NCBI GenBank assembly: GCA_964361595.1
Contig: CAYIAX010000003.1
Span: 6,071-70,070, forward strand
Reading direction: 5' to 3'
Origin: an uncultured Candidatus Saccharibacteria bacterium
Lineage (GTDB): Bacteria > Patescibacteriota > Minisyncoccia > UBA6257 > 2-01-FULL-56-20
DNA: 64,000 bases
In this document: in pieces, positions 1-64,000 of the stretch
Numbering within the stretch: the first letter of the stretch is position 1
How the letters are laid out: every line of letters begins with the position of its first letter
Made by a program: the position numbers and the translations under genes
Notes under the pieces: generated by a model
Told to the model about the DNA's origin: nothing
What the model saw: the letters and a program-made list of their open reading frames with translations, nothing else
Databases searched by the model: none

Positions 1-600
1 GTGAGCAAGAGCACCTCGACCGAATTTACTGATTGGCAAAGCGTCGGTTCTGATCATTCTGCCGTACTTCCATTTTCGCATGGCGATTCTTATCGCTTCG
101 GCGTGCGCGCGGTGGCATACGATGGCACGCGATCGGAAATTGCATCATCCACCTGGGAATTTCCCGCTAGTTTTATTGAGCTGCCTTATCAGCTTCTGAA
201 TTCAGAAAAGATCGGGCGGGCAAATGGCCCCGGGCAAAAAATACATATGCAAAACACCGCCACCATAAACGGAGTTTTAATGTGGGTTGGCAACGACGGA
301 GGCAAGTATTGCTGTTCGTACAGCTATATGCAGATCTTTGGCGATGTCGAAGGCGCCCGGGGCGAGCTGATTGCCTCAAGCACCGTAACCGGCGTCGGCC
401 CCATTCCTTCGCAAGAACTTCTTTACGAATTGCCCCCAAGCTTGCTTGAGGCGGGAAAAGATTATTGGCTGGCGCCGACTTGGACCGATGCCACAAACGG
501 AACCGTGATTTGGGGCGGAAGCGGTGGTTCTTATCTCGACGGTTTTTGGTCCGCCGATCCCAGTATGGACGCCTACTTCGTGCTGCGGCAAGCGCCGTAA
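1..600 (+). CDS. hypothetical protein, C-terminal fragment (Gly/Trp-rich, likely secreted); 5' end truncated by the window edge
   Basis: Open frame runs from the window start to a stop at 600. No recognisable catalytic motif. Confidence 0.4.
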   Translation: MSKSTSTEFTDWQSVGSDHSAVLPFSHGDSYRFGVRAVAYDGTRSEIASSTWEFPASFIELPYQLLNSEKIGRANGPGQKIHMQNTATINGVLMWVGNDGGKYCCSYSYMQIFGDVEGARGELIASSTVTGVGPIPSQELLYELPPSLLEAGKDYWLAPTWTDATNGTVIWGGSGGSYLDGFWSADPSMDAYFVLRQAP

Positions 601-1082
601 AAAATAGTGTCCTTAATGAATGTTGGTAAAGTTAAGGTACATATGTCCTATAACTTTACCAGCTGATAATACATGAAAAACAATACGGAGCAGGATGGGG
701 GCAGTACAGGAATGAAAAAACCGATCGCCAGGGGCGACCGGTAAGGGGTGGTGCATTTTTACGGGAACGAAAAAAGCCCCCGAAGGAGCAAGATGTTATC
801 GCCTCACCGTTGCGGCGTAGACGATGGCAAAGAAGAGCAACGTAAAACCGTATTTGTCCCGGCCCAGGTTAGCGGCCTGCCGCAGGAGCAACCCGGGAGG
901 CGTGCCTGCGCGCAAAGCTTTGAGAATTTCATTCACCGTAAATTCCTTTCTTCGGGACCCTCAAAGAACGTAGGCTTATTATATCACATAATTCCGAAAA
1001 ATGGAAACGATGGAAAGAGAAACTAAGCCGGTGGATAACTTTTTTCGGGAAACCATTATGATAAAAGCAGAAGGGAGATCTC

Positions 1083-1310
1083 ATGGAAGCTCCCGTGATC
1101 ATTTCACTCGAGGAGCCAGCAGCTCTCGGGTGGCCGGAGCTGTTTGGTTGGCATTGCCCGAGGTGCAACGAAACACCTCGCCACCACCCGGCCAAGCTGA
1201 ATTTTTGGTATTGCCGGCATTGCCAGGTCGGCACTTATGATGGTGGAAGGTATTTCACCTGGCGAGAGCCGATCTTGCCGTCGCAGGCTGCTGCCGCCTC
1301 AACATCCTAG
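1083..1310 (+). CDS. small putative zinc-ribbon protein (CxxC...CxxC)
   Basis: 75 aa ORF with CPRC...CRHC cysteine pairs. Its stop codon is followed immediately by a GC hairpin plus T-run at 1310-1333. Confidence 0.4.
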   Translation: MEAPVIISLEEPAALGWPELFGWHCPRCNETPRHHPAKLNFWYCRHCQVGTYDGGRYFTWREPILPSQAAAASTS

Positions 1311-1333
1311 GAGACCTTCGGGCCTCCTTTTTC
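1310..1333 (+). terminator. rho-independent terminator (GGAGACC-TTCG-GGCCTCC + TTTTTCT)
   Basis: Hairpin with a T-tract read directly in the sequence, right after the stop of the 1083-1310 ORF. Confidence 0.5.
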
Positions 1334-1372
1334 TCGCCAAATCTCGGCAAGCAGAGTATAAGTAAAATAAGA

Positions 1373-1927
1373 ATGGAAATTCGCCTTATTCTCCACGATA
1401 TCAGAAGTTTGCATAACGTCGGCTCGATTTTCCGCACGGCGGATGCGGCCGGAGTCGAAAAAGTTTACCTCTGCGGCATCACGCCCGCGCCCCTGGATCG
1501 CTTCGGCGACGTCCGGCCGCGGTTCGGCAAAGTGGCCCTGGGGGCGGAAAAGTACGTTCAATGGGAAAAGGCCGCGCTGACGCGGCGTGTGATTGATAAG
1601 TTGAAAAGCGAAGGCTGCAGAATTTTTGCCGTCGAGCAGAGCAAAAGCTCAATCCCGTATGACAAAGTTCGGGGCGTCGGCCTAAATGCAGGAACTCGAA
1701 TTGCGTTGATTTTCGGCAACGAAACAAAAGGCCTGCCGCAGTCGGTTCTCGCACAGGCCGATAAAATTCTGGAAATTCCGATGCGGGGAGCGGTGGTTCG
1801 TGAAGCCCGCCATCCCCGGCGCCGCGGCCGGGGAAAAGAATCGTTGAACGTGAGCGTCGCGGTGGGGATTGTAACGTTTGGGTTGCTTCCGGCGAGCACA
1901 AAAAGTAAAAAGGGGAGCAGGGCGTGA
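1373..1927 (+). CDS. SpoU/TrmH family RNA 2'-O-methyltransferase
   Basis: Motifs HNVGSIFRTADAAG, IFGNETKGLP and LNVSVAVGI are typical of the SPOUT/TrmH family. A TATAAG box lies about 10 nt upstream of the ATG. Confidence 0.8.
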   Translation: MEIRLILHDIRSLHNVGSIFRTADAAGVEKVYLCGITPAPLDRFGDVRPRFGKVALGAEKYVQWEKAALTRRVIDKLKSEGCRIFAVEQSKSSIPYDKVRGVGLNAGTRIALIFGNETKGLPQSVLAQADKILEIPMRGAVVREARHPRRRGRGKESLNVSVAVGIVTFGLLPASTKSKKGSRA

Positions 1928-2095
1928 TCGGGCGCCCTTACTCCCTGTGTCCGCGGTTCAGACGGGAGGGCTGACGTGGGGAACAAGGTATCCCCCAAAT
2001 TCCCTCCTTGATACTCGCGGACAGCATTTTAAAGATAGGGTGTTCATAGAATTTGTCAATTCGGGCGGCTCGCGGGCTGTTCAAAATAAATGGCG

Positions 2096-2121
2096 CGAAA
2101 AAAGGAAGCCCGCAGGCTTCC
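2096..2121 (-). terminator. rho-independent terminator downstream of the sigma factor gene
   Basis: On the minus strand the hairpin GGAAGCC-TGCG-GGCTTCC is followed by TTTTTTCG, just past the stop of the 2138-2743 gene. Confidence 0.5.
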
Positions 2122-2137
2122 TGGATGTCTAGTTTAA

Positions 2138-2743
2138 CTAATAACTAATGGCAAGCCAAGCTCGTTGGGCCGAGCGCGGCAGTTTCTCGCGGAGACGGAA
2201 GAATTTTGTCCTGACGGCGTTCTCAAGGAGGCCGAGGGCTTCGGCGATCTCCCGCATCTCATATCCCTCCGCCCGCAACTCTACCATCAAGAGTTCTTGG
2301 GGGGACAACCGCTTGGCCACGTCTTGCCAAATCTCCCGGGCCGCAAACTCTTGCTCCGGCGACGGAGCGGTCAAAACCTCTGACAATCTTGACCGACCGT
2401 TGCCATCCCCTTGTTCAAGGACCTGCGAGAGGTCATCGTGCAGGAGCGAGCGCCGCGCCTTACGCCTCCGCAAGATGTCAAGCGCAGCGTTCTGGGCAAT
2501 GTGGTAAACCCAGGTTGTTGGCCTGGACTCCTGCCGGAAATTCGGCAGGTTCTTGAATACGAGCTCAAGCGCGTTTTGGGTAGCGTCTTCCGCGTCGGAC
2601 GGATTGCGCAGGATGCGCGAGCAAGCCGCGGTAATGAGCGGCAGGAACTCGCGCACAAAGGCCTCCCAGAATTCCGGCGAACACCGGAGCTCTTCCAAGG
2701 GCTCCGAGCGCATAGCCGTCCCACTCTTCGAATTTTTTCTCAT
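2138..2743 (-). CDS. ECF-type RNA polymerase sigma-70 family factor
   Basis: Region 2 (TWVYHIAQNAALDILRR) and region 4 HTH (ELRAEGYEMREIAEALGLLENAVRTKFFRLR) are recognisable. Confidence 0.8.
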   Translation of the reverse strand: MRKNSKSGTAMRSEPLEELRCSPEFWEAFVREFLPLITAACSRILRNPSDAEDATQNALELVFKNLPNFRQESRPTTWVYHIAQNAALDILRRRKARRSLLHDDLSQVLEQGDGNGRSRLSEVLTAPSPEQEFAAREIWQDVAKRLSPQELLMVELRAEGYEMREIAEALGLLENAVRTKFFRLREKLPRSAQRAWLAISY

Positions 2744-2848
2744 CGTTGCCTCCCTCGGCGACCTTGCTATTTTTAAGATAATAATTTTTTGAAATTTGTG
2801 TCAATGTTGATATGTTAAAGGCTCGTCCAAAGCTGTATAATTCAACCT

Positions 2849-3316
2849 ATGGGCAAATATTCCGTGCTTATCATTCTTTTCGTCATCGCCGCCGCGGCCG
2901 CCGCTTATTTTTTTTGGGGCATGTCGCGGCCGCAGACTTACCGCAAGGCAACGGTAAATCTTAAAGACGCAATTTTTAAAGTTGATGTGGCAGAAACGAT
3001 GGCGGCGCGAACGCAGGGGCTTTCCGGACGGCCGGGTTTGAGCGAAGGCGAAGGCATGCTGTTTATTTTTCCCGATTACGGCATGCAGGGATTCTGGATG
3101 AAGGACATGCTTTTCCCGATCGATATCATTTGGATTAAAGATGACGCTGTCACGGGGGTGGCGCACAGCGTTTCACCCCAGGCCGAAAAAAGCATTTTTA
3201 ATCTGGATGTTTTTTATCCGCCCGAGCCCATAAACCGCGTGCTCGAAGTCAGGGCCGGCACCGCCGAGCGCTTGGGCCTCAAGGCCGGTGATCGGGTCAT
3301 AGTGGAGATGGAGTAA
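2849..3316 (+). CDS. DUF192 (COG1430) family protein with N-terminal TM/signal anchor
   Basis: N-terminal hydrophobic segment, then GMLFIFP...FWMKDM...IDIIWI, typical of the DUF192 family. A TGTATAAT box sits 7 nt upstream of the ATG. Confidence 0.7.
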   Translation: MGKYSVLIILFVIAAAAAAYFFWGMSRPQTYRKATVNLKDAIFKVDVAETMAARTQGLSGRPGLSEGEGMLFIFPDYGMQGFWMKDMLFPIDIIWIKDDAVTGVAHSVSPQAEKSIFNLDVFYPPEPINRVLEVRAGTAERLGLKAGDRVIVEME

Positions 3317-3334
3317 TTCGCCTATAATGTAAAT

Positions 3335-4390
3335 ATGAAACCAGTCAAAGTTGCCATCAACGGTTTTGGCCGTATCGGACGTTTGCTTTTACGCCAGCTT
3401 GTCGCCTTGCCGAGTTTCCGCAAAAGCGAACCGGGCGCAATCGAGATCGTGGCTGTAAATGATTTGGGCAATCTGGAAAATCTTGCTTACTTATTGAAAT
3501 ACGACAGTGTCTATGGATGTTTCCCCGGCAGCGTGAAGTTCGACACCGCAAACTCAATACTCGATGTGGACGGCAAGCAGATAAAATTTTTGCAGATTAA
3601 AGATCCCGCAAGTTTGCCCTGGAAAGATCTGGATATTGATATTGCCGTCGAGGCCACCGGCCTTTTTGAATCGTACGAAAAAGCGAAAGTGCACCTTGTC
3701 TCCGGCGCCAAGCGCGTGGTGATCACTGCGCCTGCTAAGGATGACGATTTCGCAAATGGCAAAACCGTCTTGATGGGCGTAAACGAGGACGATTTGAAAA
3801 CCACGGTGCTTTCCTCGAACGGCTCCTGCACGACGAATGCGGCCTCGCCGGTGATCCAAGTGCTTTCCGAAAATCCGGGTATAGTTAAAGCAGTTTTAAA
3901 CACAGTGCATGGTTATACAGCCACGCAAAATTTGGTGGACGGGCCCGTGAAGGGCGGCCAGGATTTCCGGCGCGGGCGGGCGGCCGCTCACAGCATTGTG
4001 CCTTCGACAACCGGCGCCGCGATCGCGGTTACGCGCGCGATCAAGGATCTAGAAAATAAATTCGACGGAGTTTCCCTGCGCGTGCCGGTGATCGCTGGTT
4101 CCATCGCCGACATCACTTTTTTAGCCAAGCGCCCGGTAACGGCGGAAGAAATAAACGATATTTTGCGCAAAGCCGCTCAAACAGAACGCTGGCAGGGGAT
4201 TTTAGCCGTAACCGAAGACCAAGTCGTCTCGGCCGACATGATCGGCGTGCCTTATGGCGCCGTCGTGGATTTGAATTTCACGAAAGTCGTGGACGGGGAT
4301 CTCGTGAAAGTGCTTTCCTGGTATGACAACGAATACGGATATGCAGCAACTCTTGTGCGCCATCTTGAGGCGGTGGCGCGGAATTTGTGA
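3335..4390 (+). CDS. gap: glyceraldehyde-3-phosphate dehydrogenase, type I
   Basis: NGFGRIGR Rossmann motif and SNGSCTTNAASP active-site region; the C-terminal WYDNEYGY is diagnostic. Confidence 0.9.
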   Translation: MKPVKVAINGFGRIGRLLLRQLVALPSFRKSEPGAIEIVAVNDLGNLENLAYLLKYDSVYGCFPGSVKFDTANSILDVDGKQIKFLQIKDPASLPWKDLDIDIAVEATGLFESYEKAKVHLVSGAKRVVITAPAKDDDFANGKTVLMGVNEDDLKTTVLSSNGSCTTNAASPVIQVLSENPGIVKAVLNTVHGYTATQNLVDGPVKGGQDFRRGRAAAHSIVPSTTGAAIAVTRAIKDLENKFDGVSLRVPVIAGSIADITFLAKRPVTAEEINDILRKAAQTERWQGILAVTEDQVVSADMIGVPYGAVVDLNFTKVVDGDLVKVLSWYDNEYGYAATLVRHLEAVARNL

Positions 4391-5409
4391 GAAGCGTTTA
4401 TTATTCTTTAGTCGCGTTCGCTCTGATTGGCTGCTTTGTTTTTTGGGTATTTTTCACTTACAAGGAGATTTATCTTGCTTATGAGCGGGCAATTCAAAGT
4501 TCTATTCAAGCCAGTATCGTTAAGACACGACTCGCCGATACGTTAGTTAATCAAAAGCGGGAACTTAAACTGGCTTTCGTTGGCGACATTATGCTTTCGC
4601 GCGAAGTGGGAGATATCATGCTCCGCGAGAACGATTTTGCATATCCCTTCCGCGAGACCGCAGAGGCGCTCGCGGGCTACGATCTCACATTCGGCAATCT
4701 CGAAGGCCCAATTTCCGCGCACGGCAGAAACCAGGGGAGCATCTATTCTTTCCGCGCCGACCCGCGAGTGGTGGAGGGACTCGCGGCCGCTGGCTTCAAT
4801 GTTTTATCGCTCGCCAATAACCATATTTGGGATTGGGGCCGTGACGCGCTTGCGGATACGGTCACGCTTTTAGGGGAAAAGAACATCGCGACCGTAGGCG
4901 CGGGCAGAAACGAAGCAGAAGCGAATGCGCCGGCAATCCTCCGCGTCGGCGATGTGCGTGTCGGTTTTTTGGCATACACCGATCTTTATCCCTCGGGTCT
5001 TATCGCGCACGGCGAATTGCCAGGCATAAGCGATTTTTCGCTCGCTAAAGCTACGCAAGCCGTGGCGGATTTAAAGCGCAATGCGGATATTGTTGTCGTC
5101 TCTTTTCATTGGGGCGATGAGTATAAAACTAAAGCGAGTGCGAACCAGCGGAAAATCGCGCATGCCTTAATTGACGCCGGCGCGGATATAATCGCCGGCC
5201 ATCATCCGCATGTGGTGGAAGAAACGGAGCAACATAAGAATGGCTGGATTGCCTACAGCTTGGGAAATTTCATTTTTGACATGACGCGGGCCGGCACGAC
5301 GGAAGGGCTTTTACTTGAAGTTACAGTTAATAATAAATCCGTGAAAAGCGTGACCGTAAGAAAAGTCCGCATAACCATGCCGGATTACATACCCGTGATA
5401 GCGGATTAA
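4387..5409 (+). CDS. CapA/PGA_cap family metallophosphatase-like protein
   Basis: N-terminal TM, then the conserved CapA pattern: LAFVGDIML, SLANNHIWDWG, VVVSFHWGDEY and HHPHVV. Overlaps gap by 4 nt. Confidence 0.7.
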   Translation: MRSVYYSLVAFALIGCFVFWVFFTYKEIYLAYERAIQSSIQASIVKTRLADTLVNQKRELKLAFVGDIMLSREVGDIMLRENDFAYPFRETAEALAGYDLTFGNLEGPISAHGRNQGSIYSFRADPRVVEGLAAAGFNVLSLANNHIWDWGRDALADTVTLLGEKNIATVGAGRNEAEANAPAILRVGDVRVGFLAYTDLYPSGLIAHGELPGISDFSLAKATQAVADLKRNADIVVVSFHWGDEYKTKASANQRKIAHALIDAGADIIAGHHPHVVEETEQHKNGWIAYSLGNFIFDMTRAGTTEGLLLEVTVNNKSVKSVTVRKVRITMPDYIPVIAD

Positions 5410-5494
5410 CTATATAAATTCGCCAAACATTTTTAGCAACGGGGCGTTTTTGGTTATAAACAGGGCCTTACCCGCGAAGTTGTATAATGAAAGC

Positions 5495-7669
5495 ATGAAG
5501 AAATTTGTCTTCGGCTCCGCGTCGCTTTTGGCGATTTTCGCCATGTCGGCGGTTACGGTCAATGCAACGGAACTGCCTGCATCTTGTTCGGGCACATCCA
5601 CCAGTGATTTAATTTCGTGTCTGGGCGTTTTGAATAGTATCCTTGTAAGTTTACGGGCGCAGTTGGGTTTGGGCGATTATCTAACGGGAGACACGGGAGG
5701 TTTTGTAGATACGAGCACTCCTTTGGCGATTCCCGCAAACTCACTGCCGGGCGCGACTCGGGGCACAAGTTATAGCGCAACCCTGGGAGCCACCGGAGGC
5801 ACTTCGCCTTACACGTGGACCGTTGCCGCGCTGCCAACAGGATTAACCTTTAACGGTGTAAATGGCATCACGGGAACTCCCTCCGCAACCGGCACATTTG
5901 CCGTAGCGGCACGCGTGACGGATGCAAGCGGCGCGAGCGTAAATAAAAATTTGACGTTAATGGTAGCTACACCTGGCCCGGCTGCCGGAGCAACATTTAC
6001 GGTTCAAGCTATTTATGAAGCAGACATAAGCGGGGGCGTCTTGCCGGGGCAGTCGAAAATATTCCGTTACCGCGCTACGCCCACAGGCGGCTTTACGGGG
6101 CCGGTAACTTTTGCGCCATCGGCAGTCAGCAATATTCCTTCGGGAATGAATTACGTTTTTAATCCTGCGAGTTTAACCTTCAGCGGTGAACCGGTTGAAT
6201 TTACACTCACTTTAAGTGTTCCCATAGGGCAAATACCAATTGAGGGCACATTTATTAACTTTCAGTTTGATGCCAAGGGGCCGGGAAATAATCCTGTGCG
6301 GATCTTCGGGGGACTCTTGGGCATAGCGAGTCCGGAGCTGCCGGTCGTGAGCCGCGTGGACATCCTTCCTGCCCTTGGCGCGAATGCAGGCGCGCTTAAG
6401 GGCGGCGATAAGTTTGGCATAAAGTTATATGACCAGAATGGCCAAGTCATAAAAAATGGTTTCCAAGCGGGCGTAAAGAGTGTAGGATTCCAGCCAACAA
6501 TTATTCTAAAAAGCTCGCGCAGCGAAAAAATTTGCGCGAAGTCCACTTTGGGCGGCGTCTTTGCGCGCTCGACTGACGGTTACACGCCGGTCAAATACAA
6601 TTTTTCCTACAGAACCGTAAACGGGGTTTTACAAAATGTATCGACTGAAGATTTGGGCTATTTCGTAGTTACTTACTATCCCTTGAACGCGCTTGCTCCT
6701 GGCGTAACTTCTAATGAAGACCCTTTCGTGCCAGTGGGCAACTGTGGCGGTACTGAATTTTCAGTTGACCAGGCGATGCTGGGCGGCACTGTGTCTTGGC
6801 AAACAGAAGTTGCAGGTATTTCGAAAACAATGGTGGCAACTGCGAAAACATTAAACCAGCGCTTGTTCACAGTGGCTCCCGGAACCGAACTTTCCACTAA
6901 CAATACGAACCCGTTTGGCTTAAGAATCGTGGGACCGGCTTATGTCGTGCCGGGAGAACCCCAACAGATCAGGATTTTTAACGCGAATATTTCCACCAGC
7001 ACGCCGGTAAAAATCTCTTACCCAAATTTACCTGCGGGCCTGACAGCCTCGCTGGGTTTCAACGTGTTAGACACTTTAACTGCGGCTAAGCCTACGAGTT
7101 ACTACAACCTCAATTCTTCTCCAACTACCGCCGCTGGCGATAAGACAGTAACGATTAGGGCCGAAGGCGGCGGTGTAACCAAAGACTATGCGTTGAACGT
7201 AAAGGCGCCGGTTTGCCGAGGCGAACCGACCACGGTGAGCAGCGGCGGCACTGTGAATATAAAAACTTGTTTTGCTGATGCAAATTCGCGGGTTCCCCTG
7301 GGTTATGAAATAGATTACAGCGGCATCTTGCGCAGTTCTAATCTGGCCGTTTATGCGATTGAAGGGGATACGCCGTCAGAATGGAGGGATATTTTCCGGG
7401 GTGCCGCCCGTTTCAAATACCTTTTAAGCTCGCCGATCGTTACCAAGCCCACTGGTATAATTGCCCAAGGCAGTTTCTATTATTGGATCGCCACTCCGCC
7501 GGATGGTCAGCCGTTCGCTTCAAATTATTACCTGGTTGCGACAATCTTTGACGACGAAACAGGAGCTTTACTGGGGGAAGACACTGGTGAAGTTGTGGCC
7601 TGGCCGCACGCAGCCCCGCCGGCAAACTGGCAGGAGATCGGGGATTGGAAGGTTTTCAGGAATTACTAA
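5495..7669 (+). CDS. secreted large surface protein with putative Ig-like (He_PIG/cadherin-like) domain
   Basis: Signal peptide MKKFVFGSASLLAIFAMSAVTVNA. The segment GATRGTSYSATLGATGGTSPYTWTVAALPTGLTFNG...GTPSATGTFAVAARVTDASG matches the putative-Ig domain pattern. Start moved to the internal ATG at 5495, which sits 6 nt after a TATAAT box. Confidence 0.6.
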   Translation: MKKFVFGSASLLAIFAMSAVTVNATELPASCSGTSTSDLISCLGVLNSILVSLRAQLGLGDYLTGDTGGFVDTSTPLAIPANSLPGATRGTSYSATLGATGGTSPYTWTVAALPTGLTFNGVNGITGTPSATGTFAVAARVTDASGASVNKNLTLMVATPGPAAGATFTVQAIYEADISGGVLPGQSKIFRYRATPTGGFTGPVTFAPSAVSNIPSGMNYVFNPASLTFSGEPVEFTLTLSVPIGQIPIEGTFINFQFDAKGPGNNPVRIFGGLLGIASPELPVVSRVDILPALGANAGALKGGDKFGIKLYDQNGQVIKNGFQAGVKSVGFQPTIILKSSRSEKICAKSTLGGVFARSTDGYTPVKYNFSYRTVNGVLQNVSTEDLGYFVVTYYPLNALAPGVTSNEDPFVPVGNCGGTEFSVDQAMLGGTVSWQTEVAGISKTMVATAKTLNQRLFTVAPGTELSTNNTNPFGLRIVGPAYVVPGEPQQIRIFNANISTSTPVKISYPNLPAGLTASLGFNVLDTLTAAKPTSYYNLNSSPTTAAGDKTVTIRAEGGGVTKDYALNVKAPVCRGEPTTVSSGGTVNIKTCFADANSRVPLGYEIDYSGILRSSNLAVYAIEGDTPSEWRDIFRGAARFKYLLSSPIVTKPTGIIAQGSFYYWIATPPDGQPFASNYYLVATIFDDETGALLGEDTGEVVAWPHAAPPANWQEIGDWKVFRNY

Positions 7670-7683
7670 CCTATCACAAATGC

Positions 7684-8136
7684 ATGATTATTTATTTAGG
7701 AGCCGATCATCGCGGCTTCGCTCTAAAGGAGGAGATCGAAAAATTCCTGCGCGGTGAAGGTTATGAAGTGGGGGATTTAGGCGACGAGGTTTATAACGCG
7801 GAGGACGACTTTCCCTATTTTTCCGCGCCCGTGGCAAAAAAAGTGAGCGAAGATCCGATAAATTCACGCGGGATTGTCGTCTGCGGTTCGGGCGTGGGCG
7901 TCATGATCGTGGCCAACAAATTCAAAGGCGTACGCGCGGCGACCGGAATGTCGCCCGATCATGTCCACGCCGCGCGGCACGATGAAGATATAAATGTGCT
8001 TGCCTTGGCCGCGGACTTTACCGACCAAGAAACGGCCAAAAAAATGGTGACGGTATTTTTAACGACGCCTTTCGGAGGCGACGAGCGCTACCGCCGACGC
8101 CTCGATGAAATAAATTCGCTCGAGCACAATGCTTGA
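7684..8136 (+). CDS. rpiB: ribose-5-phosphate isomerase B (RpiB/LacAB family)
   Basis: MIIYLGADHRGF...GIVVCGSGVGVMIVANKF...GM is the RpiB signature. Start placed at the internal ATG after the upstream gene's stop at 7669. Confidence 0.8.
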   Translation: MIIYLGADHRGFALKEEIEKFLRGEGYEVGDLGDEVYNAEDDFPYFSAPVAKKVSEDPINSRGIVVCGSGVGVMIVANKFKGVRAATGMSPDHVHAARHDEDINVLALAADFTDQETAKKMVTVFLTTPFGGDERYRRRLDEINSLEHNA

Positions 8137-8776
8137 GGTTTTGCCGGTTGTAAATTGTCCCTACGGAGACGACGACTGTGCTCTGGCCAAACTTGCCAAG
8201 ATCGAAAAATTTTCTAAATGGATTCACCTGGACGTGGCCGACGGAATTTTTACTTTCAACAAAAGCTGGGGCAGTCCGGCGGCCTGGCAAAAACTGCATT
8301 CGCCGTTGAAGCTCGAAGTTCATCTGATGTTTGCGGAGCCCGAGACGCAAGTCGAAGCTTGGCTTAAGGCGGGCGCCAAGCGGATCGTGGTTCATGCGGA
8401 GGCGCTCGAGAAAAGCGGCAGCGCTGATTTCATTCTCAAAAAATGCGCTTTGCATAAGGCAACTCCGATTTTGGCCTTGAATCCGGAAACCACCTTGGAG
8501 ATGGCAGAGCCGTTACTCGCGCTTTTCCAAGATTTCCAGGTATTTGCGCAAGCGCACCCCGGACCCGCCGGCCAGCCCTTCCTCATAAATGTTCTACCTA
8601 AAATGAAAATGCTGCGCGCGCGTTTCCCTGATGCTATAATTGAAGTCGACGGCGGCATTGTGCCCGAGACGGCGGCAAAGGTGCACGCCTCGGGCGCCGA
8701 TACCGTCGTTTCCGGTTCCTATATTTTTAAAAGTGATGATCCGAAGCAGGCGTATGAAGCGCTAAAACGAAGCTAA
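8129..8776 (+). CDS. rpe: ribulose-phosphate 3-epimerase
   Basis: HLDVADG, the C-terminal VDGGI and the C-terminal GADTVVSGS are typical of Rpe. Confidence 0.75.
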   Translation: MLEVLPVVNCPYGDDDCALAKLAKIEKFSKWIHLDVADGIFTFNKSWGSPAAWQKLHSPLKLEVHLMFAEPETQVEAWLKAGAKRIVVHAEALEKSGSADFILKKCALHKATPILALNPETTLEMAEPLLALFQDFQVFAQAHPGPAGQPFLINVLPKMKMLRARFPDAIIEVDGGIVPETAAKVHASGADTVVSGSYIFKSDDPKQAYEALKRS

Positions 8777-8785
8777 ACTAAAACT

Positions 8786-9646
8786 ATGGAAGGACTGCAT
8801 GAAAAAAAGATCCAATTTTTAGAAACAATGGCGAATACGCTCCGCGAAGACGTGATCCGCATGGTTAAAGGCGCGGGCTCTGGTCACATTGCGGGGCCCT
8901 TGGCGATGGCCGATATTTTCGCCGTCATGTATTTCCATGTTTTGCGCCATAATCCCAAGCGTCCCGGCTGGGGCGAGCGCGATCGCCTGGTCCTGTCGAA
9001 TGGCCATATCTGCCCCGTGCTTTATGCCGCGCTTGCGCGTTCAGGTTATTTTCCCGTGGAAGAGTTGAAAACTCTGCGTCAGCTGGGCACGCGGCTGCAG
9101 GGCCATCCGCACAGGAAGGTTTTGCCGGGCGTCGAAACCACTTCCGGTCCTTTGGGTTCGGGCTTGTCGCAGGCTATCGGCATGAGCTTAGCCGCCGGGC
9201 TTGACCATAAGAAGTACCGCATTTATTGCCTGATGTCAGACGGCGAACACCAGGAAGGAAATCTATGGGAAGCGGTTATGTTTGCGGGAAAGAATCAACT
9301 AAGCAACATCACGGCCGTCATCGACCGCAACAACATCCAAATCGACGGGTTCACGGAAAATGTAATGCCGTTGGAGCCGCTGCGGGCAAAATATGAAGCT
9401 TTCAATTGGCATGTGCTCGAAGTGAATGGGCATGATGTGCGCGATTTTGTCTCTGCCATTGCCGAAGCGCGAGCCATTTATGAAAAGCCAACCGTTATTA
9501 TCGCTCACACGATCGCAGGCCGAGGAGTAAGTTTTATGGAAAAAGATTTTCTCTGGCATAGCAAGCCTTTCAAGTCCGGTGAAGCGGAAGCCGCCTTGAA
9601 TGAGTTAAGGACTTTAGGAGGGAAGATCAAGAGCGAGCATCAATAG
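8786..9646 (+). CDS. tkt: transketolase, N-terminal (TPP-binding) subunit
   Basis: GSGHIAGPLAMADI, SNGHICPVLYAAL and the TPP-binding region GPLGSGLSQAIG. Length (286 aa) fits the split N-terminal subunit. Confidence 0.85.
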   Translation: MEGLHEKKIQFLETMANTLREDVIRMVKGAGSGHIAGPLAMADIFAVMYFHVLRHNPKRPGWGERDRLVLSNGHICPVLYAALARSGYFPVEELKTLRQLGTRLQGHPHRKVLPGVETTSGPLGSGLSQAIGMSLAAGLDHKKYRIYCLMSDGEHQEGNLWEAVMFAGKNQLSNITAVIDRNNIQIDGFTENVMPLEPLRAKYEAFNWHVLEVNGHDVRDFVSAIAEARAIYEKPTVIIAHTIAGRGVSFMEKDFLWHSKPFKSGEAEAALNELRTLGGKIKSEHQ

Positions 9647-10276
9647 ATGGGAGGAACGCAAATATACTTGGATTGGGCGCCGAAAGCGTTCTTTTTGGCT
9701 GTTTTGGCCGTGATGGCCTTAAAATACATTTTACGCAGCCGCAATGCGCAGGAGGAAATAACTTATCCGTGGCTGCGGCTCACATTTTTTCGGCTTACGG
9801 TTGCACTGCTCGTTTGGCGGATCTTATTCGCCGTGAGCCAAATGTATTTGCAGTATTTAACTTGGTCGGCCGAAGGAAATATTTTGGGCCAAAGATTGCT
9901 GCCGCCTTACCAATCCTGGAATTATTTTTTGAGGTTTTCGCTGGGGCGTTTTTGGCTAAACATACTCATTGCTTTCGCAGCGGCTTTGATTTTTTACATT
10001 TTCCTGCGTGTGCTTAAAGAATGGACGCCGCGCTTTTTTGAGACGGAAGAGCCGGAGCTCGGATTTTCGGCCGCATTTTTATCCGGCTGGCCGGGTTTTG
10101 CGATTTTTTTTCCGCTCGTTTTCATTTTCATCATTGTCGTTTCGATCTCCCGCCTGCTTATATGGAGACAAGCTTATACGACCTTGGGCGGCGCCTTCAT
10201 TTTAGCGGTTCTGGTACAGGTTTTCTGGGGAGAAAAATTTATCCAGCTCTTTAAACTTTTCGTTTTGCGTATTTAA
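9647..10276 (+). CDS. hypothetical integral membrane protein
   Basis: Several hydrophobic helices. Its start codon abuts the tktN stop (TAGATG). Confidence 0.5.
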   Translation: MGGTQIYLDWAPKAFFLAVLAVMALKYILRSRNAQEEITYPWLRLTFFRLTVALLVWRILFAVSQMYLQYLTWSAEGNILGQRLLPPYQSWNYFLRFSLGRFWLNILIAFAAALIFYIFLRVLKEWTPRFFETEEPELGFSAAFLSGWPGFAIFFPLVFIFIIVVSISRLLIWRQAYTTLGGAFILAVLVQVFWGEKFIQLFKLFVLRI

Positions 10277-10281
10277 ATAAA

Positions 10282-10746
10282 ATGCCCAGGGTCGGGAGAC
10301 AAAAAGGATTTTCGCTTTTGGAAATTTTAATCGTGGCAGCGATGCTTGCTGTTTTGGGCCTCGTGGTCTGGGGCGGCAACGGAAGGGTCACGTCAAATCT
10401 GGCTTTTCGCACTGAAGCCGACAACGTGATCACGCAATTGCGTTCGGCCCAAGCCAAGGCCCAAGCGGGCGAACTTAGCTCGCGCTGGGGCGTTCATTTT
10501 GTAAACGGCGAGCGAGATTATTATGAATTGTTTTCGACCGCCAGCGAGTATTTAAGCTCAAGCACGATCGTGCACGAAACTGTTTATTTGCACGGAGCGA
10601 CTTTATTCATTGATCCCACTGAAGGCGCCAGTTCGACTTTGGTTTTTGAGCCGATTTCGAGCAAAACAAGCGGCGGCAGTATTACCCTGGGCTTTTGGGG
10701 AGAAACCAGGATAATTACGGCCACCACTTTGGGCCGCATATATTGA
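10282..10746 (+). CDS. prepilin-type N-terminal cleavage/methylation domain protein (type IV pilin-like)
   Basis: N-terminal KGFSLLEILIVAAMLAVLGLVVW is the class III signal peptide/pilin motif. Confidence 0.65.
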   Translation: MPRVGRQKGFSLLEILIVAAMLAVLGLVVWGGNGRVTSNLAFRTEADNVITQLRSAQAKAQAGELSSRWGVHFVNGERDYYELFSTASEYLSSSTIVHETVYLHGATLFIDPTEGASSTLVFEPISSKTSGGSITLGFWGETRIITATTLGRIY

Positions 10747-10783
10747 TAGCCGTACACTTGAGTATGCTAAAATAGAAAGGTAA

Positions 10784-11776
10784 ATGTTAAATCCCGAGGC
10801 AAAACTGAATCCGAAAATTTTTGATGAAGACGTGGAGCAGCGGCCGACACGAGCCGGTTACGGCGAGGGGATCGTCGAGGCCGGCGAGGCGAATCAGAAT
10901 GTGGTCGCGCTTTGCGCTGACCTTACCGAATCCACGCAGACGATGGCTTTCGCGAAAAAGTTCCCCGAACGATTCTTTGAGTGCGGTGTGGCCGAGCAAA
11001 ACATGGCCACGATTGCCGCCGGCTTGGGCGTGAGCGGGAAAATCCCGTTTATCGCTTCCTATGCGACCTTTTCGCCGGGACGGAATTTGGAGCAGATCCG
11101 CACCACGATTGCTTATAACGATGCGAACGTCAAGATCGCCGGCCACCATGCGGGAATTTCGGTGGGTCCGGACGGAGCCACACATCAGGCGACGGAGGAC
11201 ATCGCGATCATGCGGTCCCTGCCGAATATGCGGGTGCTCGCGCCCTGTGACGCAATCGAAGCGAAGAAAGCAACGGTAGCCGCCGCCCAAATTTGGGGTC
11301 CGGTCTATTTGCGGTTCGCGCGCGAAAAATCACCCGTGCTGACAACCCGAGAAACTCCTTTTGTGCCAGGCAAAATTCAAGTTTTTTGGGAATCGCCCAA
11401 ACCAAGCGTGCTTATCCTTGGCTGCGGCGCGCTGCTTTATCAGTCGCTTTTGGCCGCGCGGGAACTGGAAAAAGAAAAGATTCAAGTGTTAGTTGTTAAC
11501 TGCCACACGGTTAAGCCTTTGGATGAAGAAAATATCATTAAATTGGCCGAGAAAGCCGGTGCGGTTGTGACGGTGGAAGAACACCAAATAATGGGCGGCT
11601 TGGGCGGTGCGGTTGCGGAGCTCTTAGCTCAAAAATCACCCATGCCCATGGAATTTGTTGGCTTAAAGGACGTATTTGGGGAATCGGGTCCGCCGGAGGA
11701 GTTGCTCAAAAAATACGGGATGAGCGTAAAAGAAATTATGGCGGCGGCGAAGCGGGCTAAACGGCGCGCAGGTTAA
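10784..11776 (+). CDS. tkt: transketolase, C-terminal (pyrimidine-binding) subunit
   Basis: FFECGVAEQNMATIAAGL...ATFSPGRNLEQIR...GPDGATHQATEDIAIMRSLPNM is the Pyr/C-terminal transketolase domain. Confidence 0.85.
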   Translation: MLNPEAKLNPKIFDEDVEQRPTRAGYGEGIVEAGEANQNVVALCADLTESTQTMAFAKKFPERFFECGVAEQNMATIAAGLGVSGKIPFIASYATFSPGRNLEQIRTTIAYNDANVKIAGHHAGISVGPDGATHQATEDIAIMRSLPNMRVLAPCDAIEAKKATVAAAQIWGPVYLRFAREKSPVLTTRETPFVPGKIQVFWESPKPSVLILGCGALLYQSLLAARELEKEKIQVLVVNCHTVKPLDEENIIKLAEKAGAVVTVEEHQIMGGLGGAVAELLAQKSPMPMEFVGLKDVFGESGPPEELLKKYGMSVKEIMAAAKRAKRRAG

Positions 11777-11786
11777 GCCTGCCCGT

Positions 11787-13379
11787 ATGAACTCGCGATA
11801 CGCGATCTTAATTTTTCTCACGGTAGTTTTTATTTTTTCTTTCAATCAATTCAAGGAAGCTGACAGCTTTTATCATCTGAAGACTGGACAGGCGATTTGG
11901 GAAGCAAAAGCGATTCCCCAAACCGATATTTTTTCCTTTACGGCCGTCGGCCGGCCCTGGGTTACGCATGAGTGGCTGGCGGAAGTGATATTTTATTTGC
12001 TCGCAAAAATAAGTTTATGGGCAGTGATCTTTTTTATTGCCGGTTTGTCCGTCGCAACTTATTTCTTGCTGTGGCTGCGTTCACGTTTACTAGGAGCTTC
12101 TGCGGAGTGGACGGTGCTCGCGCTCCTCGTCTTCGGTCTTTTAACCTTCGAGCTTTGGATACCTCGTCCGCAGGTATTCTCATTTTTCTTGGCGGCGCTT
12201 CTGCTTCTGCTTTTGGATTCTTACCGTAAAACCGGCAGAGCGAAATATATAACCGGTTTACCGATCTTGATCTTGCTTTGGGCAAATATGCATGCCAGTT
12301 TTCTTTTAGGCTTGATCATAATCCTTTTTTATGCGGGCTATGAGCAAGCTACAAAAAAACCGGTTCGTTTGCTCTGGCTTACTTTTGGCAGTAGCTTATT
12401 TTTATCTTTTTTAAACCCGAACGGTTTTCGGATTTATACATATGCGTGGGACATCTTGCCGGCTGTAAATGCGCTTTCGATTTTGGAGTGGAAGTCGATC
12501 GTCTACTTTTGGAGCAAGCCCCAAGTGAAAGTTTTTCTGGTTATGATCTTTATGACTTGGGGCGGGCTCGTTTATCTGCGGCGATCCAAAATCAAAGAGC
12601 ACGCACTCCCAATACTTTTAATTAGTGTTGCCGCCATTTTGCCGCTCGTCGCGATTAGGCATGTGGGCTTTTGGCCGGTTATTGCTGCGCCGCTTGCCGC
12701 TGCGGCGCTTACCGAATCCACGAAGTTGCGGGAATTCGCCGCCGGTAAAAATTTTCGGATCGGTTTAATCATTTTTTCCGTTTTCTTGATTACTGTGCGT
12801 TTAACCCAGATCGACTCAAGGCCTATTAACAAGCTCGCGCTGCCGGTTCAAGCGGCTGATTTTGCGGCGAAAGCAGGGATTAAAGGGCCGCTCTTTAATT
12901 TTTACAATGATGGAGGATATCTCATTTGGCGGTTATGGCCTGGCGAAAAAGTTTTCATTGATGGCCGCTCCGAAGTTTACGACGAAGAGACAGTCAATGA
13001 TTACAAAGCCATAACTGAAGTTAAGGACGATTGGCAGGCTTTACTCGAAGAAAAGTATGGGATTGACTTTGTGATTTTTTCATATCGCAATGTTTTAAAT
13101 TATGAGGCCAGCAAACGCTTTGCCGAAGGCCTGCTCGTGGAGAATTTCGCGCTCATTTATTGGGATGATACAGCCCTGATTTTCGTAAGCGATACGCAAA
13201 CCAACCGCAGTTTGATCGATAAATATGCCTTGAGCCATGTGGAGCCGTTCCGCGATCCCGAAGGCATACCCCTAAGCGAGAAAAAAGACGCTTTGCGGGA
13301 ACTGCAAATTCTCTTGGATCGGCAGCCGGAATCGCAAGTCATACGGAAATATACAGAGCTTCTGCTTAAAAATCAGTAA
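11787..13379 (+). CDS. large polytopic membrane protein, possible GT-C-like glycosyltransferase (uncertain)
   Basis: About 12 predicted TM helices followed by a soluble C-terminal domain. No firm motif found. Confidence 0.5.
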   Translation: MNSRYAILIFLTVVFIFSFNQFKEADSFYHLKTGQAIWEAKAIPQTDIFSFTAVGRPWVTHEWLAEVIFYLLAKISLWAVIFFIAGLSVATYFLLWLRSRLLGASAEWTVLALLVFGLLTFELWIPRPQVFSFFLAALLLLLLDSYRKTGRAKYITGLPILILLWANMHASFLLGLIIILFYAGYEQATKKPVRLLWLTFGSSLFLSFLNPNGFRIYTYAWDILPAVNALSILEWKSIVYFWSKPQVKVFLVMIFMTWGGLVYLRRSKIKEHALPILLISVAAILPLVAIRHVGFWPVIAAPLAAAALTESTKLREFAAGKNFRIGLIIFSVFLITVRLTQIDSRPINKLALPVQAADFAAKAGIKGPLFNFYNDGGYLIWRLWPGEKVFIDGRSEVYDEETVNDYKAITEVKDDWQALLEEKYGIDFVIFSYRNVLNYEASKRFAEGLLVENFALIYWDDTALIFVSDTQTNRSLIDKYALSHVEPFRDPEGIPLSEKKDALRELQILLDRQPESQVIRKYTELLLKNQ

Positions 13380-13398
13380 TTATTGTATACTAAAAATA

Positions 13399-14433
13399 AT
13401 GTACGATGTGGTCACAATCGGCACGGCGACTCGCGATGTTTTTTTGCGTAGCACGTTTTTTAAGGTTCTGCGCGACCCCAAACATTTGCGCAGGTTGGGA
13501 TTCCAAACGGGGGAAGCCCAATGCCTGGCTTTGGGCGGCAAACTGGAGGTGGGCGCGCCGGTCTTGACTTTGGGCGGCGGCGCCTTGAATGCGGCGGTTA
13601 CGTTTGCTCGCAGGGGCTTGCGGGCGGCGGCACTGGTTAAGATCGGCAAAGATCCGAACGGTGAGGCGGTGCTTAGGGATTTGAAACAGGAAAAAATTTC
13701 GCCGCTTATTCGTTACGACCAAAAGCAAATGACCGCTTACTCGGTCGTCTTGCTCTCGCCGGGGGGAGAGCGCACGATTTTGCACCATCGGGGCGCTTCC
13801 GAAGATTTGACCACCAGTGAAGCGAATTTTAAAAATGTGCGGACGAAGTGGATTTATGTAAATCCGGGAAGGATTCCATACAAGGTAATCAAAAAAATAA
13901 TTTTCGGTTGGAGCGAGCGTGGGGCTCTGGTGGCCATGAATCCATCCGCGCATTATCTGAAATTTGGAGTAAAAAAACTCGCCCCTTTGCTTAAAAAAGT
14001 TTCTGTCCTTATTCTCAACCGCGAAGAGGCGGCGGCGCTTACCAACGTGCCTTATCGGGAAGAACGCCGGATTTTCAAGCGTTTGGATGAACTCGCGCCG
14101 GGCGTTGCGGTCATGACGGAGGGCAAGCGTGGCGTCATGGTCGCGGATGGCAAGTTTATTTATCATGCAGGCACCTTCAAAGAAAAATTTGTGGCTGACC
14201 GCACCGGCGCCGGAGACGCTTTCGGCAGCGCTTTTGTCGCAAGCCTGATTAAGAGCAGAGCCAATCCTGCACGTGGTGTTACTGCGGGTCAAATTCGAGA
14301 AGCAATTCGTGCAGCTTCGGCAAACGCAACTTCAGTGGTGGAAGCGATCGGGGCAGAGCAAGGCATCTTAAAGAGCAGTGGATTTGCTGCTCCGCGCTGG
14401 CGCAACTTTAAGATCGACACAAGACGCGCTTAA
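13399..14433 (+). CDS. PfkB family carbohydrate kinase (ribokinase-like)
   Basis: N-terminal GxxxxD region and the PfkB signature DRTGAGDAFGSAFVASL. Confidence 0.8.
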   Translation: MYDVVTIGTATRDVFLRSTFFKVLRDPKHLRRLGFQTGEAQCLALGGKLEVGAPVLTLGGGALNAAVTFARRGLRAAALVKIGKDPNGEAVLRDLKQEKISPLIRYDQKQMTAYSVVLLSPGGERTILHHRGASEDLTTSEANFKNVRTKWIYVNPGRIPYKVIKKIIFGWSERGALVAMNPSAHYLKFGVKKLAPLLKKVSVLILNREEAAALTNVPYREERRIFKRLDELAPGVAVMTEGKRGVMVADGKFIYHAGTFKEKFVADRTGAGDAFGSAFVASLIKSRANPARGVTAGQIREAIRAASANATSVVEAIGAEQGILKSSGFAAPRWRNFKIDTRRA

Positions 14434-15699
14434 ATGGAAATTCCTCCCGAATTAAATAAAATCTCTGCAATTCTGCGCGCAGATAAGCGGGAGCTAAAGT
14501 CGGTGATCGACCGGTTGGCTAGCCTTACCGGCAAGACGGATGTTCTCCAAAAGATTACTGCCGAAAACGATGATTTGATGATTAACCGGCTGTTTTCGAT
14601 CGGCGTGCCTCGCGAATCGAGCGCCAAGGAAGTTTATGAGGCCTTAATCTCCAAGATCGAGGCGGATGACTATCAGATTTTTAAAGCTCTGGATGAGCCC
14701 AATTTCCGGAATTCCGCAGCCTGCGAACACGTCGGAGACATAGCCAAAAAAATCGTCAATCCTCCGAGCGGTTACTTTTTGAAGCTTTCCAAGGCGGAGG
14801 AATTTTTGGCCAAAGAGCCGCCGCAGCAAATTCTCAAGTGTTTAGGCTATGATTCGGTGCGAACGATGCTGGCTCACGAGGATATTTTTGAGATTATGTC
14901 CGCCTTGCGGGTTGTCGAGGGGAGCGATTGGCTAAATGAAGTGTTTTTCAAGCAATATGAATCGCTTTCGCCGGACGATTTTGAAGAGCGTGAGATCAAG
15001 GTCAAGGCTTTGAGCGAAAGATGGAGCAAAGAATCTGCGCGGTTCGTCGTGAAGAAAAAGCATAACATCAGCCATTTAAAGGAATTGGGAGTAGTTTTTG
15101 TGATGCCTGCGCTTTTAGGCATTTCGGGCGAACTTTTGCGCATGTTCGCTTTGATGCTACATTATTTATATGAAGTACCGTTTTATTCGGATCTATTCCG
15201 TTTACTGCACCAGGATGAAAAAAATTTCAGCCGTAATTTTGTTTCGCTTCTGCGCGGCGATGTCTGCGAACATCTTCCGGAGGCCAAGCCGGGCCATTCC
15301 GCGTGGCTGGTTGTCCAGCGCTATTTGGCCAAGGACGATGAAAACGACTGGCGGCTTTTCTTTCCGCACGTGAATCCCGAGGCGATTCATTGGGCGAAAG
15401 CGGAAAGGAATCTTGCCCAAATCGGCATGCGGCTCAATGGTTTTGCGCGCGATCTGCTTTTCTGGGACAATTTGGGATGGGTAGGCGATTATTTCAAAGA
15501 TGAAACCGGAGCGCCGCTGCTTGTCAGCTTTAATTTGGTGGACACGGTGATGTCTTTGGTAAAGCAAAAAGAAATGTCGAAATATCTTTACCATCATCAG
15601 GAAGCTTTGTGGAACAAGCTTTTTGCCGAGTATATGGGCGAAGCCGAGCTGGAGCGTTATTGCCGGGATAATCTGCTTAAAGGTTATTTTGAGCTATGA
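14434..15699 (+). CDS. conserved hypothetical protein (421 aa)
   Basis: Long uninterrupted ORF, translationally coupled to its neighbours (ATG overlaps the upstream TAA; 4 nt overlap with fba). No motif recognised. Confidence 0.55.
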   Translation: MEIPPELNKISAILRADKRELKSVIDRLASLTGKTDVLQKITAENDDLMINRLFSIGVPRESSAKEVYEALISKIEADDYQIFKALDEPNFRNSAACEHVGDIAKKIVNPPSGYFLKLSKAEEFLAKEPPQQILKCLGYDSVRTMLAHEDIFEIMSALRVVEGSDWLNEVFFKQYESLSPDDFEEREIKVKALSERWSKESARFVVKKKHNISHLKELGVVFVMPALLGISGELLRMFALMLHYLYEVPFYSDLFRLLHQDEKNFSRNFVSLLRGDVCEHLPEAKPGHSAWLVVQRYLAKDDENDWRLFFPHVNPEAIHWAKAERNLAQIGMRLNGFARDLLFWDNLGWVGDYFKDETGAPLLVSFNLVDTVMSLVKQKEMSKYLYHHQEALWNKLFAEYMGEAELERYCRDNLLKGYFEL

Positions 15700-16577
15700 A
15701 ATCCTTGCGCGAAGAACTGGAAGCGGCGCGGGCCCACCAGGCGGCCATCGGCCATTTTAACGTCTCCGAGTGGTCAGCCGTAAAAGCGATTATGGAAGCC
15801 GTGCGTGAAACCGGCCTTACGGCCATGATCGGAGTTTCGGAAGGTGAACGGGAATTCATGAGTATCCGAGCACTGGCGGTTTTGATCAAATACTTCAGGG
15901 AAGAACTGGGATTGCCGATATACTTGAACGCCGATCACACGCATGATTTGAAGAAAGTGGAAGAAGCGGCCAAGGCGGGAGCCGACGAGATCTTATTCGA
16001 CGGTTCCAAGCTTGCGTTTGAAGAAAATTTGAAAATGACCAAGCGCGCGGTGGAAATCGCGAAAACTTTTAATCCCGCGGTTTTGGTTGAAGGTGAATTG
16101 GGCTACATCGGCAGCTCTTCGGAGATCATGAAGGAGTTGCCGGCCGATGCTTCCTTGAAACCAGAACTTTACACGACGCCCAAGGAAGCCGAACAGTTTG
16201 TCCGCGAGACTAAGATCGATGTTCTAGCTCCGGCCGTGGGCAATATGCATGGCCTGACGGTCAAAATGGCAGAAGGCAAAGCCTGGAAGCATCTGGATTT
16301 AAAACGGATCAAAGACATCCACACGGCCGCGGGATTGTTTTTGACTTTGCACGGGGGTTCGGGGACAGCGGATAAAGATTTTGTAGGCGCGGTTAAGGCT
16401 GGCATCACTATCGTCCATATAAATACAGAAATCAGATATGCCTGGCGCAAGGGAGTGGAAGCAGGATTAAGATCCCATCCGGAAGAAATTGCGCCGTATA
16501 AAATTTTGCCCAAGGCGGTAGAAGCAATGAAAAATATCATTGCATCTCGCCTCAAGCTTTTCCAGGCGGGGGATTAG
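15696..16577 (+). CDS. fba: class II fructose/tagatose-bisphosphate aldolase
   Basis: GHFNV, LNADHTH, HGLTV...LHGGSG and TEIRYAW are class II aldolase signatures. Confidence 0.85.
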   Translation: MKSLREELEAARAHQAAIGHFNVSEWSAVKAIMEAVRETGLTAMIGVSEGEREFMSIRALAVLIKYFREELGLPIYLNADHTHDLKKVEEAAKAGADEILFDGSKLAFEENLKMTKRAVEIAKTFNPAVLVEGELGYIGSSSEIMKELPADASLKPELYTTPKEAEQFVRETKIDVLAPAVGNMHGLTVKMAEGKAWKHLDLKRIKDIHTAAGLFLTLHGGSGTADKDFVGAVKAGITIVHINTEIRYAWRKGVEAGLRSHPEEIAPYKILPKAVEAMKNIIASRLKLFQAGD

Positions 16578-16678
16578 TTTTAGCTCGATATTGTCAAAAT
16601 AAGCAGGTTTTGCTAAGCTAAAGGGGTTCTTTTGTACCCTTTCGGGGGCTTTCATCGTTTTACTTATTGAATTTCAAA

Positions 16679-17338
16679 ATGGAATTATCCGTAACAGAAC
16701 GCATAAAATTTGGCAAAGCGTCAAATGCTCTTCGCGCCGAAGGGCTTATTCCGGCCGAGCTTTACGGGCGTGATTCGGCAAACTTACATCTTGCGGTTAA
16801 GGGCAATGAATTCCGCAAGGTCTTCGCGGAAGCGGGGGAAAATACGATCGTAAATTTGCAGTTCAACGGCAAAACAATTCCGGTTTTGATCCACGACATT
16901 CAGAAAGATTATCTGCATGACGAGATAATCCACGTGGATTTTTACCGGGTGCGCATGGATGAGAAGATCACCGCGCGGGTTCCACTGGAATTCACGGGTG
17001 AATCACCGGCCGTCAAAGAACAAGGCGGTGTTTTAAATAAAACCATGTCCGAAGTTGAAATCGAAGCTTTGCCGAAAGATTTGCCGCATCGTTTACAGGT
17101 TGACCTCACTCCTTTGGTTGAGCTTAACCAAAGTATTTATATAAAAGACATTCAAGTTCCCGCCGGGGTGGAATTGGCCGTAGACCCGGAAACAGTCGTT
17201 GTAACGGTGACACCGCCTCGCAAGAAAGAGGAGGTGGCTCCCGCGCCTGTGGCGGATGTAACCCAGGTGAAGGTTGAAACGGAAGAAAAGAAAGCCGAAC
17301 AGGAACAGGATGTGAAGGAGGAATCGACTCCGGAGTAA
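16679..17338 (+). CDS. rplY: 50S ribosomal protein L25 / general stress protein Ctc
   Basis: [30 protein letters not shown]...[17 protein letters not shown] is the L25/Ctc N-terminal domain, followed by an acidic C-terminal tail. Confidence 0.8.
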
Positions 17339-17370
17339 GAAATCCTTCTAAGTTAGGTCATTTATTATAT

Positions 17371-18789
17371 ATGTTCCACAGATTAAAGCCGCAACGCGTC
17401 CTGGATGTTCAGCGTGCTCGCGGGGAGGTATTTGCCGGAATCGCGAAGCGGATAAATTTAGGCAGTAAACGGAGTAGTTCATTGCCCTGGCAAAAATTGT
17501 TCCGAGCCGGGGTTTTGCTTTTTGCCATTTGGACTTTTTTCGGAGCCGTCGCCGCTCCCACCATTCAAACTTTAGCCGCCAGCACTCCTCAAGAGGAAAG
17601 GGAAGAGCTGGAAAACCAGCTGCGGGAGCTTGAGGCCCAGATCGGACAATATGAACAGCAGATCTCAAGCTATCGCAAGCAAGGCAGCACGTTGAAAGGC
17701 GAAGTCGACAGGCTAAACAGCAAGATTTCCAAGCTTAACCTCCAGATCAAGGCTATCAATCTCACACTTACACAATTGGACAAAAAGATCACGGAAACGC
17801 AGTACCAGATCAACGTGACGGAAAGCAATATCGAAGATCATCGGCAAGCTTTGACAAATCTTTTGCGCAATCTTTATCAAAGCGATCGCGCCAACATGAT
17901 GGAAATATTTTTGAAAAATCCCAAGCTTTCGGATTTCTTCACGGACTTGAACAATATCACTTTGCTGCAGGGGAATTTACGGATCACCATCGAAGAAATA
18001 ACCGCGCTGCGGGACAAGCTTCAAGATCAACGCGAACAGTTTTCGCTCGCCCGCGCCGATGCTTCGACATTGAAGAGCTACCAAACGGCACAACGGCTGG
18101 AAGCCGACCAGACAAAAAGACAAAAAAATGATCTTTTAGTCGTGACGAAGGGGCAGGAGACGAAGTACCAGGGTCTTTTAAAACAAACAAAGGAAACGGC
18201 TGCGCAAATCAGAAGCAGAATTTTCCAGCTCTTGGGCGGCGGACAATTGAGTTTTGAGCAAGCTTATGAATTTGCGAAATTAGCCGGCAGCGCTACCGGA
18301 GTGCGCCCGGCTTTAATTTTGGCCGTGCTCGACCGCGAATCCGCCTTAGGGAGGAACGTGGGGCGCTGCAGCTATAAAACAGCCATGAGCCCCAAAAACC
18401 AGGAAATTTTTTTGAAGATCACGGCTGAATTGAATTTGAGTCCTGATTCAATGATGGTTTCTTGCCCCAACGCCGACGGTGTTTACGGCGGCGCGATGGG
18501 ACCCGCCCAATTCATTCCTTCGACTTGGATACTCTATCGTGATTTGATTGCGAGAGCAACCGGCAATAATCCGCCTTCGCCCTGGAACCACTCCGATGCG
18601 TTCACGGCCACCGCGCTTTACTTGAAAGACGCCGGCGCTGCCAACGGGTCCGTCGCTGAAGAGCGAATTGCGGCCGCTAAATATTACGCCGGTTCGAATT
18701 GGCGCCGCCATTTGTGGACCTACGGCGAGGCGGTAGTAAGCCGCGCGCAGAGGTTCCAGCAGGATATCGAGATTTTGCTTGCGGACTAG
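17371..18789 (+). CDS. membrane-anchored coiled-coil protein with C-terminal lytic transglycosylase (MltB/lysozyme-like) domain
   Basis: N-terminal TM, long heptad coiled-coil region ([22 protein letters not shown]...), and a C-terminal VLDRESALG...[13 protein letters not shown] resembling the MltB catalytic region. Confidence 0.6.
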
Positions 18790-18808
18790 AACAAGGCATA
18801 ATTAGCGG

Positions 18809-20074
18809 ATGACCACAAGAAAGCTTAAATTGTCCAATGGTTTGCGCGTAATTTTGGCCCCGCATGCGGGGCTGGCTGCAACCGTGCTCGTGCTTGTGGG
18901 CACCGGGTCGGAGTATGAAAGCCGGCGGATCAACGGCCTTTCGCATTTTTTAGAACACATGTGCTTCAAAGGAACCGTGAACCGACCGCAGCCCGGAATG
19001 ATCGCCACAGAACTGGATTCTTTGGGAGCCGAATATAATGCCTTTACCGGACAGGAGTACACCGGTTATTGGGCGAAAGCGGAAAATCATAAATTGCCGC
19101 AAATTTTGGATATCGTCTCCGATCTTTATCTGAACCCGGTTTTTAATAAAGCGGAAATAGAAAAAGAACGCGGCGTTGTGATCGAGGAAATGAACCTTTA
19201 CGAAGATACGCCGATGTGGAGCGCGCAGGATCTTTTCATGACTGTGCTTTACGGCGACCAGCCGGCGGGTTGGCGGATTGTCGGCAAGAAAGAAATTATC
19301 CAGCGCCTTGATCGCAAGGATTTTTTGGCCTACCGCAAAAAACATTATATCGCCCCCGCGACGATCGTAGTTGTAGCCGGAAATTTTGACTTAAAGAAAA
19401 TCAGCGCAGATATAAAAAGATATTTCGGCAAACTTCCGCGGGCCGCCAAGCCGGCAAAGCCAAAAACCAGCGACCGGCAAGCCAAACCGCAGATCTTACT
19501 AAAGTTTAAGGATTCCGACCAAAGCCATCTTGTTTTGGGCGCGCGGGCTTTCTCCGTTTTCGACGAGCGACGTTTTGCTCTGCAGGTGGCGGCCGATATT
19601 TTGGGCGGCGGCATGAGCTCGCGGCTATGGCATCGGGTCCGCGAGGAATTGGGTGCGGCTTACTATATCCGCTCTTCCGCGGAATTTTTCATTGATCATG
19701 GTTATCTTGATGTCTCCGCTGGAGTTGATCACCGGAAAATCGAGCTTGTGATCCGGGCAGTGGTGGAGGAGTTGCGGCGCCTGCGGGATGAGTTGATCGA
19801 AGCGAAAGAACTTAAAAAATCGAAAGACCACCTGATTGGCAGGCTGATTTTGGGGCTCGAAACATCCGATGAAGTAGCCAGTTTTTATGGGGGCCAGGAG
19901 GTCCTTACCGGCACATTCCTTAATCCACAAAAGACGATTGAGTTCGTGCGCAAGGTGACCGCCGAGGAAATCAGGGCCGTGGCGAGAAGTATTTTTACCG
20001 CTAACCGGCTTAACTTGGCCGTAATCGGGCCTTACAAAAAATCAGAGTCTTTTCGGAAAATCCTCAAGTTCTAG
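18809..20074 (+). CDS. M16 family zinc peptidase (insulinase/pitrilysin-like)
   Basis: Inverted zinc motif HFLEHMCFKGT (HxxEH) with a downstream glutamate. Confidence 0.8.
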   Translation: MTTRKLKLSNGLRVILAPHAGLAATVLVLVGTGSEYESRRINGLSHFLEHMCFKGTVNRPQPGMIATELDSLGAEYNAFTGQEYTGYWAKAENHKLPQILDIVSDLYLNPVFNKAEIEKERGVVIEEMNLYEDTPMWSAQDLFMTVLYGDQPAGWRIVGKKEIIQRLDRKDFLAYRKKHYIAPATIVVVAGNFDLKKISADIKRYFGKLPRAAKPAKPKTSDRQAKPQILLKFKDSDQSHLVLGARAFSVFDERRFALQVAADILGGGMSSRLWHRVREELGAAYYIRSSAEFFIDHGYLDVSAGVDHRKIELVIRAVVEELRRLRDELIEAKELKKSKDHLIGRLILGLETSDEVASFYGGQEVLTGTFLNPQKTIEFVRKVTAEEIRAVARSIFTANRLNLAVIGPYKKSESFRKILKF

Positions 20075-20124
20075 GGTTGCGCACAATCAGCTTTCCGGTA
20101 TAAGCTGAAGTAAATACGCCGGTT

Positions 20125-21144
20125 ATGGAAAAGAGAATTTTTGAAATATCCTGGATCAGCCTCTGGCGCGTACTGGTTTTGGTCGCCTTGGCGAGCGTCA
20201 TCTGGCAGGGCCTGCCTATTCTTTTAGGCCTTTTTTTGGCGATCGCGATTTCTTCCGGTTTGGAATTTTTAGTCGACTTTTTGGAGCGGCTTGGCATGCC
20301 CCGGACTTTGGGAGTGATCACGATCTTTTTAGTCGCCGCACTTTTCGTCATTGTCGTCGTCTATGCTGTAATTCCCTTGATTATCGTTGATCTAAGCAGT
20401 ATTTTTAGCGGACTGACCAAGGCCGCGAGTAAAGCCTGGTGGGGACCGCTCATTAATTTTAAAACCACGCAATCCCTAACAGCAATCATTAACCGCATTT
20501 CCAGCCAGTTCTTGGCGGGGGATACATCGCCCTTCTCCGCTTTTTCCGACGTGGTGGGCGGCATCGCGCTGGCCTTATCCGTTTTGATCAGCTCTTTTTA
20601 CCTAAGTCTTACCCATGACGGCGTGGAAAGGTTTATCCGCGCAGTTTTCCCGGCTGACCACGAGGAGGCCGTGCTTCGGATTTACGCGCGGGCCCGGAAA
20701 AAAATCGGCTTTTGGTTCCGGACGCAAATTATTTTGAGTTTGACCATGGGCTTCCTGGTTTGGATCTCGCTCTTGCTCTTAGGGGTAAAGCATGCATTTC
20801 TGGTCGGCGTCTTGGCCGCAATTTTTGAACTCGTGCCTTATGTGGGCCCGGTCTTATCCGGTGCCGTGGCTGTGATTTTGGCACTCGCAGTTTCTCCAAG
20901 CACCGCTTTGTATACTTTGATAGTATTCCTCTTTTTACATCAGGTTGAAAATCACTTTTTAGTCCCGCTTCTCGCGGGCAGAAACGTGGGTTTGCATCCG
21001 GTGATTGTAATTATTGCGCTTTTAGTCGGCGCCGAGGTCGGCGGGCTTTTAGGTATTTTAATCTCCGTGCCTGCGGCCGTGGTCATCCAGGAAATAATTG
21101 AAGACTGGTCTTCGCGTAAGCGGACGCGTCTGGCGGCTACTTAA
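20125..21144 (+). CDS. AI-2E family (UPF0118/PerM) transporter
   Basis: Eight-TM topology with the conserved ELVPYVGP...G segment typical of AI-2E permeases. Confidence 0.7.
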   Translation: MEKRIFEISWISLWRVLVLVALASVIWQGLPILLGLFLAIAISSGLEFLVDFLERLGMPRTLGVITIFLVAALFVIVVVYAVIPLIIVDLSSIFSGLTKAASKAWWGPLINFKTTQSLTAIINRISSQFLAGDTSPFSAFSDVVGGIALALSVLISSFYLSLTHDGVERFIRAVFPADHEEAVLRIYARARKKIGFWFRTQIILSLTMGFLVWISLLLLGVKHAFLVGVLAAIFELVPYVGPVLSGAVAVILALAVSPSTALYTLIVFLFLHQVENHFLVPLLAGRNVGLHPVIVIIALLVGAEVGGLLGILISVPAAVVIQEIIEDWSSRKRTRLAAT

Positions 21145-21145
21145 G

Positions 21146-22621
21146 ATGGAAGGAAAATTTTATATTACGACGACGATTCCTTACGTGAATGCGCCGCCGC
21201 ACATCGGTTTCGCCTTGGAGGCTCTAGAGGCAGATGTAATTGCGCGTTATCACCGCTCCTTGGGTGAGGAGGTGATTTTTAGCACCGGCACCGACGAGTA
21301 TGGCGCGAAGATTTACGAACGAGCGCTCCAGGAAAAAAAAGATCCCCAAGCGTATGTTGATGAATATGTGGCTAAGTTCGAAGATTTAAAGTCGGCTTTA
21401 GGCTTGAGCTACACGAACTTTGTCCGCACCACAAGCGCGCATCACAAAAAAGCCGCGCAGAAATTTTGGCAGCTTTGCGACCAAAGCGGCGATATTGAAA
21501 AAAAGCTGTATAAAATAAAGTATTGCGTAGGCTGTGAGCTGGAAAAAACGGATTCGGAGCTTCAAGACGGCCATTGCCCCCTCCATCCCAACCGCGAGCT
21601 TGAAATTCGCGAAGAGGAAAATTATTTTTTCAAATTTTCCAAGTATGGTGAGAGATTACTCGCTTTTTACGAAAAAAATCCGGATTTTGTAATCCCCAAC
21701 TTCCGTTTCAATGAAATTAAGCGTTTCATTGAAAAAGGATTGAACGATTTCAGCATCTCGCGCCTCAAAGAAAAAATGCCTTGGGGCGTACCCGTGCCCG
21801 GCGATGAGAAGCACGTTATGTACGTATGGTTTGATGCGCTCGTGAACTATGTTTCGACCTTGGGCTGGCCGGATGAATCAAAAACCTTTAGCGAGTTTTG
21901 GCCAGGCATGCAGATTGCCGGCAAGGACCAGATACGCCAGCAAGCCGCCATGTGGCAGGCCATGCTTATGTCCGCAGGAATTCCCAATTCCAAACAAATT
22001 CTTATCCACGGATTTATCAATATTGGCGGAGAAAAAATGAGCAAAAGCTTGGGCAATGTAGTTGACCCCCTGGCCCTGGCTTCAAAGTACGGTACTGACG
22101 CAGTGCGTTACTTTTTGGCCCGTCATATTCATCCTTTTGACGACAGCGATTTTTCAATTGAAGAATTTGAAGAAGCATATAATGCGAATCTTGCGAACGG
22201 CTTGGGCAACTTTGCCGCCCGGATAGTTGCTCTGGGCGAAGGCCAGGGCAAAATACCGTTAAAAGAGCGGAGACTGTCCGACACGGTTGCTCAAAAAATC
22301 GAATCGGGAAAAGCCGAGCTAACAGAAAGATTTGCAGAGTTTAAATTGAATGAAGCGATTGATGCCATTTGGCAGCTGATCCGATTCGGTGACGGTTACG
22401 TAAATGAAAAGAAGCCCTGGAAGAAGGCGGGAGAAAAAGATACGCAAGCAGTTTATGAATTAGCTGAAATTTTAAGCAGCGTCGCAAATATGCTCGCGCC
22501 TTTTTTGCCTGAAACGGCAAAAAAAATTGCCGAGTCAATTGATACCGATCATCCGGACGATGTGTTTGGTCCAGTAATGCGATTTAAAAAATTAACTCCG
22601 CTTTTCCCGCGCCTGGATTAA
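21146..22621 (+). CDS. metG: methionyl-tRNA synthetase
   Basis: TTIPYVNAPPHIGFA (HIGH-type), KMSKSLGNVVDP (KMSKS) and the CxxC...CPLH zinc knuckle. Start placed at MEGKFY right after the upstream stop. Confidence 0.9.
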   Translation: MEGKFYITTTIPYVNAPPHIGFALEALEADVIARYHRSLGEEVIFSTGTDEYGAKIYERALQEKKDPQAYVDEYVAKFEDLKSALGLSYTNFVRTTSAHHKKAAQKFWQLCDQSGDIEKKLYKIKYCVGCELEKTDSELQDGHCPLHPNRELEIREEENYFFKFSKYGERLLAFYEKNPDFVIPNFRFNEIKRFIEKGLNDFSISRLKEKMPWGVPVPGDEKHVMYVWFDALVNYVSTLGWPDESKTFSEFWPGMQIAGKDQIRQQAAMWQAMLMSAGIPNSKQILIHGFINIGGEKMSKSLGNVVDPLALASKYGTDAVRYFLARHIHPFDDSDFSIEEFEEAYNANLANGLGNFAARIVALGEGQGKIPLKERRLSDTVAQKIESGKAELTERFAEFKLNEAIDAIWQLIRFGDGYVNEKKPWKKAGEKDTQAVYELAEILSSVANMLAPFLPETAKKIAESIDTDHPDDVFGPVMRFKKLTPLFPRLD

Positions 22622-22647
22622 GTCGTATATGCAATTAGCCATTTGCG

Positions 22648-23505
22648 ATGAGCGCTAAGCCAATCATGTATTTTGATGCCCACACACACGTTCACTTCGC
22701 GGCTTTTAAGGAGGATTCGAAAGAGGTCATCAGGCGCGCGCTTGATGCCGAAGTCTGGCTCGTAACGGTCGGGACGCAGAAAGACACATCTCGAAAAGCC
22801 GTTGAGGTTGCCTCCGAGTATGACAAGGGCGTTTATGCGGCCATAGGTCTCCATCCTGTTCATACGTCCAAGTCATTTCACGACGAAGAGGAGCTGGGCG
22901 GCGGCGAAGCGGCAAAGTCTTTCACGAGTCGCGGCGAAGTTTTTGATCACGGTTACTATCTTAACCTCGCGAAAAATCCGAAGACGGTAGCGATAGGCGA
23001 GTGCGGCCTCGATTATTATCGGATGGAGGGCGACGGGAAAGAGCTTAAGGAAAAACAAAAGCAAGCTTTTGAATTGCAGATCGAACTGGCGAAAGAAGTT
23101 AAAAAACCGCTCATGATCCATTGCCGGGACGCTTTTTCGGATGTTTTGGATATGCTTAAAGCCCTTTCCGCGCCGCCCAGTGTCGCTCATCAAATGGTAA
23201 GAACTGTTAATGAAGCCAAGAAACTTTTGGATCTGGGCTACTACTTTACCTTCTCCGGCAATATTACTTTCAAGCCCAAACCGGACAAACCGGCTTTTGA
23301 CGAGGTCATAAAATACATTCCGCTCGACAGGATCCTAACCGAAACGGACGCCCCGTATCTTGCGCCTGCCCCTTACCGCGGAAAGCGGAATGAACCTGCA
23401 TATGTAATCGAGGTGGTAAAAAAACTTGCGGAACTTAAAAACTTAAGCCAGGAAGATATGGCCGCGCAGATTTTCGCGAATGCCAAGCGGATTTTCAAGA
23501 TTTGA
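22648..23505 (+). CDS. tatD: TatD family metal-dependent hydrolase
   Basis: FDAHTHVHF, AIGECGLDY, IHCRDA and ETDAPYL are TatD motifs. Confidence 0.85.
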   Translation: MSAKPIMYFDAHTHVHFAAFKEDSKEVIRRALDAEVWLVTVGTQKDTSRKAVEVASEYDKGVYAAIGLHPVHTSKSFHDEEELGGGEAAKSFTSRGEVFDHGYYLNLAKNPKTVAIGECGLDYYRMEGDGKELKEKQKQAFELQIELAKEVKKPLMIHCRDAFSDVLDMLKALSAPPSVAHQMVRTVNEAKKLLDLGYYFTFSGNITFKPKPDKPAFDEVIKYIPLDRILTETDAPYLAPAPYRGKRNEPAYVIEVVKKLAELKNLSQEDMAAQIFANAKRIFKI

Positions 23506-23572
23506 CCGGAGAATAATAACACCGTGGGTCCTTTTTTGTTGATTTTTCAAGCTTTTTCGCCTATGCTCAATA

Positions 23573-26113
23573 GTGAATTATATGAAAGAAGCGTACGAGC
23601 CTAAAAAAATCGAGAAGAAATGGCAGAAGACTTGGCTGGACCAAAAAGTTTTTGCCGCCAAAGATAATTCCAAAAAACTTAAATTCTACCAGCTTGAGAC
23701 TTTTCCGTATCCTTCGGCCGCCGGGCTCCACGTGGGCCATCCCAAGGGTTATATCGCCGAAGATATCCACGCCCGCTACACGCGCATGCGGGGCAAGGAG
23801 GTGCTCTATACAATGGGTTGGGATGCTTTCGGCCTGCCGACGGAAAATTATGCGATCAAGATCGGCAAAAGCCCGAAAACAGTTGCGGCTGATAACATCA
23901 AGAATTTCAAGCGGCAGGTGCAAATGTTCGGCTTCTCTTATGATTGGGACCGCGAAATCAATACCGCCTCGCCGGAATATTACAAATGGACGCAATGGAT
24001 TTTCATCGAGCTTTTTAAGCGCGGTTTGGCTTACCGGAAGAAAGGAAAGGTTAACTGGTGTCCTAAGGATGAAACCGTACTTGCGAATGAGCAAGTGGAG
24101 GCGGGAAAGTGCTGGCGCTGCGGCAGTGCGGTTGAGCAGCGCGAGATGGAACAGTGGTATTTTAAAATCACGGATTATGCCGAGCGGTTACTAAATGATC
24201 TCGATGCTCTAACTCCGAAGCTTGATTGGCCGGCAGCTACGGTTAAGCGGCAAAAGGATTGGATCGGAAGATCGGAAGGAGCCCTTATACGATTTCCAAT
24301 CGTATCGCAGACAGGCGCGGAGAAAACGCGGACTGACGCGGAAAATCAGCGTAGGTCGGCGTCCAGTCAGCGAGAGTCCGCGTCGGTGGAAGTATTCACG
24401 ACGCGGCCGGACACGCTATTCGGGGCCACGTATATGGTATTGGCACCCGAACATCCGCTGTTTAAGAATTTAGAATCCAGAATTCAGAATCTAGCGGCGG
24501 TCAAAAAATATATTCGCGCGGCAAGCCGCAAGACCGAGCTCATGCGTCAGGAAGAAGCGCGCGAAAAAACCGGCGTGGAGCTTAAGGGCGTAAAAGCGAT
24601 AAATCCCGCGACTAAAGAAGAAATTCCCATCTGGATTGCTGACTATGTGTTTGCAAGCTACGGTACGGGCGCGATTATGGCGGTGCCGGCGCACGACGAA
24701 CGGGATTTTGAATTTGCGAAAAAATATAAACTCGCAATTAAGCAGGTGATTGGGCCAAAAGATAAAAAAGAAATGAAAACCGTGTGTTGGACCGGCGAAG
24801 GAATTCTAATTAACTCCGGCAAATTTTCCGGCCTGGATTCAGAATCTGCTAAATGGGCGATTACGAAAGAAGTTGGGGGAGCAAAAAAAGTCCAGTATAA
24901 AATGCGCGATTGGTCCGTTTCGCGCCAGCGCTATTGGGGCGCGCCGATTCCGATGGTCCATTGTGAAAAATGCGGCATCCTGCCCGTCGTGGAAAAAGAC
25001 CTGCCTGTACTTCTGCCGGATGATGCCAATTCTAAACAAAGTCAAAGGATGGATTATCGGCCGAAGGGAAAACCGCCGCTCGCAAGTTTAAAAACCTTCA
25101 TGGCCGTGAAATGTCCACAATGCGGTAGTGATGCAAAGCGTGATCCGGAAACACTTGATACATTCGTTGATTCCGCTTGGTATTACATTGCATACGCTAT
25201 GCAAGGAATTTCCAATTTCCAATTTCCAATTTCCAATTACACGAAAGCCATCGCGCATTGGTTGCCGGTCGACCTTTACGTGATCGGAGCCGAGCATACC
25301 ACGCTCCATTTGCTTTATTCTCGTTTTATTACAAAAGCTTTGCACGATGCCGGCCATATTGAATTTTCCGAACCGTTCTTGAAGCTGCGCCACTTAGGCC
25401 TAATCCGCGGAGCCGATGGGCAAAAAATGTCGAAATCGAAAGGCAATGTTGTAAATCCGGACTCGCTGATTGAGGAGTTTGGAGCCGATACGGTGCGCGT
25501 CTACGAAATGTTCATGGGGCCTTTTGAGGACGGGCAGCCTTGGGATCCGCGCGGAGTTATGGGCGCGCACAGGTTCCTGAATCGCTTTTGGGAATACGCG
25601 ACGTGGCTCACGAGCCAGATAAATAGCGGCATTGCTGAACCAGGCTTGAAGCGGGACGCTGTTCACAGAGCCATTAAAAAGATCGGCGAGGATATTGCGG
25701 GGTTTAAATTTAACACAGCTATTTCAACCTTGATGATTGTTCTGAATGAACTTACCGCGCAGGGCAAAATGCTGCCTTTGGCTCAAGCCGATTTTGAATC
25801 ATTATTAAAAATCTTCAATCCTTTTGCTCCGCACATGGCGCAAGAATTATGGTCGCGGCTGGACCATAAAACGTTTTTGGATTTCGAACCTTGGCCCGAA
25901 TATGACAAATCCGCCCTGAAGACAGAAAAATTCTTAATGGTAATCCAGGTAAACGGCAAACTCCGCGATTCCGTGGAAGTTGCCGCCGGAATTACCCAGG
26001 AAGAGGCGCAAGCGATCGCTCTCACGCGCGACCGTATCAAAGATTTGGTCAGGGGGAAAACCCCCAAGCGCGTCATTTACGTTCCCGGCCGATTGCTTAA
26101 TATAGTTACATGA
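23573..26113 (+). CDS. leuS: leucyl-tRNA synthetase
   Basis: HVGHPKGY (HIGH), KMSKSKGN (KMSKS), editing/CP1 domain and zinc-binding CxxC pairs. Length 846 aa. Confidence 0.9.
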   Translation: MNYMKEAYEPKKIEKKWQKTWLDQKVFAAKDNSKKLKFYQLETFPYPSAAGLHVGHPKGYIAEDIHARYTRMRGKEVLYTMGWDAFGLPTENYAIKIGKSPKTVAADNIKNFKRQVQMFGFSYDWDREINTASPEYYKWTQWIFIELFKRGLAYRKKGKVNWCPKDETVLANEQVEAGKCWRCGSAVEQREMEQWYFKITDYAERLLNDLDALTPKLDWPAATVKRQKDWIGRSEGALIRFPIVSQTGAEKTRTDAENQRRSASSQRESASVEVFTTRPDTLFGATYMVLAPEHPLFKNLESRIQNLAAVKKYIRAASRKTELMRQEEAREKTGVELKGVKAINPATKEEIPIWIADYVFASYGTGAIMAVPAHDERDFEFAKKYKLAIKQVIGPKDKKEMKTVCWTGEGILINSGKFSGLDSESAKWAITKEVGGAKKVQYKMRDWSVSRQRYWGAPIPMVHCEKCGILPVVEKDLPVLLPDDANSKQSQRMDYRPKGKPPLASLKTFMAVKCPQCGSDAKRDPETLDTFVDSAWYYIAYAMQGISNFQFPISNYTKAIAHWLPVDLYVIGAEHTTLHLLYSRFITKALHDAGHIEFSEPFLKLRHLGLIRGADGQKMSKSKGNVVNPDSLIEEFGADTVRVYEMFMGPFEDGQPWDPRGVMGAHRFLNRFWEYATWLTSQINSGIAEPGLKRDAVHRAIKKIGEDIAGFKFNTAISTLMIVLNELTAQGKMLPLAQADFESLLKIFNPFAPHMAQELWSRLDHKTFLDFEPWPEYDKSALKTEKFLMVIQVNGKLRDSVEVAAGITQEEAQAIALTRDRIKDLVRGKTPKRVIYVPGRLLNIVT

Positions 26114-26153
26114 GTCCCGTTAGAGACAAAATCATGTATTATTTATTAACAGC

Positions 26154-27047
26154 ATGAAAGTAGTTATCGGCATCGTTATTATCATCATCCTGGTTGTTTT
26201 CTTGAGCCAAATTGGCCGGTTCACTTCGTGGAGTTGGAAAGGTCTTTTCAACTCTTCATCTTCGCCGTATTACTTCAACTATGCTCCGCAGGCGACCTCA
26301 ACGCCGCAAGCGACAACAACCCCGCCGGTTTCTTCGGGCCAATCGAGCCAGACAATAAATCCGGAGGACATTCCGCGCGGGTTTACGCTTAAGCAGCTTT
26401 CGCCGTATTTCAACCGCGTAAAAATAGATTCGGTCATCGTGCAAGATCCTTCGCAGGGGATTGTCTACGATACGGTAGTAATTAAAGCGGATTTGCGCGA
26501 GAGCGAAGCGGTGAATGTAAGCGGCTGGTTTTTAAAAGCTAATCGCGGCAGCTTTTACATCCCGCGCGCGGTCGCGCTCTACAATCCCGCAGCCCAGCCG
26601 GTCGAAGGTGATATCGTTTTGCGGTCACAAAACACGCTCAAGATTTTTTCTACCCGCGGGCCATTTACTTTTAATCTTAAAATCAACAAGTGCATGGGCT
26701 ATTTGAATAACCGTTTTAATACTGTGCCAAAATTTTCCGATACCTGTCCACAGATCAACCGCTTGGATGTTTCCACCTTTACCGGCATCTGCCAAGACTA
26801 TATTTTCTCCTTGTCTACCTGCCAGGAACCCTCGCGCAATCCGCCCGTGCTCGTGGATGATTATGCTTGCAGGCAATATTTAAATTCGCTCGATTACCCG
26901 GGCTGTGTGAATCGCAACCGGCGCGATCCGGATTTCTATAACGGCGAGTGGTGGGCGTGGTCAGGGAATAGGTTTTTAGATCCCTTGCACGATCGTTTGC
27001 TGCTTTTTGATAAGAAAGCGCTTTTGGTAGGCGAGTATATTTATTGA
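26154..27047 (+). CDS. hypothetical secreted/membrane-anchored protein, Cys-rich
   Basis: N-terminal TM helix, a Thr/Pro/Ser-rich linker, and a C-terminal domain with several Cys. No known motif. Confidence 0.5.
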   Translation: MKVVIGIVIIIILVVFLSQIGRFTSWSWKGLFNSSSSPYYFNYAPQATSTPQATTTPPVSSGQSSQTINPEDIPRGFTLKQLSPYFNRVKIDSVIVQDPSQGIVYDTVVIKADLRESEAVNVSGWFLKANRGSFYIPRAVALYNPAAQPVEGDIVLRSQNTLKIFSTRGPFTFNLKINKCMGYLNNRFNTVPKFSDTCPQINRLDVSTFTGICQDYIFSLSTCQEPSRNPPVLVDDYACRQYLNSLDYPGCVNRNRRDPDFYNGEWWAWSGNRFLDPLHDRLLLFDKKALLVGEYIY

Positions 27048-27052
27048 AGAAC

Positions 27053-28108
27053 TTACTTCCGCTCCGCCAACACTACACGCACATTCAATTTTTTATCTCC
27101 GCGCAGGACAAGCAGGTTCATTACGTCGCCGACGGACATGTCTTCCAAGTAATCCTGGATCGGATGATCGCGGTCCACTTTGGCGTCGTTCACTTCAAGC
27201 ACAATATCTTTTTCTTTAAGTCCGGCCTTATCGGCGGGGCTTCCCGGCACGACGCCGTGGTCATGCGGAGTTTCATTCACGATGTAAGCGCCGTAATCTA
27301 CCGGCAATTTCATTTTGTGCTGGAGATTTTCATCGAGCACGATATAACGAACGCCCAAAAGCGGCCGCCGGATCCGTCCGAATTTATTCAGGTCATCGAG
27401 ATCGCGGCGGGCGGCATTGATGGGGATCGCAAAACCGATGTTCTGGGCGCCGAAAACGATTGCGGAATTGATGCCGATCGCAAGCCCGTCGCTTGTCACG
27501 AGCGGCCCGCCGGAATTGCCCGGATTAATGGCGGCGTCAGTTTGGATCAAGCCGCGCATTTCCTGCGGCGCCGATTTGGGATCGGCTTTGGCGGAAATTG
27601 AGCGCGAGAGGCCGGAGACGATACCCTGGGAAACCGTGTTTTTAAAAATACCCAAGGCATTTCCGATCGCAACCACATTTTGCCCCAGCTCCAATTTGGC
27701 GGCATCGCCCATAAAAACGGCCGGCAAAGCGGTAGCTTGGATTTTTAGGATAGCCACGTCGTTTATGGGGTCACGGGTCAAAATCTGTGCCGGGAACTTG
27801 CGGCCGTCGTTCATGGTTACCGTGTATTCGGCCTGGGGATCGCTAATCACATGTTTATTGGTCAAAACAAGCCCGTTTTGATCCACGACGAAACCCGAGC
27901 CGCCGCCCACCTGCACCATGCCGCGGCTGTCCACCATGAAGTCGGGAATCTTGAACTTCTTTTGCGGCACGCGGTGCATGCCCGGGAAAAAAGAATAAAA
28001 CTGGTGCGCCATGTCTTTTTCCACATCTGCCAAATGCTTGGAGATCATAATGGAGACGACCGACGGCATCAGTTTTTTGATGATTGCGATAAGCTTTTTT
28101 TCGTCCAT
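27053..28108 (-). CDS. HtrA/DegP-like trypsin-family serine protease with PDZ domain
   Basis: GNSGGPLV serine motif, TNKHVI His region and a C-terminal PDZ-like segment, with an N-terminal TM. Confidence 0.85.
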   Translation of the reverse strand: MDEKKLIAIIKKLMPSVVSIMISKHLADVEKDMAHQFYSFFPGMHRVPQKKFKIPDFMVDSRGMVQVGGGSGFVVDQNGLVLTNKHVISDPQAEYTVTMNDGRKFPAQILTRDPINDVAILKIQATALPAVFMGDAAKLELGQNVVAIGNALGIFKNTVSQGIVSGLSRSISAKADPKSAPQEMRGLIQTDAAINPGNSGGPLVTSDGLAIGINSAIVFGAQNIGFAIPINAARRDLDDLNKFGRIRRPLLGVRYIVLDENLQHKMKLPVDYGAYIVNETPHDHGVVPGSPADKAGLKEKDIVLEVNDAKVDRDHPIQDYLEDMSVGDVMNLLVLRGDKKLNVRVVLAERK

Positions 28109-28192
28109 CCCGTTAGAAATAGGACGCGGACAATAAGTTCCGCTCCCTGCCTTTTTTAAGATTATACACTATCACCGACTTTATTAGAAATT

Positions 28193-28945
28193 TCATGCCT
28201 TGCGTCCGCGATTTCTAACGGGACGATGGCGGCGGAAAACCTTGAGCAGGGGAGCGTAAATGTCCTCGGCGTAAGGGATAACAAGCTCTTTATACGTAGG
28301 TTTGTTCGTAAACTGCAGATTGGGCATGTCTCGGACGACGAGGATCGGCGTCCGCTCGTTGCTTTCGCCCATAATAAGCACAGCCAGGGAGGCAACGCTG
28401 TCGATAACGTTTGCCCGCGTAACTTTTAATTTGCGGCCGAAAATATCTTTATGCCCGCGGTAGTCCTTAAGCGGCACGAGGCCGAAAAAGCCGATCGAGA
28501 TTCCCATCACGCCATAGCGCATGGGAATTGTATGGCTATCGGTAATAACTACGGCGAGTTCCTTCAGACGGAACTTCTTTTTTAAATAGTTACAGATCTC
28601 CAGGGCGAGTTTAGCGGGATTCTTCGGCCATAAAATGTAATAGCCGTTGCCGTTCGACTCATCAATGCCGGCGGAAGCGATCAGGGTATGTTCCTTGATG
28701 CTTAAGCAAAACCGGAATTTATTAAGATGCCGCAGGATATAAGCTTCGGCTTCGGTTTTTACGAGATCATCACGGGTTTTACCTCCGCCGATCTTTACCG
28801 TGCGGCCCTGGTGAATGCCCAAGACTTTCGAGGTGATCACAACTACATCTCGCTCTTTAAGTTTGGGCAGATAACGATCAAGAATCGGATAGATATTATC
28901 CCGGGGCGGCAAAATCGCGCGGGTTTTTACGGGAATGAAGCGCAT
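28193..28945 (-). CDS. CofE-like protein (F420-0:gamma-glutamyl ligase family)
   Basis: VVVITSKVLGIHQGR...IASAGIDESN matches the CofE/FbiB N-terminal domain pattern (TSKxVSKAEGR-like). Confidence 0.6.
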   Translation of the reverse strand: MRFIPVKTRAILPPRDNIYPILDRYLPKLKERDVVVITSKVLGIHQGRTVKIGGGKTRDDLVKTEAEAYILRHLNKFRFCLSIKEHTLIASAGIDESNGNGYYILWPKNPAKLALEICNYLKKKFRLKELAVVITDSHTIPMRYGVMGISIGFFGLVPLKDYRGHKDIFGRKLKVTRANVIDSVASLAVLIMGESNERTPILVVRDMPNLQFTNKPTYKELVIPYAEDIYAPLLKVFRRHRPVRNRGRKA

Positions 28946-28954
28946 TTTAGTAAT

Positions 28955-29416
28955 TTATAAAAGCGCCATTTCCAAAGCGGTCATGGCGGCTTCTACGCCT
29001 TTGTTGGTGCGGCCCCGCGATCGCACTTTGGCCTGCGCTAAATTATTGGTCGTAATCACGCCGAAGCCGATCGGTTTATTGTATTCGCGCATGATGTTTA
29101 TAAGTCCGTGGGATACAGCCGAAGCGATGTATTCGTCATGCTTGGTTTCGCCCTTGATGATACAGCCCAAGGCGACAAGCGCATCCAACTTTTTCGTTTT
29201 AATCAGCCGGGCGCAAGCGTAAGGGATTTCAAAACTGCCGGGCACCTTCAAGATGGTTATATTCTGCTTTTTAACTCGCCATTCTCTAAGCGTCTCCAAG
29301 GCGCCCTTGAGCATCGCTTCGGTAATGTCGCTGTTGAAGCGCGACATCACAACGCCAACCTTGAGAGCCGAAGCATTTTTAGCGTTTGTCTTCCGGGCGT
29401 ATTCTCTTATTTGCAT
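28955..29416 (-). CDS. ribH: 6,7-dimethyl-8-ribityllumazine synthase
   Basis: KVGVVMSRFN...GSFEIPYA...ALGCIIKGETKHDEYI...GFGVITT is diagnostic of lumazine synthase. Confidence 0.85.
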   Translation of the reverse strand: MQIREYARKTNAKNASALKVGVVMSRFNSDITEAMLKGALETLREWRVKKQNITILKVPGSFEIPYACARLIKTKKLDALVALGCIIKGETKHDEYIASAVSHGLINIMREYNKPIGFGVITTNNLAQAKVRSRGRTNKGVEAAMTALEMALL

Positions 29417-29425
29417 ACAAATACT

Positions 29426-30016
29426 TTACGCTTTATTTATGAGCGCGGCCAGATAGCGGGCCAGCATGTCTACTTCGATGTTTACTTCGTCACCGGGTTT
29501 CAATTCGCCCAAATTGGTTTTTGCGAGCGTGTAGGGGATTAAGGCCACCGTGAACCGGTCGGCATTTTTCTTCGCGACGGTTAAGCTTACGCCGTTTACG
29601 GCAACCGCACCTTTCTTAGCGACAAATTTAACAAGTTCGCGCGGGAGCTTTACCTCGATAACTTTCGAATTGCCGTAAGTTTTTAAGCTCGAAACTTTTC
29701 CCCGGCCGTCAATATGGCCTTGGACCAGGTGCCCGTCCAACAAACCATTTAGCGATAAAGGTTTTTCGAGATTCACCTCGCGGTTTTTTTTGAATGCAGC
29801 CGCAGTTGTTTTTTTGAGCGTCTCTGGCATGTATTCCACCTCGAAATAATTTGCGCCAAGTTTCTTGACCGTCGAGCAAATACCGTCAACCGCCACGCTC
29901 GCGCCCGGCTTAAGTTTCCAGCCCTTCGGTTTTTCGATGCGCACGCGCAAACAGGCTTTCGCCTTAGCCGTTAAAGCGATTAGCGCTTTGCTTTCAATAA
30001 TACCCGTGAACATCAA
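29426..30016 (-). CDS. ribE: riboflavin synthase alpha subunit
   Basis: Begins with the canonical MFTGIIE and has the duplicated barrel with GHIDG...SLTV. Confidence 0.85.
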   Translation of the reverse strand: MMFTGIIESKALIALTAKAKACLRVRIEKPKGWKLKPGASVAVDGICSTVKKLGANYFEVEYMPETLKKTTAAAFKKNREVNLEKPLSLNGLLDGHLVQGHIDGRGKVSSLKTYGNSKVIEVKLPRELVKFVAKKGAVAVNGVSLTVAKKNADRFTVALIPYTLAKTNLGELKPGDEVNIEVDMLARYLAALINKA

Positions 30017-30360
30017 GGTTTAAAATATTCCGTGACGGCGCGGGTGTCGGCGGCGATGGCCTCGCGCAGGGAAAGATCATCCGTGAAATTTTTATCCTCG
30101 CGGATCTTTTTATAGAGTTCGGCGCTGATTTCGCGTCCGTAAAGATTGCCGGAAAAATTAAAGAGATAAGCTTCGAGCAAGCCGCGTTTTTGATCGGCGT
30201 AAGCCGCGGCGATATACTCGCGCCCGTCCACCGTCACCTTTGCCGCATAAATGCCGGATAAATTCTTGTTTGCGAGCGATATATTTACGGTCGGAAAGCC
30301 GAGGGCGCTAGCTCTGCCCGTTCCGCGCTGGACCATACCGGTAAAGGTCATATCGCTCAT
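30013..30360 (-). CDS. riboflavin kinase domain protein (monofunctional, RibF C-terminal-like)
   Basis: GTGRASALGFPTVNI matches the flavokinase GxGRGxxLGFPTAN motif. At 115 aa it lacks the FAD synthetase domain. Confidence 0.7.
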   Translation of the reverse strand: MSDMTFTGMVQRGTGRASALGFPTVNISLANKNLSGIYAAKVTVDGREYIAAAYADQKRGLLEAYLFNFSGNLYGREISAELYKKIREDKNFTDDLSLREAIAADTRAVTEYFKP

Positions 30361-30367
30361 AATTGAA

Positions 30368-30907
30368 CTACAGCGTCAAGCAATAGATCGGCGAATCAGG
30401 CAGGTCTTGGCAGTCTACGCCGTAAAGATTAGGACTGTCGTTGTCCTCGGCGAGCGCGGGGTTGTCATTTTCTTCGAGCTTCGCGCCCAACACATAAATA
30501 CTGCCGTTCGGCGATCCATAGCGATAGACAAATCCATTCGCGGGCACATTGCGGGGATCATGCGAAACGCTCGAGATGCCCAAATTGGAGTTTTGAAGGC
30601 AGGAGACAAGATTGTTCCAGTTGTCGGCCGGACTGCCGCCGGTCGTGCCGTTGCAGGCAGGTACGCAATCGCCGCCGCCCGCGCAACCCGCGCCGCTATA
30701 GGGGTAGCGTCCGTAACGGTTAAAAAATATCTCGAGGCCGTGCTGGGCCTGCCGCAGATCGCTTAGGCGCCTAGTATCCCGGCCTTTTTTCTGCATGGGC
30801 GCGAGGCCGATCAAAACGAGCGAGACCAAAAGCCCGATGACCGCCACCACGATCAGGATTTCGATGAGCGTAAATCCGGATTTTAATCCGTTTTTATGTT
30901 TTCGCAC
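30368..30907 (-). CDS. prepilin-type N-terminal methylation domain protein (type IV pilin-like)
   Basis: KSGFTLIEILIVVAVIGLLVSL at the N-terminus, and a C-terminal Cys pair. Confidence 0.7.
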   Translation of the reverse strand: MRKHKNGLKSGFTLIEILIVVAVIGLLVSLVLIGLAPMQKKGRDTRRLSDLRQAQHGLEIFFNRYGRYPYSGAGCAGGGDCVPACNGTTGGSPADNWNNLVSCLQNSNLGISSVSHDPRNVPANGFVYRYGSPNGSIYVLGAKLEENDNPALAEDNDSPNLYGVDCQDLPDSPIYCLTL

Positions 30908-30963
30908 TGTGCTTTAAGTCTACTATTTTTAATTCTTTCGGCCAAACCGGATTTGTTCATAGC

Positions 30964-31527
30964 TTGCCTTCGGGCCTATTCCTCGCCTACAATGCCCTTG
31001 TGCCCAGGAATTTCAAAGAAAAACTGCAATATGCCTTTTGGCGGATCTGCATCTATCCCATCTTTCCTTTCTTGCGCAGGGTGATCGGGTCATTCAAATT
31101 CATGCGCCGCTGGGGGCACGAATACCGCGGCCGCCGCCAGCGATATCTTTTGGGCAAGCTCAAGGTCGGCAAATCAATGCCTGAATTTCTCAAGTTCCTC
31201 GAGCGCGAAGGATTTACGAATCATTTCGTCGCTTGGCTGGATCCTGGGCAGTACGTGAGCCTGCGCAAAAAACTTAATTTTGAGGAGCAGTATCATCTGC
31301 GTATTTTTAAGGACGGCGAAGTGCGCGGCCATTATGAAAAAACTCCGGAGGCCCATCCCTTCAAACACTTTTTTGAGATCGGCGAAGCGGAACGCCGCGC
31401 CGAGCTCACTGCGTATTTGAAAGATTGGATTGCGCCCGTTGCGGATCCTAAAGATTATTTGATAGAAGGAAAAACCAGTTCCCAAAGCATACCCGAGACA
31501 TCGCGCGCCCGCCCGCGAAAAGGGTAG
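30964..31527 (+). CDS. hypothetical protein
   Basis: 187 aa ORF. It converges on the ATP-grasp gene and overlaps it by about 70 nt. No motif recognised. Confidence 0.35.
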   Translation: MPSGLFLAYNALVPRNFKEKLQYAFWRICIYPIFPFLRRVIGSFKFMRRWGHEYRGRRQRYLLGKLKVGKSMPEFLKFLEREGFTNHFVAWLDPGQYVSLRKKLNFEEQYHLRIFKDGEVRGHYEKTPEAHPFKHFFEIGEAERRAELTAYLKDWIAPVADPKDYLIEGKTSSQSIPETSRARPRKG

Positions 31528-32738
31528 TGGTGGAGATCAAGGAAGGGCAGGCTGTTGCATTCGATTACGCCGCAGCGTTTTTGCCTGCGCCAGGATTTTT
31601 CCATGTCGCCGATCATGAAATCAATGCCGACCACGGAATCATTCAATACATCAGCTGCGTGCTCAAAGAGTGAAATATTTTCGGGATGCACGGAATCCGT
31701 AACATCGGTCGTGGTGCCGCCGGTTTTGCGCGAAAGCGAATCCCGCAAGATCACACTCGTGCCTTTTTTAGGAACGCTCGACCAGCTAAAGCCCTGCGTT
31801 TGGATTTTACTCATCGCGGCTGTATCAACGAGAAGAGAATGAAAAATCGGGCCCGTACGCAGGGGATTTTTATTTTCCGCTTCAATTAGCTCGCGGATGG
31901 TATTTTTGCCGTTGCCCAGGACGAGTGGCGGATCGCGCCGCAGAACACCGGCCACGCGGCCGCCGATAAGCGTAACCCGGAAAACCGAACCGGCCAATTG
32001 CTCTTCGACCACCGCCCAGGGTGAGAGCTGTTTGGCTATACGAAAAGCATGCTGGAGTTCCGTCTCATTAGTTATGTACGCGGTTGTGTGGCGGCTGCGC
32101 GAGCCTACGTGCGGCTTAACCACGAGCGGCGGGCCGATCGTTTCAAGCACGCGTTTGGCTTGGCCGAGCGTAAAACAGCGCTCGCCGCGCGCGACGGGAA
32201 TCTTCGCTTTTTTGAAGCGCGGAATGATCGAAGCCTTGTCATCGAGCCAATCTAAGGATGCCGGCGGGACATGTTCGGGGCGGGGCAAGCCGTCAAAAAT
32301 TCTTACCTCCTTGCCGAAACGGGCGAGAAAGAAATTGGATTCGGGTTTGCCGAATAATCTGAACTCAAAAAGCGAAATGCCCCGCTTCGCGGCCGATTCC
32401 CAGATCGCTTTCGTGCGCAGGGAATCTTTTGTATCCGGTTCGCGCAAAAATTCAAGCATGCCGATCCAGGCCAGAAGTCTTGCGAGCGGAAATTCGAAAT
32501 ACCGCAAAGGCAGTTTCATAAATAGCGGCAGGACCGCCCGCGAGATCATCTCAAACGGCCAGACGAGGGGATAGAGCAGGGTGTCGAGCAAGGCGCTTAG
32601 CCACTCGGTCGTATGGTTCACGGGCACGGCGCCGCAGGCGGCACAAGGCTTCATGGGAACATCATAGCAGAATTTCCCGCGACGCGGATTGAAAACTGAA
32701 AAATCGCTAATTAATTGCCATGACTGTATACTAATCAC
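31455..32738 (-). CDS. ATP-grasp domain ligase (CphA/RimK-like ATP-grasp fold) with hydrophobic N-terminal region
   Basis: LGNGKNTIRELIEAEN...NPLR, SxGGTTTDVTD and GIDFM...IIECNSLP match the ATP-grasp B/C subdomain pattern seen in cyanophycin synthetase-type ligases. Confidence 0.6.
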   Translation of the reverse strand: MISIQSWQLISDFSVFNPRRGKFCYDVPMKPCAACGAVPVNHTTEWLSALLDTLLYPLVWPFEMISRAVLPLFMKLPLRYFEFPLARLLAWIGMLEFLREPDTKDSLRTKAIWESAAKRGISLFEFRLFGKPESNFFLARFGKEVRIFDGLPRPEHVPPASLDWLDDKASIIPRFKKAKIPVARGERCFTLGQAKRVLETIGPPLVVKPHVGSRSRHTTAYITNETELQHAFRIAKQLSPWAVVEEQLAGSVFRVTLIGGRVAGVLRRDPPLVLGNGKNTIRELIEAENKNPLRTGPIFHSLLVDTAAMSKIQTQGFSWSSVPKKGTSVILRDSLSRKTGGTTTDVTDSVHPENISLFEHAADVLNDSVVGIDFMIGDMEKSWRRQKRCGVIECNSLPFLDLHHYPFRGRARDVSGMLWELVFPSIK

Positions 32739-34013
32739 ATGGCTAAATCCGGTTTTTATAATTTAGGCATCGCTCCGAATATCTTGGAGATGCTCGAGCG
32801 GCTTAAATTTACTATTCCCACGCCGATCCAGGAGAAATGCATTCCGGCGGCGGTTGAGGGCAAAGATCTTGTCGGTGTTGCGCAGACCGGAACCGGCAAA
32901 ACACTCGCCTTCGCCGTGCCGATGATCCAGAGAGCGCTTGCCGGGAAGCAGGGCTTAGTTGTTGTGCCTACGCGCGAATTGGCCTTGCAGGTGGACAGCG
33001 TGTTTCGTGAAGTGGGGACAGCGCTTGGTATTCGGACAGCGGTCTTGATCGGCGGCGAGTCTATCGGCAGGCAATTCCAGGCTCTGCGCAGGCATCCGCA
33101 AATTTTGATCGTCACGCCCGGGCGGCTTGTTGATCACCTGGAACAGAAGACGGTTACGTTAAAACAGATTGCGACGCTGGTTTTAGATGAGGCAGACCGC
33201 ATGCTCGATATGGGATTTGCGCCCCAGCTCAAGCGAATTATCTCCGCTCTGCCGAAGGAACGGCAGACTCTGCTTTTTTCCGCGACGATGCCGGCGAATA
33301 TAGTCCGCATCGCGCAGGAATATTTGAAATTGCCGACGCGGGTTGAAATCGCGCCGTCGGGCACGACAGTCGAAAAGGTTACCCAGGAGCTTTTCTTCGT
33401 GGAGAAGCCTGATAAGCCGCGGCTCTTGGAAAAAATTTTAGGCGAATACCGGGGCTCGGTGCTCGTTTTCTCTCGCACCAAGCACGGCGCAAAAAGAATT
33501 GCGGCGAGCGTGCGCAATCTGGGCTATGCCGCGGCGGAACTGCACTCCAATCGCTCCCTGGGCCAGCGGAAAGAAGCGATGGACGGATTTAGGAACGGCA
33601 GATACCGCGTGCTCGTGGCCACCGATATCGCGGCGCGCGGCATTGATGTGCAGGGGATTGAGCTGGTTTTGAATTATGACCTGCCGCAAAGTTCGGAAGA
33701 TTACGTGCATCGCATCGGCCGCACGGCGCGCGCCGGCGGCGTCGGACACGCAATTTCTTTCGCCACGCCGGACGAGCGGAACGATGTGCGCGATATCGAA
33801 CGCCTGATCCGTTCCGTCCTGCCGCTTTCAAAGCTGCCTAATCTTCCGCCGGCGCGGACATTCGCGCCTGCCGGACGCGGGCAATTCACTCCGCAGTTTA
33901 ATAAGGCTCCCCGCCGTTTCGGCGGCGGCTCGCGCTCACAGCCGCGCTCCGGTTTTCCTCCCCGCCCAGCTTCGCATAAGCGCCGTTTCGGTGGCTCGCG
34001 GTGGAGAAGGTAG
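32739..34013 (+). CDS. DEAD-box ATP-dependent RNA helicase
   Basis: Q-motif, AQTGTGKT (I), PTRELA (Ia), DEAD (II), SAT (III), HRIGRTAR (VI), and a C-terminal Arg/Gly-rich tail. Confidence 0.9.
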   Translation: MAKSGFYNLGIAPNILEMLERLKFTIPTPIQEKCIPAAVEGKDLVGVAQTGTGKTLAFAVPMIQRALAGKQGLVVVPTRELALQVDSVFREVGTALGIRTAVLIGGESIGRQFQALRRHPQILIVTPGRLVDHLEQKTVTLKQIATLVLDEADRMLDMGFAPQLKRIISALPKERQTLLFSATMPANIVRIAQEYLKLPTRVEIAPSGTTVEKVTQELFFVEKPDKPRLLEKILGEYRGSVLVFSRTKHGAKRIAASVRNLGYAAAELHSNRSLGQRKEAMDGFRNGRYRVLVATDIAARGIDVQGIELVLNYDLPQSSEDYVHRIGRTARAGGVGHAISFATPDERNDVRDIERLIRSVLPLSKLPNLPPARTFAPAGRGQFTPQFNKAPRRFGGGSRSQPRSGFPPRPASHKRRFGGSRWRR

Positions 34014-34273
34014 GGTTTTTAGAGGAATGTTGTCCTGGGTCAACTCTGGAGCGCTGTGCTACAGCCAGATACCCCACGAAATTTGGTTGATACGGTATTC
34101 GTACGGGCTTGCAGTAGCAAGCGGATCGCCGTATTTTCAGTTGTCGGGAGCGCGTGTGCCGATACTTCAATCATTGAACAATTCCATAGAATTGTTCAAT
34201 CGAAATTGTCCACTTCCTTTACTTGCTTTACTTGCGAATTTGTTCCCACCTCCTTTTATTGTTGCTAAAAAAG

Positions 34274-34307
34274 CAACATTCTAACATTCTGCAGAATGTT
34301 AGAATGT
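34274..34307. repeat. perfect 34 bp palindrome AACATTCTAACATTCT-GC-AGAATGTTAGAATGTT (ACATTCT-heptamer palindrome family, copy 1)
   Basis: Read directly; the reverse complement is identical. Confidence 0.9.
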
Positions 34308-34318
34308 TGTAATCCAGA

Positions 34319-34354
34319 ATTTACGTACGGAATTACGTAATTCCGTACGTAAAT
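34319..34354. repeat. perfect 36 bp palindrome ATTTACGTACGGAATTACGTAATTCCGTACGTAAAT
   Basis: Read directly; reverse complement identical. Lies 12 bp from copy 1 of the ACATTCT palindrome. Confidence 0.9.
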
Positions 34355-34423
34355 GTTTAAATTTTGCCGATCGCGGCGAAAACGATTTTTTAAACTCGCA
34401 AGGCAGGTTTGGCCGCAAACAAA

Positions 34424-34753
34424 CTATTTGGACTTAGATTGTTTGTTAAGCACCACTTTCTGTACCGAGGGGCTTACTGGTTTATCTGTCCGGTGAATAC
34501 AACCAGCCCAACAACAAGGCCGGCGCTTTCCTGCTTTTAGCTCTGTGATCGTCCGCTCGATATGATTTTTTCTAGTCTCCGACTTCTTGGCGGAGACAAT
34601 CCAGCAGATCCATTCGTTGTGTGCTAGTGGCGTAATATCCTCCCACGCTCTCCGCGCCGCTGGAGCAGAAGCAAGGGCGTTTCGTAAATCCGGTGGCACG
34701 CTGTGCACCGTATCGACGGCAAATTCATTTTTTAACTTTGAAAACTTCGCCAT
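34424..34753 (-). CDS. YdeI/OmpD-associated (OmdA) family protein
   Basis: PPDLRNALASAPAARRAWEDITPLAHNEWICWIVSAKKSETRKNHIERTITELKAGKRRP matches the YdeI C-terminal domain pattern. Confidence 0.6.
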   Translation of the reverse strand: MAKFSKLKNEFAVDTVHSVPPDLRNALASAPAARRAWEDITPLAHNEWICWIVSAKKSETRKNHIERTITELKAGKRRPCCWAGCIHRTDKPVSPSVQKVVLNKQSKSK

Positions 34754-35981
34754 TTTCTCCCCACGTCACCTTCCCATCTCGGCTTATGACAACATCGATA
34801 TAATTTTTTTTCTCGGGATATTCCGTTCCTTTTTCTTTCAAATTTATTTTCACTCCCTTAATGTTAAACCTACCAGTTAAAGCTAAAAGTCTTTTTTGTA
34901 ATTCCTCTGTGCTTCTCCACCCTCCTACCAAAAACATTTCAATTTCATCCTTTGGAATTCCGGACAATTCCAAGCCGCTTTCAAGCCTGCTCAAAATATC
35001 CGTTTCATTTTGTGTTGCCTCCATATGTGCAAAACCGAGTATCATTGCCCCTTCTTTTGTTTTACCTTTTGCACAAATAACCACACACGGACCAACACCA
35101 GTAGTTCCTATTGGTCCTTTGTCTGCTGGAATAATCTGAATATCGCCTTGCTTAACAAAAACACCCGATTCAACAGATTCTGTGGCCTGATCTATTTCGT
35201 TGGTAGCTGAAAGTTGGACAATCTTTTCTTGATATTCCCTTTCCTTTTTACGTCGCGATTGAATTTTTGCTTCAACTCCAAGTGGAAGCTGTATATTCAA
35301 CCGAGGATGTTTCTCTAGCAAATCCCTTATTAAGGGCATGGCTTTTAAGTCGCCAAAGGCAAATAATATCTCTGTCGGCGGAATGTAGCTTAGAATGGCA
35401 ACCGACTTTTTATCTGTGTCAATATTTACACAGAAAGAGTAATCCTCTCCTTCTATAGTACGGCTAAAACTTACCCGCCAAAATCCCTCATATACTCTTT
35501 CAAGGCCGGTAGTTATAGCGGTATCAACCCCAAGGAATTCTTCCAAGTCTGCGTTCGCCTTAGCCATTGTATCCCTGAATCCTTGTTTTTGATAGCTACC
35601 CTTACCCAATTCATTGAAATGTACAATCTTGTCTAATTCTTGATATATAAAATCATTATCTTTTCCTTCTTTATATTCCCACGTCATGTCCATTGGCCTA
35701 TCTTCAACAATGTTTTTTAATAAAGTATTTCTTCTCATCACTTCTAAGGCATTAGGAAGACCGGGATAATCTTTTGCATAGGTTTCGGCTTGTTGCGGTG
35801 ACCAAAAGCCAACTTTTTGGACTTTTTGTAATAAATCTAGAGCTTCATAAATATAAGTTGAATATTCCCCCGATTTATTTCGATCCATACTCACCGCCGG
35901 ATTTTTTAGTGAGGCCGTAGAAAATAAAATGATTTGCCCTTCTCCTGATTCAGTTGGTGATTTTTCAAATGGTGATTCCAT
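34725..35981 (-). CDS. hypothetical protein (418 aa), AT-rich, possible Cys/His hydrolase
   Basis: Long ORF with lower GC than the flanks. GVGPCVVICAKG...AMILGFAHM suggests a Cys...His pair. No family assigned. Confidence 0.5.
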   Translation of the reverse strand: MESPFEKSPTESGEGQIILFSTASLKNPAVSMDRNKSGEYSTYIYEALDLLQKVQKVGFWSPQQAETYAKDYPGLPNALEVMRRNTLLKNIVEDRPMDMTWEYKEGKDNDFIYQELDKIVHFNELGKGSYQKQGFRDTMAKANADLEEFLGVDTAITTGLERVYEGFWRVSFSRTIEGEDYSFCVNIDTDKKSVAILSYIPPTEILFAFGDLKAMPLIRDLLEKHPRLNIQLPLGVEAKIQSRRKKEREYQEKIVQLSATNEIDQATESVESGVFVKQGDIQIIPADKGPIGTTGVGPCVVICAKGKTKEGAMILGFAHMEATQNETDILSRLESGLELSGIPKDEIEMFLVGGWRSTEELQKRLLALTGRFNIKGVKINLKEKGTEYPEKKNYIDVVISRDGKVTWGENGEVFKVKK

Positions 35982-36043
35982 AGGCTTATTTTAATAAATT
36001 TTCAGAAGTCGGGGTGGGCGAGTCAATGACTTCATTTCCCAAC

Positions 36044-36133
36044 TGGCGGTGGGTGGAGGATTCGAACCTCCGAGGGGATTTCTCCCCAACCGCATTTCGA
36101 GTGCGGCGCGTTAGACCACTCTGCCAACCCACC
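36044..36133 (-). tRNA. tRNA-Ser (anticodon CGA), CCA encoded
   Basis: Cloverleaf by eye: acceptor GGTGGGT/ACCCACC, anticodon stem CCGCA/TGCGG, loop CTCGAAA, long variable arm, T-arm GGAGG-TTCGAAT-CCTCC. Confidence 0.8.
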
Positions 36134-36209
36134 TTATCTCTTTATTCCGGCTACAGTATATAATGGAAAATGATAGGATTTCAATAAAGGTCGAGATTTT
36201 AACTCCAAT

Positions 36210-36428
36210 ATGCAAATTTTCCCTAACTTCAGTTTACCGTGGTATGGGCTTGTGCCCTTGCTCGCTTGGTCCATCGTTTGGAAAGGTTTGGCGTTGTGGA
36301 AGGCTGCGGACCGCCGAGAAAAAATTTGGTTCTGGGTGCTTTTGGTCGTGAACACAGTCGGAATTCTGGAGATCCTGTATCTCTACGTTTTTAGCAAGAA
36401 AACTCCAACTGGAAATCCCGGTGTTTAG
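36210..36428 (+). CDS. small membrane protein (two TM helices)
   Basis: 72 aa ORF with two hydrophobic helices (LVPLLAWSIVWKGLALW; IWFWVLLVVNTVGILEILYLYVF). Confidence 0.35.
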   Translation: MQIFPNFSLPWYGLVPLLAWSIVWKGLALWKAADRREKIWFWVLLVVNTVGILEILYLYVFSKKTPTGNPGV

Positions 36429-36439
36429 AACTTTGCTTA

Positions 36440-36800
36440 CTCTAGCTTATCAAGTGTTTATACCGAGCTAATCGAAGTGTGCCCTCGGGAAGAAGCGAAC
36501 ATCGGTCGCCGTAGGCAACCTCCTTCAGAACCCTCGGTTCTGAATTCCGCCAGCTGGCGGACTCCTACACGGGAGGAATCTTATACTTTCCTCCCGACCC
36601 CTCCTTCGGTTCAATTCTTCCCTCGTTGCGCCCTCGGGAAGAATTGAACTCCCATCAACCCCTTAGGACGGGGCTGTTCTTCCGTTGAACTACGAGGGCG
36701 AAGATCGTTTGTAAGCTTATCATTTTTATGATATTTTTCAATCGCCGACGAGTTCGTCCAGATTCGCATTTATAGTCCGCACGAGGGGGGGTTACCCTGA
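36440..36800 (+). ncRNA. possible structured non-coding RNA region (unclassified)
   Basis: A 360 bp ORF-poor interval between a tRNA-Ser and a tRNA-Ala. It holds several strong hairpins (14 bp stem GTTCAATTCTTCCC...GGGAAGAATTGAAC; ACGGGAGGAA...TTTCCTCCCG; CAGAACC-CTCG-GTTCTGA) and a direct repeat GCCCTCGGGAAGAA x2. No match to RNase P, tmRNA or SRP consensus could be made by eye. Confidence 0.2.
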
Positions 36801-36811
36801 GCCGTATTGAA

Positions 36812-36882
36812 GGGCCTATAGTAAAATGGTATTACGCCTCCATGGCATGGAGGAGGTCGGGGTTCGATTCCCCATAGGTCCA
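36812..36882 (+). tRNA. tRNA-Ala (anticodon GGC)
   Basis: Acceptor GGGCCTA/TAGGTCC with the G3:U70 Ala identity pair, D-stem GTAA/TTAC, anticodon stem CCTCC/GGAGG, loop ATGGCAT, T-loop TTCGATT, discriminator A. Confidence 0.7.
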
Positions 36883-36939
36883 CGGGAAAAATTAATTTTA
36901 AATACTTCCAGACCATCTGCGCGTTGTATCAAAGAAAAG

Positions 36940-37599
36940 ATGAAAACGGTTTTGAACTATCTGGGCCAATTGAGAATCTATTCTTTTTTGGATTTGTTGG
37001 TTTTTGCAACGGCGCTGACAAAAGAAATAAATATTATTGTTGGCATTGGGCTTTTATGGCTGGGTTTTTTGTTTTATTTGGAAAGCCGCCACGACGACGA
37101 ATTCAGGTTAAAGATAAATAAGTATTTATGGACTGGGCCGTTCGCGTTTTCACTGGTTCTCTTGCCGGTTTGGATTTGTTTAAGCTTCGCGCTTTTTTCT
37201 TACCTCTATACCAAGAAAAAACAGCATGCGGCATGGGGTGTTTCGGCTCCCCTGTGGCGAGCTCTCCAAAACGGGATCATCGCGGCTGGTTTTAATTTCC
37301 AGTTGGCAATTTTAGCATTTATTTTGATTTTTATCCGGAATGTAATTGCCGATTTCAGAGACGCGCATGACGACAAGCAAAGAGGAATTCTAACCATTCC
37401 TGTCGTTCTGGGCGTAGGTAAAAATCAAGCATGGGCATTTTATGTTCACCTCATGCTGGTGGTTGCCGCAACCATAATCTGGCTCAATTTTTCATTTTTT
37501 GACAGCCGTTTAATTTTGCCAATTATTTTATTCCAGCTCTTTTCTTACCCGCTAACCCCGCGTCTAAGCAATCCGCGGTACTTGAATATTTACGGCTAA
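36940..37599 (+). CDS. polytopic membrane protein, possible UbiA-family prenyltransferase (short form)
   Basis: Multiple TM helices. The Asp-rich segment IADFRDAHDDKQRG resembles the second Asp-rich motif of UbiA-type prenyltransferases. Start moved to the ATG after the tRNA-Ala. Confidence 0.4.
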   Translation: MKTVLNYLGQLRIYSFLDLLVFATALTKEINIIVGIGLLWLGFLFYLESRHDDEFRLKINKYLWTGPFAFSLVLLPVWICLSFALFSYLYTKKKQHAAWGVSAPLWRALQNGIIAAGFNFQLAILAFILIFIRNVIADFRDAHDDKQRGILTIPVVLGVGKNQAWAFYVHLMLVVAATIIWLNFSFFDSRLILPIILFQLFSYPLTPRLSNPRYLNIYG

Positions 37600-37618
37600 A
37601 TAATTCAGAATTACTTAA

Positions 37619-38326
37619 ATGCCTCAAAATCCACTCCATGTAGTTTTAATCCCTGATGGCAACCGCCGCTGGGCGCGCGCGCAGGGCCTGCCGGAGCTTT
37701 TGGGCCATCGGGAAGGCGCGAAGGCCACGGAAAAGATTTTGGATGCCGCCCTTAAAACCGACATTACTCATCTGACTTTCTGGGGCGCATCCGTGGCGAA
37801 CTTAACGAAGCGTTCGCCCGAGGAAGTGGGGGCGCTGGCGGAAATTTTTGAGATTTATTTCAAGAAATTGGCGGAGCATCCCAGGTTACATGAACACAAG
37901 ATCCGCGTCCGCGTACTTGGGCGGTGGGCGGAACTCTTGCCGGCTCCGACCGTGGCCGCCGTAGAGAACATAATTAAAGTTACGGAGGGATACGGCGAGC
38001 GCAATCTTACGGTGCTGCTTGCTTATACTGGCACCGACGAGATACTTTACGCCATTAACCGCATTGCGAATGCGGCTCGCAAGGACCTCGAACTCGTCAT
38101 TGATGAAAAATTTGTCAAAATGAATTTATGGACGGCGGAATTGCCGCCGGTTGATTTTGTGATCCGCACGGGCGGCGAGCCGCATTGGTCGGCAGGGATG
38201 CTCATGTGGGACGTGGCCGAGGCGCATCTTCACTTCGCGGAAACTTTCTGGCCGGCCTTCAGCGAAACCGAGTTTCTAAAAGCCCTGGAAAATTTCAAAA
38301 ACACCGCGCGCCGCTTCGGCCAATAA
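37619..38326 (+). CDS. uppS: undecaprenyl diphosphate synthase (cis-isoprenyl transferase)
   Basis: HVVLIPDGNRRWA (cf. HVAIIMDGNGRWA), and RTGGEPHWS resembling the C-terminal RTSGExRxS motif. Confidence 0.85.
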   Translation: MPQNPLHVVLIPDGNRRWARAQGLPELLGHREGAKATEKILDAALKTDITHLTFWGASVANLTKRSPEEVGALAEIFEIYFKKLAEHPRLHEHKIRVRVLGRWAELLPAPTVAAVENIIKVTEGYGERNLTVLLAYTGTDEILYAINRIANAARKDLELVIDEKFVKMNLWTAELPPVDFVIRTGGEPHWSAGMLMWDVAEAHLHFAETFWPAFSETEFLKALENFKNTARRFGQ

Positions 38327-38334
38327 AACCATAC

Positions 38335-38366
38335 CCTTAAAAACTTGAGAACTTGAGATTTTAAGG
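38335..38366. repeat. 32 bp inverted-repeat arm (left) CCTTAAAAACTTGAGAACTTGAGATTTTAAGG
   Basis: Exact reverse complement of 38679-38710. Contains an internal tandem ACTTGAGA x2 flanked by CCTTAAAA/TTTTAAGG. Confidence 0.9.
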
Positions 38367-38387
38367 ATATGGTGCGATAATAAAATC

Positions 38388-38672
38388 ATGGGGAAAATAA
38401 AAACTGCGAGGCAAATGGAACGCCACTTAAAGGGGATGGCCAACCACCACCGCATCAACATTTTACTGCTTATCGCTCAAAGGGACGGAATAACTTTTGA
38501 GGAAATTGCGAGAACCCTAGAGGCAAATGAAAAGACAATTGGTGAACATGCAAGGCGGTTGCATCAAGCGGGGCTGGTTAATAAATCATATCAAGGCAAA
38601 TTTGTGGAATATACACTATCTCCATACGGCAAAATATTCGTCCGTTTTCTTAAATCTTTCCAAAGCATTTAA
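38388..38672 (+). CDS. ArsR-family winged-helix transcriptional regulator
   Basis: HHRINILLLIAQRDGITFEEIARTLEANEKTIGEHARRLHQAGLV is an ArsR/SmtB-type HTH. The gene is bracketed by a perfect 32 bp inverted repeat. Confidence 0.6.
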   Translation: MGKIKTARQMERHLKGMANHHRINILLLIAQRDGITFEEIARTLEANEKTIGEHARRLHQAGLVNKSYQGKFVEYTLSPYGKIFVRFLKSFQSI

Positions 38673-38678
38673 CAACAT

Positions 38679-38710
38679 CCTTAAAATCTCAAGTTCTCAA
38701 GTTTTTAAGG
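38679..38710. repeat. 32 bp inverted-repeat arm (right) CCTTAAAATCTCAAGTTCTCAAGTTTTTAAGG
   Basis: Exact reverse complement of 38335-38366. Confidence 0.9.
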
Positions 38711-38797
38711 GTGTCATTTGGTAATCTGGAGTAATCTGGGCTAAGGTAAGCTGAATATTGGAAAGGATGGTAACTTTGATATATCATAGAGCATCAA

Positions 38798-38870
38798 GGG
38801 CCCGTAGTTCAGCCCCGACGTTGCAAGTCGGGGAGGCCGCGATTGGCTTGGCAGGCCTCATTTGTCCCGA
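38798..38870 (+). pseudogene. tRNA-Ala 5' fragment (degenerate)
   Basis: Starts GGGCCCGTAGTTCAG like the intact tRNA-Ala at 38924, then loses the cloverleaf. Confidence 0.4.
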
Positions 38871-38923
38871 CGCACTTTTAAATAACCTATGATAAAGAAG
38901 TCGGGATCCCGTATGACTTTGGT

Positions 38924-38995
38924 GGGCCCGTAGTTTAGTGGTAAAACGCCTCATTTGCAATGAGGAGAGCGGCGGTTCGATCCCGCCCGGGTCCA
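38924..38995 (+). tRNA. tRNA-Ala (anticodon TGC)
   Basis: Acceptor GGGCCCG/CGGGTCC with G3:U70, D-arm GTTT-AGTGGTA-AAAC, anticodon stem CCTCA/TGAGG, loop TTTGCAA, T-arm GGCGG-TTCGATC-CCGCC, discriminator A. Confidence 0.8.
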
Positions 38996-39029
38996 CACGA
39001 GCCCACCAAAGTCCAGCGGGACAATGTGG

Positions 39030-39160
39030 AGTGGGCGGCCGCCCGGGTCCACGCGTGCTTCGAGCGCACAGGTAGGAAGGTTGGCAGAGTGGACGAATGC
39101 GCCGCACTTGTTCCCGATTTCTATGAATCTTTGATTCGTCGAGAAATCGCAATCCCGCAC
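39030..39160 (+). pseudogene. tRNA fragment cluster (tRNA-Ala 3' piece and tRNA-Ser 5' piece)
   Basis: Contains CGGCCGCCCGGGTCCACGCG (Ala T-arm/acceptor-like) and GGTTGGCAGAGTGGACGAATGCGCCGCACTTG (Ser 5'-half-like). Confidence 0.4.
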
Positions 39161-39165
39161 AAAGC

Positions 39166-39252
39166 GGTGGGGTGGCCGAGTGGTTGAAAGCGCCGCACTT
39201 GAAATGCGGTATACCCGGAAGGGTATCGTGAGTTCGAATCTCACCCCCACCG
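39166..39252 (+). tRNA. tRNA-Ser (anticodon TGA)
   Basis: Acceptor GGTGGGG/CCCCACC, anticodon stem CCGCA/TGCGG, loop CTTGAAA, long variable arm, T-arm GTGAG-TTCGAAT-CTCAC, discriminator G. Confidence 0.8.
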
Positions 39253-39254
39253 CT

Positions 39255-39440
39255 TTGGGCGCGGGAAATGCGGTAAGCCAGAAATGGCTTCGGAGGTTCG
39301 AATCCTCCACCTTCCGCCTAGGGATTAATACCCTTATGGGCCGCACTCGCCCGCCGAAGGCAGGGTCCCTGCCTACCGGCAGGCAGGCGCCCCAGGCGGA
39401 AAATGCGGTTGGGGAGAAATCCCCGTCAGATGCTTTGTAA
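39255..39440 (+). pseudogene. tRNA-Ser-like 3' fragments
   Basis: GAAATGCGGTAAGCCAGAAATGGCTTCGGAGGTTCGAATCCTCCACC is an anticodon-stem/variable arm/T-arm without a 5' half. A second piece, GAAAATGCGGTTGGGGAGAAATCCCC, nearly matches the variable arm of the tRNA-Ser at 36044-36133. Confidence 0.4.
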
Positions 39441-39488
39441 GACACATAATCGAGCGAAAGGAAATCGGTAATATGAAGTGGAATAATT

Positions 39489-40190
39489 ATGACAGGAATA
39501 TTTTTTGCACATCCACATACGCTTCTAGACCAAGTTGGTAAGGTTTTAGAAAAAGTTGGCGCTGAAAAATTCTTTTCAAGCTCGGATGAGGAAGTGAAGA
39601 AAGCCCGAGAAGGATTTGCGGCATATTTCTTCACGCTTACCTTAAAGCAATATCTACGGAGAGATTGGTGGTTGGCGCAGTACGACCAAGCCACTAGAGC
39701 TTACCCAGATTTTGATTTTATATCTTTTGCAGAAAATCCTGACGATATGAAGATGGAGTCTGTAGAGCTAACAGGCATTTACCCGCATTTCAAATCTTTT
39801 GACGAAGCCCTAAAAGTTGTTGAGAAGAAACAGAAGCAATATGGCGACAAGCCATTGAAGTTCAGTTTGTTAGTTTTTGTAAATCACGAAAAAAGCGAGG
39901 AGTGGATTAATCTGCTTAGAAAGAACGTGAGTAGTGAACACCCATTCTTGAGCATATGGACAATACACTTGAGGTTTAAGAAGGGTGGAAAGGAAGTCGG
40001 GAAAGCAGTTGCTCAACGAATTGTACCCTTGCCAGGCCTGAGAATTGAAGCTGACACGGATGATTCTGAAATACACAAGCGACAGCCTCTCCCAAGTTAT
40101 ATGGATCAACATCGGGAAGGTGAACAAACTTATATCACATTCAAGACCGAGTTTATTGATAAAATGCGAAAAAAGGTTGGAGCGTTATAG
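39489..40190 (+). CDS. hypothetical protein (233 aa), AT-rich
   Basis: ORF with a clear start, lower GC than the flanks, immediately downstream of the tRNA fragment cluster. No motif recognised. Confidence 0.5.
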   Translation: MTGIFFAHPHTLLDQVGKVLEKVGAEKFFSSSDEEVKKAREGFAAYFFTLTLKQYLRRDWWLAQYDQATRAYPDFDFISFAENPDDMKMESVELTGIYPHFKSFDEALKVVEKKQKQYGDKPLKFSLLVFVNHEKSEEWINLLRKNVSSEHPFLSIWTIHLRFKKGGKEVGKAVAQRIVPLPGLRIEADTDDSEIHKRQPLPSYMDQHREGEQTYITFKTEFIDKMRKKVGAL

Positions 40191-40316
40191 TCTTTCTATT
40201 ATCCTCAATGCGTGAACTATTACGAACCGCAGAAAAGCGAATGTGAAGGCGAGCGCGAAACTTCCGATCTTGATAGCGTGCTCGACCGGATTTTCCGGAG
40301 CGTACAACTGCGCTGA

Positions 40317-40352
40317 CAACATTCTCACATTCTCAAGAATGTGAGAATGTTG
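40317..40352. repeat. ACATTCT-heptamer palindrome family, copy 2 (CAACATTCTCACATTCT-CA-AGAATGTGAGAATGTTG)
   Basis: Read directly: arms are perfect complements around a 2 nt centre. Followed by the hairpin AAATGCGCCA-CCCGGC-TGGCGCATTT. Confidence 0.85.
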
Positions 40353-40413
40353 CGAATGCGCCACCCGGCTGGCGCATTTATAAATAGTGAAAACATGCTA
40401 TTGTTATTTCTAA

Positions 40414-41592
40414 ATGGAACTCCAGGTGGGGGCGAAAACTTTGCCGAAGAACAAGGAAGCTCAAAAACAAAATTTAAGAACGTGGATTGAAATCAATCAG
40501 CAAGCTTTGAAGAACAATCATAATGTTTTCAGGCGCCTGATCGGGCCAAAATGCCTTTTGATGAGCGTTGTTAAATCAAACGCTTACGGCCACGACTTGA
40601 TTGATTTTACCCGCGCCGCGGAAAATTTTGGCGTGGATTGGTTTGGCGTTGATTCAATTGTTGAGGCAGAAAGTTTAAGAAAAGCCGGTTTAAGAAAACC
40701 TGTTTTGGTTTTAGGCCACACCTTGCAGAATAGGGTGGAGGCCGCCGCTAAGAACCGCATTTCTCTGACCGTCGCTGATTTTTCGGCCCTGAAAAATTTA
40801 AAAAATATCAAGCAACGCGGCGCTAAATTAAAAATTCACCTCAAGGTTGATACCGGCATGCACCGTCAGGGCTTTTTTGTCTCGGAACTCCCAGCCGTCA
40901 TCAAGATTTTAAAGTCACAATCCGCCGCGGCGCTTGAGGGTGTTTATACTCATTTTGCTTCGGCCAAAAATCCAGCATTTCCGGCCGAAACTCTTAATCA
41001 AATTGAGGAATTTAAAAAAGCCGTTGATATTTTTGAATCAGCCGGTTTTAGCGGATTCATAAAACACGCCGCAGCCACGGCCGGTACGATTATTTTCCCT
41101 CAAAGTCATTTTGACTTGGTCAGAGTCGGAATCGGACTATACGGACTTTGGCCGTCAAAAGAAACCCGAGCGGCGTTTAAGGATAAAATGAAACTTAAGC
41201 CGGTTCTGGCGTGGAAGACCATTGTCGGCCAGATTAAAAACTTCCCCAAAGGAAGTAAAATCGGCTATGACCTAACGGAAATACTAGGCCGTCCTTCCCG
41301 AGTTGCGATTTTACCGATTGGCTATTGGCACGGGTTTCCGCGCTCGCTTTCCGGCATCGGCAAGGTGTTGATTGGCGGCCACGAGGCGAAGGTTCTTGGT
41401 CGGGTCTCGATGGACATGATTAGCGTTGACGTTACAAATGTCAGAAATGTAAAAATTGGCGACGAGGCGGTTTTGATCGGGAAACAGGGAAAGCTGGAAA
41501 TCTCGGTTGACGAGCTGGCGTATTTAAGCGACACGATTAACTACGAAATTACCACTCGCCTGAATCCATTGATCAAAAGAATTATGGTTTGA
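40414..41592 (+). CDS. alr: alanine racemase
   Basis: PLP-site VVKSNAYGHD, and C-terminal GRVSMDMISVD/YEITTRL. Length 392 aa. Confidence 0.85.
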   Translation: MELQVGAKTLPKNKEAQKQNLRTWIEINQQALKNNHNVFRRLIGPKCLLMSVVKSNAYGHDLIDFTRAAENFGVDWFGVDSIVEAESLRKAGLRKPVLVLGHTLQNRVEAAAKNRISLTVADFSALKNLKNIKQRGAKLKIHLKVDTGMHRQGFFVSELPAVIKILKSQSAAALEGVYTHFASAKNPAFPAETLNQIEEFKKAVDIFESAGFSGFIKHAAATAGTIIFPQSHFDLVRVGIGLYGLWPSKETRAAFKDKMKLKPVLAWKTIVGQIKNFPKGSKIGYDLTEILGRPSRVAILPIGYWHGFPRSLSGIGKVLIGGHEAKVLGRVSMDMISVDVTNVRNVKIGDEAVLIGKQGKLEISVDELAYLSDTINYEITTRLNPLIKRIMV

Positions 41593-41621
41593 GATTTAAC
41601 TCCGGAGGTTTGTTATAATCA

Positions 41622-42032
41622 ATGCACATGGAACTGCAAGTCGGCGTAAAGGCTTTGCTAAAAAACAAGGACGGCAAGTACCTTTTGCTTTTGCGCTCGC
41701 GGGATAAATATAAAGACGTAATGGGCGAGTGGGATATCGTGGGCGGCCGGATTGATCCCGGGTCGCCGCTTATAGAAAATTTAAAAAGAGAAATTAAGGA
41801 AGAAACGGGGCTCGATTTAATTGATGAGCCGAAATTGATTTACGCCCAGGATATTTTGCGAGTGCCGGGACGGCATGTGGTACGGCTGACCTATACGGCA
41901 AATATCGAAGGAGAGCCGAAAATAGACGAAGAGCACCGCGAGTATAAATGGTTCACGCTCGAGGAGCTTAAAAATATGGAAAATTTAGACGTGTATTTTA
42001 GAGAACTTTTGGATAAGGCGATAATCGCATAA
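41622..42032 (+). CDS. NUDIX hydrolase
   Basis: Nudix box GGRIDPGSPLIENLKREIKEETGL (Gx5Ex7REUxEExGU). Confidence 0.8.
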   Translation: MHMELQVGVKALLKNKDGKYLLLLRSRDKYKDVMGEWDIVGGRIDPGSPLIENLKREIKEETGLDLIDEPKLIYAQDILRVPGRHVVRLTYTANIEGEPKIDEEHREYKWFTLEELKNMENLDVYFRELLDKAIIA

Positions 42033-42081
42033 AATCCGCGCATTGCTCTTTCCGGGGAAATAAGTAAAATAGGAATGCATC

Positions 42082-42153
42082 GCCGGAGTAGCTCAGTGGT
42101 AGAGCAGACCCTTCGTAAGGGTAAGGTCGGGGGTTCAAATCCTCTCTCCGGCT
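42082..42153 (+). tRNA. tRNA-Thr (anticodon CGT)
   Basis: Acceptor GCCGGAG/CTCCGGC, D-arm GCTC-AGTGGTA-GAGC, anticodon loop TTCGTAA, T-loop TTCAAAT, discriminator T. Confidence 0.75.
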
Positions 42154-42256
42154 CAAAATGACCGACAAAAAAGTTCAAATTTTAGTGATGGGCGGGACCA
42201 TTGATTCGTATTGGGCGGTGTTTGAGAAAAAGCAGTAAAAGTTTTAAACTTTGAAT

Positions 42257-43301
42257 ATGGACCACAAACAAGAACTTGAAGAACTTGCGACCGAAGCCCG
42301 CCGGTTAGGCGGGCGGCTTTGAGGTCCAAGCCAAGCGTGAACGCATCGCGGAAATCGAGGCGCAAATGAGCGAGGCGGGTTTTTGGGGTGATCGCGCGAA
42401 GGCGGATGCGGCAATCAAAGAATTTGGAGAGCTGAAGGAAGTGGCCGATGCGTACGATGAAATTGAGCATGGCGTGGCGGGTCTTGCCGCGGCGTTCGAC
42501 GAAAAACGTTTCTTCGAGATCAAGAAAAAATTCCGCGACCTGGAGCTCCAGGAACTTTTCAAAGGCAAATATGATCTGCAGTCGGCCGTAATCTCGGTTT
42601 ATCCCGGCGTGGGTGGCGATGACGCGGAAGATTGGGCACGGATGCTTTTTGAAATGTACGAAAAGTACGCTGCTAAACGCAAATGGCAAATTGCAATTTT
42701 GGACAACAATCCGAACAGGCGAACGCTCGAGATGAAGGGGAAATATGCCTATGGATATTTGAAACATGAAGGCGGCGTGCATCGCCTTGTGCGCATCTCG
42801 CCCTTTTCGGCGCAGAAACTGCGCCACACGTCCTTCGCGCTGGTTGAAATCGTGCCCGACTTGCCGGCGCAAGAAGAATCAGCTTTCCAAATTCCCGAGC
42901 GGGATTTAAAGGTGGAATTTTACCGTTCGGGCGGACCCGGCGGGCAGAATGTGAACAAGGTGGAAACCGCCGTGCGGATCGTGCATATTCCCACAGGTTT
43001 AGTTGCAAGTTCGCAGGTCGAACGCGCACAAGCGCAGAATCGCGAACGCGCCCTGAAGCTTCTGAAGAGCAAAATTTTCCAGCTGATGGAGCGCGAGCAT
43101 GTCGCAGAGCTTTCCAATCTGCGCATTAAGGTTACGCCGGAATGGGGGAACCAGATCCGCTCCTATGTTTTGAATCCTTACCAGCTGGTCAAGGATCACC
43201 GCACGGAAGCCGAAACTTCCCAAGTGGAAGATGTTTTAAACGGGGAACTCGACAAATTTATTGAAGCCGAGGTACAATTGGGGACAGAATCTAGAAGCTA
43301 G
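42257..43301 (+). CDS. prfB: peptide chain release factor 2, with programmed +1 ribosomal frameshift at CTT TGA G (42317-42323)
   Basis: The short frame-0 ORF MDHKQELEELATEARRLGGRL ends at CTT-TGA, preceded by the SD-like GGCGGGCGG. The +1 frame continues into the 311 aa body carrying SGGPGGQNVNKVETAVRIVHIPTG (GGQ) and an SPF-type codon-recognition motif (SPFSAQ). Confidence 0.85.
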
Positions 43302-43437
43302 AATATAGCCGTTTTTGGCGAGTCTCGCCTCTGGCGGGAATCTAGAATATGCAAAAACTAAGCAATTCTAGGTACTAGGTTCTGAATTTCCTGCCTACCG
43401 GCAGGCAGGCAGGCAGGTAGGTAGGTTCTAAATTGCA

Positions 43438-44121
43438 ATGATCGCATTTCAAGGCATATCAAAGGTATATAACAGCCACTCCACCGCACTGGAGGATGTA
43501 AGTTTCCGCATTAATCCGGGCGAATTCGTCTCCTTGGTCGGACGTTCGGGCGCGGGCAAGTCAACCGTCATCAAGCTTTTAATCGGGGAAGAAAAACCCA
43601 CGCGCGGGAGAGTGTTTTTCGGCCAGTATGAAGTGAATAAATTAGGCGACAGCGAACTGCCGTTTTTCCGCCGCCACATCGGCATCGTTTTCCAGGACTT
43701 TAGGCTCCTGACTGCTAAAAATACGTATGAGAATGTTGCTTTCGCGCTTGAGGTCGCCGGCCGGCCGCAGCGGGAGATTAACGAACTTGTGCCGCAGGTT
43801 TTGGATATGGTAGGTTTGGGCGAGAAAATGTCCAATTTTCCGCATGAGCTCTCTGGCGGCGAGAAGCAGCGCGTGGCAATTGCCCGCGCCATGGTCCATC
43901 GTCCGGAAGTCATTATCGCCGACGAACCGACGGGCAATCTCGATCCCTTCCACAGCGCGGAAATTATCAATTTGCTTTTAAAGATCAACCAGCTTGGCAC
44001 CACCTTGATCCTCGCCACCCATGACCGGGAAATCATTAATGGGCTCGACAAGCGTGTAATTACGCTCGATGCGGGCCGCTTGATTCGCGATGAAGCGAGA
44101 GGGAAATATATACTCGTGTAA
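43438..44121 (+). CDS. ftsE: cell division ABC transporter ATP-binding protein FtsE
   Basis: Walker A GRSGAGKST, ABC signature LSGGEKQR, Walker B IIADEPTGNLD. Length 227 aa, and paired with the ftsX-like gene. Confidence 0.85.
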   Translation: MIAFQGISKVYNSHSTALEDVSFRINPGEFVSLVGRSGAGKSTVIKLLIGEEKPTRGRVFFGQYEVNKLGDSELPFFRRHIGIVFQDFRLLTAKNTYENVAFALEVAGRPQREINELVPQVLDMVGLGEKMSNFPHELSGGEKQRVAIARAMVHRPEVIIADEPTGNLDPFHSAEIINLLLKINQLGTTLILATHDREIINGLDKRVITLDAGRLIRDEARGKYILV

Positions 44122-44227
44122 ATTCGAAGCACGAAGCACGAAATTCGAAACAAATTCACAATGAAAGAAATCAATAAAAAATTAAGAACCATTTCGGATT
44201 TCGATATTCGAATTTCGAATTTTTAAT

Positions 44228-45136
44228 ATGATCACCGTCATCTCGCGCATAATCCATTACGGCATCCAAAACTTTTGGCGGAACGCTTGGCCGTCGGCGG
44301 CCACCGTGGCGATCATGATTTTGGCGCTTTTAGTTTCCGCCGGACTTATTTTCTTCAACGTCGCCACGGATCGGGCGGTCGCTTCGGTGCAGGATAAAAT
44401 CGATATCAGCGTTTACTTTAAATCCAACACGCCCGAGGACGAAATTTTGAACATTAAGCAATCGCTGGAGAGTTTGTCGGAAGTCCGCCAAGTCGAATAT
44501 ATCTCGAGCGGCCGCGCTTTGGAGATATTTAAAGAAGCGCACAAAGATGACCAAACGATTATCCAGGCCTTGGGCGAGCTCTCCGGCAATCCGCTCGTAG
44601 CTTCCTTGAACATTAAGGCGCAGCGGCCGGACCAGTATGCTTCAATCGCGCAATATCTTTCCTCGCCGAATCTCGACCGGTATGTGGAAAACTTGAGCTA
44701 TGCCAAAAACCAAATTGTAATCGAGCGCTTAAACACAATCATTCACAATGTGAATCGAGGCGGTCTGGCGCTTACAATCGCTTTGGCGATTTTGGCCGGA
44801 CTTGTGGTCTTCAACACCATTCGTTTGGCAATTTATTCTAACCGCGATGAGATCGGGATCATGCGAGCGGTTGGCGCCTCGAATTCTTTCGTGCGCGGCC
44901 CGTATGTCGTCGAAGGCGTAATCGCTGGAGTGGTCGCTGCCGTCATCAGCATGATTTTGGCTGCGCCATTGACTTATCTTGTTTCGCCATACCTCAATGT
45001 TTTCATTCCGGGACTCAATGTTTTCCAATATTACTACTCCAACTTGTTCGCGCTTTTGGGGTACCAGCTTTTGGCCGGAATTGCGATCGGAAGCTTTTCG
45101 AGCTTCGTCGCCGTCCGCAGATATTTGAAGAACTAG
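44228..45136 (+). CDS. ftsX: cell division permease-like protein FtsX
   Basis: N-terminal TM, a periplasmic domain, three C-terminal TMs with IGIMRAVGAS (FtsX-like permease motif), directly downstream of ftsE. Confidence 0.75.
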   Translation: MITVISRIIHYGIQNFWRNAWPSAATVAIMILALLVSAGLIFFNVATDRAVASVQDKIDISVYFKSNTPEDEILNIKQSLESLSEVRQVEYISSGRALEIFKEAHKDDQTIIQALGELSGNPLVASLNIKAQRPDQYASIAQYLSSPNLDRYVENLSYAKNQIVIERLNTIIHNVNRGGLALTIALAILAGLVVFNTIRLAIYSNRDEIGIMRAVGASNSFVRGPYVVEGVIAGVVAAVISMILAAPLTYLVSPYLNVFIPGLNVFQYYYSNLFALLGYQLLAGIAIGSFSSFVAVRRYLKN

Positions 45137-45149
45137 GAGAGTTTAACCA

Positions 45150-45584
45150 TCAAAAATTTTTTTTGATCTCGGCGCAGATCTTTTCCGTAACTTCTTGTGA
45201 GGTAGCTTTCGTCGGTTCGGGGAAGCAATTTCTGCCCACGCGCTCATCGGTAAAAGTTTCGCCGGCAAATTCCCGCACGGGATTTTTTTCGTAGCGGGGG
45301 ATTACGTGCCAGTGCACGAAATGATCTTTGTTAGCAAGATGCGCGTAGTTCAAGCGGTCTGGCCGGAATGATTTTTGTAAGGCCGCCGCTAGTTTTGGCA
45401 TGATCTCGTTCCAAAACTCATCTCTCTCCGCCTGGGTTATTTCGAGCGGATTCTCGAGCACACGGCTTTTCAGATAGACAATACTGCGGCCGAGATATGA
45501 TTGATTATCGCGATGCAAAATTACGTTCCAGTGCTGGCCTTCGTAGATTAAATATTGGCTGTCGAGAAACGGAATTTGTTCCAT
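45150..45584 (-). CDS. HIT family hydrolase
   Basis: Histidine triad HFVHWHVIP. Confidence 0.8.
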   Translation of the reverse strand: MEQIPFLDSQYLIYEGQHWNVILHRDNQSYLGRSIVYLKSRVLENPLEITQAERDEFWNEIMPKLAAALQKSFRPDRLNYAHLANKDHFVHWHVIPRYEKNPVREFAGETFTDERVGRNCFPEPTKATSQEVTEKICAEIKKNF

Positions 45585-45593
45585 GTTTTAATC

Positions 45594-46391
45594 TTACGTC
45601 TCCGACGTGAATCGCGTGAGCAGGCCTTTTTTGAGCACGATTTTGAACATTTGAATGAAAACGAAATAGGCAAGTACGAGATATGCCGCGGCAAGGACTG
45701 CGCCCAGGATCAACTTTTCCGGCGAAAATGTTCCGTGGATGACGAGCGAACGCAAACCTTCAAACACATACGAAGGCGGGATGGCTTTGGCGATCGGTTG
45801 GAGCGAACTAGGCAGGGCGGCAATCGGATAAAACACTCCGGCGAAGGGACCAAGCATAAAGGGGACAAGCCAGGCCAGCCATTCGGCCGCGGGTCCGAAC
45901 CGGAAAACAAAAGCGGTAGTTACGATTCCCAAAGCCAAGCCAAACAGGAAGATGACAAGGAGGAAGAGGAAAAGCGGCAAGCCGAGCGAGAGAATGTTGA
46001 AGCCGAAAGCAAAACTTCCAATTAGTGTCATCACGGCAAATCCGGCAGAGCTTGTTGTAATGCTCGCAACAATAAGTCCCAGAATGTATTCGTTCACCTT
46101 TAAGGGCGAGGCAAAGAGATTCAGGAAATTCCGCGACCACATGTCTTCGAAAAAGGCGAGGATCACTCCTTGCTGTACGCGGATCAAAAAACTCCAGAGG
46201 ATTACGGCGCCCAAAAGCACCGGCACAAAATCAAAGGTTGCTTGGCCGACGGAATTTAAATAACGAGTCGTAAACCCCCACAAAATAACATCCAGCGTGA
46301 TCCAAAGGAAAATATTGCAGATCCGCGTGATGTTTTTGCGAAGCAGGAAAAATTGGCGAAGGATGATTGCGGAGACTCTAATAAGGCTCAT
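45594..46391 (-). CDS. ABC-2 type transporter permease
   Basis: Six-TM protein, translationally coupled to the upstream ABC ATPase (4 nt overlap). Confidence 0.7.
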   Translation of the reverse strand: MSLIRVSAIILRQFFLLRKNITRICNIFLWITLDVILWGFTTRYLNSVGQATFDFVPVLLGAVILWSFLIRVQQGVILAFFEDMWSRNFLNLFASPLKVNEYILGLIVASITTSSAGFAVMTLIGSFAFGFNILSLGLPLFLFLLVIFLFGLALGIVTTAFVFRFGPAAEWLAWLVPFMLGPFAGVFYPIAALPSSLQPIAKAIPPSYVFEGLRSLVIHGTFSPEKLILGAVLAAAYLVLAYFVFIQMFKIVLKKGLLTRFTSET

Positions 46392-47131
46392 AATTCAAGC
46401 GATAATGGTTCGCGCGCGACCGTTATGAATAATTCTTCCAAGTCTTTTTTCCCGTGTTCCTGCGGCAGCAATTTAGGATCGCCTGCCAAAAGTATTTTCC
46501 CGTGCGAAAGGAAAAGCACGCGGTCGCATACCGCTTCCACTTCATGCATGTTGTGCGAGGTCCAAAGAATTCCAGCTTTGGCTTCCGCGGCGTAGTAATG
46601 GATTTTCTCGCGGATCAAGTGGGCGTTTAAGGGGTCAAGCGAAGCGGTCGGTTCGTCCAAGAAGAGAAGCGCAGGGGAGTTCACCATCGCCTTGGCCAGC
46701 ATCACGCGCGTATTTTCTCCGGAGGAGAGGAGGCCGCATTTTGTATTTCTGAACTCCGTAAGCTCAAAGGCCGTGAGCATCTCATTCGCGCGTTTTTTTG
46801 CCGCTGGGACCTCGTAAAGCAAACAGAATATGTAAAGATTCTGCCAGACTGTAAGATTGCCGGGCAGCTGCGCATAGACGGCGGAAAAATTAGTTTTGGC
46901 CATCACTTCCGAGCGGTTGCCGCGCAATGGCTTGCCCAGGATTTCGATTGAGCCACTTGTGGGTTCTAAAACGCCCATGAGCATGCTGATCGTCGTTGTT
47001 TTGCCGGCGCCGTTCGGTCCCAGAAGTCCTACCACCTCGCCGGCGGCCACGCTAAAGGAAACATCTCGCACAGCTTCAATGTCTTTGTAGGCTTTGGAAA
47101 GGTTTTTGACGGTTAAAACGGGATTTTGCAT
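46388..47131 (-). CDS. ABC transporter ATP-binding protein
   Basis: Walker A GPNGAGKTT, signature LSSGENTRV, Walker B LLFLDEPT. Start moved to the internal ATG (MQNPVLTV), 16 codons into the ORF. Confidence 0.85.
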   Translation of the reverse strand: MQNPVLTVKNLSKAYKDIEAVRDVSFSVAAGEVVGLLGPNGAGKTTTISMLMGVLEPTSGSIEILGKPLRGNRSEVMAKTNFSAVYAQLPGNLTVWQNLYIFCLLYEVPAAKKRANEMLTAFELTEFRNTKCGLLSSGENTRVMLAKAMVNSPALLFLDEPTASLDPLNAHLIREKIHYYAAEAKAGILWTSHNMHEVEAVCDRVLFLSHGKILLAGDPKLLPQEHGKKDLEELFITVAREPLSLEL

Positions 47132-47217
47132 GTAATCGTGATTATACCGGTTTTCCTTAAATACCCAAAGTGGCGGCAAAGAGTAGAATTAAATAAAGGT
47201 CGGGATTTTTAAAAACT

Positions 47218-47520
47218 ATGGCCAAAGAAGTTATAAAGCGCGGCGGCAAGCATGAGCCGTTCCGGGCGGAAAAAGTGAAAGGCGCGGTGCGCGGCGCCTT
47301 GCGCGATATCCATATTGGCGGCGCGCGCGCCAAGCGGATCGTAGGGAAAGTTTCTGCGCCCGTGCTGCGGTTTGCCGCGAAGCGGAAAACGATAAAGACC
47401 TCGGTTTTGCGGCAGAAGCTTATCTCCGGTTTGCGTAAAGTCGAACCCGCGGCCGCCAAAGCCTGGCAGAAGTTCGACGCCCGGCGCAAAGCCCGCCGCG
47501 GAAAAGCACGCCGCCGCTAA
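47218..47520 (+). CDS. ATP-cone domain protein (standalone) with basic C-terminal tail
   Basis: MAKEVIKRGGKHEPFRAEKVKGAVRGA resembles the ATP-cone N-terminus (VIKRDGxxExFDxxKI) of NrdR/NrdA. Confidence 0.55.
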   Translation: MAKEVIKRGGKHEPFRAEKVKGAVRGALRDIHIGGARAKRIVGKVSAPVLRFAAKRKTIKTSVLRQKLISGLRKVEPAAAKAWQKFDARRKARRGKARRR

Positions 47521-47522
47521 AC

Positions 47523-47556
47523 GACATTCTCACATTCTGCAGAATGTGAGAATGTC
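47523..47556. repeat. ACATTCT-heptamer palindrome family, copy 3 (GACATTCTCACATTCT-GC-AGAATGTGAGAATGTC), perfect
   Basis: Read directly. Followed by the inverted repeat AAATGCGCCACCC...GGGTGGCGCATTT (47558-47607). Confidence 0.9.
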
Positions 47557-47674
47557 ATAAATGCGCCACCCGGGTGTCCCATTCGTAGCCTTGCGCGAAG
47601 TATGGGTGGCGCATTTAGTTGATGTTTGAACCCAGCAAGTGGGAGATTTACTTCGTGTTTTGCGAACCGCGCAA

Positions 47675-47714
47675 AACAACATTCTAACATTCTATAGAAT
47701 GTTAGAATGTTGTT
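47675..47714. repeat. ACATTCT-heptamer palindrome family, copy 4 (40 bp perfect palindrome AACAACATTCTAACATTCT-AT-AGAATGTTAGAATGTTGTT)
   Basis: Read directly. Preceded by the hairpin GTTTTGCG-AACC-GCGCAAAAC. Confidence 0.9.
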
Positions 47715-47725
47715 TGATCTGAATT

Positions 47726-48280
47726 TTAATTTATCTGCGCGCTTGCGGCTGTCGTCGCTTGGCGGCGCGCGAGGAGCATCGTTACAAACAAAAGCGCGAA
47801 AGCCGTAAATGCCATCATTGGGATCGTGATGTAGCCGAAGAGCAAGACGAATCTTTGCGAACAGGCCGCCGAGTAGCCCACGGCCGCGCAGGGCAGGGCG
47901 GGAGCGACGCCCAGCTGAAGCAAATAATGATAGCCGGCAATTACACCGCCCACGCCGGACATGACCAGGCTGTAGCCGATGATATTTTTATCTTTCTTCG
48001 CGAGCGCGAGGCCCAAAAGCAGCGCCTGCGGGTACATGAAGATGCGCTGGAACCAGCAAAGCTTGCAAGGCTCATAGCCCGCGATTTCGGAATAGAAAAG
48101 ACTGCCCAAAGTTGCGAGAAGGGCGACGAGGAAGGCGAACAGCACGGCCTTGTTTAAAAAATAATCCAGCTTCGGCGAACGGTTTTTTGTGAGGAGAATA
48201 AAAATTGCAATTAAGGTGAGCGCTCCGCCCAAAATCGTAAGCGGCCCCAAAATATTATTAACTAAAGGAACGAGTGACAT
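47726..48280 (-). CDS. DsbB/BdbC-like disulfide bond formation protein
   Basis: Four TM helices. CKLCWFQRI resembles the BdbC CxxC motif, with a second Cys pair in a later loop. Start moved to the internal ATG to remove overlap with the adjacent gene. Confidence 0.6.
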   Translation of the reverse strand: MSLVPLVNNILGPLTILGGALTLIAIFILLTKNRSPKLDYFLNKAVLFAFLVALLATLGSLFYSEIAGYEPCKLCWFQRIFMYPQALLLGLALAKKDKNIIGYSLVMSGVGGVIAGYHYLLQLGVAPALPCAAVGYSAACSQRFVLLFGYITIPMMAFTAFALLFVTMLLARRQATTAASAQIN

Positions 48281-48281
48281 A

Positions 48282-48662
48282 TTATTGCGTCGCCGGAAGT
48301 TCGCAGCCGGTTTTCTCGGCCAGGGTTTCAAGTGCGACTTCACCGCTCAAGCGGCTCCCGTCCTTAAATTCCCAGGTGGGATAGCCCTCGATACCTTTTT
48401 TTGTGCAGAAGGGAAGCTGGGCTTGGCCGTTCGGCGTGGAGCATTCCACATAATTCAATAACTTTTGCGAGCGGCCGAACATGGCTTTCTGGTTTTGGCA
48501 GTGCGGACACCAAAAGGCGCCATAGAAAATTGCGCCGCGATCCTTAAGACAAGTGGCAAAGGCGTCGAGCTTATCAGGCTTATTCGCCTCACTGCGCCAG
48601 ACGAAGAATAAAGCGACGACTGCGATAGTAACTACTCCGTAAATAGCCCACTTTTTAGACAT
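48282..48662 (-). CDS. thioredoxin-fold thiol:disulfide oxidoreductase (DsbA/BdbA-like), membrane-anchored
   Basis: N-terminal TM and a CxxC active site FWCPHCQ. Sits immediately upstream of the DsbB-like gene. Confidence 0.7.
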   Translation of the reverse strand: MSKKWAIYGVVTIAVVALFFVWRSEANKPDKLDAFATCLKDRGAIFYGAFWCPHCQNQKAMFGRSQKLLNYVECSTPNGQAQLPFCTKKGIEGYPTWEFKDGSRLSGEVALETLAEKTGCELPATQ

Positions 48663-48755
48663 AGGTAATATTATAGAACACTCTGGCTGAAATTAAAAAG
48701 GATTGGCGTGGATAGGGGACAAAACGTTTAAATAAGTGTCCAAAAGCTAAATCAA

Positions 48756-48799
48756 AGTTACTAAAATTATACTACAATTGTAGTATAATTTTAGTAACT
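48756..48799. repeat. perfect 44 bp palindrome AGTTACTAAAATTATACTACAATTGTAGTATAATTTTAGTAACT
   Basis: Read directly; reverse complement identical. Contains TATAAT on both strands and lies in the divergent intergenic region between the thioredoxin-like gene (-) and the 49051 gene (+). Confidence 0.9.
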
Positions 48800-48818
48800 C
48801 TTTTCCTGATTAGTCATG

Positions 48819-48856
48819 ACAACATTCCAACATTCTGCAGAATGTTGGAATGTTGT
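48819..48856. repeat. ACATTCT-heptamer palindrome family, copy 5 (38 bp perfect: ACAACATTCCAACATTCT-GC-AGAATGTTGGAATGTTGT)
   Basis: Read directly. Confidence 0.9.
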
Positions 48857-48882
48857 TTTGCGACAGGTGCAGGCGAGCGACG

Positions 48883-48914
48883 ACATTCTAATATTCTATA
48901 GAATGTGAGAATGT
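48883..48914. repeat. ACATTCT-heptamer palindrome family, copy 6 (imperfect: ACATTCTAATATTCT-AT-AGAATGTGAGAATGT)
   Basis: Read directly; two mismatches between the arms. Confidence 0.8.
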
Positions 48915-49050
48915 TGTTTATATGAAAAAGCCGCTTGTGGCGGAGCGCGCAGTTAAGATGGATTAGTCAATTAAAATGGAGTTGAAATTTTGGCCGAAAT
49001 GAGCAATAATGCAGGCGTAATGCGGGTAGCAATTATTTGTTTGAAAATTT

Positions 49051-49800
49051 GTGGAAAGTAAAGTTGTTCAACTTGAAGAATTAGAGCGCCTAAACAGGGG
49101 CTTGGACACCGTATTGGGCACCCGCCTAGAAGCAGGGGTATCTTATAGTGACTCAAAGCAGTTATTCACAATCTTTGTTATTGCGAAGGCCTCTAAAACA
49201 CATGAGGCGATTACCTTCCTTTGTAAAAATGGATTTGGGGAGGATGCTTTTATGCTTAGCAGAACGCTTTTCGAGCTATTGGTAATTTTTTTGTATATAT
49301 TAGCGGATAAGAAAGACGACAGACTAACTAGGTATATGGAATACGACCATGTAACTAGAAAAAAACTTTACGATCATATTGCTACTCGACCCGAACTGCT
49401 TAATGATAAAAGAGCTACGCCTGAAATTTTTCAACAAATACGCAGTGCTTGCGAAAGCGTTAAAGATAATTATGAAAAGCCCTTTACGTGGTCTGATAAA
49501 AGCATTGGAGAGATGTCCAAGGAGGTTGGCAGGTGGGAAACCTACAAAACCGTATATAAACTGCAGTGTATACTTTCGCACTCCGAATCTCGCAGCATGA
49601 ACGAGTATTTTAAAGAGGAAAACGGATCGCTCATTGTTGATATAGGTGCTAAAACCAATTTAATAGAGCAATCTTTAGCAATGAATTTTGACTTCTTTTT
49701 CTCCATCGTTGAGAAGGCCAACGAAGTGTTTTCTTTTGGATTGGAAGAACCGCTTAAAAAAGTGAGCGAAAGGTATGCAGATTTTATTAGTAAGAGATGA
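49051..49800 (+). CDS. hypothetical protein (249 aa), AT-rich accessory gene
   Basis: Clear ORF with lower GC than neighbours. Downstream of three palindromic elements, and ends 4 nt before the next gene. No motif recognised; a weak R-x5-H segment (RYMEYDH) is present. Confidence 0.5.
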   Translation: MESKVVQLEELERLNRGLDTVLGTRLEAGVSYSDSKQLFTIFVIAKASKTHEAITFLCKNGFGEDAFMLSRTLFELLVIFLYILADKKDDRLTRYMEYDHVTRKKLYDHIATRPELLNDKRATPEIFQQIRSACESVKDNYEKPFTWSDKSIGEMSKEVGRWETYKTVYKLQCILSHSESRSMNEYFKEENGSLIVDIGAKTNLIEQSLAMNFDFFFSIVEKANEVFSFGLEEPLKKVSERYADFISKR

Positions 49801-49804
49801 GAAT

Positions 49805-51307
49805 ATGAGCCAAACAACTGCCAATTCTATAACTTTCAGGTATAGCGAGGAAGACAAGCGGCTATTTAAAGATGATCAAAAACAACGCTGGAAAAGCATA
49901 GAACATTTTTATCAAAAACTTAGAGAACGTTGTCTTGAAGAAGTGGATATTCCAATTTCTGCTTCGCATAAAGCATGGATATCGGCAAGAGTTAATCTTC
50001 ATATAACAACTTCGCTAATGAGACTTTTGTATCTCACAGAATCCTTACGCGATGCGTCAATTAATTTTAACTCGGTGGCGGCCGCGATACATATAAAAGC
50101 GATGGTAGAAATACCCCTACATTTGGGATATTTGGTATGGATTCTGGATGGACACGGTGATTTTCAGAGCATAAGGCGAGAATTATCGAAAATTGCATTT
50201 GGTAATCGAGACAAGCAAACAGGTTTAACCGCTAGCAACAAAATATCGCAAAGAACCTTTTATACGCGTTCGGACGCGATGATCAAAAAGTTTTTTAAAG
50301 ACGAGCCGAGCAATATAAACATTTTTGAAACATTGTATAAAGAAGCTAATGCAACAGGCCACCATAACTACGAGGCACGCAACCTTCTTTGTGGAGTCCA
50401 AAATAACGATGTCTGGTGTGTAAAAGATAGAAAAGAATGGTTTGTGTTTATCAGTAATAACATTTTTCAATTTTTTATGCATTGCGAAGCGATACTGGGG
50501 ATGTCCCAAGTATTTCTAGAAACAATCGATCATTACGTTAGTCAACTTCCTGAAAACTTTTCTAAAGAAAGCAATATTGCAATTGGAAAGCAGAAGTTTT
50601 TGGAGATAAAGGGATTTTTCAAGCGGTTAAGCGATGAAATGTGTAATGTTGTTCAAGCTTATTACCTATGGAGCGCACTTGCTTTTGCACGATCAATACC
50701 CGAAGCGGGAAAAGAGCACGCGGAGGAAAACGTTATGATTATGAACAGGCACAAGCATTTCTTTATTCAAACAGAAGATAGTCATCTGCGAGCTTTTATA
50801 ATTGGCATCTCGAAGTTTTTTGATCGAGACCAAAGATCGTTAAGTATCAAACGACTAATAGAGAAAATCGAAGAAAGCAAGGATTTCATAACACCAGAAG
50901 TTGTGCTAGAAGTTTACCCCGATCGATTCAATGGAGATGAGGTGATTCATTACACTCCGTTAGAAGATGGAGATATTCAGTATATAGAAAGTCTGAGGGC
51001 CGACCACGAAGTCGTAATACAGAAACTGAAAGAAATTAGAGACAAGCGACTTGCCCATACAAGTATAGAAATTATTAAAGGCACCTTCGTTCCAAACGAA
51101 GTAGAAAAATTGATTATCGCCATACAAGAAATGTTTAATAAGCTGTCGAGCAGGTTTGATCAATCAACTACCCGTTGGGATCACTTAAAGGAAGGGGCCG
51201 TTATGGATACCGAATTGCTTCTAAGAAGTCTTAAAATGGGCGAGATGCAGAGGATTGCAAAAATAGAAAAAGAATACAAGCAAAAAACGAACGAGAGTTC
51301 TAGTTAA
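49805..51307 (+). CDS. hypothetical protein (about 500 aa), AT-rich accessory gene; alternative upstream start at 49775
   Basis: Long ORF tightly coupled to the 49051 gene. No recognised motif; a weak R-x5-H segment (RDKRLAH) is present. Confidence 0.5.
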   Translation: MSQTTANSITFRYSEEDKRLFKDDQKQRWKSIEHFYQKLRERCLEEVDIPISASHKAWISARVNLHITTSLMRLLYLTESLRDASINFNSVAAAIHIKAMVEIPLHLGYLVWILDGHGDFQSIRRELSKIAFGNRDKQTGLTASNKISQRTFYTRSDAMIKKFFKDEPSNINIFETLYKEANATGHHNYEARNLLCGVQNNDVWCVKDRKEWFVFISNNIFQFFMHCEAILGMSQVFLETIDHYVSQLPENFSKESNIAIGKQKFLEIKGFFKRLSDEMCNVVQAYYLWSALAFARSIPEAGKEHAEENVMIMNRHKHFFIQTEDSHLRAFIIGISKFFDRDQRSLSIKRLIEKIEESKDFITPEVVLEVYPDRFNGDEVIHYTPLEDGDIQYIESLRADHEVVIQKLKEIRDKRLAHTSIEIIKGTFVPNEVEKLIIAIQEMFNKLSSRFDQSTTRWDHLKEGAVMDTELLLRSLKMGEMQRIAKIEKEYKQKTNESSS

Positions 51308-51357
51308 GCGCATTCGGTTCTAATGTTTATTACTGCGGGACTTGGGAATCGACGTCG

Positions 51358-51600
51358 CTACTTCTTTAGTAAAGCTAACTTTTTCTCTCGACGCCAACCT
51401 TTGATTTTCGCTTCCCGTCTTCTTGCTTCAAGCAGGGTTTTAAAATTCTCCGAGTGAACGAGTATAACGGGTCGCCTAATTTTCGTGTAATGTGCGCCCC
51501 GCCTTGAATCATTGTGCTGTTTAAGCCTTCTTTCAAGATTATTGGTGCATCCAACGTAAAGAGATTGGTCGGCGCATTTTAAGATATAGACGAAGTGCAT
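51358..51600 (-). CDS. GIY-YIG nuclease domain protein (YhbQ/UPF0213-like)
   Basis: [28 protein letters not shown] carries the GIY-YIG core Tyr, Arg and Asn residues, in an 80 aa protein. Confidence 0.8.
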
Positions 51601-51712
51601 ACTACCTATAACGTTTCGCTTCCTTGCTCGAATCCTTACATTACTTTCCCTCGTTTCGCTCGGGATAATTGAAAATCTACTCCTCGAAACCTCGGAATGA
51701 TTTTCTAATTAG

Positions 51713-51783
51713 CTGGGGGACTAGGATTCGAACCTAGATTGCATGATTCAGAGTCATGATGCCTACCATTAGCAGATCCCCCA
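51713..51783 (-). tRNA. tRNA-Gln (anticodon CTG)
   Basis: Acceptor TGGGGGA/TCCCCCA with the U1:A72 pair and G73 discriminator typical of bacterial tRNA-Gln, anticodon stem CATGA/TCATG, loop CTCTGAA, T-arm CTAGG-TTCGAAT-CCTAG. Confidence 0.75.
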
Positions 51784-51790
51784 AAGTTGA

Positions 51791-52492
51791 TTATTTGTAC
51801 ATCCTAAATGTAATCATTTCCCGGAATTTTTCAACCTCTGCCCTTTTTCTTAATCGAATGTAGACTTTTCCAATTTCCGGATGAAACCCCAGATTTTTTA
51901 AACCGTGTTCAACTGCATTCAGTAAACTCTTGTTTTTGTTGCAAAACTGGAAGTTATAAGTGCAAGTCGGCAGGTGAATCGAAAGCGAACCTTCGGCCTC
52001 GAATAAACCTTTTAAAAAGCGGATAACATTTGCTCGATTTTCAGAGATCCATTTTGGCACCCGGTAATTAATAGCTTTTCTGTTCCCGGCCGGGATGCCC
52101 AATCTGGCAGAGATCTTCTTTTCATAAAGGCTGATTCGAATATTGTTTTTGTCTTTTACTTTGCTTACCGCGGGATTTTTACCAAATAATTTTTTGGTCA
52201 ATTTTGCATACCGCTCAACGAACCCGCTGTTATTCGAATTACAGGAGATGATAATTCTTTCGCATCGGGGGAAACTGCTGATGTTCCCATCGCCCAGAAC
52301 TACTCCCACATATTCGGCCAGGTCGCCACCGTGGGTAAAGTTTGGATAACTTGTCTTTATCAACCCAATTTTTTTCATCCCTTCCGTCCACCTGGAAAAG
52401 TTATTCAACCCGCGTGCTTTCATGGTGCGAGATATCTTGAGCGCGCGTGAGTCAGATTCTACATTCAAATCCACCTTTACATTATAGCTCAA
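51791..52492 (-). CDS. LAGLIDADG family homing endonuclease (two-motif, single-chain)
   Basis: Two LAGLIDADG motifs, LAEYVGVVLGDGNIS and IRFLKGLFEAEGSLSI, about 100 aa apart. Lower GC than the surroundings. Confidence 0.8.
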   Translation of the reverse strand: MSYNVKVDLNVESDSRALKISRTMKARGLNNFSRWTEGMKKIGLIKTSYPNFTHGGDLAEYVGVVLGDGNISSFPRCERIIISCNSNNSGFVERYAKLTKKLFGKNPAVSKVKDKNNIRISLYEKKISARLGIPAGNRKAINYRVPKWISENRANVIRFLKGLFEAEGSLSIHLPTCTYNFQFCNKNKSLLNAVEHGLKNLGFHPEIGKVYIRLRKRAEVEKFREMITFRMYK

Positions 52493-52587
52493 ATCTCAAA
52501 AATTTACTACCACTAGATTGAAATTAGATTTAAAGTAAAAATCTTGTATAATCATAGTAATCAAAGCTTTCACCAACGAAACAGCGC

Positions 52588-53247
52588 ATGTCAAAGTTAA
52601 TAGAAGATAATCTTATAGGAGCCATTCGCAGTGCTGGAGATGTACTTCTAAAGTGCACGATGATTGCTACCGCAGTAGAATTTTGCGGAAGTTTTTTAAC
52701 TAAGGAAACAAATAAAGGTACTACAGAAAGTAATTTTTTGGAATTTTGGAAAAGTAGATATATACCAAGTAAATATCATGAAATAGGTGAGCTTATGTAC
52801 GAAGTTTTCAGAAATGGGGTTTCGCACAGTTTTATTGCTAAGGGAGGGGTCATTCCAAGCGGCGAAGAGAAAAGCGCCAAAAAGCATTTAGAATTTTTTG
52901 AACAGGGAATTTTTATCTATGTGCCAGAGTTAGAAAAAGACGTTATAGCGGGAATCTCAAGGTTCTTAGAAGATTTAAAAAACAAAAGTGAGTTGCAGGA
53001 AAATTATCGTTTTGTACTTTCCGAACTAAATAGAGTTGGCAAAGAAAGATATGATGAATTTGTAAAAAAATACAAAATCCAAGTAAGCCAGGAAACAATT
53101 GCCGGAGATATTTTCCCAGATATTCAATTTGTTTTAGCTGGTGGGTCTTTGGATTTGATACCGCACCATACAGGCTCAACAATCTCAAAACACATTAAGG
53201 TTGAGATTAAGGTTAAACCAGCTAATGAAGAAAATTTTAAAGCCTAA
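52588..53247 (+). CDS. hypothetical protein (219 aa), AT-rich
   Basis: Clear ORF ending 4 nt before the helicase gene. No motif recognised. Confidence 0.5.
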   Translation: MSKLIEDNLIGAIRSAGDVLLKCTMIATAVEFCGSFLTKETNKGTTESNFLEFWKSRYIPSKYHEIGELMYEVFRNGVSHSFIAKGGVIPSGEEKSAKKHLEFFEQGIFIYVPELEKDVIAGISRFLEDLKNKSELQENYRFVLSELNRVGKERYDEFVKKYKIQVSQETIAGDIFPDIQFVLAGGSLDLIPHHTGSTISKHIKVEIKVKPANEENFKA

Positions 53248-53250
53248 ATT

Positions 53251-54732
53251 ATGGGGATTGTTTTTTGGATCATAATAGGAGCAGTTGGTTGGTCGTTTAT
53301 TTCTAAACGTATTCGTATAAACTCAAACCCAAATGAGGCGACGCCGAAGTATAATCAAGTCATGGGAAACCAAGTGATTGGAAAAAGACGCGAAAGCCGT
53401 CGATTTCTTGCCATAGAAAAGCCCAGGGTTGTATTTTCTGCAGAAAGCAAGAAGGTTCTTAACTTACTTGAAAACACAAGTACAAACGTTTTTATTACTG
53501 GGCGAGCAGGTACGGGCAAGTCGACATTACTGAAGTATTTTCGCGCAACAACAAAAAAGAATATTGCAATTCTTGCTCCAACCGGAGTTGCTGCGGTCAA
53601 TATCCAAGGGCAGACAATCCACTCTTTTTTCAAATTCGGGCCAGATGTTACCGAAGATAAAGTGAGAGCAGTTTATAAAAATCCAGAGGTTTATAAAAAA
53701 TTGGATACAATCATCATCGATGAAATCTCTATGGTTCGTGCTGATTTATTCGATTGCATCGAAAAGTCTCTGCGTGTAAATGGGCCAAGCCCACAAGTGC
53801 CATTTGGCGGAGTTCAAATTATAGTAATTGGAGACTTGTACCAACTTCCACCCGTAGTAACAAATGAAGAAAAGCAAATCTTTGAAACATATTATCATAG
53901 TCCTTATTTTTTCGATTCAAACTCTTATCAAAAAGTTAAGTTTAAGGTTTTAGAGCTTACTCATGTATATCGGCAGTCTGATAAAGATTTTATTGAAGTT
54001 CTTGATGCAATCCGCGTATGTTCGGTAACAGATGACCATCTTAATAAAATAAATCAACAGTTTAGTAGAAATAAGCACAACGAAAATGATTTTAAAATTA
54101 CACTTGTTCCTACTAATGCTATGGCTAATGCAATCAACGCCGTAAAATTAAGCCAGCTTCCCGGAGAGACAAAAAAATATGTTGGTACGATAACGGGGGG
54201 ATTTAATGAAAAAAATTTGCCCACTGCACAGGAACTCTTCCTCAAGGTGGGCTCACAAATTATGCTTCTTAATAACGATCCTCTTTCGCGTTGGATTAAT
54301 GGCGATCTGGCTAAAGTCTTAAAGTTAAATGATGGGAATATTAGAGTGCTTTTTGAAGATGGCACTTATGACGATATTGGGTTTTATAAATGGGATATGA
54401 TACGTTTTATTTACGATGAAGATGATAAAAAGATTAAATCCGAAGTTGTTGGTTCATTTACGCAGCTTCCAGTGCGACTAGCTTGGGCGGTTACTATTCA
54501 CAAAGGACAGGGTAAAACATTCGAAAAAGTTTTCATTGATTTTGGAAGTGGCACATTCGCTCCGGGTCAAGCATATGTTGCCTTAAGTAGGTGTAAATCT
54601 CTTAGCGGGTTATCTCTAAAGAGCCCACTTGAGCATAGGCATATTTTTATTGAACCCAGAATTGGAGAATTCTTAAATGAAGCTATAACGCCAAAAAAGA
54701 GGCGTGCTGAATCAAGCCCGCGACCGCAATGA
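53251..54732 (+). CDS. Pif1/RecD-like superfamily 1 DNA helicase (AAA_30 + UvrD_C_2-like)
   Basis: Walker A TGRAGTGKST, Walker B IIIDEISMV, and the C-terminal VTIHKGQGKTFEKV...AYVALSRCKSL typical of the Pif1/RecD2/TraA-helicase C-terminus. Confidence 0.75.
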   Translation: MGIVFWIIIGAVGWSFISKRIRINSNPNEATPKYNQVMGNQVIGKRRESRRFLAIEKPRVVFSAESKKVLNLLENTSTNVFITGRAGTGKSTLLKYFRATTKKNIAILAPTGVAAVNIQGQTIHSFFKFGPDVTEDKVRAVYKNPEVYKKLDTIIIDEISMVRADLFDCIEKSLRVNGPSPQVPFGGVQIIVIGDLYQLPPVVTNEEKQIFETYYHSPYFFDSNSYQKVKFKVLELTHVYRQSDKDFIEVLDAIRVCSVTDDHLNKINQQFSRNKHNENDFKITLVPTNAMANAINAVKLSQLPGETKKYVGTITGGFNEKNLPTAQELFLKVGSQIMLLNNDPLSRWINGDLAKVLKLNDGNIRVLFEDGTYDDIGFYKWDMIRFIYDEDDKKIKSEVVGSFTQLPVRLAWAVTIHKGQGKTFEKVFIDFGSGTFAPGQAYVALSRCKSLSGLSLKSPLEHRHIFIEPRIGEFLNEAITPKKRRAESSPRPQ

Positions 54733-54832
54733 TCAAATCCCTTATCTTCGACATCGGCGGCGTGATTACTTTGCATCCGAATAGCGCACTACAAATGCGC
54801 CCATCCGAATTAACTGTTTTAATAGCTTAGCG

Positions 54833-54877
54833 GAATCATACGGAAAATCGTACGATTTTCCGTATGATTCTTTTGTT
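54833..54877 (+). terminator. 38 bp perfect palindrome GAATCATACGGAAAATCGTACGATTTTCCGTATGATTC plus TTTTGTT: probable terminator
   Basis: Read directly; reverse complement identical. T-run follows on the plus strand, about 100 nt after the helicase stop. Confidence 0.45.
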
Positions 54878-54968
54878 ACTATAAACACGTGTCAAATCCG
54901 CCCTCGCCTGTTTGGGTGTGGATATAACGGCCTAAAAAGCTACGTGCGCTATGCTACACTATATATAA

Positions 54969-56204
54969 ATGCGCGAACCGAAGGCCGTTAAGGCCGACAT
55001 TGAAAAACAGCTTGCCAATCCGCCGCATAAGGTTTCAATCGTAAACCTGGTGGATCTTTTTGTTGAGTATTCCTACGTCTTGCGGGCCTCGGATATCCAT
55101 ATCGAGCCGGAGGCGGAGGATTTGCGCGTCCGTTTCCGCGTGGACGGCATGCTCACGGACATTTTCGATAAGAAAAACCTAGATAAGGATTTGCACCAGG
55201 AAATCATCACGCGGATCAAGGTCTTGTCCGGCTTGCGGACGGACGAGCACCTCCTACCGCAGGACGGCCGCTTCAAAGTGAAGCTCGAAGGCTTTGGCGA
55301 GGTGGACGTGCGCGTTTCCATCATGCCGACTTATCACGGCGAGAATGCCATTCTCCGGATTTTGGCCGAGACGCAGTCCTTCAAGCTTGAAGACCTGGGT
55401 TTCGACACGGGCGAGCTCGACAAGGTGAAACGGGCAATGCGCAAATCTTACGGCATGATTTTGGCGAACGGCCCCACGGGTTCGGGCAAGTCCACGACGC
55501 TCTACACGATCTTGAAGCAGTTGAACCAGCCAGACGTTTCGATCATCACGATCGAGGATCCGCTCGAGTATTCGATGGGAGGCACGACGCAGATTCAGGT
55601 GAATAACCAGGTGGGCCTCACTTTTGCGAATGGCTTGCGTTCGATTCTGCGGCAAGATCCCAACATTATCATGGTGGGCGAAATCCGCGACCAGGAAACG
55701 GCGGCAATCGCCGTGAATGCCGCTTTGACTGGTCACTTGGTTTTGTCCACACTTCACACGAACGATTCGGCTACGACTTTTCCGCGCCTCATTGATATGG
55801 GCGTGCCGCCTTTCCTTGTGGCTTCAACTATTAACGTAGCGATGGGCCAGCGGCTTGTGCGCATGGTTTGCCAGAAATGCAAAAAGGATCGTGTCTTGAA
55901 CCCGATGGAGGTAAAAAGCTTGAGCGAAATCATTCCGGATCTGAATCCCAAATTATCTCATTTTTACATGGGCGCGGGCTGCGCCGAGTGCAACGGCTCC
56001 GGCTATGCGGGCCGTATCGGCATCCGCGAAGTCTTGGAGGTGAACGAGGACGTGCGCCAGCTGATCATGGGCCGCGCGAACGCGAAACAGATCAAGGACG
56101 CGGCAATTAAGAACGGCATGACGACGATGGTGAAGGACGGCGTGCAGAAAGCGTTGAAGGGATTAACTTCGCTCGAAGAAGTTTTGCGCATTATCCATGA
56201 GTAA
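54969..56204 (+). CDS. pilB: type IV pilus assembly / type II secretion ATPase (PilB/GspE family)
   Basis: Walker A GPTGSGKSTT, Asp box, Walker B IIMVGEIRD, His box LSTLHTND, and tetracysteine CQKC...CAEC. Confidence 0.85.
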   Translation: MREPKAVKADIEKQLANPPHKVSIVNLVDLFVEYSYVLRASDIHIEPEAEDLRVRFRVDGMLTDIFDKKNLDKDLHQEIITRIKVLSGLRTDEHLLPQDGRFKVKLEGFGEVDVRVSIMPTYHGENAILRILAETQSFKLEDLGFDTGELDKVKRAMRKSYGMILANGPTGSGKSTTLYTILKQLNQPDVSIITIEDPLEYSMGGTTQIQVNNQVGLTFANGLRSILRQDPNIIMVGEIRDQETAAIAVNAALTGHLVLSTLHTNDSATTFPRLIDMGVPPFLVASTINVAMGQRLVRMVCQKCKKDRVLNPMEVKSLSEIIPDLNPKLSHFYMGAGCAECNGSGYAGRIGIREVLEVNEDVRQLIMGRANAKQIKDAAIKNGMTTMVKDGVQKALKGLTSLEEVLRIIHE

Positions 56205-57507
56205 CGCAGGAAATTCTGCCGGCGGTCCCCTTGGCGGCGCGTCCGGCCCGCAATCGCCCATGCCGCCTAAGGCATTGAGCCCCGCTTCCACTCCAGCTTC
56301 CGCCGACGCTAAAGCTTTGGCGGACAAGTCGGCGGGCAAGCCCGCCAGTGAAACGGACAAGACGGATAAAGCGGGTAAACCCTCCGCTGGGGCGGACAAG
56401 TCCCAGGTTACTTCCGAGGCGCCCGCACCAAAGAAAAAATCCAAGTGGGACATCGTACTTTTCGAAAGTTTGAAGATCCAGGACCGGATCAATTTTTCGC
56501 GCCATCTTTCGATCGTGATCAAGGCCGGTTTGCCAGTTTATGAAGGGCTCAAAATCATCCGCAAGCAGACAACCTCCAAATCGCTTTTGCGCATCATTGA
56601 TGACTTGATCACGGACGTAAACAACGGCAAGTTCCTGGCGGACAGTTTGGCCAAGCACCGCCGCGTCTTCGGCGACTTTTTCGTGAGTATCATCCGCGTA
56701 GGGGAATCAAGCGGCACTTTGTCCAAAAATCTCATCTACCTCGCGGAAGAAATGGAAAAGGCGCGCGACCTCAAGGGCAAAATCAAAGCCGCGCTCATCT
56801 ACCCCATTATTCTGCTCGTCGTTACTTTGAGCATCGTGTCTTTCCTTGTAATTTTCGTTTTTCCCAAGCTCATTTCGGTTTTCGCGAGCTTGAGCATCGA
56901 ACTGCCGGCGACAACGCGGATCATGATATTCGTTTCGCAATTCCTTTTGGCCTACGGCCATTTCGTGGTAATTGGGCTGATTCTTTTCGCCATTTTCATT
57001 CGTTTGCTCTTTAAGCACGCAGAATGGTTCCATGCGGCGGTGAATTGGGTGATGCTTTACACGCCGGTTTTGGGTTCGACGACAACCGCAATTAACTCCG
57101 CCAATTTCTCCCGCGTGCTGGGCCTGCTCTTAAAAAGCGGCATCACGATCGTCGAGGGCGTAACGATCACAAGCCAAACTTTCGATAACGTCCTCTATAA
57201 GCGTGCGATCGCTCGCGCCACGGATGCCATTCAGAAAGGAGAAACGATGGCGAGCTATCTTGAACAACATAAAAATCTGTTTTCGCCGCTCTTGATCGGG
57301 CTGATCGAAATCGGCGAGACGACCGGCAATCTTGAAGAAAATCTGGAATACATCGCGCAGTTCTACGCGACCGAGGTGGAGATAAAGATCAGGAATTTGA
57401 CTGCTGTCATGGAACCCATGCTGCTCTTATTTATGGGCGCGCTCGTGGGCTTCGTGGCGGTTTCGATCATCACTCCGATCTATAAAATCACCAATATTGC
57501 CAACTAA
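56197..57507 (+). CDS. pilC: type IV pilus platform protein (PilC/GspF family) with N-terminal Ala/Pro/Lys-rich low-complexity extension
   Basis: Two GspF-type repeats and three TM segments. First ~90 aa are low complexity (SAGKPASETDKTDKAGKPSAGADKSQ). Confidence 0.8.
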   Translation: MSNAGNSAGGPLGGASGPQSPMPPKALSPASTPASADAKALADKSAGKPASETDKTDKAGKPSAGADKSQVTSEAPAPKKKSKWDIVLFESLKIQDRINFSRHLSIVIKAGLPVYEGLKIIRKQTTSKSLLRIIDDLITDVNNGKFLADSLAKHRRVFGDFFVSIIRVGESSGTLSKNLIYLAEEMEKARDLKGKIKAALIYPIILLVVTLSIVSFLVIFVFPKLISVFASLSIELPATTRIMIFVSQFLLAYGHFVVIGLILFAIFIRLLFKHAEWFHAAVNWVMLYTPVLGSTTTAINSANFSRVLGLLLKSGITIVEGVTITSQTFDNVLYKRAIARATDAIQKGETMASYLEQHKNLFSPLLIGLIEIGETTGNLEENLEYIAQFYATEVEIKIRNLTAVMEPMLLLFMGALVGFVAVSIITPIYKITNIAN

Positions 57508-57935
57508 TGCGGCGCGGCGCCACTTTTCTCGAACTCGTCGTTACCGTGGCCATCCTCATGTTCGTGGCCGGGCTTGGCACGGTCGTGAGCGTAAACGGCT
57601 ACCGTTCGGAATCTTTTTCGTCCGAGCATTACAATCTGGTGAATATCCTGCGGCGGGCGCGGAGTGAAGCGCAAAGCAATTTGAATCAGTCCGACCACGG
57701 CATTTATTTCGACGCTGCGGATTATCTGCTTTTTGAGGGGCCGTCCTACGCCTCGCGCACGCCGGATTACGATCTGCGTTTTCCGACGACGGGCGGCATC
57801 ACGGTAACCGGCGCGGCGCAAGTCGTCTTCCGCGCTTTGGACGGGAGCGCCAATACTTCAGCGACTATAATCATGCAAAGCGGCGAACAGTCGAAATCCA
57901 TTCATGTTAATAATGAAGGGAGAATTGAGTGGTAA
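57507..57935 (+). CDS. pseudopilin/pilin-like protein (prepilin-type N-terminus)
   Basis: N-terminal RRGATFLELVVTVAILMFVAGL hydrophobic helix with Glu at the +5-equivalent position. Confidence 0.55.
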   Translation: MRRGATFLELVVTVAILMFVAGLGTVVSVNGYRSESFSSEHYNLVNILRRARSEAQSNLNQSDHGIYFDAADYLLFEGPSYASRTPDYDLRFPTTGGITVTGAAQVVFRALDGSANTSATIIMQSGEQSKSIHVNNEGRIEW

Positions 57936-57985
57936 TAAATTGGTAAGTAGTAAATAGTAGGTAGAATGTAGTAGACCACAAAATA

Positions 57986-59401
57986 ATGAAAAAGAATCTA
58001 CGACCTACAACTTACCACCTACTATCTACCGATCGTAGAGGTCAGTTGACCTTGGAGATTTTAATCGCGCTTACGATCCTTACCTTGAGCATCTCGGCGA
58101 TGGTCGCGGTGCTCTTGGGCGGGCAGGCGACGACAACGGACAGCGGCAAAGCGAACCAAGCGGTGGCCTTGGCGCGCGAGGATCTGGAAAAGAAACAGGT
58201 GGACGCGAAGGTGAATTACAACGGCCTTACCTCGAGCACGAGCCAATACGGCGAATTCACGCGCGCGGTTTCGGTGGAGACCGTGGACGCGAATACGAAG
58301 CGGGTCAAAAGCCGCGTGAGCTGGGCGGACGACCCGTTGCGCGTGCAGGCGGTTGAGCTTATAACTTTAGTCACGAATTGGCGTGATCTTCAGGCTTCGG
58401 GCGGGGACTCGGGCGGGGGCGGCACTTCCGGCGATTGGATGAATCCGCAAACTCTGGGTTCGATCGACTTGGGCGCGGGCGTCTCGGCCACCGACCTTGA
58501 TGTCTTAAATAAATACGTTTATTTATCCGCGAGCGCATCTGACGGCAAGAAGCCGGATATTTTTATCGTGGATGCTACGAATGGACAAACCCCGGTGATC
58601 TTGGGTAGTACCTCGACCGGCCCCGGGCTTTTATCCATCGACACGGCTTCCAGTACGGCCTTCGCCGGCAACGACAAAACGAACGAACAGCTTCATATTA
58701 TTGACGTAAGCAATCGCGCGGCGCCGATCCTTAAATCAACTTTCCAGCTGCCGGGGGTTTCGGGCGCAGGCGCCGTCGGCCAGAGCATTTTTTACAATGC
58801 AAGCAAAATTTATCTGGGCACGAAGAGCGCAAGCGGGCCGGAATTCCATATTGTGGACGTGGCGAATGAACTTGCGCCCGCTTCCGCGGGCAGTCGTGAA
58901 ATCAGCGCCGATGTGAATATGATTGTCGTCGCAAGCGGCATTGCCTACATCGCCACCTCCGACGACAACGAAGAGCTGAAAATTTTGGACGTCTCGAATC
59001 CCGCCAATATAACTCCGCTCGGCAGTTTTAACGCGGCGGGCACGGCGGACGGAACGAGCTTATATTTATACGGCACCACGCTTTATCTTGGGCGCAAGGA
59101 TTCCGGCGATCCGGATTTTTATATTTTGGACGCAGGAAATCCGGCGCAGATCGTAACACTCGGCTCGAAGGACATCGGTTCGGACATAAACGGAATTGTC
59201 GTGCGGGACATTCTGGCCTTTATCGGCACTTCGCACGCGAACCAGGAATTCCAGGTTTGGAATGTGAGCACGCCCGCAAACATCACTTTATGGAGCTCAT
59301 TCAATTTCCCGCAAATTGCGACCGGCATTGATTTCGAGGACAACTTGGTTTACGTCTCTGTGCGGTCGAATGATGCCTTGAGGATTATTACGTCACAATA
59401 G
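57986..59401 (+). CDS. membrane-anchored beta-propeller-like repeat protein (LVIVD-type repeats), probable pilus-associated
   Basis: N-terminal prepilin-like TM (QLTLEILIALTILTLSIS), then about six repeats of the pattern [IL]Y[IL]...D...F.IVDVSNPA (e.g. FHIVDVANELAP, LKILDVSNPANI, FYILDAGNPAQI, FQVWNVSTPANI). Confidence 0.5.
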   Translation: MKKNLRPTTYHLLSTDRRGQLTLEILIALTILTLSISAMVAVLLGGQATTTDSGKANQAVALAREDLEKKQVDAKVNYNGLTSSTSQYGEFTRAVSVETVDANTKRVKSRVSWADDPLRVQAVELITLVTNWRDLQASGGDSGGGGTSGDWMNPQTLGSIDLGAGVSATDLDVLNKYVYLSASASDGKKPDIFIVDATNGQTPVILGSTSTGPGLLSIDTASSTAFAGNDKTNEQLHIIDVSNRAAPILKSTFQLPGVSGAGAVGQSIFYNASKIYLGTKSASGPEFHIVDVANELAPASAGSREISADVNMIVVASGIAYIATSDDNEELKILDVSNPANITPLGSFNAAGTADGTSLYLYGTTLYLGRKDSGDPDFYILDAGNPAQIVTLGSKDIGSDINGIVVRDILAFIGTSHANQEFQVWNVSTPANITLWSSFNFPQIATGIDFEDNLVYVSVRSNDALRIITSQ

Positions 59402-59437
59402 TTTCCAATTTTCAATTACCAATTTCCAATTAATACC

Positions 59438-59977
59438 ATGAAAAATTTTCAATCCCTAAAACCTAAAAGCTTTAAGCTAAAAGCTAGGCAAGGTATGACA
59501 CTTTTGGAAACCTTAATCTACGCCGCTATTTTCGCGACGATGATGGGATTCGTGATTATTGTGCTTTTCCAGATCGTTGATACCCAGCGCGGGCACCAAG
59601 GCCGGGTGGAGGTGGAAACGGAGGCGAATTTTGTGATGCGCAAATTGAGCTGGGCCCTCGAGGGCGCGCAAAGCATCAATTCGCCGGCGGCGGGGGCAAG
59701 TTCATCCCAACTTTCGATAAATAAATTTAACTTCAGCCAAAATCCGCTCGTTTTCGGTTTGGTTGCGGGGACGGTCCAGCTTGCTCGCGGCGCAAGTTCC
59801 GCCATTCCGCTTACGAATTCGAGCGTCGAGGTCACGGAACTCACCTTCGAACATCTCGCACCCTCGGGCGCAAGGCCGGACGGAGTGAAGGTCACGCTTT
59901 CTTTAACCGCTTCTTCGTCGGCGAACATCGTCAAGGCTACGACCACGCTCAAAAATACAATTTATCTGGAAAAATGA
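59438..59977 (+). CDS. pilin-like protein (prepilin-type N-terminus)
   Basis: N-terminal RQGMTLLETLIYAAIFATMMGFVII. Confidence 0.5.
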   Translation: MKNFQSLKPKSFKLKARQGMTLLETLIYAAIFATMMGFVIIVLFQIVDTQRGHQGRVEVETEANFVMRKLSWALEGAQSINSPAAGASSSQLSINKFNFSQNPLVFGLVAGTVQLARGASSAIPLTNSSVEVTELTFEHLAPSGARPDGVKVTLSLTASSSANIVKATTTLKNTIYLEK

Positions 59978-60354
59978 AAGGTTACGTCGCCATCACATCG
60001 GCTTTCATAATTACCGCGCTCATCCTTGTGATCGTGCTGGGCGTGAGTTTATCGGCAGTCTTGACCCGCGAAAATATCTTAAGTTCCGATCTTAAGGAGA
60101 CGAGCAAGGCCTTGGCGGAAGCCTGCGCCGAAACCGCGCTTTTAAAGCTTGCGCAAAATTCCAGTTATGCTGGCAATGAAACGATTACGGTTGCGGCGAG
60201 TACCTGCAGTATCGTCGCGGTCGTAGCGAGCGGGACGCAAAAAATCATCACGACCACGGGCCGCGCTGGCGACGTTTATACTAACCTGCGCGTTACCGCG
60301 AGCTCCTCGCCCGTGCTTTCAATAAGTGGTTGGGAAGAAGTGGTATCATTCTAA
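59974..60354 (+). CDS. pilin-like / minor pseudopilin (uncertain)
   Basis: N-terminal hydrophobic helix KGYVAITSAFIITALILVIVLGV, small size, sits inside the pilus cluster and overlaps the neighbouring genes. Confidence 0.4.
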   Translation: MKGYVAITSAFIITALILVIVLGVSLSAVLTRENILSSDLKETSKALAEACAETALLKLAQNSSYAGNETITVAASTCSIVAVVASGTQKIITTTGRAGDVYTNLRVTASSSPVLSISGWEEVVSF

Positions 60355-60374
60355 TATATCTACGAAATACCAAT

Positions 60375-60875
60375 ATGTACGAATATACGAATATTTTTCA
60401 CAAACAGCGATCGAAGCGGTTCTTTACTCGAAGCGGCTTTACGCTTTTTGAGATCATGCTTTCGATCGCGATTATGGCGATCCTTTTGGTGCTCATTGTA
60501 TTTTTCATTGATCCGGCCAAGCAATTTGCGAAAGCACGGAATACGAGGCGCGAAGTGGACGTGGCGACGACTCTGACCGCGATTTCACGGAATATCGGCG
60601 ACAACAAAGGAAGCTTCAGTTGCAGTTCGGGCGCATTGCCTACAAGCAGCATGAAAATGGCTTCGACGGGAAGTTCTACGTATGATATTGCGCCCTGTCT
60701 CGTGCCGACTTACTTGGACACACTGCCTTATGATCCGAATGCGACAAGTTCCCATTATACGTCGGTTACCGATTACGACACTGGTTATAATATAGTTAGA
60801 AACGCGACGAGCGGCCGCATTACAGTAAACGCCCCAGGCGCGGAGCTAGGGAAGACGATTTCGATCACGAGATAG
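60375..60875 (+). CDS. type IV pilin (prepilin-type N-terminal cleavage/methylation domain)
   Basis: SGFTLFEIMLSIAIMAILLVLIVFF is the class III signal. Start moved to the internal ATG (MYEYTN...). Confidence 0.65.
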   Translation: MYEYTNIFHKQRSKRFFTRSGFTLFEIMLSIAIMAILLVLIVFFIDPAKQFAKARNTRREVDVATTLTAISRNIGDNKGSFSCSSGALPTSSMKMASTGSSTYDIAPCLVPTYLDTLPYDPNATSSHYTSVTDYDTGYNIVRNATSGRITVNAPGAELGKTISITR

Positions 60876-60990
60876 AACGCAGCAAATAGAACGGAGAGGG
60901 CATCGCAAAAATGATAAAGTTAAGAGCCATATGGCTCTTAACTTTATCATTACCAATAATGTGGGCCTCTCGCGTATCAGCCTTCTGCTT

Positions 60991-62109
60991 CTAGCTTTTG
61001 GGTTCTGATTTAAGGTTTTCCAAAATCGCGATTTCCAAAGGGATCATCGGGAAGGGGCTGTAGCGCATTTCGCTGTAGGCGCGGATCAGATTTTTTAAGA
61101 TAGGCAAATGTTTTTGCGGCTGGATTTTCGACGCGCGTTCTTTCATGCGCGCGAGCTCCTCGGCGGTGAGTTCGGATTTATAGATGCCTTCCAGATTAGA
61201 ATTCACGCTTAAAGCGATCGTTTTCCGCAAATAATGGATAAGTTCTTTGACGAGCGAGGTCAGATTATGTCCCTCCTCCTGCAGTTCGGCCGCGGCCGCG
61301 AGGGCCGATTTCGCATCGCTCGCTAAAATGAGATCCATGAACTCCTCGACTTTGCGGAAACCGATGCGGCCAGTGAGCCGCTCGGCGGCGGCAAGGTCAA
61401 TTTCTTTTTCGAATGAACGCAGCTGGTCGAGGATGGATTCCGCGTCGCGGAAACTGCCTTCGCCGGCGGCGGCGACAAGTTCAATCGCCGCTTCGTCAAT
61501 TTTTATTTTTTCCGCCTTTGCGATAGAGGTTAGCTTCTCCATGATCTTAGTTTTGGGGAGGCGCTTGAAAGCAAAACGCTGGGTGCGGGAAGTGATGGTG
61601 GCGGGAAGTTTTTCATACTCCGTGGTGGCCAAAATGAACATTGCATGCGCCGGCGGCTCCTCCAGGGTCTTTAAAAGCGCATTGAAAGCCGGGCCGGTGA
61701 GCATGTGGGCCTCATCAATGATGTAAACGCGCGTCGTGCCCAGGGCCGGCGCGATTTTGATGGCCTCCTTCAAATTTTTGATCTCGTCGATGCCGCGGTT
61801 CGAAGCGGCGTCAATCTCTACGACATCGAAAGAAGCTTGCTCATCGATCGTCTTGCAGAGAAGGCAGGTATTACAGGGTTCGCCCTTCGCGCGGAAAGAC
61901 GCGTCCGTCCGGCGGCGTTCGCAATTCGCAAGTTTGGCCAAGAGGCGGGCCGTCGTCGTTTTGCCGGTGCCGCGGGGGCCGTAGAAAAGGTAAGCTTGGC
62001 CCAGGCGGTTCTCGCGGGCGGCGTTTTGGAGGATGCGCACGGTGGTCTCTTGGCCCAAGAGGTCGGTCAAGGTCTTCGGGCGATATGTGCGGGAAAGTGC
62101 AAAAGCCAT
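60991..62109 (-). CDS. dnaX: DNA polymerase III subunit gamma/tau (short form)
   Basis: Walker A GPRGTGKTT, zinc module CNTCLLC, Walker B IIDEAHML, sensor SRTQRF. Start moved to the internal ATG (MAFALSRTYRP). Confidence 0.85.
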   Translation of the reverse strand: MAFALSRTYRPKTLTDLLGQETTVRILQNAARENRLGQAYLFYGPRGTGKTTTARLLAKLANCERRRTDASFRAKGEPCNTCLLCKTIDEQASFDVVEIDAASNRGIDEIKNLKEAIKIAPALGTTRVYIIDEAHMLTGPAFNALLKTLEEPPAHAMFILATTEYEKLPATITSRTQRFAFKRLPKTKIMEKLTSIAKAEKIKIDEAAIELVAAAGEGSFRDAESILDQLRSFEKEIDLAAAERLTGRIGFRKVEEFMDLILASDAKSALAAAAELQEEGHNLTSLVKELIHYLRKTIALSVNSNLEGIYKSELTAEELARMKERASKIQPQKHLPILKNLIRAYSEMRYSPFPMIPLEIAILENLKSEPKS

Positions 62110-62178
62110 GTTGTAACGATTGGCCTTATAGTATACTATGCAAAGTAATTTTACCATTCACAAATTTGTCTCTCTAAT

Positions 62179-63378
62179 ATGGCCAAAGTGCTTGCCGCCA
62201 TCGTTCTACCCATGCTCCTCGCGGGATTTTTTTTATTTTTCCCGCCCCGCGAAATTAAGATTACAGCCGCGCCGGCGGGGGTGGAGAATAATAACGTGCT
62301 CGCCCTAAACGAAGCGGCGGAGGGCACTTCAACCAAGCCCGTAAACGCGCCCTTGGCAAACCCGTCCCTGGAAGTGCGGGCAATTTATCTGACTGGCTGG
62401 ACAGCAGGTTCGGAGAAGATGCGCAAAGCTGCTTTGGACTTGATCGAGAAAAACAAGTTAAACGGCGTGGTTGTCGATATCAAAGATTACTCCGGCTACC
62501 TTTCTTATCGCACCGGTATTCCTGCGGCCCAGGCGGCGGGAGCGGAACGGCAAGTGCGGATCACGGACATCGACAAGGTGATTAAAGAATTCCATGACCG
62601 TAATATTTATGTGATCGGCCGGATCAGCGTTTTTGAAGATACGATTTTTGCCAAAGCCAATCCGGAATATGCCTTGAAGAACAAGACTACCGGCGAAATT
62701 TGGCGGGATAAGAAGGGGCTCGCGTGGCTCGATCCCGCGGCTCGGCCGGTCTGGGATTATGTTGTTGCGATCGCCAAGGACGCCCGGGCCAAGGGTTTCG
62801 ACGAAATTAATTTCGATTACATCCGTTTTTCTTCGGATGGGGATCTGGAAACGATCGCATTTCCAGTTTGGGATGGTACAGGCACGCGCGCGGATGTGAT
62901 GAAAGATTTTTTCGTTTATCTGCGCAGCGAGCTTAAGGAGATCCCGATCTCCGGAGATATTTTCGGCCTCGTAACCGTCGAGGCGGGGGACTTGGGCATC
63001 GGGCAGGTTCTCGAGCACGCTTTGCCTTATTTCGATTATTTGGCTCCGATGGTTTATCCTTCTCATTACGGGACGGGATTCCGCGGCTACAAAAATCCGG
63101 CTCAATACCCTTACGAAGTGGTGAGTTATTCCCTGGCGGAGGCGAACCGCCGCCGCGCGGCTTACGCCAAGAAAATCGCCACCTCGACGCCGAACCTGAA
63201 GCTTGCCCAATTCCGTCCTTGGCTGCAGGTTTTTGACCTCGGCGCTGCATATACTAAGCCGATGATCGAGAAAGAAATCCAGGCCGTAAGCGATGTGCTT
63301 AAGGCCGGAACTTCGACCGGCGGCTGGAGCGGCTGGCTTTTGTGGGATCCGGCTAACAGCTACACACCCTTAAAATGA
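62179..63378 (+). CDS. putative TIM-barrel glycoside hydrolase-like protein (DUF4015-like), membrane-anchored
   Basis: N-terminal TM. YLTGWTAG...NGVVVDIKDYSGY...GRISVFED...GFDEINFDYIRF resembles the DUF4015/GH-like pattern. Assignment is tentative. Confidence 0.45.
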   Translation: MAKVLAAIVLPMLLAGFFLFFPPREIKITAAPAGVENNNVLALNEAAEGTSTKPVNAPLANPSLEVRAIYLTGWTAGSEKMRKAALDLIEKNKLNGVVVDIKDYSGYLSYRTGIPAAQAAGAERQVRITDIDKVIKEFHDRNIYVIGRISVFEDTIFAKANPEYALKNKTTGEIWRDKKGLAWLDPAARPVWDYVVAIAKDARAKGFDEINFDYIRFSSDGDLETIAFPVWDGTGTRADVMKDFFVYLRSELKEIPISGDIFGLVTVEAGDLGIGQVLEHALPYFDYLAPMVYPSHYGTGFRGYKNPAQYPYEVVSYSLAEANRRRAAYAKKIATSTPNLKLAQFRPWLQVFDLGAAYTKPMIEKEIQAVSDVLKAGTSTGGWSGWLLWDPANSYTPLK

Positions 63379-64000
63379 CCTACGAATTAGCACTCGAAAA
63401 ATTCCAGGGACCTTTGGACAAGCTCTTAGAACTCATTGAGGAGCGCAAGCTTGAAATTACCGAGATCAGCCTGGCGGAAGTTACGGACGATTTTTTGAAA
63501 TATTTGGGCAAATTAAAAGCCGCGACGGCGGAGCGGCCCACGCGAGAAGACATCCAGATGCTCGCTGATTTCGTGGTAACGGCAAGCCGGTTAATTTTCA
63601 TCAAGTCAAAATCGCTGTTGCCGGAGTTTACTTTAAGCTTGGAAGAGGAAGCCGAGATCAAAGATCTTGAGGCGCGGCTTCTGATCTACCGCGAGTTCAA
63701 GCCCGCTCTGAAACTCATCCATGGACTGTGGCTCACGGGCGAGCGCGCCTGGAGCCGTCCTTATTTTTCGGTTTTCGCCGACGGGCTCAAGGTTTTCTAT
63801 CCGGGCGAAACTTTGGACGAGCGGGCGCTCGCGGGCTCATTGGGCAAGCTTTTCCAAACGCTCGAGAAATTCACCTTGGAGACCGCAGTCGTCAAGGAAA
63901 AAATAATTTCGCTTGAAGAAAAAATCCAAGAGGTTGTGGCGCGCATCAAAACTTTGGAGTCGGCGCACTTTTCGGAGCTGACGGCGGAAAAACCGCGCGG
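63375..64000 (+). CDS. scpA: segregation and condensation protein A (partial; 3' end beyond the window)
   Basis: The frame stays open from the ATG at 63375 to the window end. FQGPLDKLLELIEERKLEITEISLAEVTDDFLKYL matches the ScpA N-terminus (FEGPLDLLLHLI...IxxITDQYL). Start overlaps the upstream stop (ATGA). Confidence 0.7.
   Translation, partial: MTYELALEKFQGPLDKLLELIEERKLEITEISLAEVTDDFLKYLGKLKAATAERPTREDIQMLADFVVTASRLIFIKSKSLLPEFTLSLEEEAEIKDLEARLLIYREFKPALKLIHGLWLTGERAWSRPYFSVFADGLKVFYPGETLDERALAGSLGKLFQTLEKFTLETAVVKEKIISLEEKIQEVVARIKTLESAHFSELTAEKPR

Follow-up and report, generated by a model that had tools for sequence, protein, structure and literature searches.

A small dispersed palindrome of Patescibacteria and other bacteria, apparently coupled to a family of ArsR/SmtB-fold winged-helix proteins

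A 64,000-nucleotide stretch of DNA from an uncultured Candidatus Saccharibacteria bacterium, referred to here as the window, contains six palindromes of 32-42 bp with the architecture ACATTCY-N-ACATTCT-NN-AGAATGT-N-RGAATGT (Table 1). Copy 1 occupies the convergent spacer between genes for a DEAD helicase (+) and OmdA (-), and its RNA hairpin has a folding energy of -23.1 kcal/mol (z = -8.7). Copy 2 lies 61 nt 5' of alr, which forms a gene pair with a NUDIX gene, and a GC-rich hairpin comes next. A single convergent spacer holds copies 3 and 4, the former starting 2 nt past the stop codon of an ATP-cone ORF (+) and the latter lying 10 nt past the 3' end of dsbB (-). Copies 5 and 6 both fall between a thioredoxin-like gene (-) and a DUF5677 gene (+), which are divergent; the outer heptamer of copy 5 is the most frequent variant in other genomes. 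With at most one mismatch allowed, the half-motif ACATTCTNACATTCT matches the window 12 times, as six inverted pairs, compared with 0.03 expected from shuffles, and the single heptamer was counted 28 times where 5.5 would be expected, 22 of these within the six palindromes. The remaining 49 kb of the window contains no other copy, and neither does a stretch of approximately 6 kb past either end. An earlier note on this DNA had described six such palindromes, four of them perfect, a fifth with a 2-nt centre and another with mismatched arms; the inverted-repeat finder and a direct reading of the sequence, from which the copy structures were taken, agree with it on both places and types. The second hairpin that it had placed behind several copies, at 40353 and 47558, is real as well, and at the first of these sites it looks like an ordinary intrinsic terminator.

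Table 1. Palindromes, accessory hairpins and winged-helix gene with its flanks in the window
Feature	Position	Strand	Description
Copy 1	34274..34309		perfect 18+18, CAACATTCTAACATTCTG|CAGAATGTTAGAATGTTG
Copy 2	40317..40352		17-2-17, non-complementary CA centre
Copy 3	47523..47556		perfect 17+17
Copy 4	47674..47715		perfect 21+21
Copy 5	48819..48856		perfect 19+19, outer heptamer ACATTCC
Copy 6	48880..48917		imperfect, 86% complementary, mixed arm variants (TAAT / TC)
Accessory hairpin	40355..40378	+	GC-rich hairpin and T-run, AATGCGCCACCCGGCTGGCGCATTT, immediately 3' of copy 2
Accessory hairpin	47558..47617	+	same hairpin stem, TAAATGCGCCACCC...GGGTGGCGCATTTA, 32-nt loop, immediately 3' of copy 3
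Upstream flank of P0001 gene	38331..38370		diverged subtype-2 site, 8-bp duplication ATACCCTTAAAAACT-TGAGAACTTG-AGATTTTAAGGATAT
P0001 gene	38388..38672	+	94 aa, ArsR/SmtB-fold winged helix, subtype B, recognition helix EKTIGEH
Downstream flank of P0001 gene	38675..38714		inverted copy of upstream flank, 38/40 identical, starts 2 nt past stop

Counted across other genomes, as the earlier note had proposed, the same 32-mer is found without a single change at no fewer than 120 loci (at least 120, in about 108 species-level assemblies). The carriers are mostly Patescibacteria but include Verrucomicrobiota, Kiritimatiellia, Planctomycetota and Omnitrophota, with some of the cross-phylum assignments depending on the binning of metagenome-assembled genomes. 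The element is therefore common, almost letter for letter, to many Patescibacteria and some bacteria of the PVC group, and its presence in the other assemblies excludes the local segmental duplication that the earlier note had set against a dispersed family. The consensus is A-A-ACATTCY...RGAATGT-T-T, and its core is an inverted repeat of 15-2-15 in which each arm holds two heptamers in tandem. At least 26 positions are fixed, whereas a regulon of this size would need far less information. Single genomes tend to favour one centre type, and they appear to carry few copies, with one to a few per 8 kb at the most. No copy occurs in 802 kb of Patescibacteria DNA around Alr relatives.

Only one gene family recurs beside the palindrome, that of an ArsR/SmtB-fold winged-helix protein of 90-100 aa, which forms the sole large cluster (23 members) among 245 flanking ORFs, as called in the other genomes by a crude longest-ORF caller. 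A hidden Markov model of the family finds matches at 31 of the 120 palindrome loci (806 kb), compared with 802 kb of Patescibacteria DNA used as a control, where no match reaches E < 1e-20 and a single weak one has 3.4e-7. The window's own member, P0001, matches Pfam HTH_5 at 1.9e-7, and a PDB sequence search with the family protein retrieves HlyU at 1e-5. The AlphaFold2 model (pLDDT 86.5) has the topology a1-a2-a3-aR-wing-a5, and its best structural matches are SmtB, CadC, SqrR and HlyU. The protein scores under every cut-off of the curated NCBIfam ArsR subfamilies and has no Cys and no visible alpha5-type metal site in its sequence; His13, His20 and His54 are invariant.

The family gene stands in unrelated surroundings in every genome, nearly always between two copies of the palindrome. 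The upstream copy lies 2-25 nt 5' of a TATAAT-like -10 box, and a good -10 box at promoter spacing is found for 43% of family genes versus 4-5% at random. The downstream copy overlaps the stop codon of the gene (K-T-F-stop = AAA ACA TTC TAA). Proteins of subtype A (FKTISQH) pair with ACATTCY palindromes and proteins of subtype B (EKTIGEH) with ACATCCTTAC.A..CT palindromes (L202-205, L214, L215 and L217), while more divergent proteins (L028, L068 and L069) have different palindromes at both flanks. On the evidence of these sequence comparisons, the palindrome is genetically coupled to the winged-helix family, and protein and palindrome subtypes change together. This link is the strongest result of the analysis. 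It bears out in part, at the level of the family, the earlier suggestion that the palindromes belong to one regulator, although the solo copies are not placed as operators. The ArsR-like protein encoded in the window, which the earlier note had put forward as the candidate partner, does not fit that role: judged by its recognition helix and flanks, its gene is of a sister specificity, with ACATCCTTAC... instead of ACATTCT as the cognate palindrome. Its upstream flank is followed by GATAAT and then by the ATG of the gene. The 76 kb around the six copies contain no subtype-A gene that would match ACATTCT. Winged-helix proteins of Kiritimatiellia and Liptonbacteria are 83% identical, whereas some pairs within the CPR are only 48% identical; together with the patchy occurrence of the element, these identities are best read as a dispersed palindrome that has spread horizontally.

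Solo copies prefer the 3' ends of genes. Spacers with a copy are co-directional in 51 cases, convergent in 26 and divergent in 7, against a background of 548, 103 and 114 (chi-square p = 8e-5), so that convergent spacers are enriched 2.3-fold and divergent ones are depleted; the neighbouring genes face a copy with their 3' end 95 times and with their 5' end 57 times. The neighbours are as diverse in family as random draws, with none conserved. A -10 box at promoter spacing accompanies 5% of solo copies, which equals the random rate, and T-content past the hairpin is independent of the direction of the upstream gene. The RNA hairpins are stable in both orientations (-23 to -24 kcal/mol), and their stems are A+T-rich, unlike the G+C-rich stems of intrinsic terminators. 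Since copies 2 and 3 are directly trailed by an ordinary terminator hairpin, the palindrome alone is suggested not to terminate.

The positions of neighbouring genes confirm that all six copies in the window are intergenic, and none is of the in-frame type. This does not hold for the element in general, as approximately 8% of copies lie in-frame inside housekeeping genes. Ten such genes were verified with Pfam (TsaD, HsdS, PGK, PurL-like, TGT, GT4, FAD oxidase, MurD-like, TspO and amidohydrolase), and in all ten the palindrome is read in one frame, giving the peptide HS(N/H)IL(E/Q/K)NV(G/R)MS. Compared with solved homologues, it forms a 13-aa insertion in TsaD and one of about 9 aa in PGK. Because the palindrome has been inserted in-frame inside housekeeping genes, the family appears to have been copied from place to place, including into essential genes, and would spread like selfish DNA. 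No excess of 2-8 nt direct repeats, as expected of target-site duplication, was seen at seven boundary offsets around 133 copies. No transposase, RAYT or other enzyme able to move the element was found beside the loci, and a search reaching 8 kb from the 120 loci showed no insertion sequence that could be its parent, with a transposase and matching terminal inverted repeats. With neither a moving enzyme nearby nor target-site duplications, mobility is deduced from its outcome and not from a mechanism.

Several known systems resemble the element in part. The REP/REPIN palindromes of Enterobacteria and Pseudomonas, with their RAYT partners, are likewise extragenic, 30-40 bp long, located behind genes or between convergent genes and free of target-site duplications, and they too flank one small gene with which they co-vary. 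However, the partner here is a 94-aa ArsR-fold protein without an HUH/Y1 domain, and the element has no GTAG head, is apparently low in copy number, crosses phyla and also occurs in-frame inside genes. Rickettsia palindromic elements (Ogata et al. 2000, summarised in PMC10969869) are approximately 100-150 bp long, confined to Rickettsia, and sit in-frame in unrelated housekeeping genes as a conserved peptide with no known transposase. The present element shares the in-frame position in unrelated genes, the translation into a conserved peptide and the lack of a known transposase, but it is only 32-42 bp long (9-13 residues), occurs in several phyla (CPR and PVC) and has a dedicated, predicted DNA-binding protein as partner. 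The 12-2-12 operators of SmtB, CzrA and CadC are also inverted repeats with a 2-nt centre, located at the promoter of a regulator of the ArsR/SmtB fold; here, in contrast, the arms are 15 nt long with two tandem heptamers, most sites are dispersed away from promoters, and the protein, unlike ArsR/SmtB repressors, falls under all curated subfamily cut-offs and lacks Cys. The centromere-binding protein AspA of plasmid pNOB8 (approximately 90 aa, ArsR-like) is a small winged helix that binds a palindrome beside its own gene, and it matches the family model with a TM-score of 0.76 over 74 columns. AspA works with ParA/ParB on a plasmid, however, whereas the present family has no partition genes and its sites are scattered on chromosomes. 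In place of a transposase, the partner of the palindrome family would be a small protein of the ArsR type; the earlier note knew of no described REP-like family in CPR genomes, and the literature searched likewise turned up none.

Four other explanations can be weighed against a dispersed element. The palindromes could be ordinary ArsR-type repressor operators for alr-NUDIX, dsbB-trx, DUF5677 and other genes, kept in place by selection and without mobility. The 15-2-15 architecture is similar to the 12-2-12 operators of ArsR/SmtB repressors, the upstream copy of the family gene is laid out as an operator at a promoter, and two window copies lie inside a divergent promoter region. In six loci from about six genomes (L014, L017, L027, L031, L035 and L071), a copy precedes a NUDIX orthologue by 0-47 nt, and in the window this orthologue comes after alr, behind a copy; copies are also associated with TspO in L004, L075 and L202. 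Such a regulon is nevertheless unlikely: convergent spacers are enriched and divergent ones depleted, solo copies have -10 boxes no more often than random, ten copies are in-frame within unrelated housekeeping genes, the neighbour families are as diverse as random draws, and the sequence is conserved far beyond what recognition needs. If the palindromes were no more than intrinsic terminators working in both directions, or mRNA 3' hairpins that happen to be alike, this would explain the stable hairpins in both directions, the copies right behind stop codons and between convergent genes, and the T-runs that flank some copies (e.g. those on the - strand at copies 1 and 4). Hairpin function alone, however, accounts neither for letter-for-letter identity across phyla nor for the coupling to one protein family; T-richness is not tied to gene direction, a separate canonical terminator stands behind copies 2 and 3, and some copies stand inside ORFs or, at the family gene, 5' of its -10 box, all of which makes this explanation very improbable.

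The two remaining explanations invoke an enzyme encoded elsewhere. In one, a recombinase would cross over at the free 2-nt centre of the 15-2-15 repeat, as at sites of the hix or res-site-I type; the winged-helix gene would be a cassette inserted between two of these sites, and the solo copies empty attachment sites or scars. Inverted half-sites around a 2-nt centre fit that architecture, and the family gene lies in unrelated context in every genome. In the window and L202, the gene-proximal arms match each other and so do the gene-distal arms, as after split-site integration; this pattern is absent at canonical loci. Bracketing copies share their centre dinucleotide in 15 of 20 loci compared with 6.0 from shuffles, a statistic that is inflated because genomes prefer one centre type. 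Beside the palindrome loci there is no recurrent recombinase gene. Once loci of subtype B are counted in, non-palindromic centres are of mixed orientation, L202 and L013 having them direct and L215, L217 and the window inverted, and where homology between L202 and L204 breaks off, the breakpoints are not at palindromes. In-frame copies in essential genes cannot be cassette scars, as a cassette would have disrupted those genes, and the recombination model is accordingly improbable. The other explanation, to which we give very little weight, treats the palindromes as REPs proper, moved by a RAYT (an IS200-like HUH transposase), with the winged-helix gene being only a frequent landing place. Size, extragenic 3' placement, the lack of target-site duplications and the repeats around one gene, which mirror REPs around a RAYT, all agree with it. 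The bracketed and co-varying gene encodes a winged-helix protein and not a Y1 transposase, however, and none of the latter is encoded by the window ORFs that were tested or recurs beside the palindromes. The GTAG/CTAC head is absent from the consensus, and the palindrome is common to several phyla, whereas REP families are species- or genus-specific. The earlier comparison with a REP/BIME-type set thus holds for the placement, the unconserved neighbours and the copying from place to place, and fails for the RAYT partner and the head motif.

The six palindromes are probably copies of a very small dispersed palindrome that spreads horizontally and is the predicted binding site of the winged-helix family, a role suggested by genetic coupling and co-variation. 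By analogy with the 12-2-12 operators, dimers would probably sit on the inverted heptamers. At the family gene, the overlap of the upstream copy with the promoter would allow autorepression, and the bracketing pair may insulate the gene. The solo copies, including the six in the window, are most likely tolerated insertions. When transcribed in either direction, a solo copy would fold into a hairpin of -23 kcal/mol, and with protein bound it could block RNA polymerase; solo copies would therefore most likely act as putative insulators or stabilisers of 3' ends in both directions, and not as operators at promoters. The copies upstream of NUDIX genes hint at some genuine regulation.

The half-motif ACATTCTNACATTCT has 12 matches in the window at one mismatch or fewer, against 0.03 expected, and these form six inverted pairs, so that the six ACATTCT palindromes claimed in the earlier note are real and all have been located. 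The heptamer alone occurs 28 times against 5.5 expected, with 22 of the 28 occurrences inside the palindromes; elsewhere in the window it is therefore at chance level, and on this ground the idea of an uptake signal was rejected. An inverted-repeat finder and reading of the sequence agree with the make-up described earlier, i.e. four perfect palindromes, one copy with a non-complementary 2-nt centre (CA) and one with arm mismatches, and ORF listing with Pfam places all six copies between genes, as had been said. RNA folding gives each copy a hairpin of -23 to -24 kcal/mol on either strand, and the Rfam matches in the window are tRNAs only. The second hairpin reported behind copies 2 and 3 is also present; it is of an ordinary kind, GC-rich and followed by a T-run, and stands directly after the palindrome, and the same composite is found in an unrelated MAG (locus L014, 7318-7335); the palindrome-plus-hairpin composite thus recurs. 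The features of the window are collected in the table.

Palindrome copies, winged-helix gene cassette and neighbouring features of the window
Feature	Position	Description
Copy 1	34274-34309	From inverted-repeat finder and sequence reading; between DEAD helicase (+) and OmdA (-)
Copy 2	40317-40352	Then GC hairpin; between hypothetical (+) and alr-NUDIX (+)
Copy 3	47523-47556	Then GC hairpin; after ATP-cone ORF (+)
Copy 4	47674-47715	Same spacer as copy 3, on the side of dsbB (-)
Copy 5	48819-48856	Between thioredoxin-like (-) and DUF5677-AbiU2 (+)
Copy 6	48880-48917	Same spacer as copy 5
P0001	38388-38672 (+)	Winged-helix family gene of the window, 94 aa
P0001 flanks	38331-38370, 38675-38714	38/40 inverted copies of the subtype-2 site
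alr	40414-41592
GC-rich hairpin after copy 2	40355-40378	GCGCCACCCGG-N-TGGCGC
GC-rich hairpin after copy 3	47558-47617	Same stem, 32-nt loop replacing the short centre
Unrelated palindrome	48756-48799	Perfect, 44 bp; halves AGTTACTAAAATTATACTACAA and TTGTAGTATAATTTTAGTAACT; TATAAT legible both ways
Palindromes with common arms	60910-60951, 624-661	TAAAGTTAAG...CTTAACTTTA; perfect 42 bp and 84%, 38 bp
CGTACG-core palindromes	34319-34354, 54833-54870
Low-GC block	48900-54870	GC 0.38-0.42 (window 0.49)
Smaller low-GC block	34.3-36.0 kb	Begins at copy 1
PIF1-type helicase	53251-54870
tRNA-Ala(tgc)	38924-38996	First ~12 nt are GGGCCCGTAGTT
Repeat of tRNA-Ala start	38798-38812	125 nt before the tRNA and just behind the cassette of the winged-helix gene
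ATP-cone ORF	47218-47520	100 aa; stop codon 2 nt before copy 3

With ACATTCNNACATTCTNNAGAATGTNNGAATGT as query, 185,579 species-representative genomes gave at least 120 loci in about 108 assemblies, a spread that refutes a local duplication, in which the motif would be confined to one segment. Among the matches listed, Patescibacteria of many classes form the majority (Saccharibacteria, Nomura-, Lipton-, Harrison-, Brenner-, Zambryski-, Giovannoni- and Doudnabacteria, and others), and about 14 are labelled Verrucomicrobiota, Chthoniobacterales, Kiritimatiellia, Planctomycetota/Phycisphaerae, Omnitrophota, Bacteroidales or Gammaproteobacteria, some of them on contigs of 0.1-6 Mb. The copies listed have the consensus A-n-A-ACATTC(C/T)-N-ACATTCT-NN-AGAATGT-N-(G/A)GAATGT-T-n-T, and palindromy reaching far past the core was rejected, with only about 3 symmetric nt on each side. 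At the two arm positions that vary, 91% and 85% of copies are symmetric, where about 50% would be expected, and the centre dinucleotide is GC in 49 copies, TG or CA in 57, TA in 14, AT in 4 and CG in 3. Judged by sequence, the six window copies are members of a cross-phylum family of near-identical palindromes, and its 26 or more fixed positions would be far more than a transcription factor requires to locate a few sites within 1 Mb of genome. The element is patchy in occurrence: neither a copy nor a half-site is present in 802 kb around relatives of Alr with 49-80% identity (80 loci, L122-L201). None of these loci has synteny or a neighbour gene in common with the window; the order of genes around alr, the alanine racemase gene, is thus wholly unconserved. 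A phage-borne element was rejected, since viral contigs hold no match to the motif and only one match to the protein family described below among 2.9 million, and sites of a single region such as parS, Ter or dif-like sites were rejected because the loci are scattered, there is no switch of GC skew and the architecture is wrong.

Clustering of the 245 ORFs on both sides of every listed copy produced a sole large cluster, of 23 members, which consists of proteins of 90-100 aa with a weak HTH_5/ArsR signature. A profile of this family matches 31 of the 120 listed loci, about 24 of them at 100 bp or less from a copy, and gives one weak match (E 3.4e-7) in the 802 kb of Patescibacteria DNA that served as control. 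The family comprises 1780 or more clusters at 90% identity, under the source names "ArsR family", "winged helix-turn-helix" or "hypothetical", and it scores below every curated NCBIfam cut-off. The closest solved relative by sequence is HlyU (1e-5). An AlphaFold model (pLDDT 86.5) has the topology a1-a2-a3-aR-wing-a5, and its top structural matches are SmtB, CadC, SqrR, HlyU, MarR proteins and the centromere-binding AspA; the protein lacks cysteine and shows no evident alpha5 metal site. In the alignment of 47 sequences 36 of 94 columns are invariant, including His13, His20, His54, Tyr68 and Tyr80, a degree of conservation that is unusual and exceeds what a simple repressor would lead one to expect. 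Identities between family proteins are out of step with taxonomy (83% between Kiritimatiellia and Liptonbacteria, only 48% for certain CPR pairs), which points to transfer between phyla. A conserved partner gene was rejected: the neighbours of the family gene differ in all cases, no transposase, recombinase or other partner recurs, and a PD-(D/E)XK nuclease lies upstream in one group only (that of P0053).

Reading 130 nt on either side of every family gene revealed a regular layout. One copy lies upstream, its end 2-25 nt ahead of a TATAAT-like box and the start codon. The other lies downstream and overlaps with the stop codon, and the C-terminal K-T-F-stop (AAA ACA TTC TAA) is itself the first heptamer. 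The type of palindrome follows the recognition helix of the protein. Proteins with the helix FKTISQH (subtype A) are paired with ACATTCY palindromes, whereas those with EKTIGEH (subtype B, including the window gene P0001) are flanked by the sister palindrome, also termed subtype 2 or the ACATCCTTAC palindrome, of the form ACATCCTTA(C/T)A..CT-NN-AG..T(G/A)TAAGGATGT. Subtype-B bracketing is seen in L202-205, L214, L215 and L217, with solo subtype-B copies, i.e. copies without a family gene beside them, close by, and the flanks of P0001 contain an 8-bp duplication in the form of an ACTTGAG tandem. One B-like protein with Ser instead of Gly in the helix (L113) has canonical flanks, and three divergent members (L028, L068, L069) have quite different palindromes of an identical kind on both flanks. 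The palindrome family thus brackets the gene of an ArsR-fold protein, to which it is coupled and with which it co-varies. The co-variation of protein and palindrome subtypes is the main reason to infer that the protein binds the palindrome, and the upstream copy would then serve autorepression of the family gene. Operators of ArsR/SmtB repressors have a 12-2-12 form, which the 15-2-15 layout of the palindrome recalls. By the same co-variation the six ACATTCT copies belong to subtype A, for which no gene is present in the window or in the 6 kb past either end.

The earlier suggestion of operator sites for one regulator would hold for the bracketed gene, where subtypes co-vary and a copy lies at the promoter, but not for the solo copies. 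A good -10 box at promoter spacing accompanies 43% of the copies upstream of family genes as against 4-5% of solo copies and of random positions, and beside solo copies it does not exceed that random level. Using the same crude gene caller for both sets, spacers with a copy are co-directional in 51 cases, convergent in 26 and divergent in 7, against 548/103/114 for the background of the same loci (chi-square p = 8e-5). Of the genes next to a copy, 95 have their 3' end towards it and 57 their 5' end, often at a gap of 0-30 nt. The placement of solo copies is not operator-like, and a plain regulon, which resembles an ArsR/SmtB operator system at the family gene's promoter but differs in that most sites lie away from promoters, is given low weight. 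The 3'-facing neighbours are a random-looking housekeeping set (SecA, GatB, MreB, TIM and ThrRS among them), and gene families met twice are probably about as many as random draws from small genomes would yield. A single case departs from this: 6 of the 56 5'-facing neighbours are the NUDIX hydrolase orthologue that also follows alr in the window. Plain terminators, which the hairpins and the position behind genes might recall, likewise carry little weight; the T-richness behind the hairpin is independent of the direction of the upstream gene, and this role was rejected for solo copies. Copies lie preferentially behind genes, and solo copies are probably tolerated insertions, whose likeliest effect would be that of a bidirectional 3' hairpin or a protein roadblock.

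Some copies lie within genes. About a dozen are crossed by long ORFs, nearly always in one frame (xAA CAT TCC AAC ATT CTN NAG AAT GTT GGA ATG TCx), which reads (Q/E)HS(N/H)IL(E/Q/K)NV(G/R)MS. Ten such genes are confirmed by Pfam, with domains on either side of the copy in each: TsaD, HsdS, PGK, AIR-synthase-type, TGT, GT4 glycosyltransferase, FAD oxidase, MurD-like ligase, TspO and amidohydrolase. In other genomes copies are thus not always intergenic. Against solved structures, the copy is a 13-residue insertion relative to E. coli TsaD and one of about 9 residues relative to Thermotoga PGK. TspO of an Omnitrophota MAG (L075 112-650; canonical) and of a CPR contig (L202 4982-5479; subtype 2) carry an in-frame copy in the same loop, the two proteins being about 75% identical in an alignment judged by eye, and in L004 the next gene after that of the family is TspO. 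The element has probably been copied from place to place, even into genes, and target-site duplications are not detectable at the copies. Insertion within genes is not a behaviour of ordinary operators; the same behaviour has been described for Rickettsia palindromic elements, according to a summary (PMC10969869).

Those elements are alike in their in-frame insertions and differ in size and lineage from the element here, and the element lacks the target-site duplication of a MITE, nor is a parent insertion sequence seen within 8 kb of the 120 listed loci. The earlier comparison with a REP/BIME-type set holds for the distribution and for the layout of a gene flanked by its own repeat, but the GTAG head is lacking, and no RAYT/IS200-like transposase is seen among the window ORFs tested or as a recurrent neighbour of the listed copies. 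A true REP/RAYT system is given low weight. Recombination sites are similarly weighted. The centre dinucleotide is common to both bracketing copies in 15 of 20 loci (6.0 expected), the orientation of the centres is mixed once subtype-B loci are included, and the near-identical L202 and L204 have no homology breakpoints at palindromes. An arm pattern of a "cassette in a split site" is true of the window and L202, is absent in canonical loci and was rejected. Extra copies are found near family genes at 0.060 vs 0.014 per kb, a weak signal (Fisher p = 0.044 for the per-locus comparison). What remains is a dispersed palindromic repeat with an unusual partner, and, as the earlier note had supposed for CPR genomes, searches of the literature by sequence strings or keywords found no description of it.

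The element could represent a new class if the winged-helix protein is its only dedicated factor. In the fuller proposal, which is tentative and somewhat doubtful, the dedicated partner of a dispersed palindrome is a sequence-specific winged-helix DNA-binding protein and not a transposase. The pair would pass between CPR and PVC phyla and seed protein-bound palindromes behind genes, even within essential ones, and might provide ultra-small genomes with a bidirectional insulator of transcription that depends on the protein. In another version the small protein itself might guide a copying reaction. CPR/Patescibacteria make up a large share of bacterial diversity, and to our knowledge almost nothing is known of their regulation and mobile DNA. 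The protein-DNA pair is testable, with at least 1780 clusters and a palindrome conserved to the letter, and the two subtypes predict which recognition-helix residue (Ser or Gly) reads which base. If truly mobile with a DNA-binding partner alone, the element would be a second kind of repeat-protein partnership beside REP/RAYT and would extend to other phyla the translation of selfish DNA in essential proteins known from Rickettsia palindromic elements. Cross-phylum sharing could serve as a tracer of transfer between CPR bacteria and their neighbours, and annotation needs to recognise element-derived stop codons and in-frame inserts of 9-13 residues (TsaD, PGK, TGT, MurD-like).

Other palindromes were met along the way. 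An unrelated one shares the divergent spacer of copies 5 and 6, and the pair with common arms near the two ends of the window appears to be a second palindrome family of this genome. CGTACG-core palindromes also occur in L028 (2390-2745) and L043 (~545), and the divergent winged-helix member of L028 is bracketed by ...CTTATTCGTACGAATAAG... palindromes, which suggests a third such pair of protein and site. Bordered at one edge by copies 5 and 6 and at the opposite edge by the 54833 palindrome, the larger low-GC block has the look of an acquired defence island; it encodes DUF5677, a HEPN/AbiU2 protein, a tRNA, a LAGLIDADG protein and a PIF1-type helicase. The palindrome behind PIF1-type helicase genes belongs to the family in L007, L018, L202 and L204 and is a different one in the window, and the ends of DEAD-box helicase genes adjoin a copy in the window and L202. 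The repeated start of tRNA-Ala may be left over from an integration. The ORF before copy 3 has an ATP-cone domain alone (Pfam 2.3e-6), without the NrdR zinc ribbon. In L079 (~1370-1440), nine tandem ACATTCTA units form an 8-nt heptamer microsatellite that leads straight into the palindrome behind the family gene.

Follow-up and report, generated by a model that had tools for sequence, protein, structure and literature searches.

An ArsR-like regulator gene of Patescibacteria bracketed by two conserved palindromes, its probable operators

Results

An ArsR-like gene lies between two identical palindromes

Between uppS and a downstream tRNA cluster, the window (the whole 64-kb stretch of DNA analysed here) encodes a small ArsR-like protein whose gene has a palindrome on either side. 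The features of this locus are as follows.

38333..38368, + strand: upstream palindrome (left arm), type-1 operator-like, derived, with one extra 8-bp unit (ACTTGAGA twice)
38353..38358, + strand: -35-like hexamer TTGAGA, within the left arm, in the second ACTTGAGA copy
38376..38381, + strand: -10 hexamer GATAAT, ending 6 nt before the ATG
38388..38672, + strand: gene for a 94-aa ArsR/SmtB-fold winged-helix protein (paralog 1; PF01022 and fold model)
38677..38712, - strand: downstream palindrome (right arm), exact reverse complement of the left arm

The preliminary description had reported a perfect 32-bp inverted repeat around a 94-aa ArsR-family open reading frame, with spacers of 21 and 6 bp in a unit of 376 bp and with each arm forming a stem-loop, and all of this was borne out. 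The sequence CCTTAAAAACTTGAGAACTTGAGATTTTAAGG at 38335-38366 (+) recurs as its exact reverse complement at 38679-38710, and the perfect identity even extends to 36 bp (38333-38368 and 38677-38712), with 90% identity over 48 nt. The left arm is separated by 21 nt from the ATG at 38388, and the 32-bp right arm by 6 nt from the stop at 38672 (its 36-bp core begins 4 nt past the stop codon), giving 376 bp for the whole bracketed unit. Each arm is a hairpin with the stem CCTTAAAA/TTTTAAGG, and flanking bases, not the same in the two arms, bring each stem to 15-18 bp; on the left, the extended hairpin (38328-38373) begins 2 nt past the uppS stop codon. Both arms fold far better than shuffled sequences on both strands, with energies of -12.7 to -18.3 kcal/mol (z -4.1 to -7.2).

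Matches to the arm with up to three mismatches were found neither elsewhere in the 64-kb window nor in 100 dinucleotide shuffles. A target-site duplication was sought in the two flanks of the unit (...AAAACCAT before the first arm and GTCATTTG after the second), and no direct repeat was present. Rfam searches at the gathering threshold returned tRNAs only, and relaxing the threshold to E<1 added one chance miRNA-hairpin match on the left arm. The sequence and orientation of the locus are identical in three independent replicate groundwater assemblies (L001-L003); therefore, the arrangement is not an assembly artefact.

The region beyond the right arm has features of its own. The tandem repeat GTAATCTGGA GTAATCTGGG occupies 38721-38740, just past the arm and upstream of a promoter-like site (38758-38787) that precedes a tRNA-like sequence at 38798. 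From 38798 to 39330, duplicated tRNA pieces surround complete tRNA genes: a tRNA-Ala-like 5′ half, broken in the anticodon loop (38798-38864), precedes a complete tRNA-Ala(tgc) (38924-38996), and these are followed by a tRNA-Ala 3′-end-like copy (39039-39058), a tRNA-Ser 5′ half (39065-39110), a complete tRNA-Ser(tga) (39166-39253) and a tRNA-Ser 3′ half (39265-39316). Long stems of leader and trailer sequence enclose both complete genes (38907-38931 with 38997-39021 for tRNA-Ala; 39156-39172 with 39245-39261 for tRNA-Ser). Reading the nested halves as intron-containing tRNA was rejected, as ARAGORN with introns of up to 400 nt found none.

The encoded protein belongs to the ArsR/SmtB fold family

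The 94-aa sequence matches the Pfam family HTH_5/ArsR (PF01022) at 31.3 bits against a cut-off of 22, scores 43.7 against NCBIfam NF033788, which is under the subfamily cut-off of 55, and has PDB profile matches to HlyU (E 4.6e-5) and CadC. The AF2 model (pLDDT 78.8) contains helices at residues 7-17, 20-31, 37-44, 48-60 and 79-92 plus a hairpin, and its predicted topology is alpha1-alpha2-alpha3-alphaR-beta hairpin-alpha5, that of the ArsR/SmtB fold. The top Foldseek matches of the model are HlyU, SqrR and CadC, with TM scores of 0.64-0.71. A search of the sequence for a metal or metalloid site found no cysteine anywhere and no histidine in alpha5. Because non-metal members of the ArsR/SmtB family are also devoid of alpha3 Cys or alpha5 Asp/His sites, the missing site does not bar membership of the fold family, and the protein is an ArsR/SmtB fold family member without a recognisable sensing site. 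This family typically autorepresses via inverted repeats over its own promoter.

Database searches recovered 1780 relatives, the best 120 of which share 75-82% identity with the protein and span Sungbacteria, Uhrbacteria, Liptonbacteria, Nomurabacteria, Doudnabacteria and other Patescibacteria. With each species represented by one genome, a scan detected relatives in 268 genomes. No published description of this regulator or of the palindrome was found in the full-text literature searched, the coverage of which is incomplete.

The upstream palindrome is part of a predicted leaderless promoter

The promoter scan of the window scored 10 of 12 matches at this gene, reading TTGAGA, a 17-nt spacer, TGcGATAAT, 6 nt and ATG. 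In most orthologs, TTGAGA coincides with the dyad centre of the palindrome, and a position matrix of 77 loci places TATAAT at -12 to -7 from the start codon; a motif resembling a Shine-Dalgarno sequence was found in only 1 of the 77. Since the -10 hexamer ends 6 nt before the ATG, transcription is predicted to start at or next to the start codon, a geometry that implies a leaderless regulator mRNA.

Two palindromes flank the gene across Patescibacteria

For the comparison, 80 loci were fetched from the 268-genome scan, further loci were added by exact-protein look-up, and palindromes were called at 23 or more of 34 matches (the shuffled maximum was 20). A palindrome of about 34 bp with the consensus AACATCCTTACAAACTTGAGAATGTAAGGATGTT lies upstream of the gene in all 78 of 78 distinct Patescibacteria ortholog loci, and in 74 of the 78 a second copy adjoins the stop codon or overlaps with it. 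In 42 of 78 loci the upstream 34-mer reaches to 15 nt before the ATG, and in 63 to 13-18 nt before it. The first position of the downstream 34-mer falls at -2 to +1 relative to the stop-codon end in 55 of 74. From centre to centre, the two copies are 335 bp apart in 25 of 71 loci and 333-338 bp apart in 46 (344 bp in the window). The tail of this distribution reaches 394 bp without helical periodicity, and phase-dependent looping is therefore not supported.

The gene neighbours of the regulator vary between genomes, which indicates that the palindromes travel with the regulator gene and not with a neighbour. The position of the upstream copy is set relative to the -10 box and the ATG, not to any upstream gene, and this copy is also found between divergent genes (14 loci). 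About half of the loci have a co-directional gene that starts within 60 nt past the downstream copy. The asymmetric centres of the two copies are direct (A+/A+) in 36 of 74 loci and inverted in about five, the window included. On these counts, the conserved feature is a pair of palindromes, not an inverted repeat around the gene, and the inverted orientation seen in the window is a minority state.

Positions A4, C7, A10 and A12 and their mirrors are invariant, and conservation runs through the whole element, loop included, a pattern that fits protein recognition better than a mere hairpin. The stems show some compensatory change, from C-G to A-T and from T-A to C-G. On the + strand, G.U and A.C pairs number 59 vs 32 in downstream copies and 43 vs 58 in upstream copies, and as a test for RNA structure this strand comparison is not decisive.

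The palindromes consist of 8-bp units and evolve in concert

The consensus element is composed of four 8-bp units (ACATCCTT, ACAAACTT, GAGAATGT and AAGGATGT), and the window arms of five (ATACCCTT, AAAAACTT, GAGAACTT, GAGATTTT and AAGGATAT). Both window arms carry a tandem duplication of ACTTGAGA as well as the changes ACA>AAA and TGT>TTT. One unit fewer (-8 bp) is present in the upstream copy of L012 and the downstream copy of L052, and the number of units per element is 3, 4 or 5. Because two independent identical duplications are unlikely, the two window sites must have exchanged sequence.

Upstream and downstream copies match at 28.0 of 34 positions within a genome vs 26.5 between genomes, a value reached in 0 of 2000 permutations, and the two copies are perfectly identical in three loci. 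Within a genome, all four half-sites vary together (z 2.3-4.9), symmetry within an element is slightly stronger than similarity between elements, and dispersed copies share genome-specific variants. These comparisons show that the palindrome copies evolve in concert to a measurable degree. Gene conversion between the sites is the probable source of three features of the window arms, namely their 36-bp identity, the 8-bp duplication common to both and their inverted orientation, none of which points to transposition.

Palindrome type follows regulator clade

Paralog 2 is widespread, 64% identical, and carries a different recognition helix, CNxKTISEHTRKL; in 6 of 6 independent loci, ACATTCT-type palindromes lie both upstream of it and at its stop codon. 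At one locus (L015), paralogs 1 and 2 lie 1.6 kb apart, each with its own palindrome type. A third, distant ArsR-like paralog (about 35% identity; L051, about 11520-11900) is bracketed by a palindrome of its own, ACTATTCTCTTATTCGCACGAATAAGAGAATAGT, and TATAAT again lies 6 nt before its ATG. No correlation between recognition-helix or wing residues and half-site variants was seen within paralog 1; a correlation of residue to site appears only between paralog clades. Because palindrome type sorts by protein clade, a generic punctuation hairpin is disfavoured.

ACATTCT-type (type-2) palindromes, none assigned to a strand, also occur in the window.

34275..34308: type-2 palindrome, nhmmer E 5e-4 with an HMM of ArsR-flanking elements
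40318..40351: type-2 palindrome with centre CTCAAG, nhmmer E 4e-5, 63 nt upstream of an alanine racemase gene
47523..47556: type-2 palindrome, 4 nt past the stop codon of a 100-aa ORF
47674..47715: type-2 palindrome, perfect (21+21), just past the stop of a 205-aa membrane-protein ORF (47726-48343, minus strand)
48819..48856: type-2 palindrome, nhmmer E 9e-4
48880..48917: type-2 palindrome

An earlier suggestion that these palindromes and the arms belong to one regulatory logic held in part. The two groups have the same octamer layout, and the HMM built from ArsR-flanking elements detects the ACATTCT sites; as to their regulator, we presume them to be sites of a paralogous protein, most likely one that is not encoded in the window.

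Other inverted repeats were noted in the same regions. The GC-rich hairpin AATGCGCCACCCGG...GGCGCATT adjoins ACATTCT palindromes at window positions 40352-40380 and 47557-47620, and almost the same hairpin stands ahead of type-1 palindromes at metagenome locus L191; possibly, it is another conserved element that accompanies the palindromes. A perfect 34-bp palindrome, TTTACGTACGGAATTACGTAATTCCGTACGTAAA, lies at 34320-34353, 11 nt past the ACATTCT palindrome at 34275-34308. Perfect palindromes of 22+22 nt at 48756-48799 (AGTTACTAAAATTATACTACAA/TTGTAGTATAATTTTAGTAACT, with TATAAT on both strands) and of 21+21 nt at 60910-60951 are unrelated in sequence to the type-1 and type-2 families.

Dispersed copies form a low-copy site family

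A search of 1.24 Mb of fetched sequence with an HMM built from 149 flanking elements yielded about 50 additional copies that do not adjoin the regulator gene; the window's ACATTCT palindromes were among the sites it detected. Up to 2 kb from the gene, copies occur at about 1 per 10 kb, and at distances of 4-10 kb at 0.12-0.2 per 10 kb. Of 134 exact-consensus matches in metagenome contigs, 42 are next to an arsR-like gene, 20 are at the ends of contigs and 72 are in other places; viral contigs gave one match to the consensus core, on a contig of 40,750 bp. Scanning metagenomes for the 23-nt core of the window arm, AAAACTTGAGAACTTGAGATTTT, gave 0 matches and did not return even the window's own L001-L003, which carry the 23-mer; the contig collection evidently holds only part of the Hainich assemblies. 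The type-1 palindromes are a low-copy site family and not a high-copy REP.

Dispersed copies are mostly intergenic. Some precede start codons and share the -10 geometry, many directly follow stop codons, also between convergent genes, and a few are inside ORFs; canonical GC-rich terminators often directly adjoin them. The genes beside them are of mixed function, among them MnmA (three times), PolA, MgsA, RadC, Obg, an MGMT-like protein and ribosomal protein L9, and no function common to these genes was found. In four genomes, a type-1 palindrome lies in-frame within TspO, at the same position of the TM2-TM3 loop, where it encodes QHPYILENVRML.

L008, 3049-3082: palindrome within TspO
L004, 4090-4123: palindrome within TspO
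L060, 9792-9825: palindrome within TspO
L065, 2259-2292: palindrome within TspO

TspO is often encoded directly 3′ of the regulator gene. The loop exists in homologues as well, without the palindrome appearing as a clean insertion, and only 6 residues are extra.

Discussion

We consider it probable that the two arms are cognate operators of the encoded ArsR-fold protein and that the gene regulates itself as a self-contained unit. One reading in the preliminary description, a regulator between two operators of its own, fits the comparative data, in which the sites are conserved and palindrome type pairs with protein clade. What was observed is the architecture, the promoter geometry, this pairing, the dispersed copies and the concerted evolution; binding by the protein, repression and the action of the second site, by looping or as a roadblock, are what we infer. 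In the proposed mechanism, the upstream palindrome has the -35 hexamer at its dyad centre and fills the promoter spacer with its right half, and bound protein would occlude RNA polymerase at the leaderless promoter. The second palindrome, at the stop codon about 335 bp away (344 bp here), would most likely act with the first, either through protein-bridged DNA looping or as a roadblock and 3′-end hairpin insulating the unit. The gene that follows may, in many genomes, have this second palindrome as its operator. Other low-copy members of the palindrome family, at sites elsewhere, would constitute a regulon, and the ACATTCT palindromes of the window would be the equivalent sites of a paralogous regulator.

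Several features sit poorly with a simple dimer-operator model. ArsR-family sites have arrangements such as 12-2-12, and by comparison the half-site centres here, about 21 bp apart, are more widely spaced. A rigid dimer on both outer half-sites should not tolerate centres that are longer by 8 bp (window) or shorter by 8 bp (L012 and L052). Copies between convergent genes count against operators, because no promoter is expected there, and the mild G.U excess of the downstream copies does not fit the model either. The compensatory stem changes and the stronger symmetry within elements are both what nucleic-acid structure would predict too. Also counting against the model are the dispersed copies inside ORFs, the aperiodic tail of the spacing between the two sites, and the recognition helices of paralog 1, whose residues are uncorrelated with half-site variants.

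It is nevertheless unlikely that the palindromes are nucleic-acid hairpins (terminators, insulators or stabilisers of mRNA 3′ ends) and the regulator merely a short insulated transcription unit. The arms do fold stably, at -12.7 to -18.3 kcal/mol, and UUUUAUU follows the left arm on the minus strand, but a terminator scan called neither arm, the stems are AT-rich, and the + strand tails, GCGAUAAU and CAUUUGG, have no U-tract. Position can be read in both ways: the left arm begins 2 nt past the uppS stop and the right arm 4-6 nt past the arsR stop, and dispersed copies often directly follow stop codons or lie between convergent genes, yet the upstream copy is locked to the -10 box and ATG, occurs between divergent genes in 14 loci, and GC-rich canonical terminators often sit right beside the dispersed copies. 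Partial stem covariation, the + strand G.U excess of the downstream copies and the tolerance of changes of 8 bp either way in the "loop" are features of hairpins, whereas the upstream copies have no G.U bias (43 vs 58) and loop as well as stem sequence is kept across phylum-level lineages. Three paralog clades each have their own palindrome type, which generic punctuation leaves unexplained. Simple terminator hairpins are disfavoured by the missing terminator call, the AT-rich stems, the absence of a + strand U-tract and the promoter-locked position.

A dual use of the palindromes is doubtful to a similar degree. The small winged-helix proteins would then read them both as DNA operators and as RNA 3′-end hairpins or roadblock terminators, and each paralog with its palindrome type would be a self-insulating and self-limiting module that also punctuates transcription units in the streamlined genomes of Patescibacteria. 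If true, 8-bp units would be gained and lost site by site in a family-wide regulatory grammar without a described counterpart.

Less probable still is a selfish system of the REP/REPtron or MITE kind, in which the palindromes are mobile or amplifiable repeats and the gene is a domesticated cognate binding protein or cargo. The gene is bracketed by the dispersed palindromes of its own genome as RAYT genes are by REPs, but it encodes a 94-aa winged helix with no catalytic domain. Copies are homogenised within a genome, yet they are few (a background of about 0.15 per 10 kb); each locus has a single copy of the gene, and the arm is not repeated elsewhere in the 64 kb. Gene context varies while the protein stays 75-82% identical, as a mobile unit would allow; against this stand the fixed promoter geometry of the palindrome and the lack of a target-site duplication. 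The palindrome lying in-frame within TspO in four genomes recalls an insertion, but the loop is present in homologues without a clean insertion. The MITE-like cassette of the preliminary description does not fit the data: the window has terminal inverted repeats but neither a target-site duplication nor another copy of the arm, and in relatives the cores are mostly direct and each element is itself palindromic.

That the 36-bp perfect inverted repeats are recombination sites flipping the regulator gene is highly improbable: they do flank a 308-bp segment, and their shared 8-bp duplication implies exchange between the arms, but three independent assemblies show one orientation, inversion between identical arms would recreate the same promoter and provide no switch, no recombinase was found among the neighbours scanned, and the asymmetric cores of relatives are mostly direct (36 A+/A+ vs about 5 inverted).

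Taken as operators of an autoregulated ArsR-fold protein, the two palindromes have partial counterparts in known systems. The ArsR/SmtB autorepressors (SmtB, CadC, CzrA, HlyU and SqrR) are alike in fold, in size and in having an inverted repeat over their own promoter. Unlike them, the present protein has no cysteine and no alpha-5 His/Asp metal site, and its palindrome spans 32-40 bp in four 8-bp units in place of a 12-2-12 arrangement; a second copy at the stop codon, a predicted leaderless mRNA and dispersed copies are further differences. CIRCE/HrcA likewise combines a spaced inverted repeat kept across distant lineages with a conserved winged-helix repressor that carries the repeat in its own operon, and CIRCE acts at two levels, on DNA as an operator and on the mRNA as an element of the transcript. 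The two systems differ, however, in protein family and in sequence, the target genes here are heterogeneous, and CIRCE lies between promoter and start codon without bracketing the regulator gene, as the palindromes do here. Lambda CI, with OL and OR, is a repressor whose gene lies between its own operators, and by analogy cooperative looping is plausible here; the bracketed distance is 0.34 kb compared with about 2.4 kb in lambda, each side has just one palindrome, the locus is chromosomal without any phage context, and the two proteins belong to unrelated families.

Resemblance to REP/RAYT systems (REPtrons) lies in dispersed intergenic palindromes of 30-40 bp that are homogenised within a genome, two of which flank the associated gene. 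Here, by contrast, the flanked protein is a winged helix and not an HUH/Y1 transposase, copies number tens per genome at most and not hundreds, and the palindrome forms part of a promoter. The operators of MetJ, a ribbon-helix-helix protein, are tandem 8-bp metboxes that can vary in number, and the 8-bp units described here (3, 4 or 5 per element) may be analogous.

To our knowledge, Patescibacteria/CPR genomes encode very few transcription factors, and gene regulation in these organisms is almost undescribed. The regulator reported here is among the most conserved of this radiation, with 75-82% identity (best 120 relatives) across lineages at the level of candidate phyla and relatives in at least 268 species genomes. 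A bracket of two operators around a leaderless gene would be an unusual and very compact autoregulatory design. Together, the predicted operator and promoter, at least two paralog-specific site families and the candidate targets would provide a testable first regulon in an uncultivated radiation.

Follow-up and report, generated by a model that had tools for sequence, protein, structure and literature searches.

Combining sequence dissection, excision tests and comparison with related genomes, we propose that the tRNA-rich region at positions 38798-39440 of the window (the whole stretch of DNA analysed here, 64,000 nucleotides) is probably a nest of small, ORF-less, hairpin-ended mobile cassettes, which insert into tRNA genes and bring a complete replacement tRNA with them. 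Two resident genes, tRNA-Ala(TGC) and tRNA-Ser(TGA), are each cut by a cassette bearing a complete tRNA; therefore, the "intact" tRNAs of the region are the cargo, and the "fragments" the halves of the resident genes. We infer the movement of the cassettes from comparative presence and absence. The cassette family is apparently undescribed and widespread in related bacteria; no earlier description of nested tRNA genes, tRNA introns in CPR bacteria, Patescibacteria MITEs or GIY-YIG genes with tRNAs in Parcubacteria came up in searches of open-access papers and preprints.

Organisation of the nested locus

Both ARAGORN and Rfam recognised an intact tRNA-Ala(TGC) (72.6 bits with Rfam) and an intact tRNA-Ser(TGA) (58.5 bits) lying amid fragments, as a preliminary description of this DNA had it. 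The fragments it had listed were recovered as well: a degenerate Ala 5' half (in two pieces), an Ala-like T-arm/acceptor piece, a Ser-like 5' piece, a Ser-like 3' portion and a variable-arm fragment close to the tRNA-Ser(CGA) of the window (in two pieces, with the 24 nt AAATGCGGTTGGGGAGAAATCCCC identical to that gene). The sequence indicates a point that it had missed, namely that the Ser 5' piece and the Ser 3' piece belong together, as halves of one gene. The parts of the locus, and one related feature outside it, are as follows.

38798-38812, + strand: outer (overwritten) tRNA-Ala(TGC), 5' piece a; 5' strands of the acceptor and the D stem, plus nt 8-9 (GGGCCCGTAGTTCAG)
38813-38833, + strand: GC-rich, perfectly paired hairpin CCCCGAC-GTTGCAA-GTCGGGG, an insertion within the D loop of the dead outer copy of Ala
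38834-38854, + strand: unassignable filler between the D-loop hairpin and outer Ala 5' piece b
38855-38864, + strand: outer tRNA-Ala, 5' piece b; covers the 5' strand of the anticodon stem and loop positions 32-35 (GCCTCATTTG) and stops at the insertion point, after TTTG
38865-39021, + strand: Ala cassette, 157 bp; left hairpin, leader, cargo tRNA-Ala(TGC), trailer
38865-38906, + strand: Ala cassette, left hairpin TCCCGAC...GTCGGGA
38907-38923, + strand: Ala cassette, leader TCCCGTATGACTTTGGT
38924-38996, + strand: intact tRNA-Ala(TGC), counted as cargo over 38924-38995
38996-39021, + strand: Ala cassette, trailer CACGAGCCCACCAAAGTCCAGCGGGA
39022-39052, + strand: outer tRNA-Ala, 3' piece; from loop 36-38 and the 3' strand of the anticodon stem (one mismatch) through the T stem, its loop deleted, to the acceptor 3' strand and discriminator
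39053-39074, + strand: Ala-Ser spacer, 22 nt; hairpin GCGTGC-TTCGA-GCGCAC between outer Ala and outer Ser
39075-39110, + strand: outer (overwritten) tRNA-Ser(TGA), 5' half; acceptor, D arm, anticodon-stem 5' strand, loop 32-35, ending at the insertion point after CTTG
39111-39265, + strand: Ser cassette, 155 bp; left-arm module, leader, cargo tRNA-Ser(TGA), trailer
39111-39157, + strand: Ser cassette, left-arm module TTCCCGATTTCT...AGAAATCGCAATCCCG
39158-39165, + strand: Ser cassette, leader CACAAAGC
39166-39253, + strand: intact tRNA-Ser(TGA), counted as cargo over 39166-39252
39253-39265, + strand: Ser cassette, trailer CTTTGGGCGCGGG
39266-39316, + strand: outer tRNA-Ser(TGA), 3' half; from loop 36-38 and the 3' strand of the anticodon stem through the long variable arm and the T arm to the acceptor 3' strand and discriminator
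39317-39337, + strand: short AT-rich hairpin spacer (AGGGATTAATACCCT), read from the sequence
39338-39428, + strand: third, older remnant; middle of a Ser(CGA)-like tRNA, two pieces around a cargo-less insert
39338-39349, + strand: Ser(CGA)-like remnant, left piece GGGCCGCACTCG, up to the junction
39350-39400, + strand: 51-nt cargo-less insert CCCGCC...GGCGGA with two palindromes, splitting the Ser(CGA)-like remnant
39401-39428, + strand: Ser(CGA)-like remnant, right piece, AAATGCGG from the junction, plus variable arm
36479-36500, - strand: partial duplicate of tRNA-Arg(CCT), T loop to 3' end, the intact gene (36628-36699) lying 128 nt upstream

The fragments were set against chance by comparing their best local alignment to the seven tRNAs of the window with those of 300 dinucleotide shuffles. 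The segments 38997-39165 (score 45) and 39254-39440 (score 63) beat all shuffles (maximum 26 for each; 0/300 reaching the score), and the score of 25 for 38798-38923 was reached by four of the 300. Taken alone, the 15-nt Ala 5' piece is marginal; its position and the relative L181 argue for its assignment. At 38784-39152 and 38951-39694, the two long ORFs of the minus strand lie antisense to both tRNA genes and represent artefacts, and the flanking genes (encoding an HTH protein and a 233-aa protein) are AT-rich (GC 0.41, versus 0.49 for the window), both as previously claimed.

Removing the 155 bp at 39111-39265 yields a perfect 89-nt tRNA-Ser(TGA) cloverleaf. The outer Ser halves differ from the intact Ser gene at 20/89 positions through paired (compensatory) changes; their 3' half is unlike the intact gene in the T arm, the variable arm and the acceptor, and its pairing partner is the upstream 5' half. 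Relative to both the inner gene and Ser(CGA), such paired changes occur in the acceptor and variable-arm stems of the outer Ser, and since these stems changed in pairs, the outer gene was functional until recently. As it is still pristine, the Ser insertion would be recent, although selection, instead of recency, could also have kept it so. Over about 22 nt, the anticodon arm is the same in the inner and outer copies, and the whole Ser unit folds as a tRNA within a tRNA (z = -5.0).

The Ala nest has the same layout, with a decayed outer copy. We regard this copy as dead because ARAGORN finds no tRNA in its joined pieces; it carries a hairpin in the D loop, has lost the T loop (the T stem being kept) and has one stem mismatch. 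Its 5' piece a is identical to the intact Ala gene at 14/15 positions and aligns to the outer 5' half of L181, and piece b is identical at 10/10 positions to 38948-38957 of the intact gene, with its junction as in L181. The D-loop hairpin is missing from the outer Ala of L181 (34-nt alignment gap), and analogous hairpins occur in the loops of dead copies in L005, L020 and L083.

In both cassettes the leader and the trailer pair with each other, extending the acceptor stem of the complete tRNA, which has the same anticodon as the interrupted one; in the Ala cassette they form a 25-nt inverted repeat, and both match those of L181 and L162. The inserts end in T(T)CCCG...CGGG(A) and lie 3' of TTG (position 35) in the anticodon loop, with no target duplication. 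The third remnant is split at the same loop position as the outer Ala and Ser genes and is older than the events that struck them. The palindrome CCTGCCTACCGGCAGGCAGG of its 51-nt insert is found again at 43390-43409 and in other genomes.

Relatives and the wider cassette family

The sequence of the locus is identical in three independent Hainich assemblies; an apparent 17-bp indel in a fourth (L002) proved to be a scaffolding run of N at 39110/39111, its sole difference. The arrangement is not frozen in related genomes, which have simple adjacent Ala-Ser genes, partial remnants or triple nests. In L005 and L011, Ala(TGC) and Ser(TGA) are simple and 15 nt apart, with the tRNA synteny kept. The ancestral order at the locus was UppS, tRNA-Ala(TGC), a short spacer and tRNA-Ser(TGA), and the 22-nt spacer of the window keeps the close Ala-Ser spacing. 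L181 has the intact counterpart of the Ala nest; its inner and outer Ala copies are 85% identical with automated excision boundaries, and near-identical by eye.

We read the comparison of L007 with L005 as an empty-site proof at the sequence level, the filled site differing by a clean insertion. The simple tRNA-Thr(CGT) of L007 corresponds to the outer halves of L005 (100% and 95% identity, 3' flank included), where a cassette of about 130 bp with a new Thr(CGT) sits in the anticodon loop; L005 Thr also has a 20-bp palindrome in the T loop, and an ambiguous TAAA overlap at the site. The older Val nests common to L005 and L007 have decayed outer copies. L020 contains three nested Ser levels, of which the middle one is of the same type as the outer Ser of the window and level 1 is decayed; the leader/trailer helices of L020 have changed in a compensatory manner. 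Both Ser types, inner and outer, exist as live genes elsewhere.

The leader and trailer of the window's inner Ser also flank the simple Ser(TGA) genes of L011 and L005, which fits old, fully resolved replacements; these sequences could also be ordinary tRNA-gene processing signals. Their presence around the simple Ser gene of L011 had suggested that the inner gene is the resident and that the outer halves were added later, an order ruled out by the empty site of L005/L007, the excision tests and the triple nest of L020.

A metagenome scan turned up 117 distinct units, present in groundwater Patescibacteria in at least 119 copies; the sample is biased because the search pattern was taken from the Ser-type left arm. 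The units carry a Ser(TGA/GGA/GCT/CGA), Gly, Val, Arg, Ala or Cys tRNA, or no cargo, and the nested architecture occurs in more than 100 contigs from many projects, curated MAGs included. In 19 independent units, computational excision (the whole inner tRNA removed, same amino acid, junction at the anticodon) restored an intact outer tRNA for the same amino acid. The excised length is 142-177 bp (289 bp for one deeper nest, L020), and the junctions are uniform, reading ...TTG/TTCCCG...GCGGGA/... (slashes marking the junctions), with target duplication at none. The inner and outer copies are 59-85% identical and co-oriented in all 19 units, none being anti-oriented. Among 98 unique target contexts, T occupies -2 in 90%, G occupies -1 in 66%, and T or A occupies -3 in 81%. 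The left-arm hairpin covaries (101/105 and 97/105 paired, with 3-4 pair types; re-pairing controls, 65 and 76), and the leader and trailer pair over at least 5 bp in 18/34 units (control mean, 6.5). Insertions in the T loop were also seen among the nests. Copies without cargo number 66, and none was found inside an otherwise intact tRNA; their positions are dead halves (L132, L205, L178), a dead 5S fragment (L120) and surroundings other than tRNAs. Neither the region nor its relatives matched a known intron, ribozyme or sRNA in Rfam. Promoter prediction on the window's left-arm copy gave none, and a putative sigma-70 promoter (TTGTCT-17 nt-TAGAAT) lies in the left arm of some copies.

Proposed mode of movement and rival explanations

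Both resident tRNA genes were interrupted cleanly in the anticodon loop, after ...TTG, by a cassette of about 155 bp. The cassettes may be selfish, non-autonomous elements moved in trans. Considering the single-copy tRNA sets, insertion would kill the target, and the survivors would be those insertions whose cargo replaces the lost function. Alternatively, a nested allele might spread by homologous repair, with the outer halves as homology arms. Either route, selection or homologous repair, would account for the strict same-identity, same-orientation nesting and for the Russian dolls; strict cognate nesting is not predicted by a simple transposon targeting W-T-G without strong selection or homology-driven spread. 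We are evenly divided over a wider proposal, that an undescribed class of tiny gene-less elements in groundwater Patescibacteria kills and replaces tRNA genes in one step, with repeated rounds producing Russian dolls and a horizontal turnover of tRNAs resembling a gene drive, possibly mobilised by structure-specific GIY-YIG nucleases. Such tiny elements would insert in the anticodon loop, less often in the T or D loop, and hold a complete, divergent copy of the same tRNA inside a terminal hairpin.

The window's cassettes contain no ORF, hence no encoded mobilising enzyme. In agreement with the preliminary description, no integrase or recombinase was found among the about 30 ORFs screened in the window; beside the element, no transposase or integrase recurs in 204 loci, where only GIY-YIG and housekeeping genes do. 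GIY-YIG is the sole nuclease family recurring next to the element, and 8/13 of its ORFs lie within 150 nt of a tRNA (about 11% expected). When L005 is compared with L011, an insertion in Ala(TGC) bears a GIY-YIG gene and begins with similar hairpins of the T(C)CGA type, and the GIY-YIG insertion in Ala(GGC) of L005 starts with an exact TCCCGA...TCGGGA hairpin. A GIY-YIG gene lies within or beside the mobile segment in L005 (twice), L010/L011, L093, L162 and L165, and is absent from the window's two cassettes, the only such gene of the window (51358-51600) being 12 kb away. One candidate mobiliser would be the small GIY-YIG nucleases, acting by homing or by structure-specific cutting of tRNA-gene stem-loops; another would be a single-strand transposase of the HUH type, the element imitating the insertion rules of such enzymes. 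The 233-aa ORF beside the locus was rejected as a mobilising enzyme: its homologs lie in methylase/GmrSD-HNH defence islands with neither tRNA nor module nearby, and it is therefore unrelated cargo.

The preliminary description saw the fragments as scars of integration and excision. That mobile DNA repeatedly hit tRNA genes stands; the classical integrase mechanism, in which islands repeatedly integrated and excised at tRNA genes left attL/attR remnants before the islands and their integrase were lost, is not supported, and we consider it very unlikely. It draws on the facts that tRNA genes are classic integration sites and anticodon loops known crossover points, on the foreign-looking AT-richness of the flanking HTH and 233-aa genes, on the match of the Ala 3' piece to the 3' end of the intact gene (18/20 nt) and on the Arg(CCT) 3' duplicate, which resembles an ordinary att-type repeat. 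Yet classical scars repeat the tRNA 3' segment directly, identical to the restored gene, on both sides of an island, whereas here 5' halves are present alongside the 3' halves, the Ser halves complement each other rather than the intact gene, no duplicated core occurs at the junctions (neither in the Ala and Ser nests nor at the 19 reconstructed sites), and the inserted DNA is just about 155 bp long and holds a whole tRNA with leader and trailer. Together with the recurrence of this architecture at 19 or more unrelated loci, with uniform TTCCCG...CGGGA ends, and with the failure to find an integrase in the window or recurring beside the element, these features largely refute integrase scars for the Ala and Ser nests. 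Excision might instead occur in the RNA, the insert being a new bacterial tRNA intervening sequence, marked for removal by the TCCCG/CGGGA closing helix, and both tRNAs maturing. The perfect outer Ser obtained without the insert, the nested cloverleaf fold, the conserved and mutually pairing insert ends at a fixed loop position and the constant co-orientation of the copies would suit it, and the module's variable orientation is compatible with it, given near-palindromic ends. We nevertheless rate it as improbable as the integrase scars: the host is a groundwater bacterium of the Parcubacteria (its neighbouring genes encode RF2, FtsE/X, Alr and UppS) with no known tRNA splicing endonuclease, bulge-helix-bulge geometry was not found when the junctions were read by hand, no Rfam intron or ribozyme family matches the region, outer copies decay freely (Ala in the window, level 1 in L020, Val in L005/L007, T-loop insertions), and each live nest has a redundant inner tRNA, with no cargo-less copy in an otherwise intact tRNA (0/66).

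Local rearrangement without any mobile element, that is, tandem Ala-Ser duplications followed by deletions and gene conversion, is still less credible. Clusters of tRNA genes duplicate readily, the shared anticodon arms (about 22 nt) suggest some gene conversion, and the two Ala copies of L181 are very similar; but the halves would have to come from different duplicates and nonetheless be perfectly complementary and divergent from the inner copy, dozens of unrelated loci, with different tRNAs, share both the bond at which the junctions lie and the terminal motifs, and empty and filled sites differ by a clean insertion. A metagenome assembler mis-joining reads from strains with different tRNA alleles has a negligible chance of being the cause: the scaffolding gap of L002 falls exactly at 39110/39111, but the three independent assemblies agree, the shared repeats are merely 12-22 nt long, and the more than 100 contigs with the same architecture come from many projects and include curated MAGs. 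The GC-rich tRNAs with complementary halves prompted us to consider archaeal split or intron-containing tRNAs, which the bacterial neighbours, the Parcubacteria relatives of UppS and the lack of a fitting motif led us to reject; reading the junctions by hand, we found no 3-nt bulge/4-bp helix/3-nt bulge yielding the Ser anticodon. A group I intron was also dismissed, since the insert has 155 nt, 87 of which are tRNA, and a catalytic core needs at least about 200 nt; Rfam returned no group I match even at E up to 10. We therefore retain cassettes that carry a replacement tRNA.

Known systems and significance

The insertion rules and architecture of the cassettes recall the IS91 family (IS91, IS801, IS1294; HUH Y2 transposase), rolling-circle ISs with the targets CTTG/GTTC/CTCG, T being invariant at position 2 (PMC13181058). 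Both lack target-site duplication (19 clean excisions here), use a short target with T at position 2 (W-T-G here, mostly CTTG or TTTG), capture adjacent DNA as cargo and have functionally distinct ends, each with a subterminal palindrome (here, a covarying left-arm hairpin and a terminal CCCG...CGGG hairpin). Unlike these ISs, the cassettes are 70-180 bp long with no ORF and no transposase in, near or recurring beside them, their ends form a short inverted repeat (TTCCCG/CGGGA), they carry as cargo one tRNA, placed in the terminal hairpin's loop, and they are strongly associated with cognate tRNA anticodon loops. In size (70-180 bp), non-coding nature, copy number (at least 119) and terminal inverted repeats, they resemble MITEs; unlike the MITEs derived from DDE transposases, they made no target-site duplication at the 19 reconstructed sites.

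SegB of phage T4 is a free-standing GIY-YIG homing endonuclease of a tRNA cluster, which recognises a conserved tRNA-gene motif and drives the inheritance of itself and the neighbouring tRNA genes (PMC2330249). Here too small GIY-YIG genes occur among tRNA genes: they abut tRNA 5' ends, are polymorphic in presence or absence (L005 versus L011) and are found inside nests (L162). However, the window's two cassettes have no ORF, SegB replaces homologous regions by co-conversion and leaves no nested half-genes, and the CPR GIY-YIG proteins, unlike Seg proteins and I-TevI, are 80-90-aa catalytic domains without DNA-binding extension, the activity of which is predicted. The insertions in CPR rRNA genes, mostly at the tops or bases of stem-loops, some with LAGLIDADG or GIY-YIG genes and others short and ORF-less (PMC11270868), affect the same bacterial group and also target structural-RNA genes; they are removed from the transcript (introns/IVS) and leave the host gene functional, whereas the cassettes would kill the host gene and replace it with their cargo, and tRNA genes go unmentioned in that work.

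The integrative elements that target tRNA genes (PMC9897764), often in the anticodon loop, likewise keep a functional tRNA and leave non-functional tRNA fragments that confuse annotation. These kilobase-long, integrase-encoding elements restore the 3' part only, via an identical att core, and leave 3' fragments only, whereas the cassettes deliver a whole independent tRNA, both old halves stay and no core is duplicated. The Dada DNA transposons (PMC8869645) also insert specifically, at fixed positions, in small-RNA genes including tRNA genes; they are eukaryotic and autonomous, bring no replacement gene, and their multicopy targets make disruption harmless. The split, permuted and multi-intron tRNA genes of archaea (PMC3218864, PMC4090602) have halves with complementary flanks, inserts in the D, anticodon and T loops, and nested folds whose likeness is superficial. 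They need a bulge-helix-bulge, a ligase and a splicing endonuclease, and there the working molecule is the interrupted tRNA itself; the cassettes, in contrast, reside in a bacterium, show no such motif, and the copies they interrupt decay.

If true, our proposal would reveal a new survival strategy for transposons: by bringing a spare copy of the gene that it knocks out, a tiny parasite could persist in a minimal genome with single-copy essential tRNA genes. It would also explain horizontal exchange of tRNA genes in Patescibacteria (inner and outer copies being 15-41% different) and would lie behind many of the "tRNA fragments" and spurious ORFs annotated in CPR genomes. Russian-doll nests would form an ordered record of successive invasions, usable for dating. 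Furthermore, the proposal suggests a role, open to testing, for the GIY-YIG proteins of 80-90 aa that are abundant and uncharacterised in CPR bacteria, and points to a possible tool, in the form of an enzyme recognising tRNA-gene stem-loops or a short W-T-G target. The same phenomenon is seen outside 38798-39440 in the Arg(CCT) duplicate (36479-36500), with hairpins lying between the duplicate and the intact gene.

Split tRNA genes and the cassettes between their halves

ARAGORN predicted seven tRNAs across the window and, together with Rfam, bore out the intact tRNA-Ala(TGC) and tRNA-Ser(TGA) of the preliminary description. All the tRNA fragments listed there were recovered by local alignment of the three inter-tRNA segments with the tRNAs of the window: two segments scored 45 and 63, far beyond the maximum of 26 reached by 300 dinucleotide shuffles, whereas the 15-nt Ala 5' piece is marginal alone (4/300 shuffles reach its score). 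The two long minus-strand ORFs, which cross both tRNA genes in antisense, were rightly taken for artefacts. The neighbouring HTH gene and 233-aa ORF are indeed AT-rich (GC 0.41, versus 0.49 for the window). The pieces are not a random graveyard. Resident (outer) genes are split into halves around an ORF-less cassette carrying an intact (inner) tRNA, as follows (the bar marks the insertion point).

38798-38812 and 38855-38864: outer Ala 5' pieces, ending TTTG|
38865-39021: Ala cassette, 157 bp (hairpin, leader, intact tRNA-Ala(TGC), trailer)
38924-38996: intact tRNA-Ala(TGC) (ARAGORN; Rfam 72.6 bits)
39022-39052: outer Ala 3' piece
39075-39110: outer Ser 5' piece, ending ...CCGCACTTG
Ser cassette, part 1: 47-nt hairpin module, TTCCCGATTTCT...AGAAATCGCAATCCCG
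Ser cassette, part 2: 8-nt leader
Ser cassette, part 3: intact tRNA-Ser(TGA), 39166-39253 (ARAGORN; Rfam 58.5 bits)
Ser cassette, part 4: 13-nt trailer, pairing with the leader and ending CGGG
39266-39316: outer Ser 3' piece, starting AAATGCGG...
39338-39428: third piece, from the middle of a Ser(CGA)-like tRNA, interrupted at the loop position of the other splits (CTCG|)

The Ser 5' and 3' pieces are two halves of one gene: removing the intervening 155 bp of the Ser cassette restores a perfect 89-nt type-II tRNA-Ser(TGA). Its acceptor and variable-arm stems differ by paired changes from both the inner gene and tRNA-Ser(CGA), which argues that the outer Ser was functional until recently. The outer type is a live gene at two other loci (L140 and L196, 85-87% identity), and the inner type likewise at L014 and L121 (90-91%). 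The Ala gene is laid out in the same way; its outer copy lies 22 nt from the outer Ser and is dead (perfect hairpin inside the D loop, T loop gone, one stem mismatch). Another contig (L181) holds an intact counterpart of this nest, with matching leader and trailer. The insert in the Ser(CGA)-like piece is 51 nt long and cargo-less, lacking a tRNA (CCCGCC...GGCGGA).

The locus has one and the same sequence in three independent Hainich groundwater assemblies; a fourth (L002) differs solely by a scaffolding N run (5381-5397, window 39110/39111), placed exactly where the cassette adjoins the 5' half of the outer Ser, at a 12-nt anticodon-arm repeat. As the architecture is replicated across assemblies and projects, an assembly artefact is excluded; short-read assemblies are likely prone to fragment at such nests, leaving them under-reported.

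Other remnants lie nearby. A duplicate of tRNA-Arg(CCT), from T loop to 3' end, occurs at 36479-36500 (minus strand); 128 nt separate it from the intact gene upstream, and this stretch contains three hairpins. In the same tRNA cluster, the relatives L005, L010 and L007 carry a Ser(CGA) 5' fragment ending CTCG|. A 20-nt palindrome, CCTGCCT(A/G)CCGG(C/T)AGGCAGG, is present in both orientations in several genomes and classes of Patescibacteria (window 39368-39387 and 43390-43409; L005 15851-15870; L011 1733-1752; L041 1278-1297 and 2689-2708), and the copy in the RF2-FtsE spacer of the window precedes CAGG/TAGG repeats. The palindrome seems to represent a mini-palindromic mobile or repeat element of its own.

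Residents and newcomers

The neighbouring genes are bacterial (DEAD-box helicase, UppS, alanine racemase, RF2, FtsE/X), and the relatives of UppS are Parcubacteria/Paceibacterota near Candidatus Liptonbacteria, the best usable ones being 54-58% identical. Relatives keep the order Ser(CGA)-Arg(CCT)-Ala(GGC)-[Phe]-UppS-Ala(TGC)-Ser(TGA)-...-Thr(CGT), and in L005 and L011 a gap of 15 nt separates Ala(TGC) from Ser(TGA), both of them simple genes, so that the outer genes of the window stand in the ancestral arrangement. tRNA-Thr(CGT) is simple in L007 and split in L005 into two halves, 100% and 95% identical to the L007 gene with a matching 3' flank, which marks the outer gene as resident and the inner one as newcomer. 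The L005 halves flank a cassette of about 130 bp (leader TCCCTACACC..., a different tRNA-Thr(CGT), trailer ...GGTGCGGGGA); in addition, a copy of the 20-nt palindrome has entered this dead tRNA-Thr cleanly and precisely inside the T loop. In L020, Ser is nested at three levels: the middle one is of the window's outer type, flanked by the leader and trailer found around the window's inner Ser, and the innermost leader/trailer pair shows compensatory changes (CCCGCACAAAGC/GCTTTGTGCGGG to CCTGTGAAAAGC/GCTTTTCACAGG). In the Val(TAC) nest that L005 and L007 share, decay of the outer copy is plain to see. Placed in the resulting decay series, the Ser insertion of the window counts as young and the Ala insertion as older.

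A family of tRNA-carrying elements

The left arm was found upstream of differing cargos. At least 119 stretches, mostly from groundwater, came out of one metagenome scan for its signature, a sample biased by the search pattern. Among the matches listed, there are 117 distinct units, some carrying Ser(TGA/GGA/GCT/CGA), Gly(CCC), Val(TAC), Arg(GCG), Ala(TGC/CGC) or Cys(GCA) and the others no cargo. Excision in silico of 19 units among these matches left an intact outer tRNA of matching amino acid, joined at the anticodon; 142-177 bp were removed (289 bp in one deeper nest, L020). The junctions are uniform (...TTG|TTCCCG ... GCGGGA|...) and none of the 19 shows a target duplication; inner and outer genes are co-oriented in 19/19 (0 anti-oriented), with an identity of only 59-85%. 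Elements insert at W-T-G|, behind position 34 or 35 according to the anticodon, with T at -2 in 90% of 98 unique contexts among the matches listed; sites in the T loop (TT|CGA, TTC|GAAT) and D loop also occur. The module hairpin covaries at the positions left free by the search pattern (101/105 and 97/105 paired, 3-4 pair types, versus 65 and 76 in controls), and leader/trailer pairing adds 5 bp or more to the acceptor stem in 18/34 units, versus a control mean of 6.5.

In cargo-less units the terminal CCCG...CGGG[A/G] helix closes over only 4-30 nt. Such copies lie in dead outer halves (L132, L205, L178), a dead 5S rRNA fragment (L120) and other contexts. On the L120 minus strand (module at 1121-1173), the element follows ...GGAATG| in a duplicated 5S fragment, adjoining a 5S rRNA gene that, judged by eye, seems intact; the family is thus not confined to tRNA genes. 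A recurrent cargo-less class, ...GGCTATATG|module, is found at an orthologous site, immediately ahead of a cobalamin-riboswitch-like sequence (L098, L100, L133, L164, L167, L170, L177, L184); the left arm of some copies holds a good sigma-70-like promoter (TTGTCT-17 nt-TAGAAT), suggesting that the element may donate promoters. Separately, in L090 (332-644) a tRNA-Tyr(GTA) contains an insert of about 245 nt behind CTGT|. Its 5' exon ends in U and the insert in G, a group I intron trait, and the insert has no Rfam match at the gathering threshold.

Origin of the nests and candidate enzymes

The preliminary description read the fragments as scars of site-specific integration and excision at tRNA genes. 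As integrase att scars, the fragments fail to fit: 5' halves are present, the outer halves are complementary to each other, no core is duplicated, the "island" is just 155 bp, and no recombinase was found among about 30 screened window ORFs or the genes recurring at 204 loci. Duplication and deletion without a mobile element cannot explain halves that are complementary yet divergent, nor uniform junctions. Given the near-palindromic ends of the element, an intron spliced from the outer tRNA at the RNA level is conceivable but improbable: the host is a bacterium, there is no bulge-helix-bulge motif and no Rfam match, outer copies decay freely, and cargo-less copies do not interrupt otherwise intact tRNAs (0/66 among the matches listed).

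From these comparisons, we showed at the sequence level that a self-contained tRNA unit was inserted cleanly, with site preference and as DNA, into the cognate tRNA gene, and that the cargo, by the same comparisons, is of horizontal origin. Nesting occurred repeatedly, and overwritten copies decay. The elements are presumably mobile. We propose that they are selfish and non-autonomous, and that an insertion would survive only where the cargo supplies the lost function; alternatively, nested alleles may spread by homologous repair with the outer halves as arms, in a homing-like manner.

For a mobile cassette, there are two candidate leads to the enzyme, IS91-like transposition and small GIY-YIG nucleases. 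IS91-family rolling-circle elements insert without duplication beside a short target with an invariant T at position 2, abutting one end, and have subterminal palindromes and variable captured cargo (PMC13181058). The cassettes are alike in lacking duplication, in the short T-at-2 target at one end, in the subterminal palindromes and in the variable cargo; no transposase was found among genes recurring beside the element at 204 loci. At these loci, small GIY-YIG genes are the only recurring mobile-type family. Of 13 GIY-YIG ORFs, eight are located no more than 150 nt from a tRNA (about 11% expected), and in seven cases the gene directly adjoins the 5' end of a tRNA in the same orientation. L005 and L011 differ by a 341-bp GIY-YIG insertion in tRNA-Ala(TGC) starting with similar hairpins (TCCGAC...GTCGGA); another, in L005 Ala(GGC), starts with an exact TCCCGA...TCGGGA hairpin, and L162 has a GIY-YIG gene within an Ala nest. 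Phage T4 offers a precedent by analogy in SegB, a GIY-YIG enzyme that recognises a motif in tRNA genes and promotes the spread of neighbouring tRNA genes (PMC2330249); the link to the cassettes is a candidate one.

The open-access literature yielded no nested tRNA genes, tRNA-carrying mini-elements or CPR tRNA-gene insertions. Mobile elements that target a tRNA gene while keeping its function are known, as a concept, from integrative elements; what appears new is a gene-less hairpin element delivering a complete replacement gene within the anticodon loop, and the resulting Russian dolls. A survey of CPR rRNA insertion sequences nowhere mentions tRNA (PMC11270868).

Three other genes of the window are as follows.

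39489-40190, plus strand: 233-aa ORF, no known domain
51358-51600, minus strand: GIY-YIG gene, 80 aa (Pfam E = 5e-18), beside tRNA-Gln(CTG) and adjoining the LAGLIDADG gene
51791-52492, minus strand: LAGLIDADG_3 gene

A perfect 36-bp inverted repeat (ACCCTTAAAAACTTGAGAACTTGAGATTTTAAGGAT; 38333-38368 and 38677-38712) brackets the AT-rich ArsR-like HTH gene (ORF 38388-38672), which is missing from the UppS-to-tRNA-Ala gap of relatives; the arrangement resembles either a small insertion bounded by TIRs or a segment able to invert. The 233-aa ORF has about 150 homologs across Parcubacteria (64-90% identity, far above the 58-69% of the neighbouring UppS). It is solitary in the window; at other loci it comes right after an EcoRI-type methylase and a GmrSD_N/HNH nuclease, which makes it part of a mobile defence island. 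An AT-rich island at about 49000-55000 (GC about 0.38) holds DUF5677, an AbiU2-type HEPN, the GIY-YIG gene, tRNA-Gln(CTG), LAGLIDADG_3 and a PIF1-like helicase, with a possible tRNA 3' remnant (CGATTCCCAAGTCCCGCAG) right behind the stop codon of the GIY-YIG gene.
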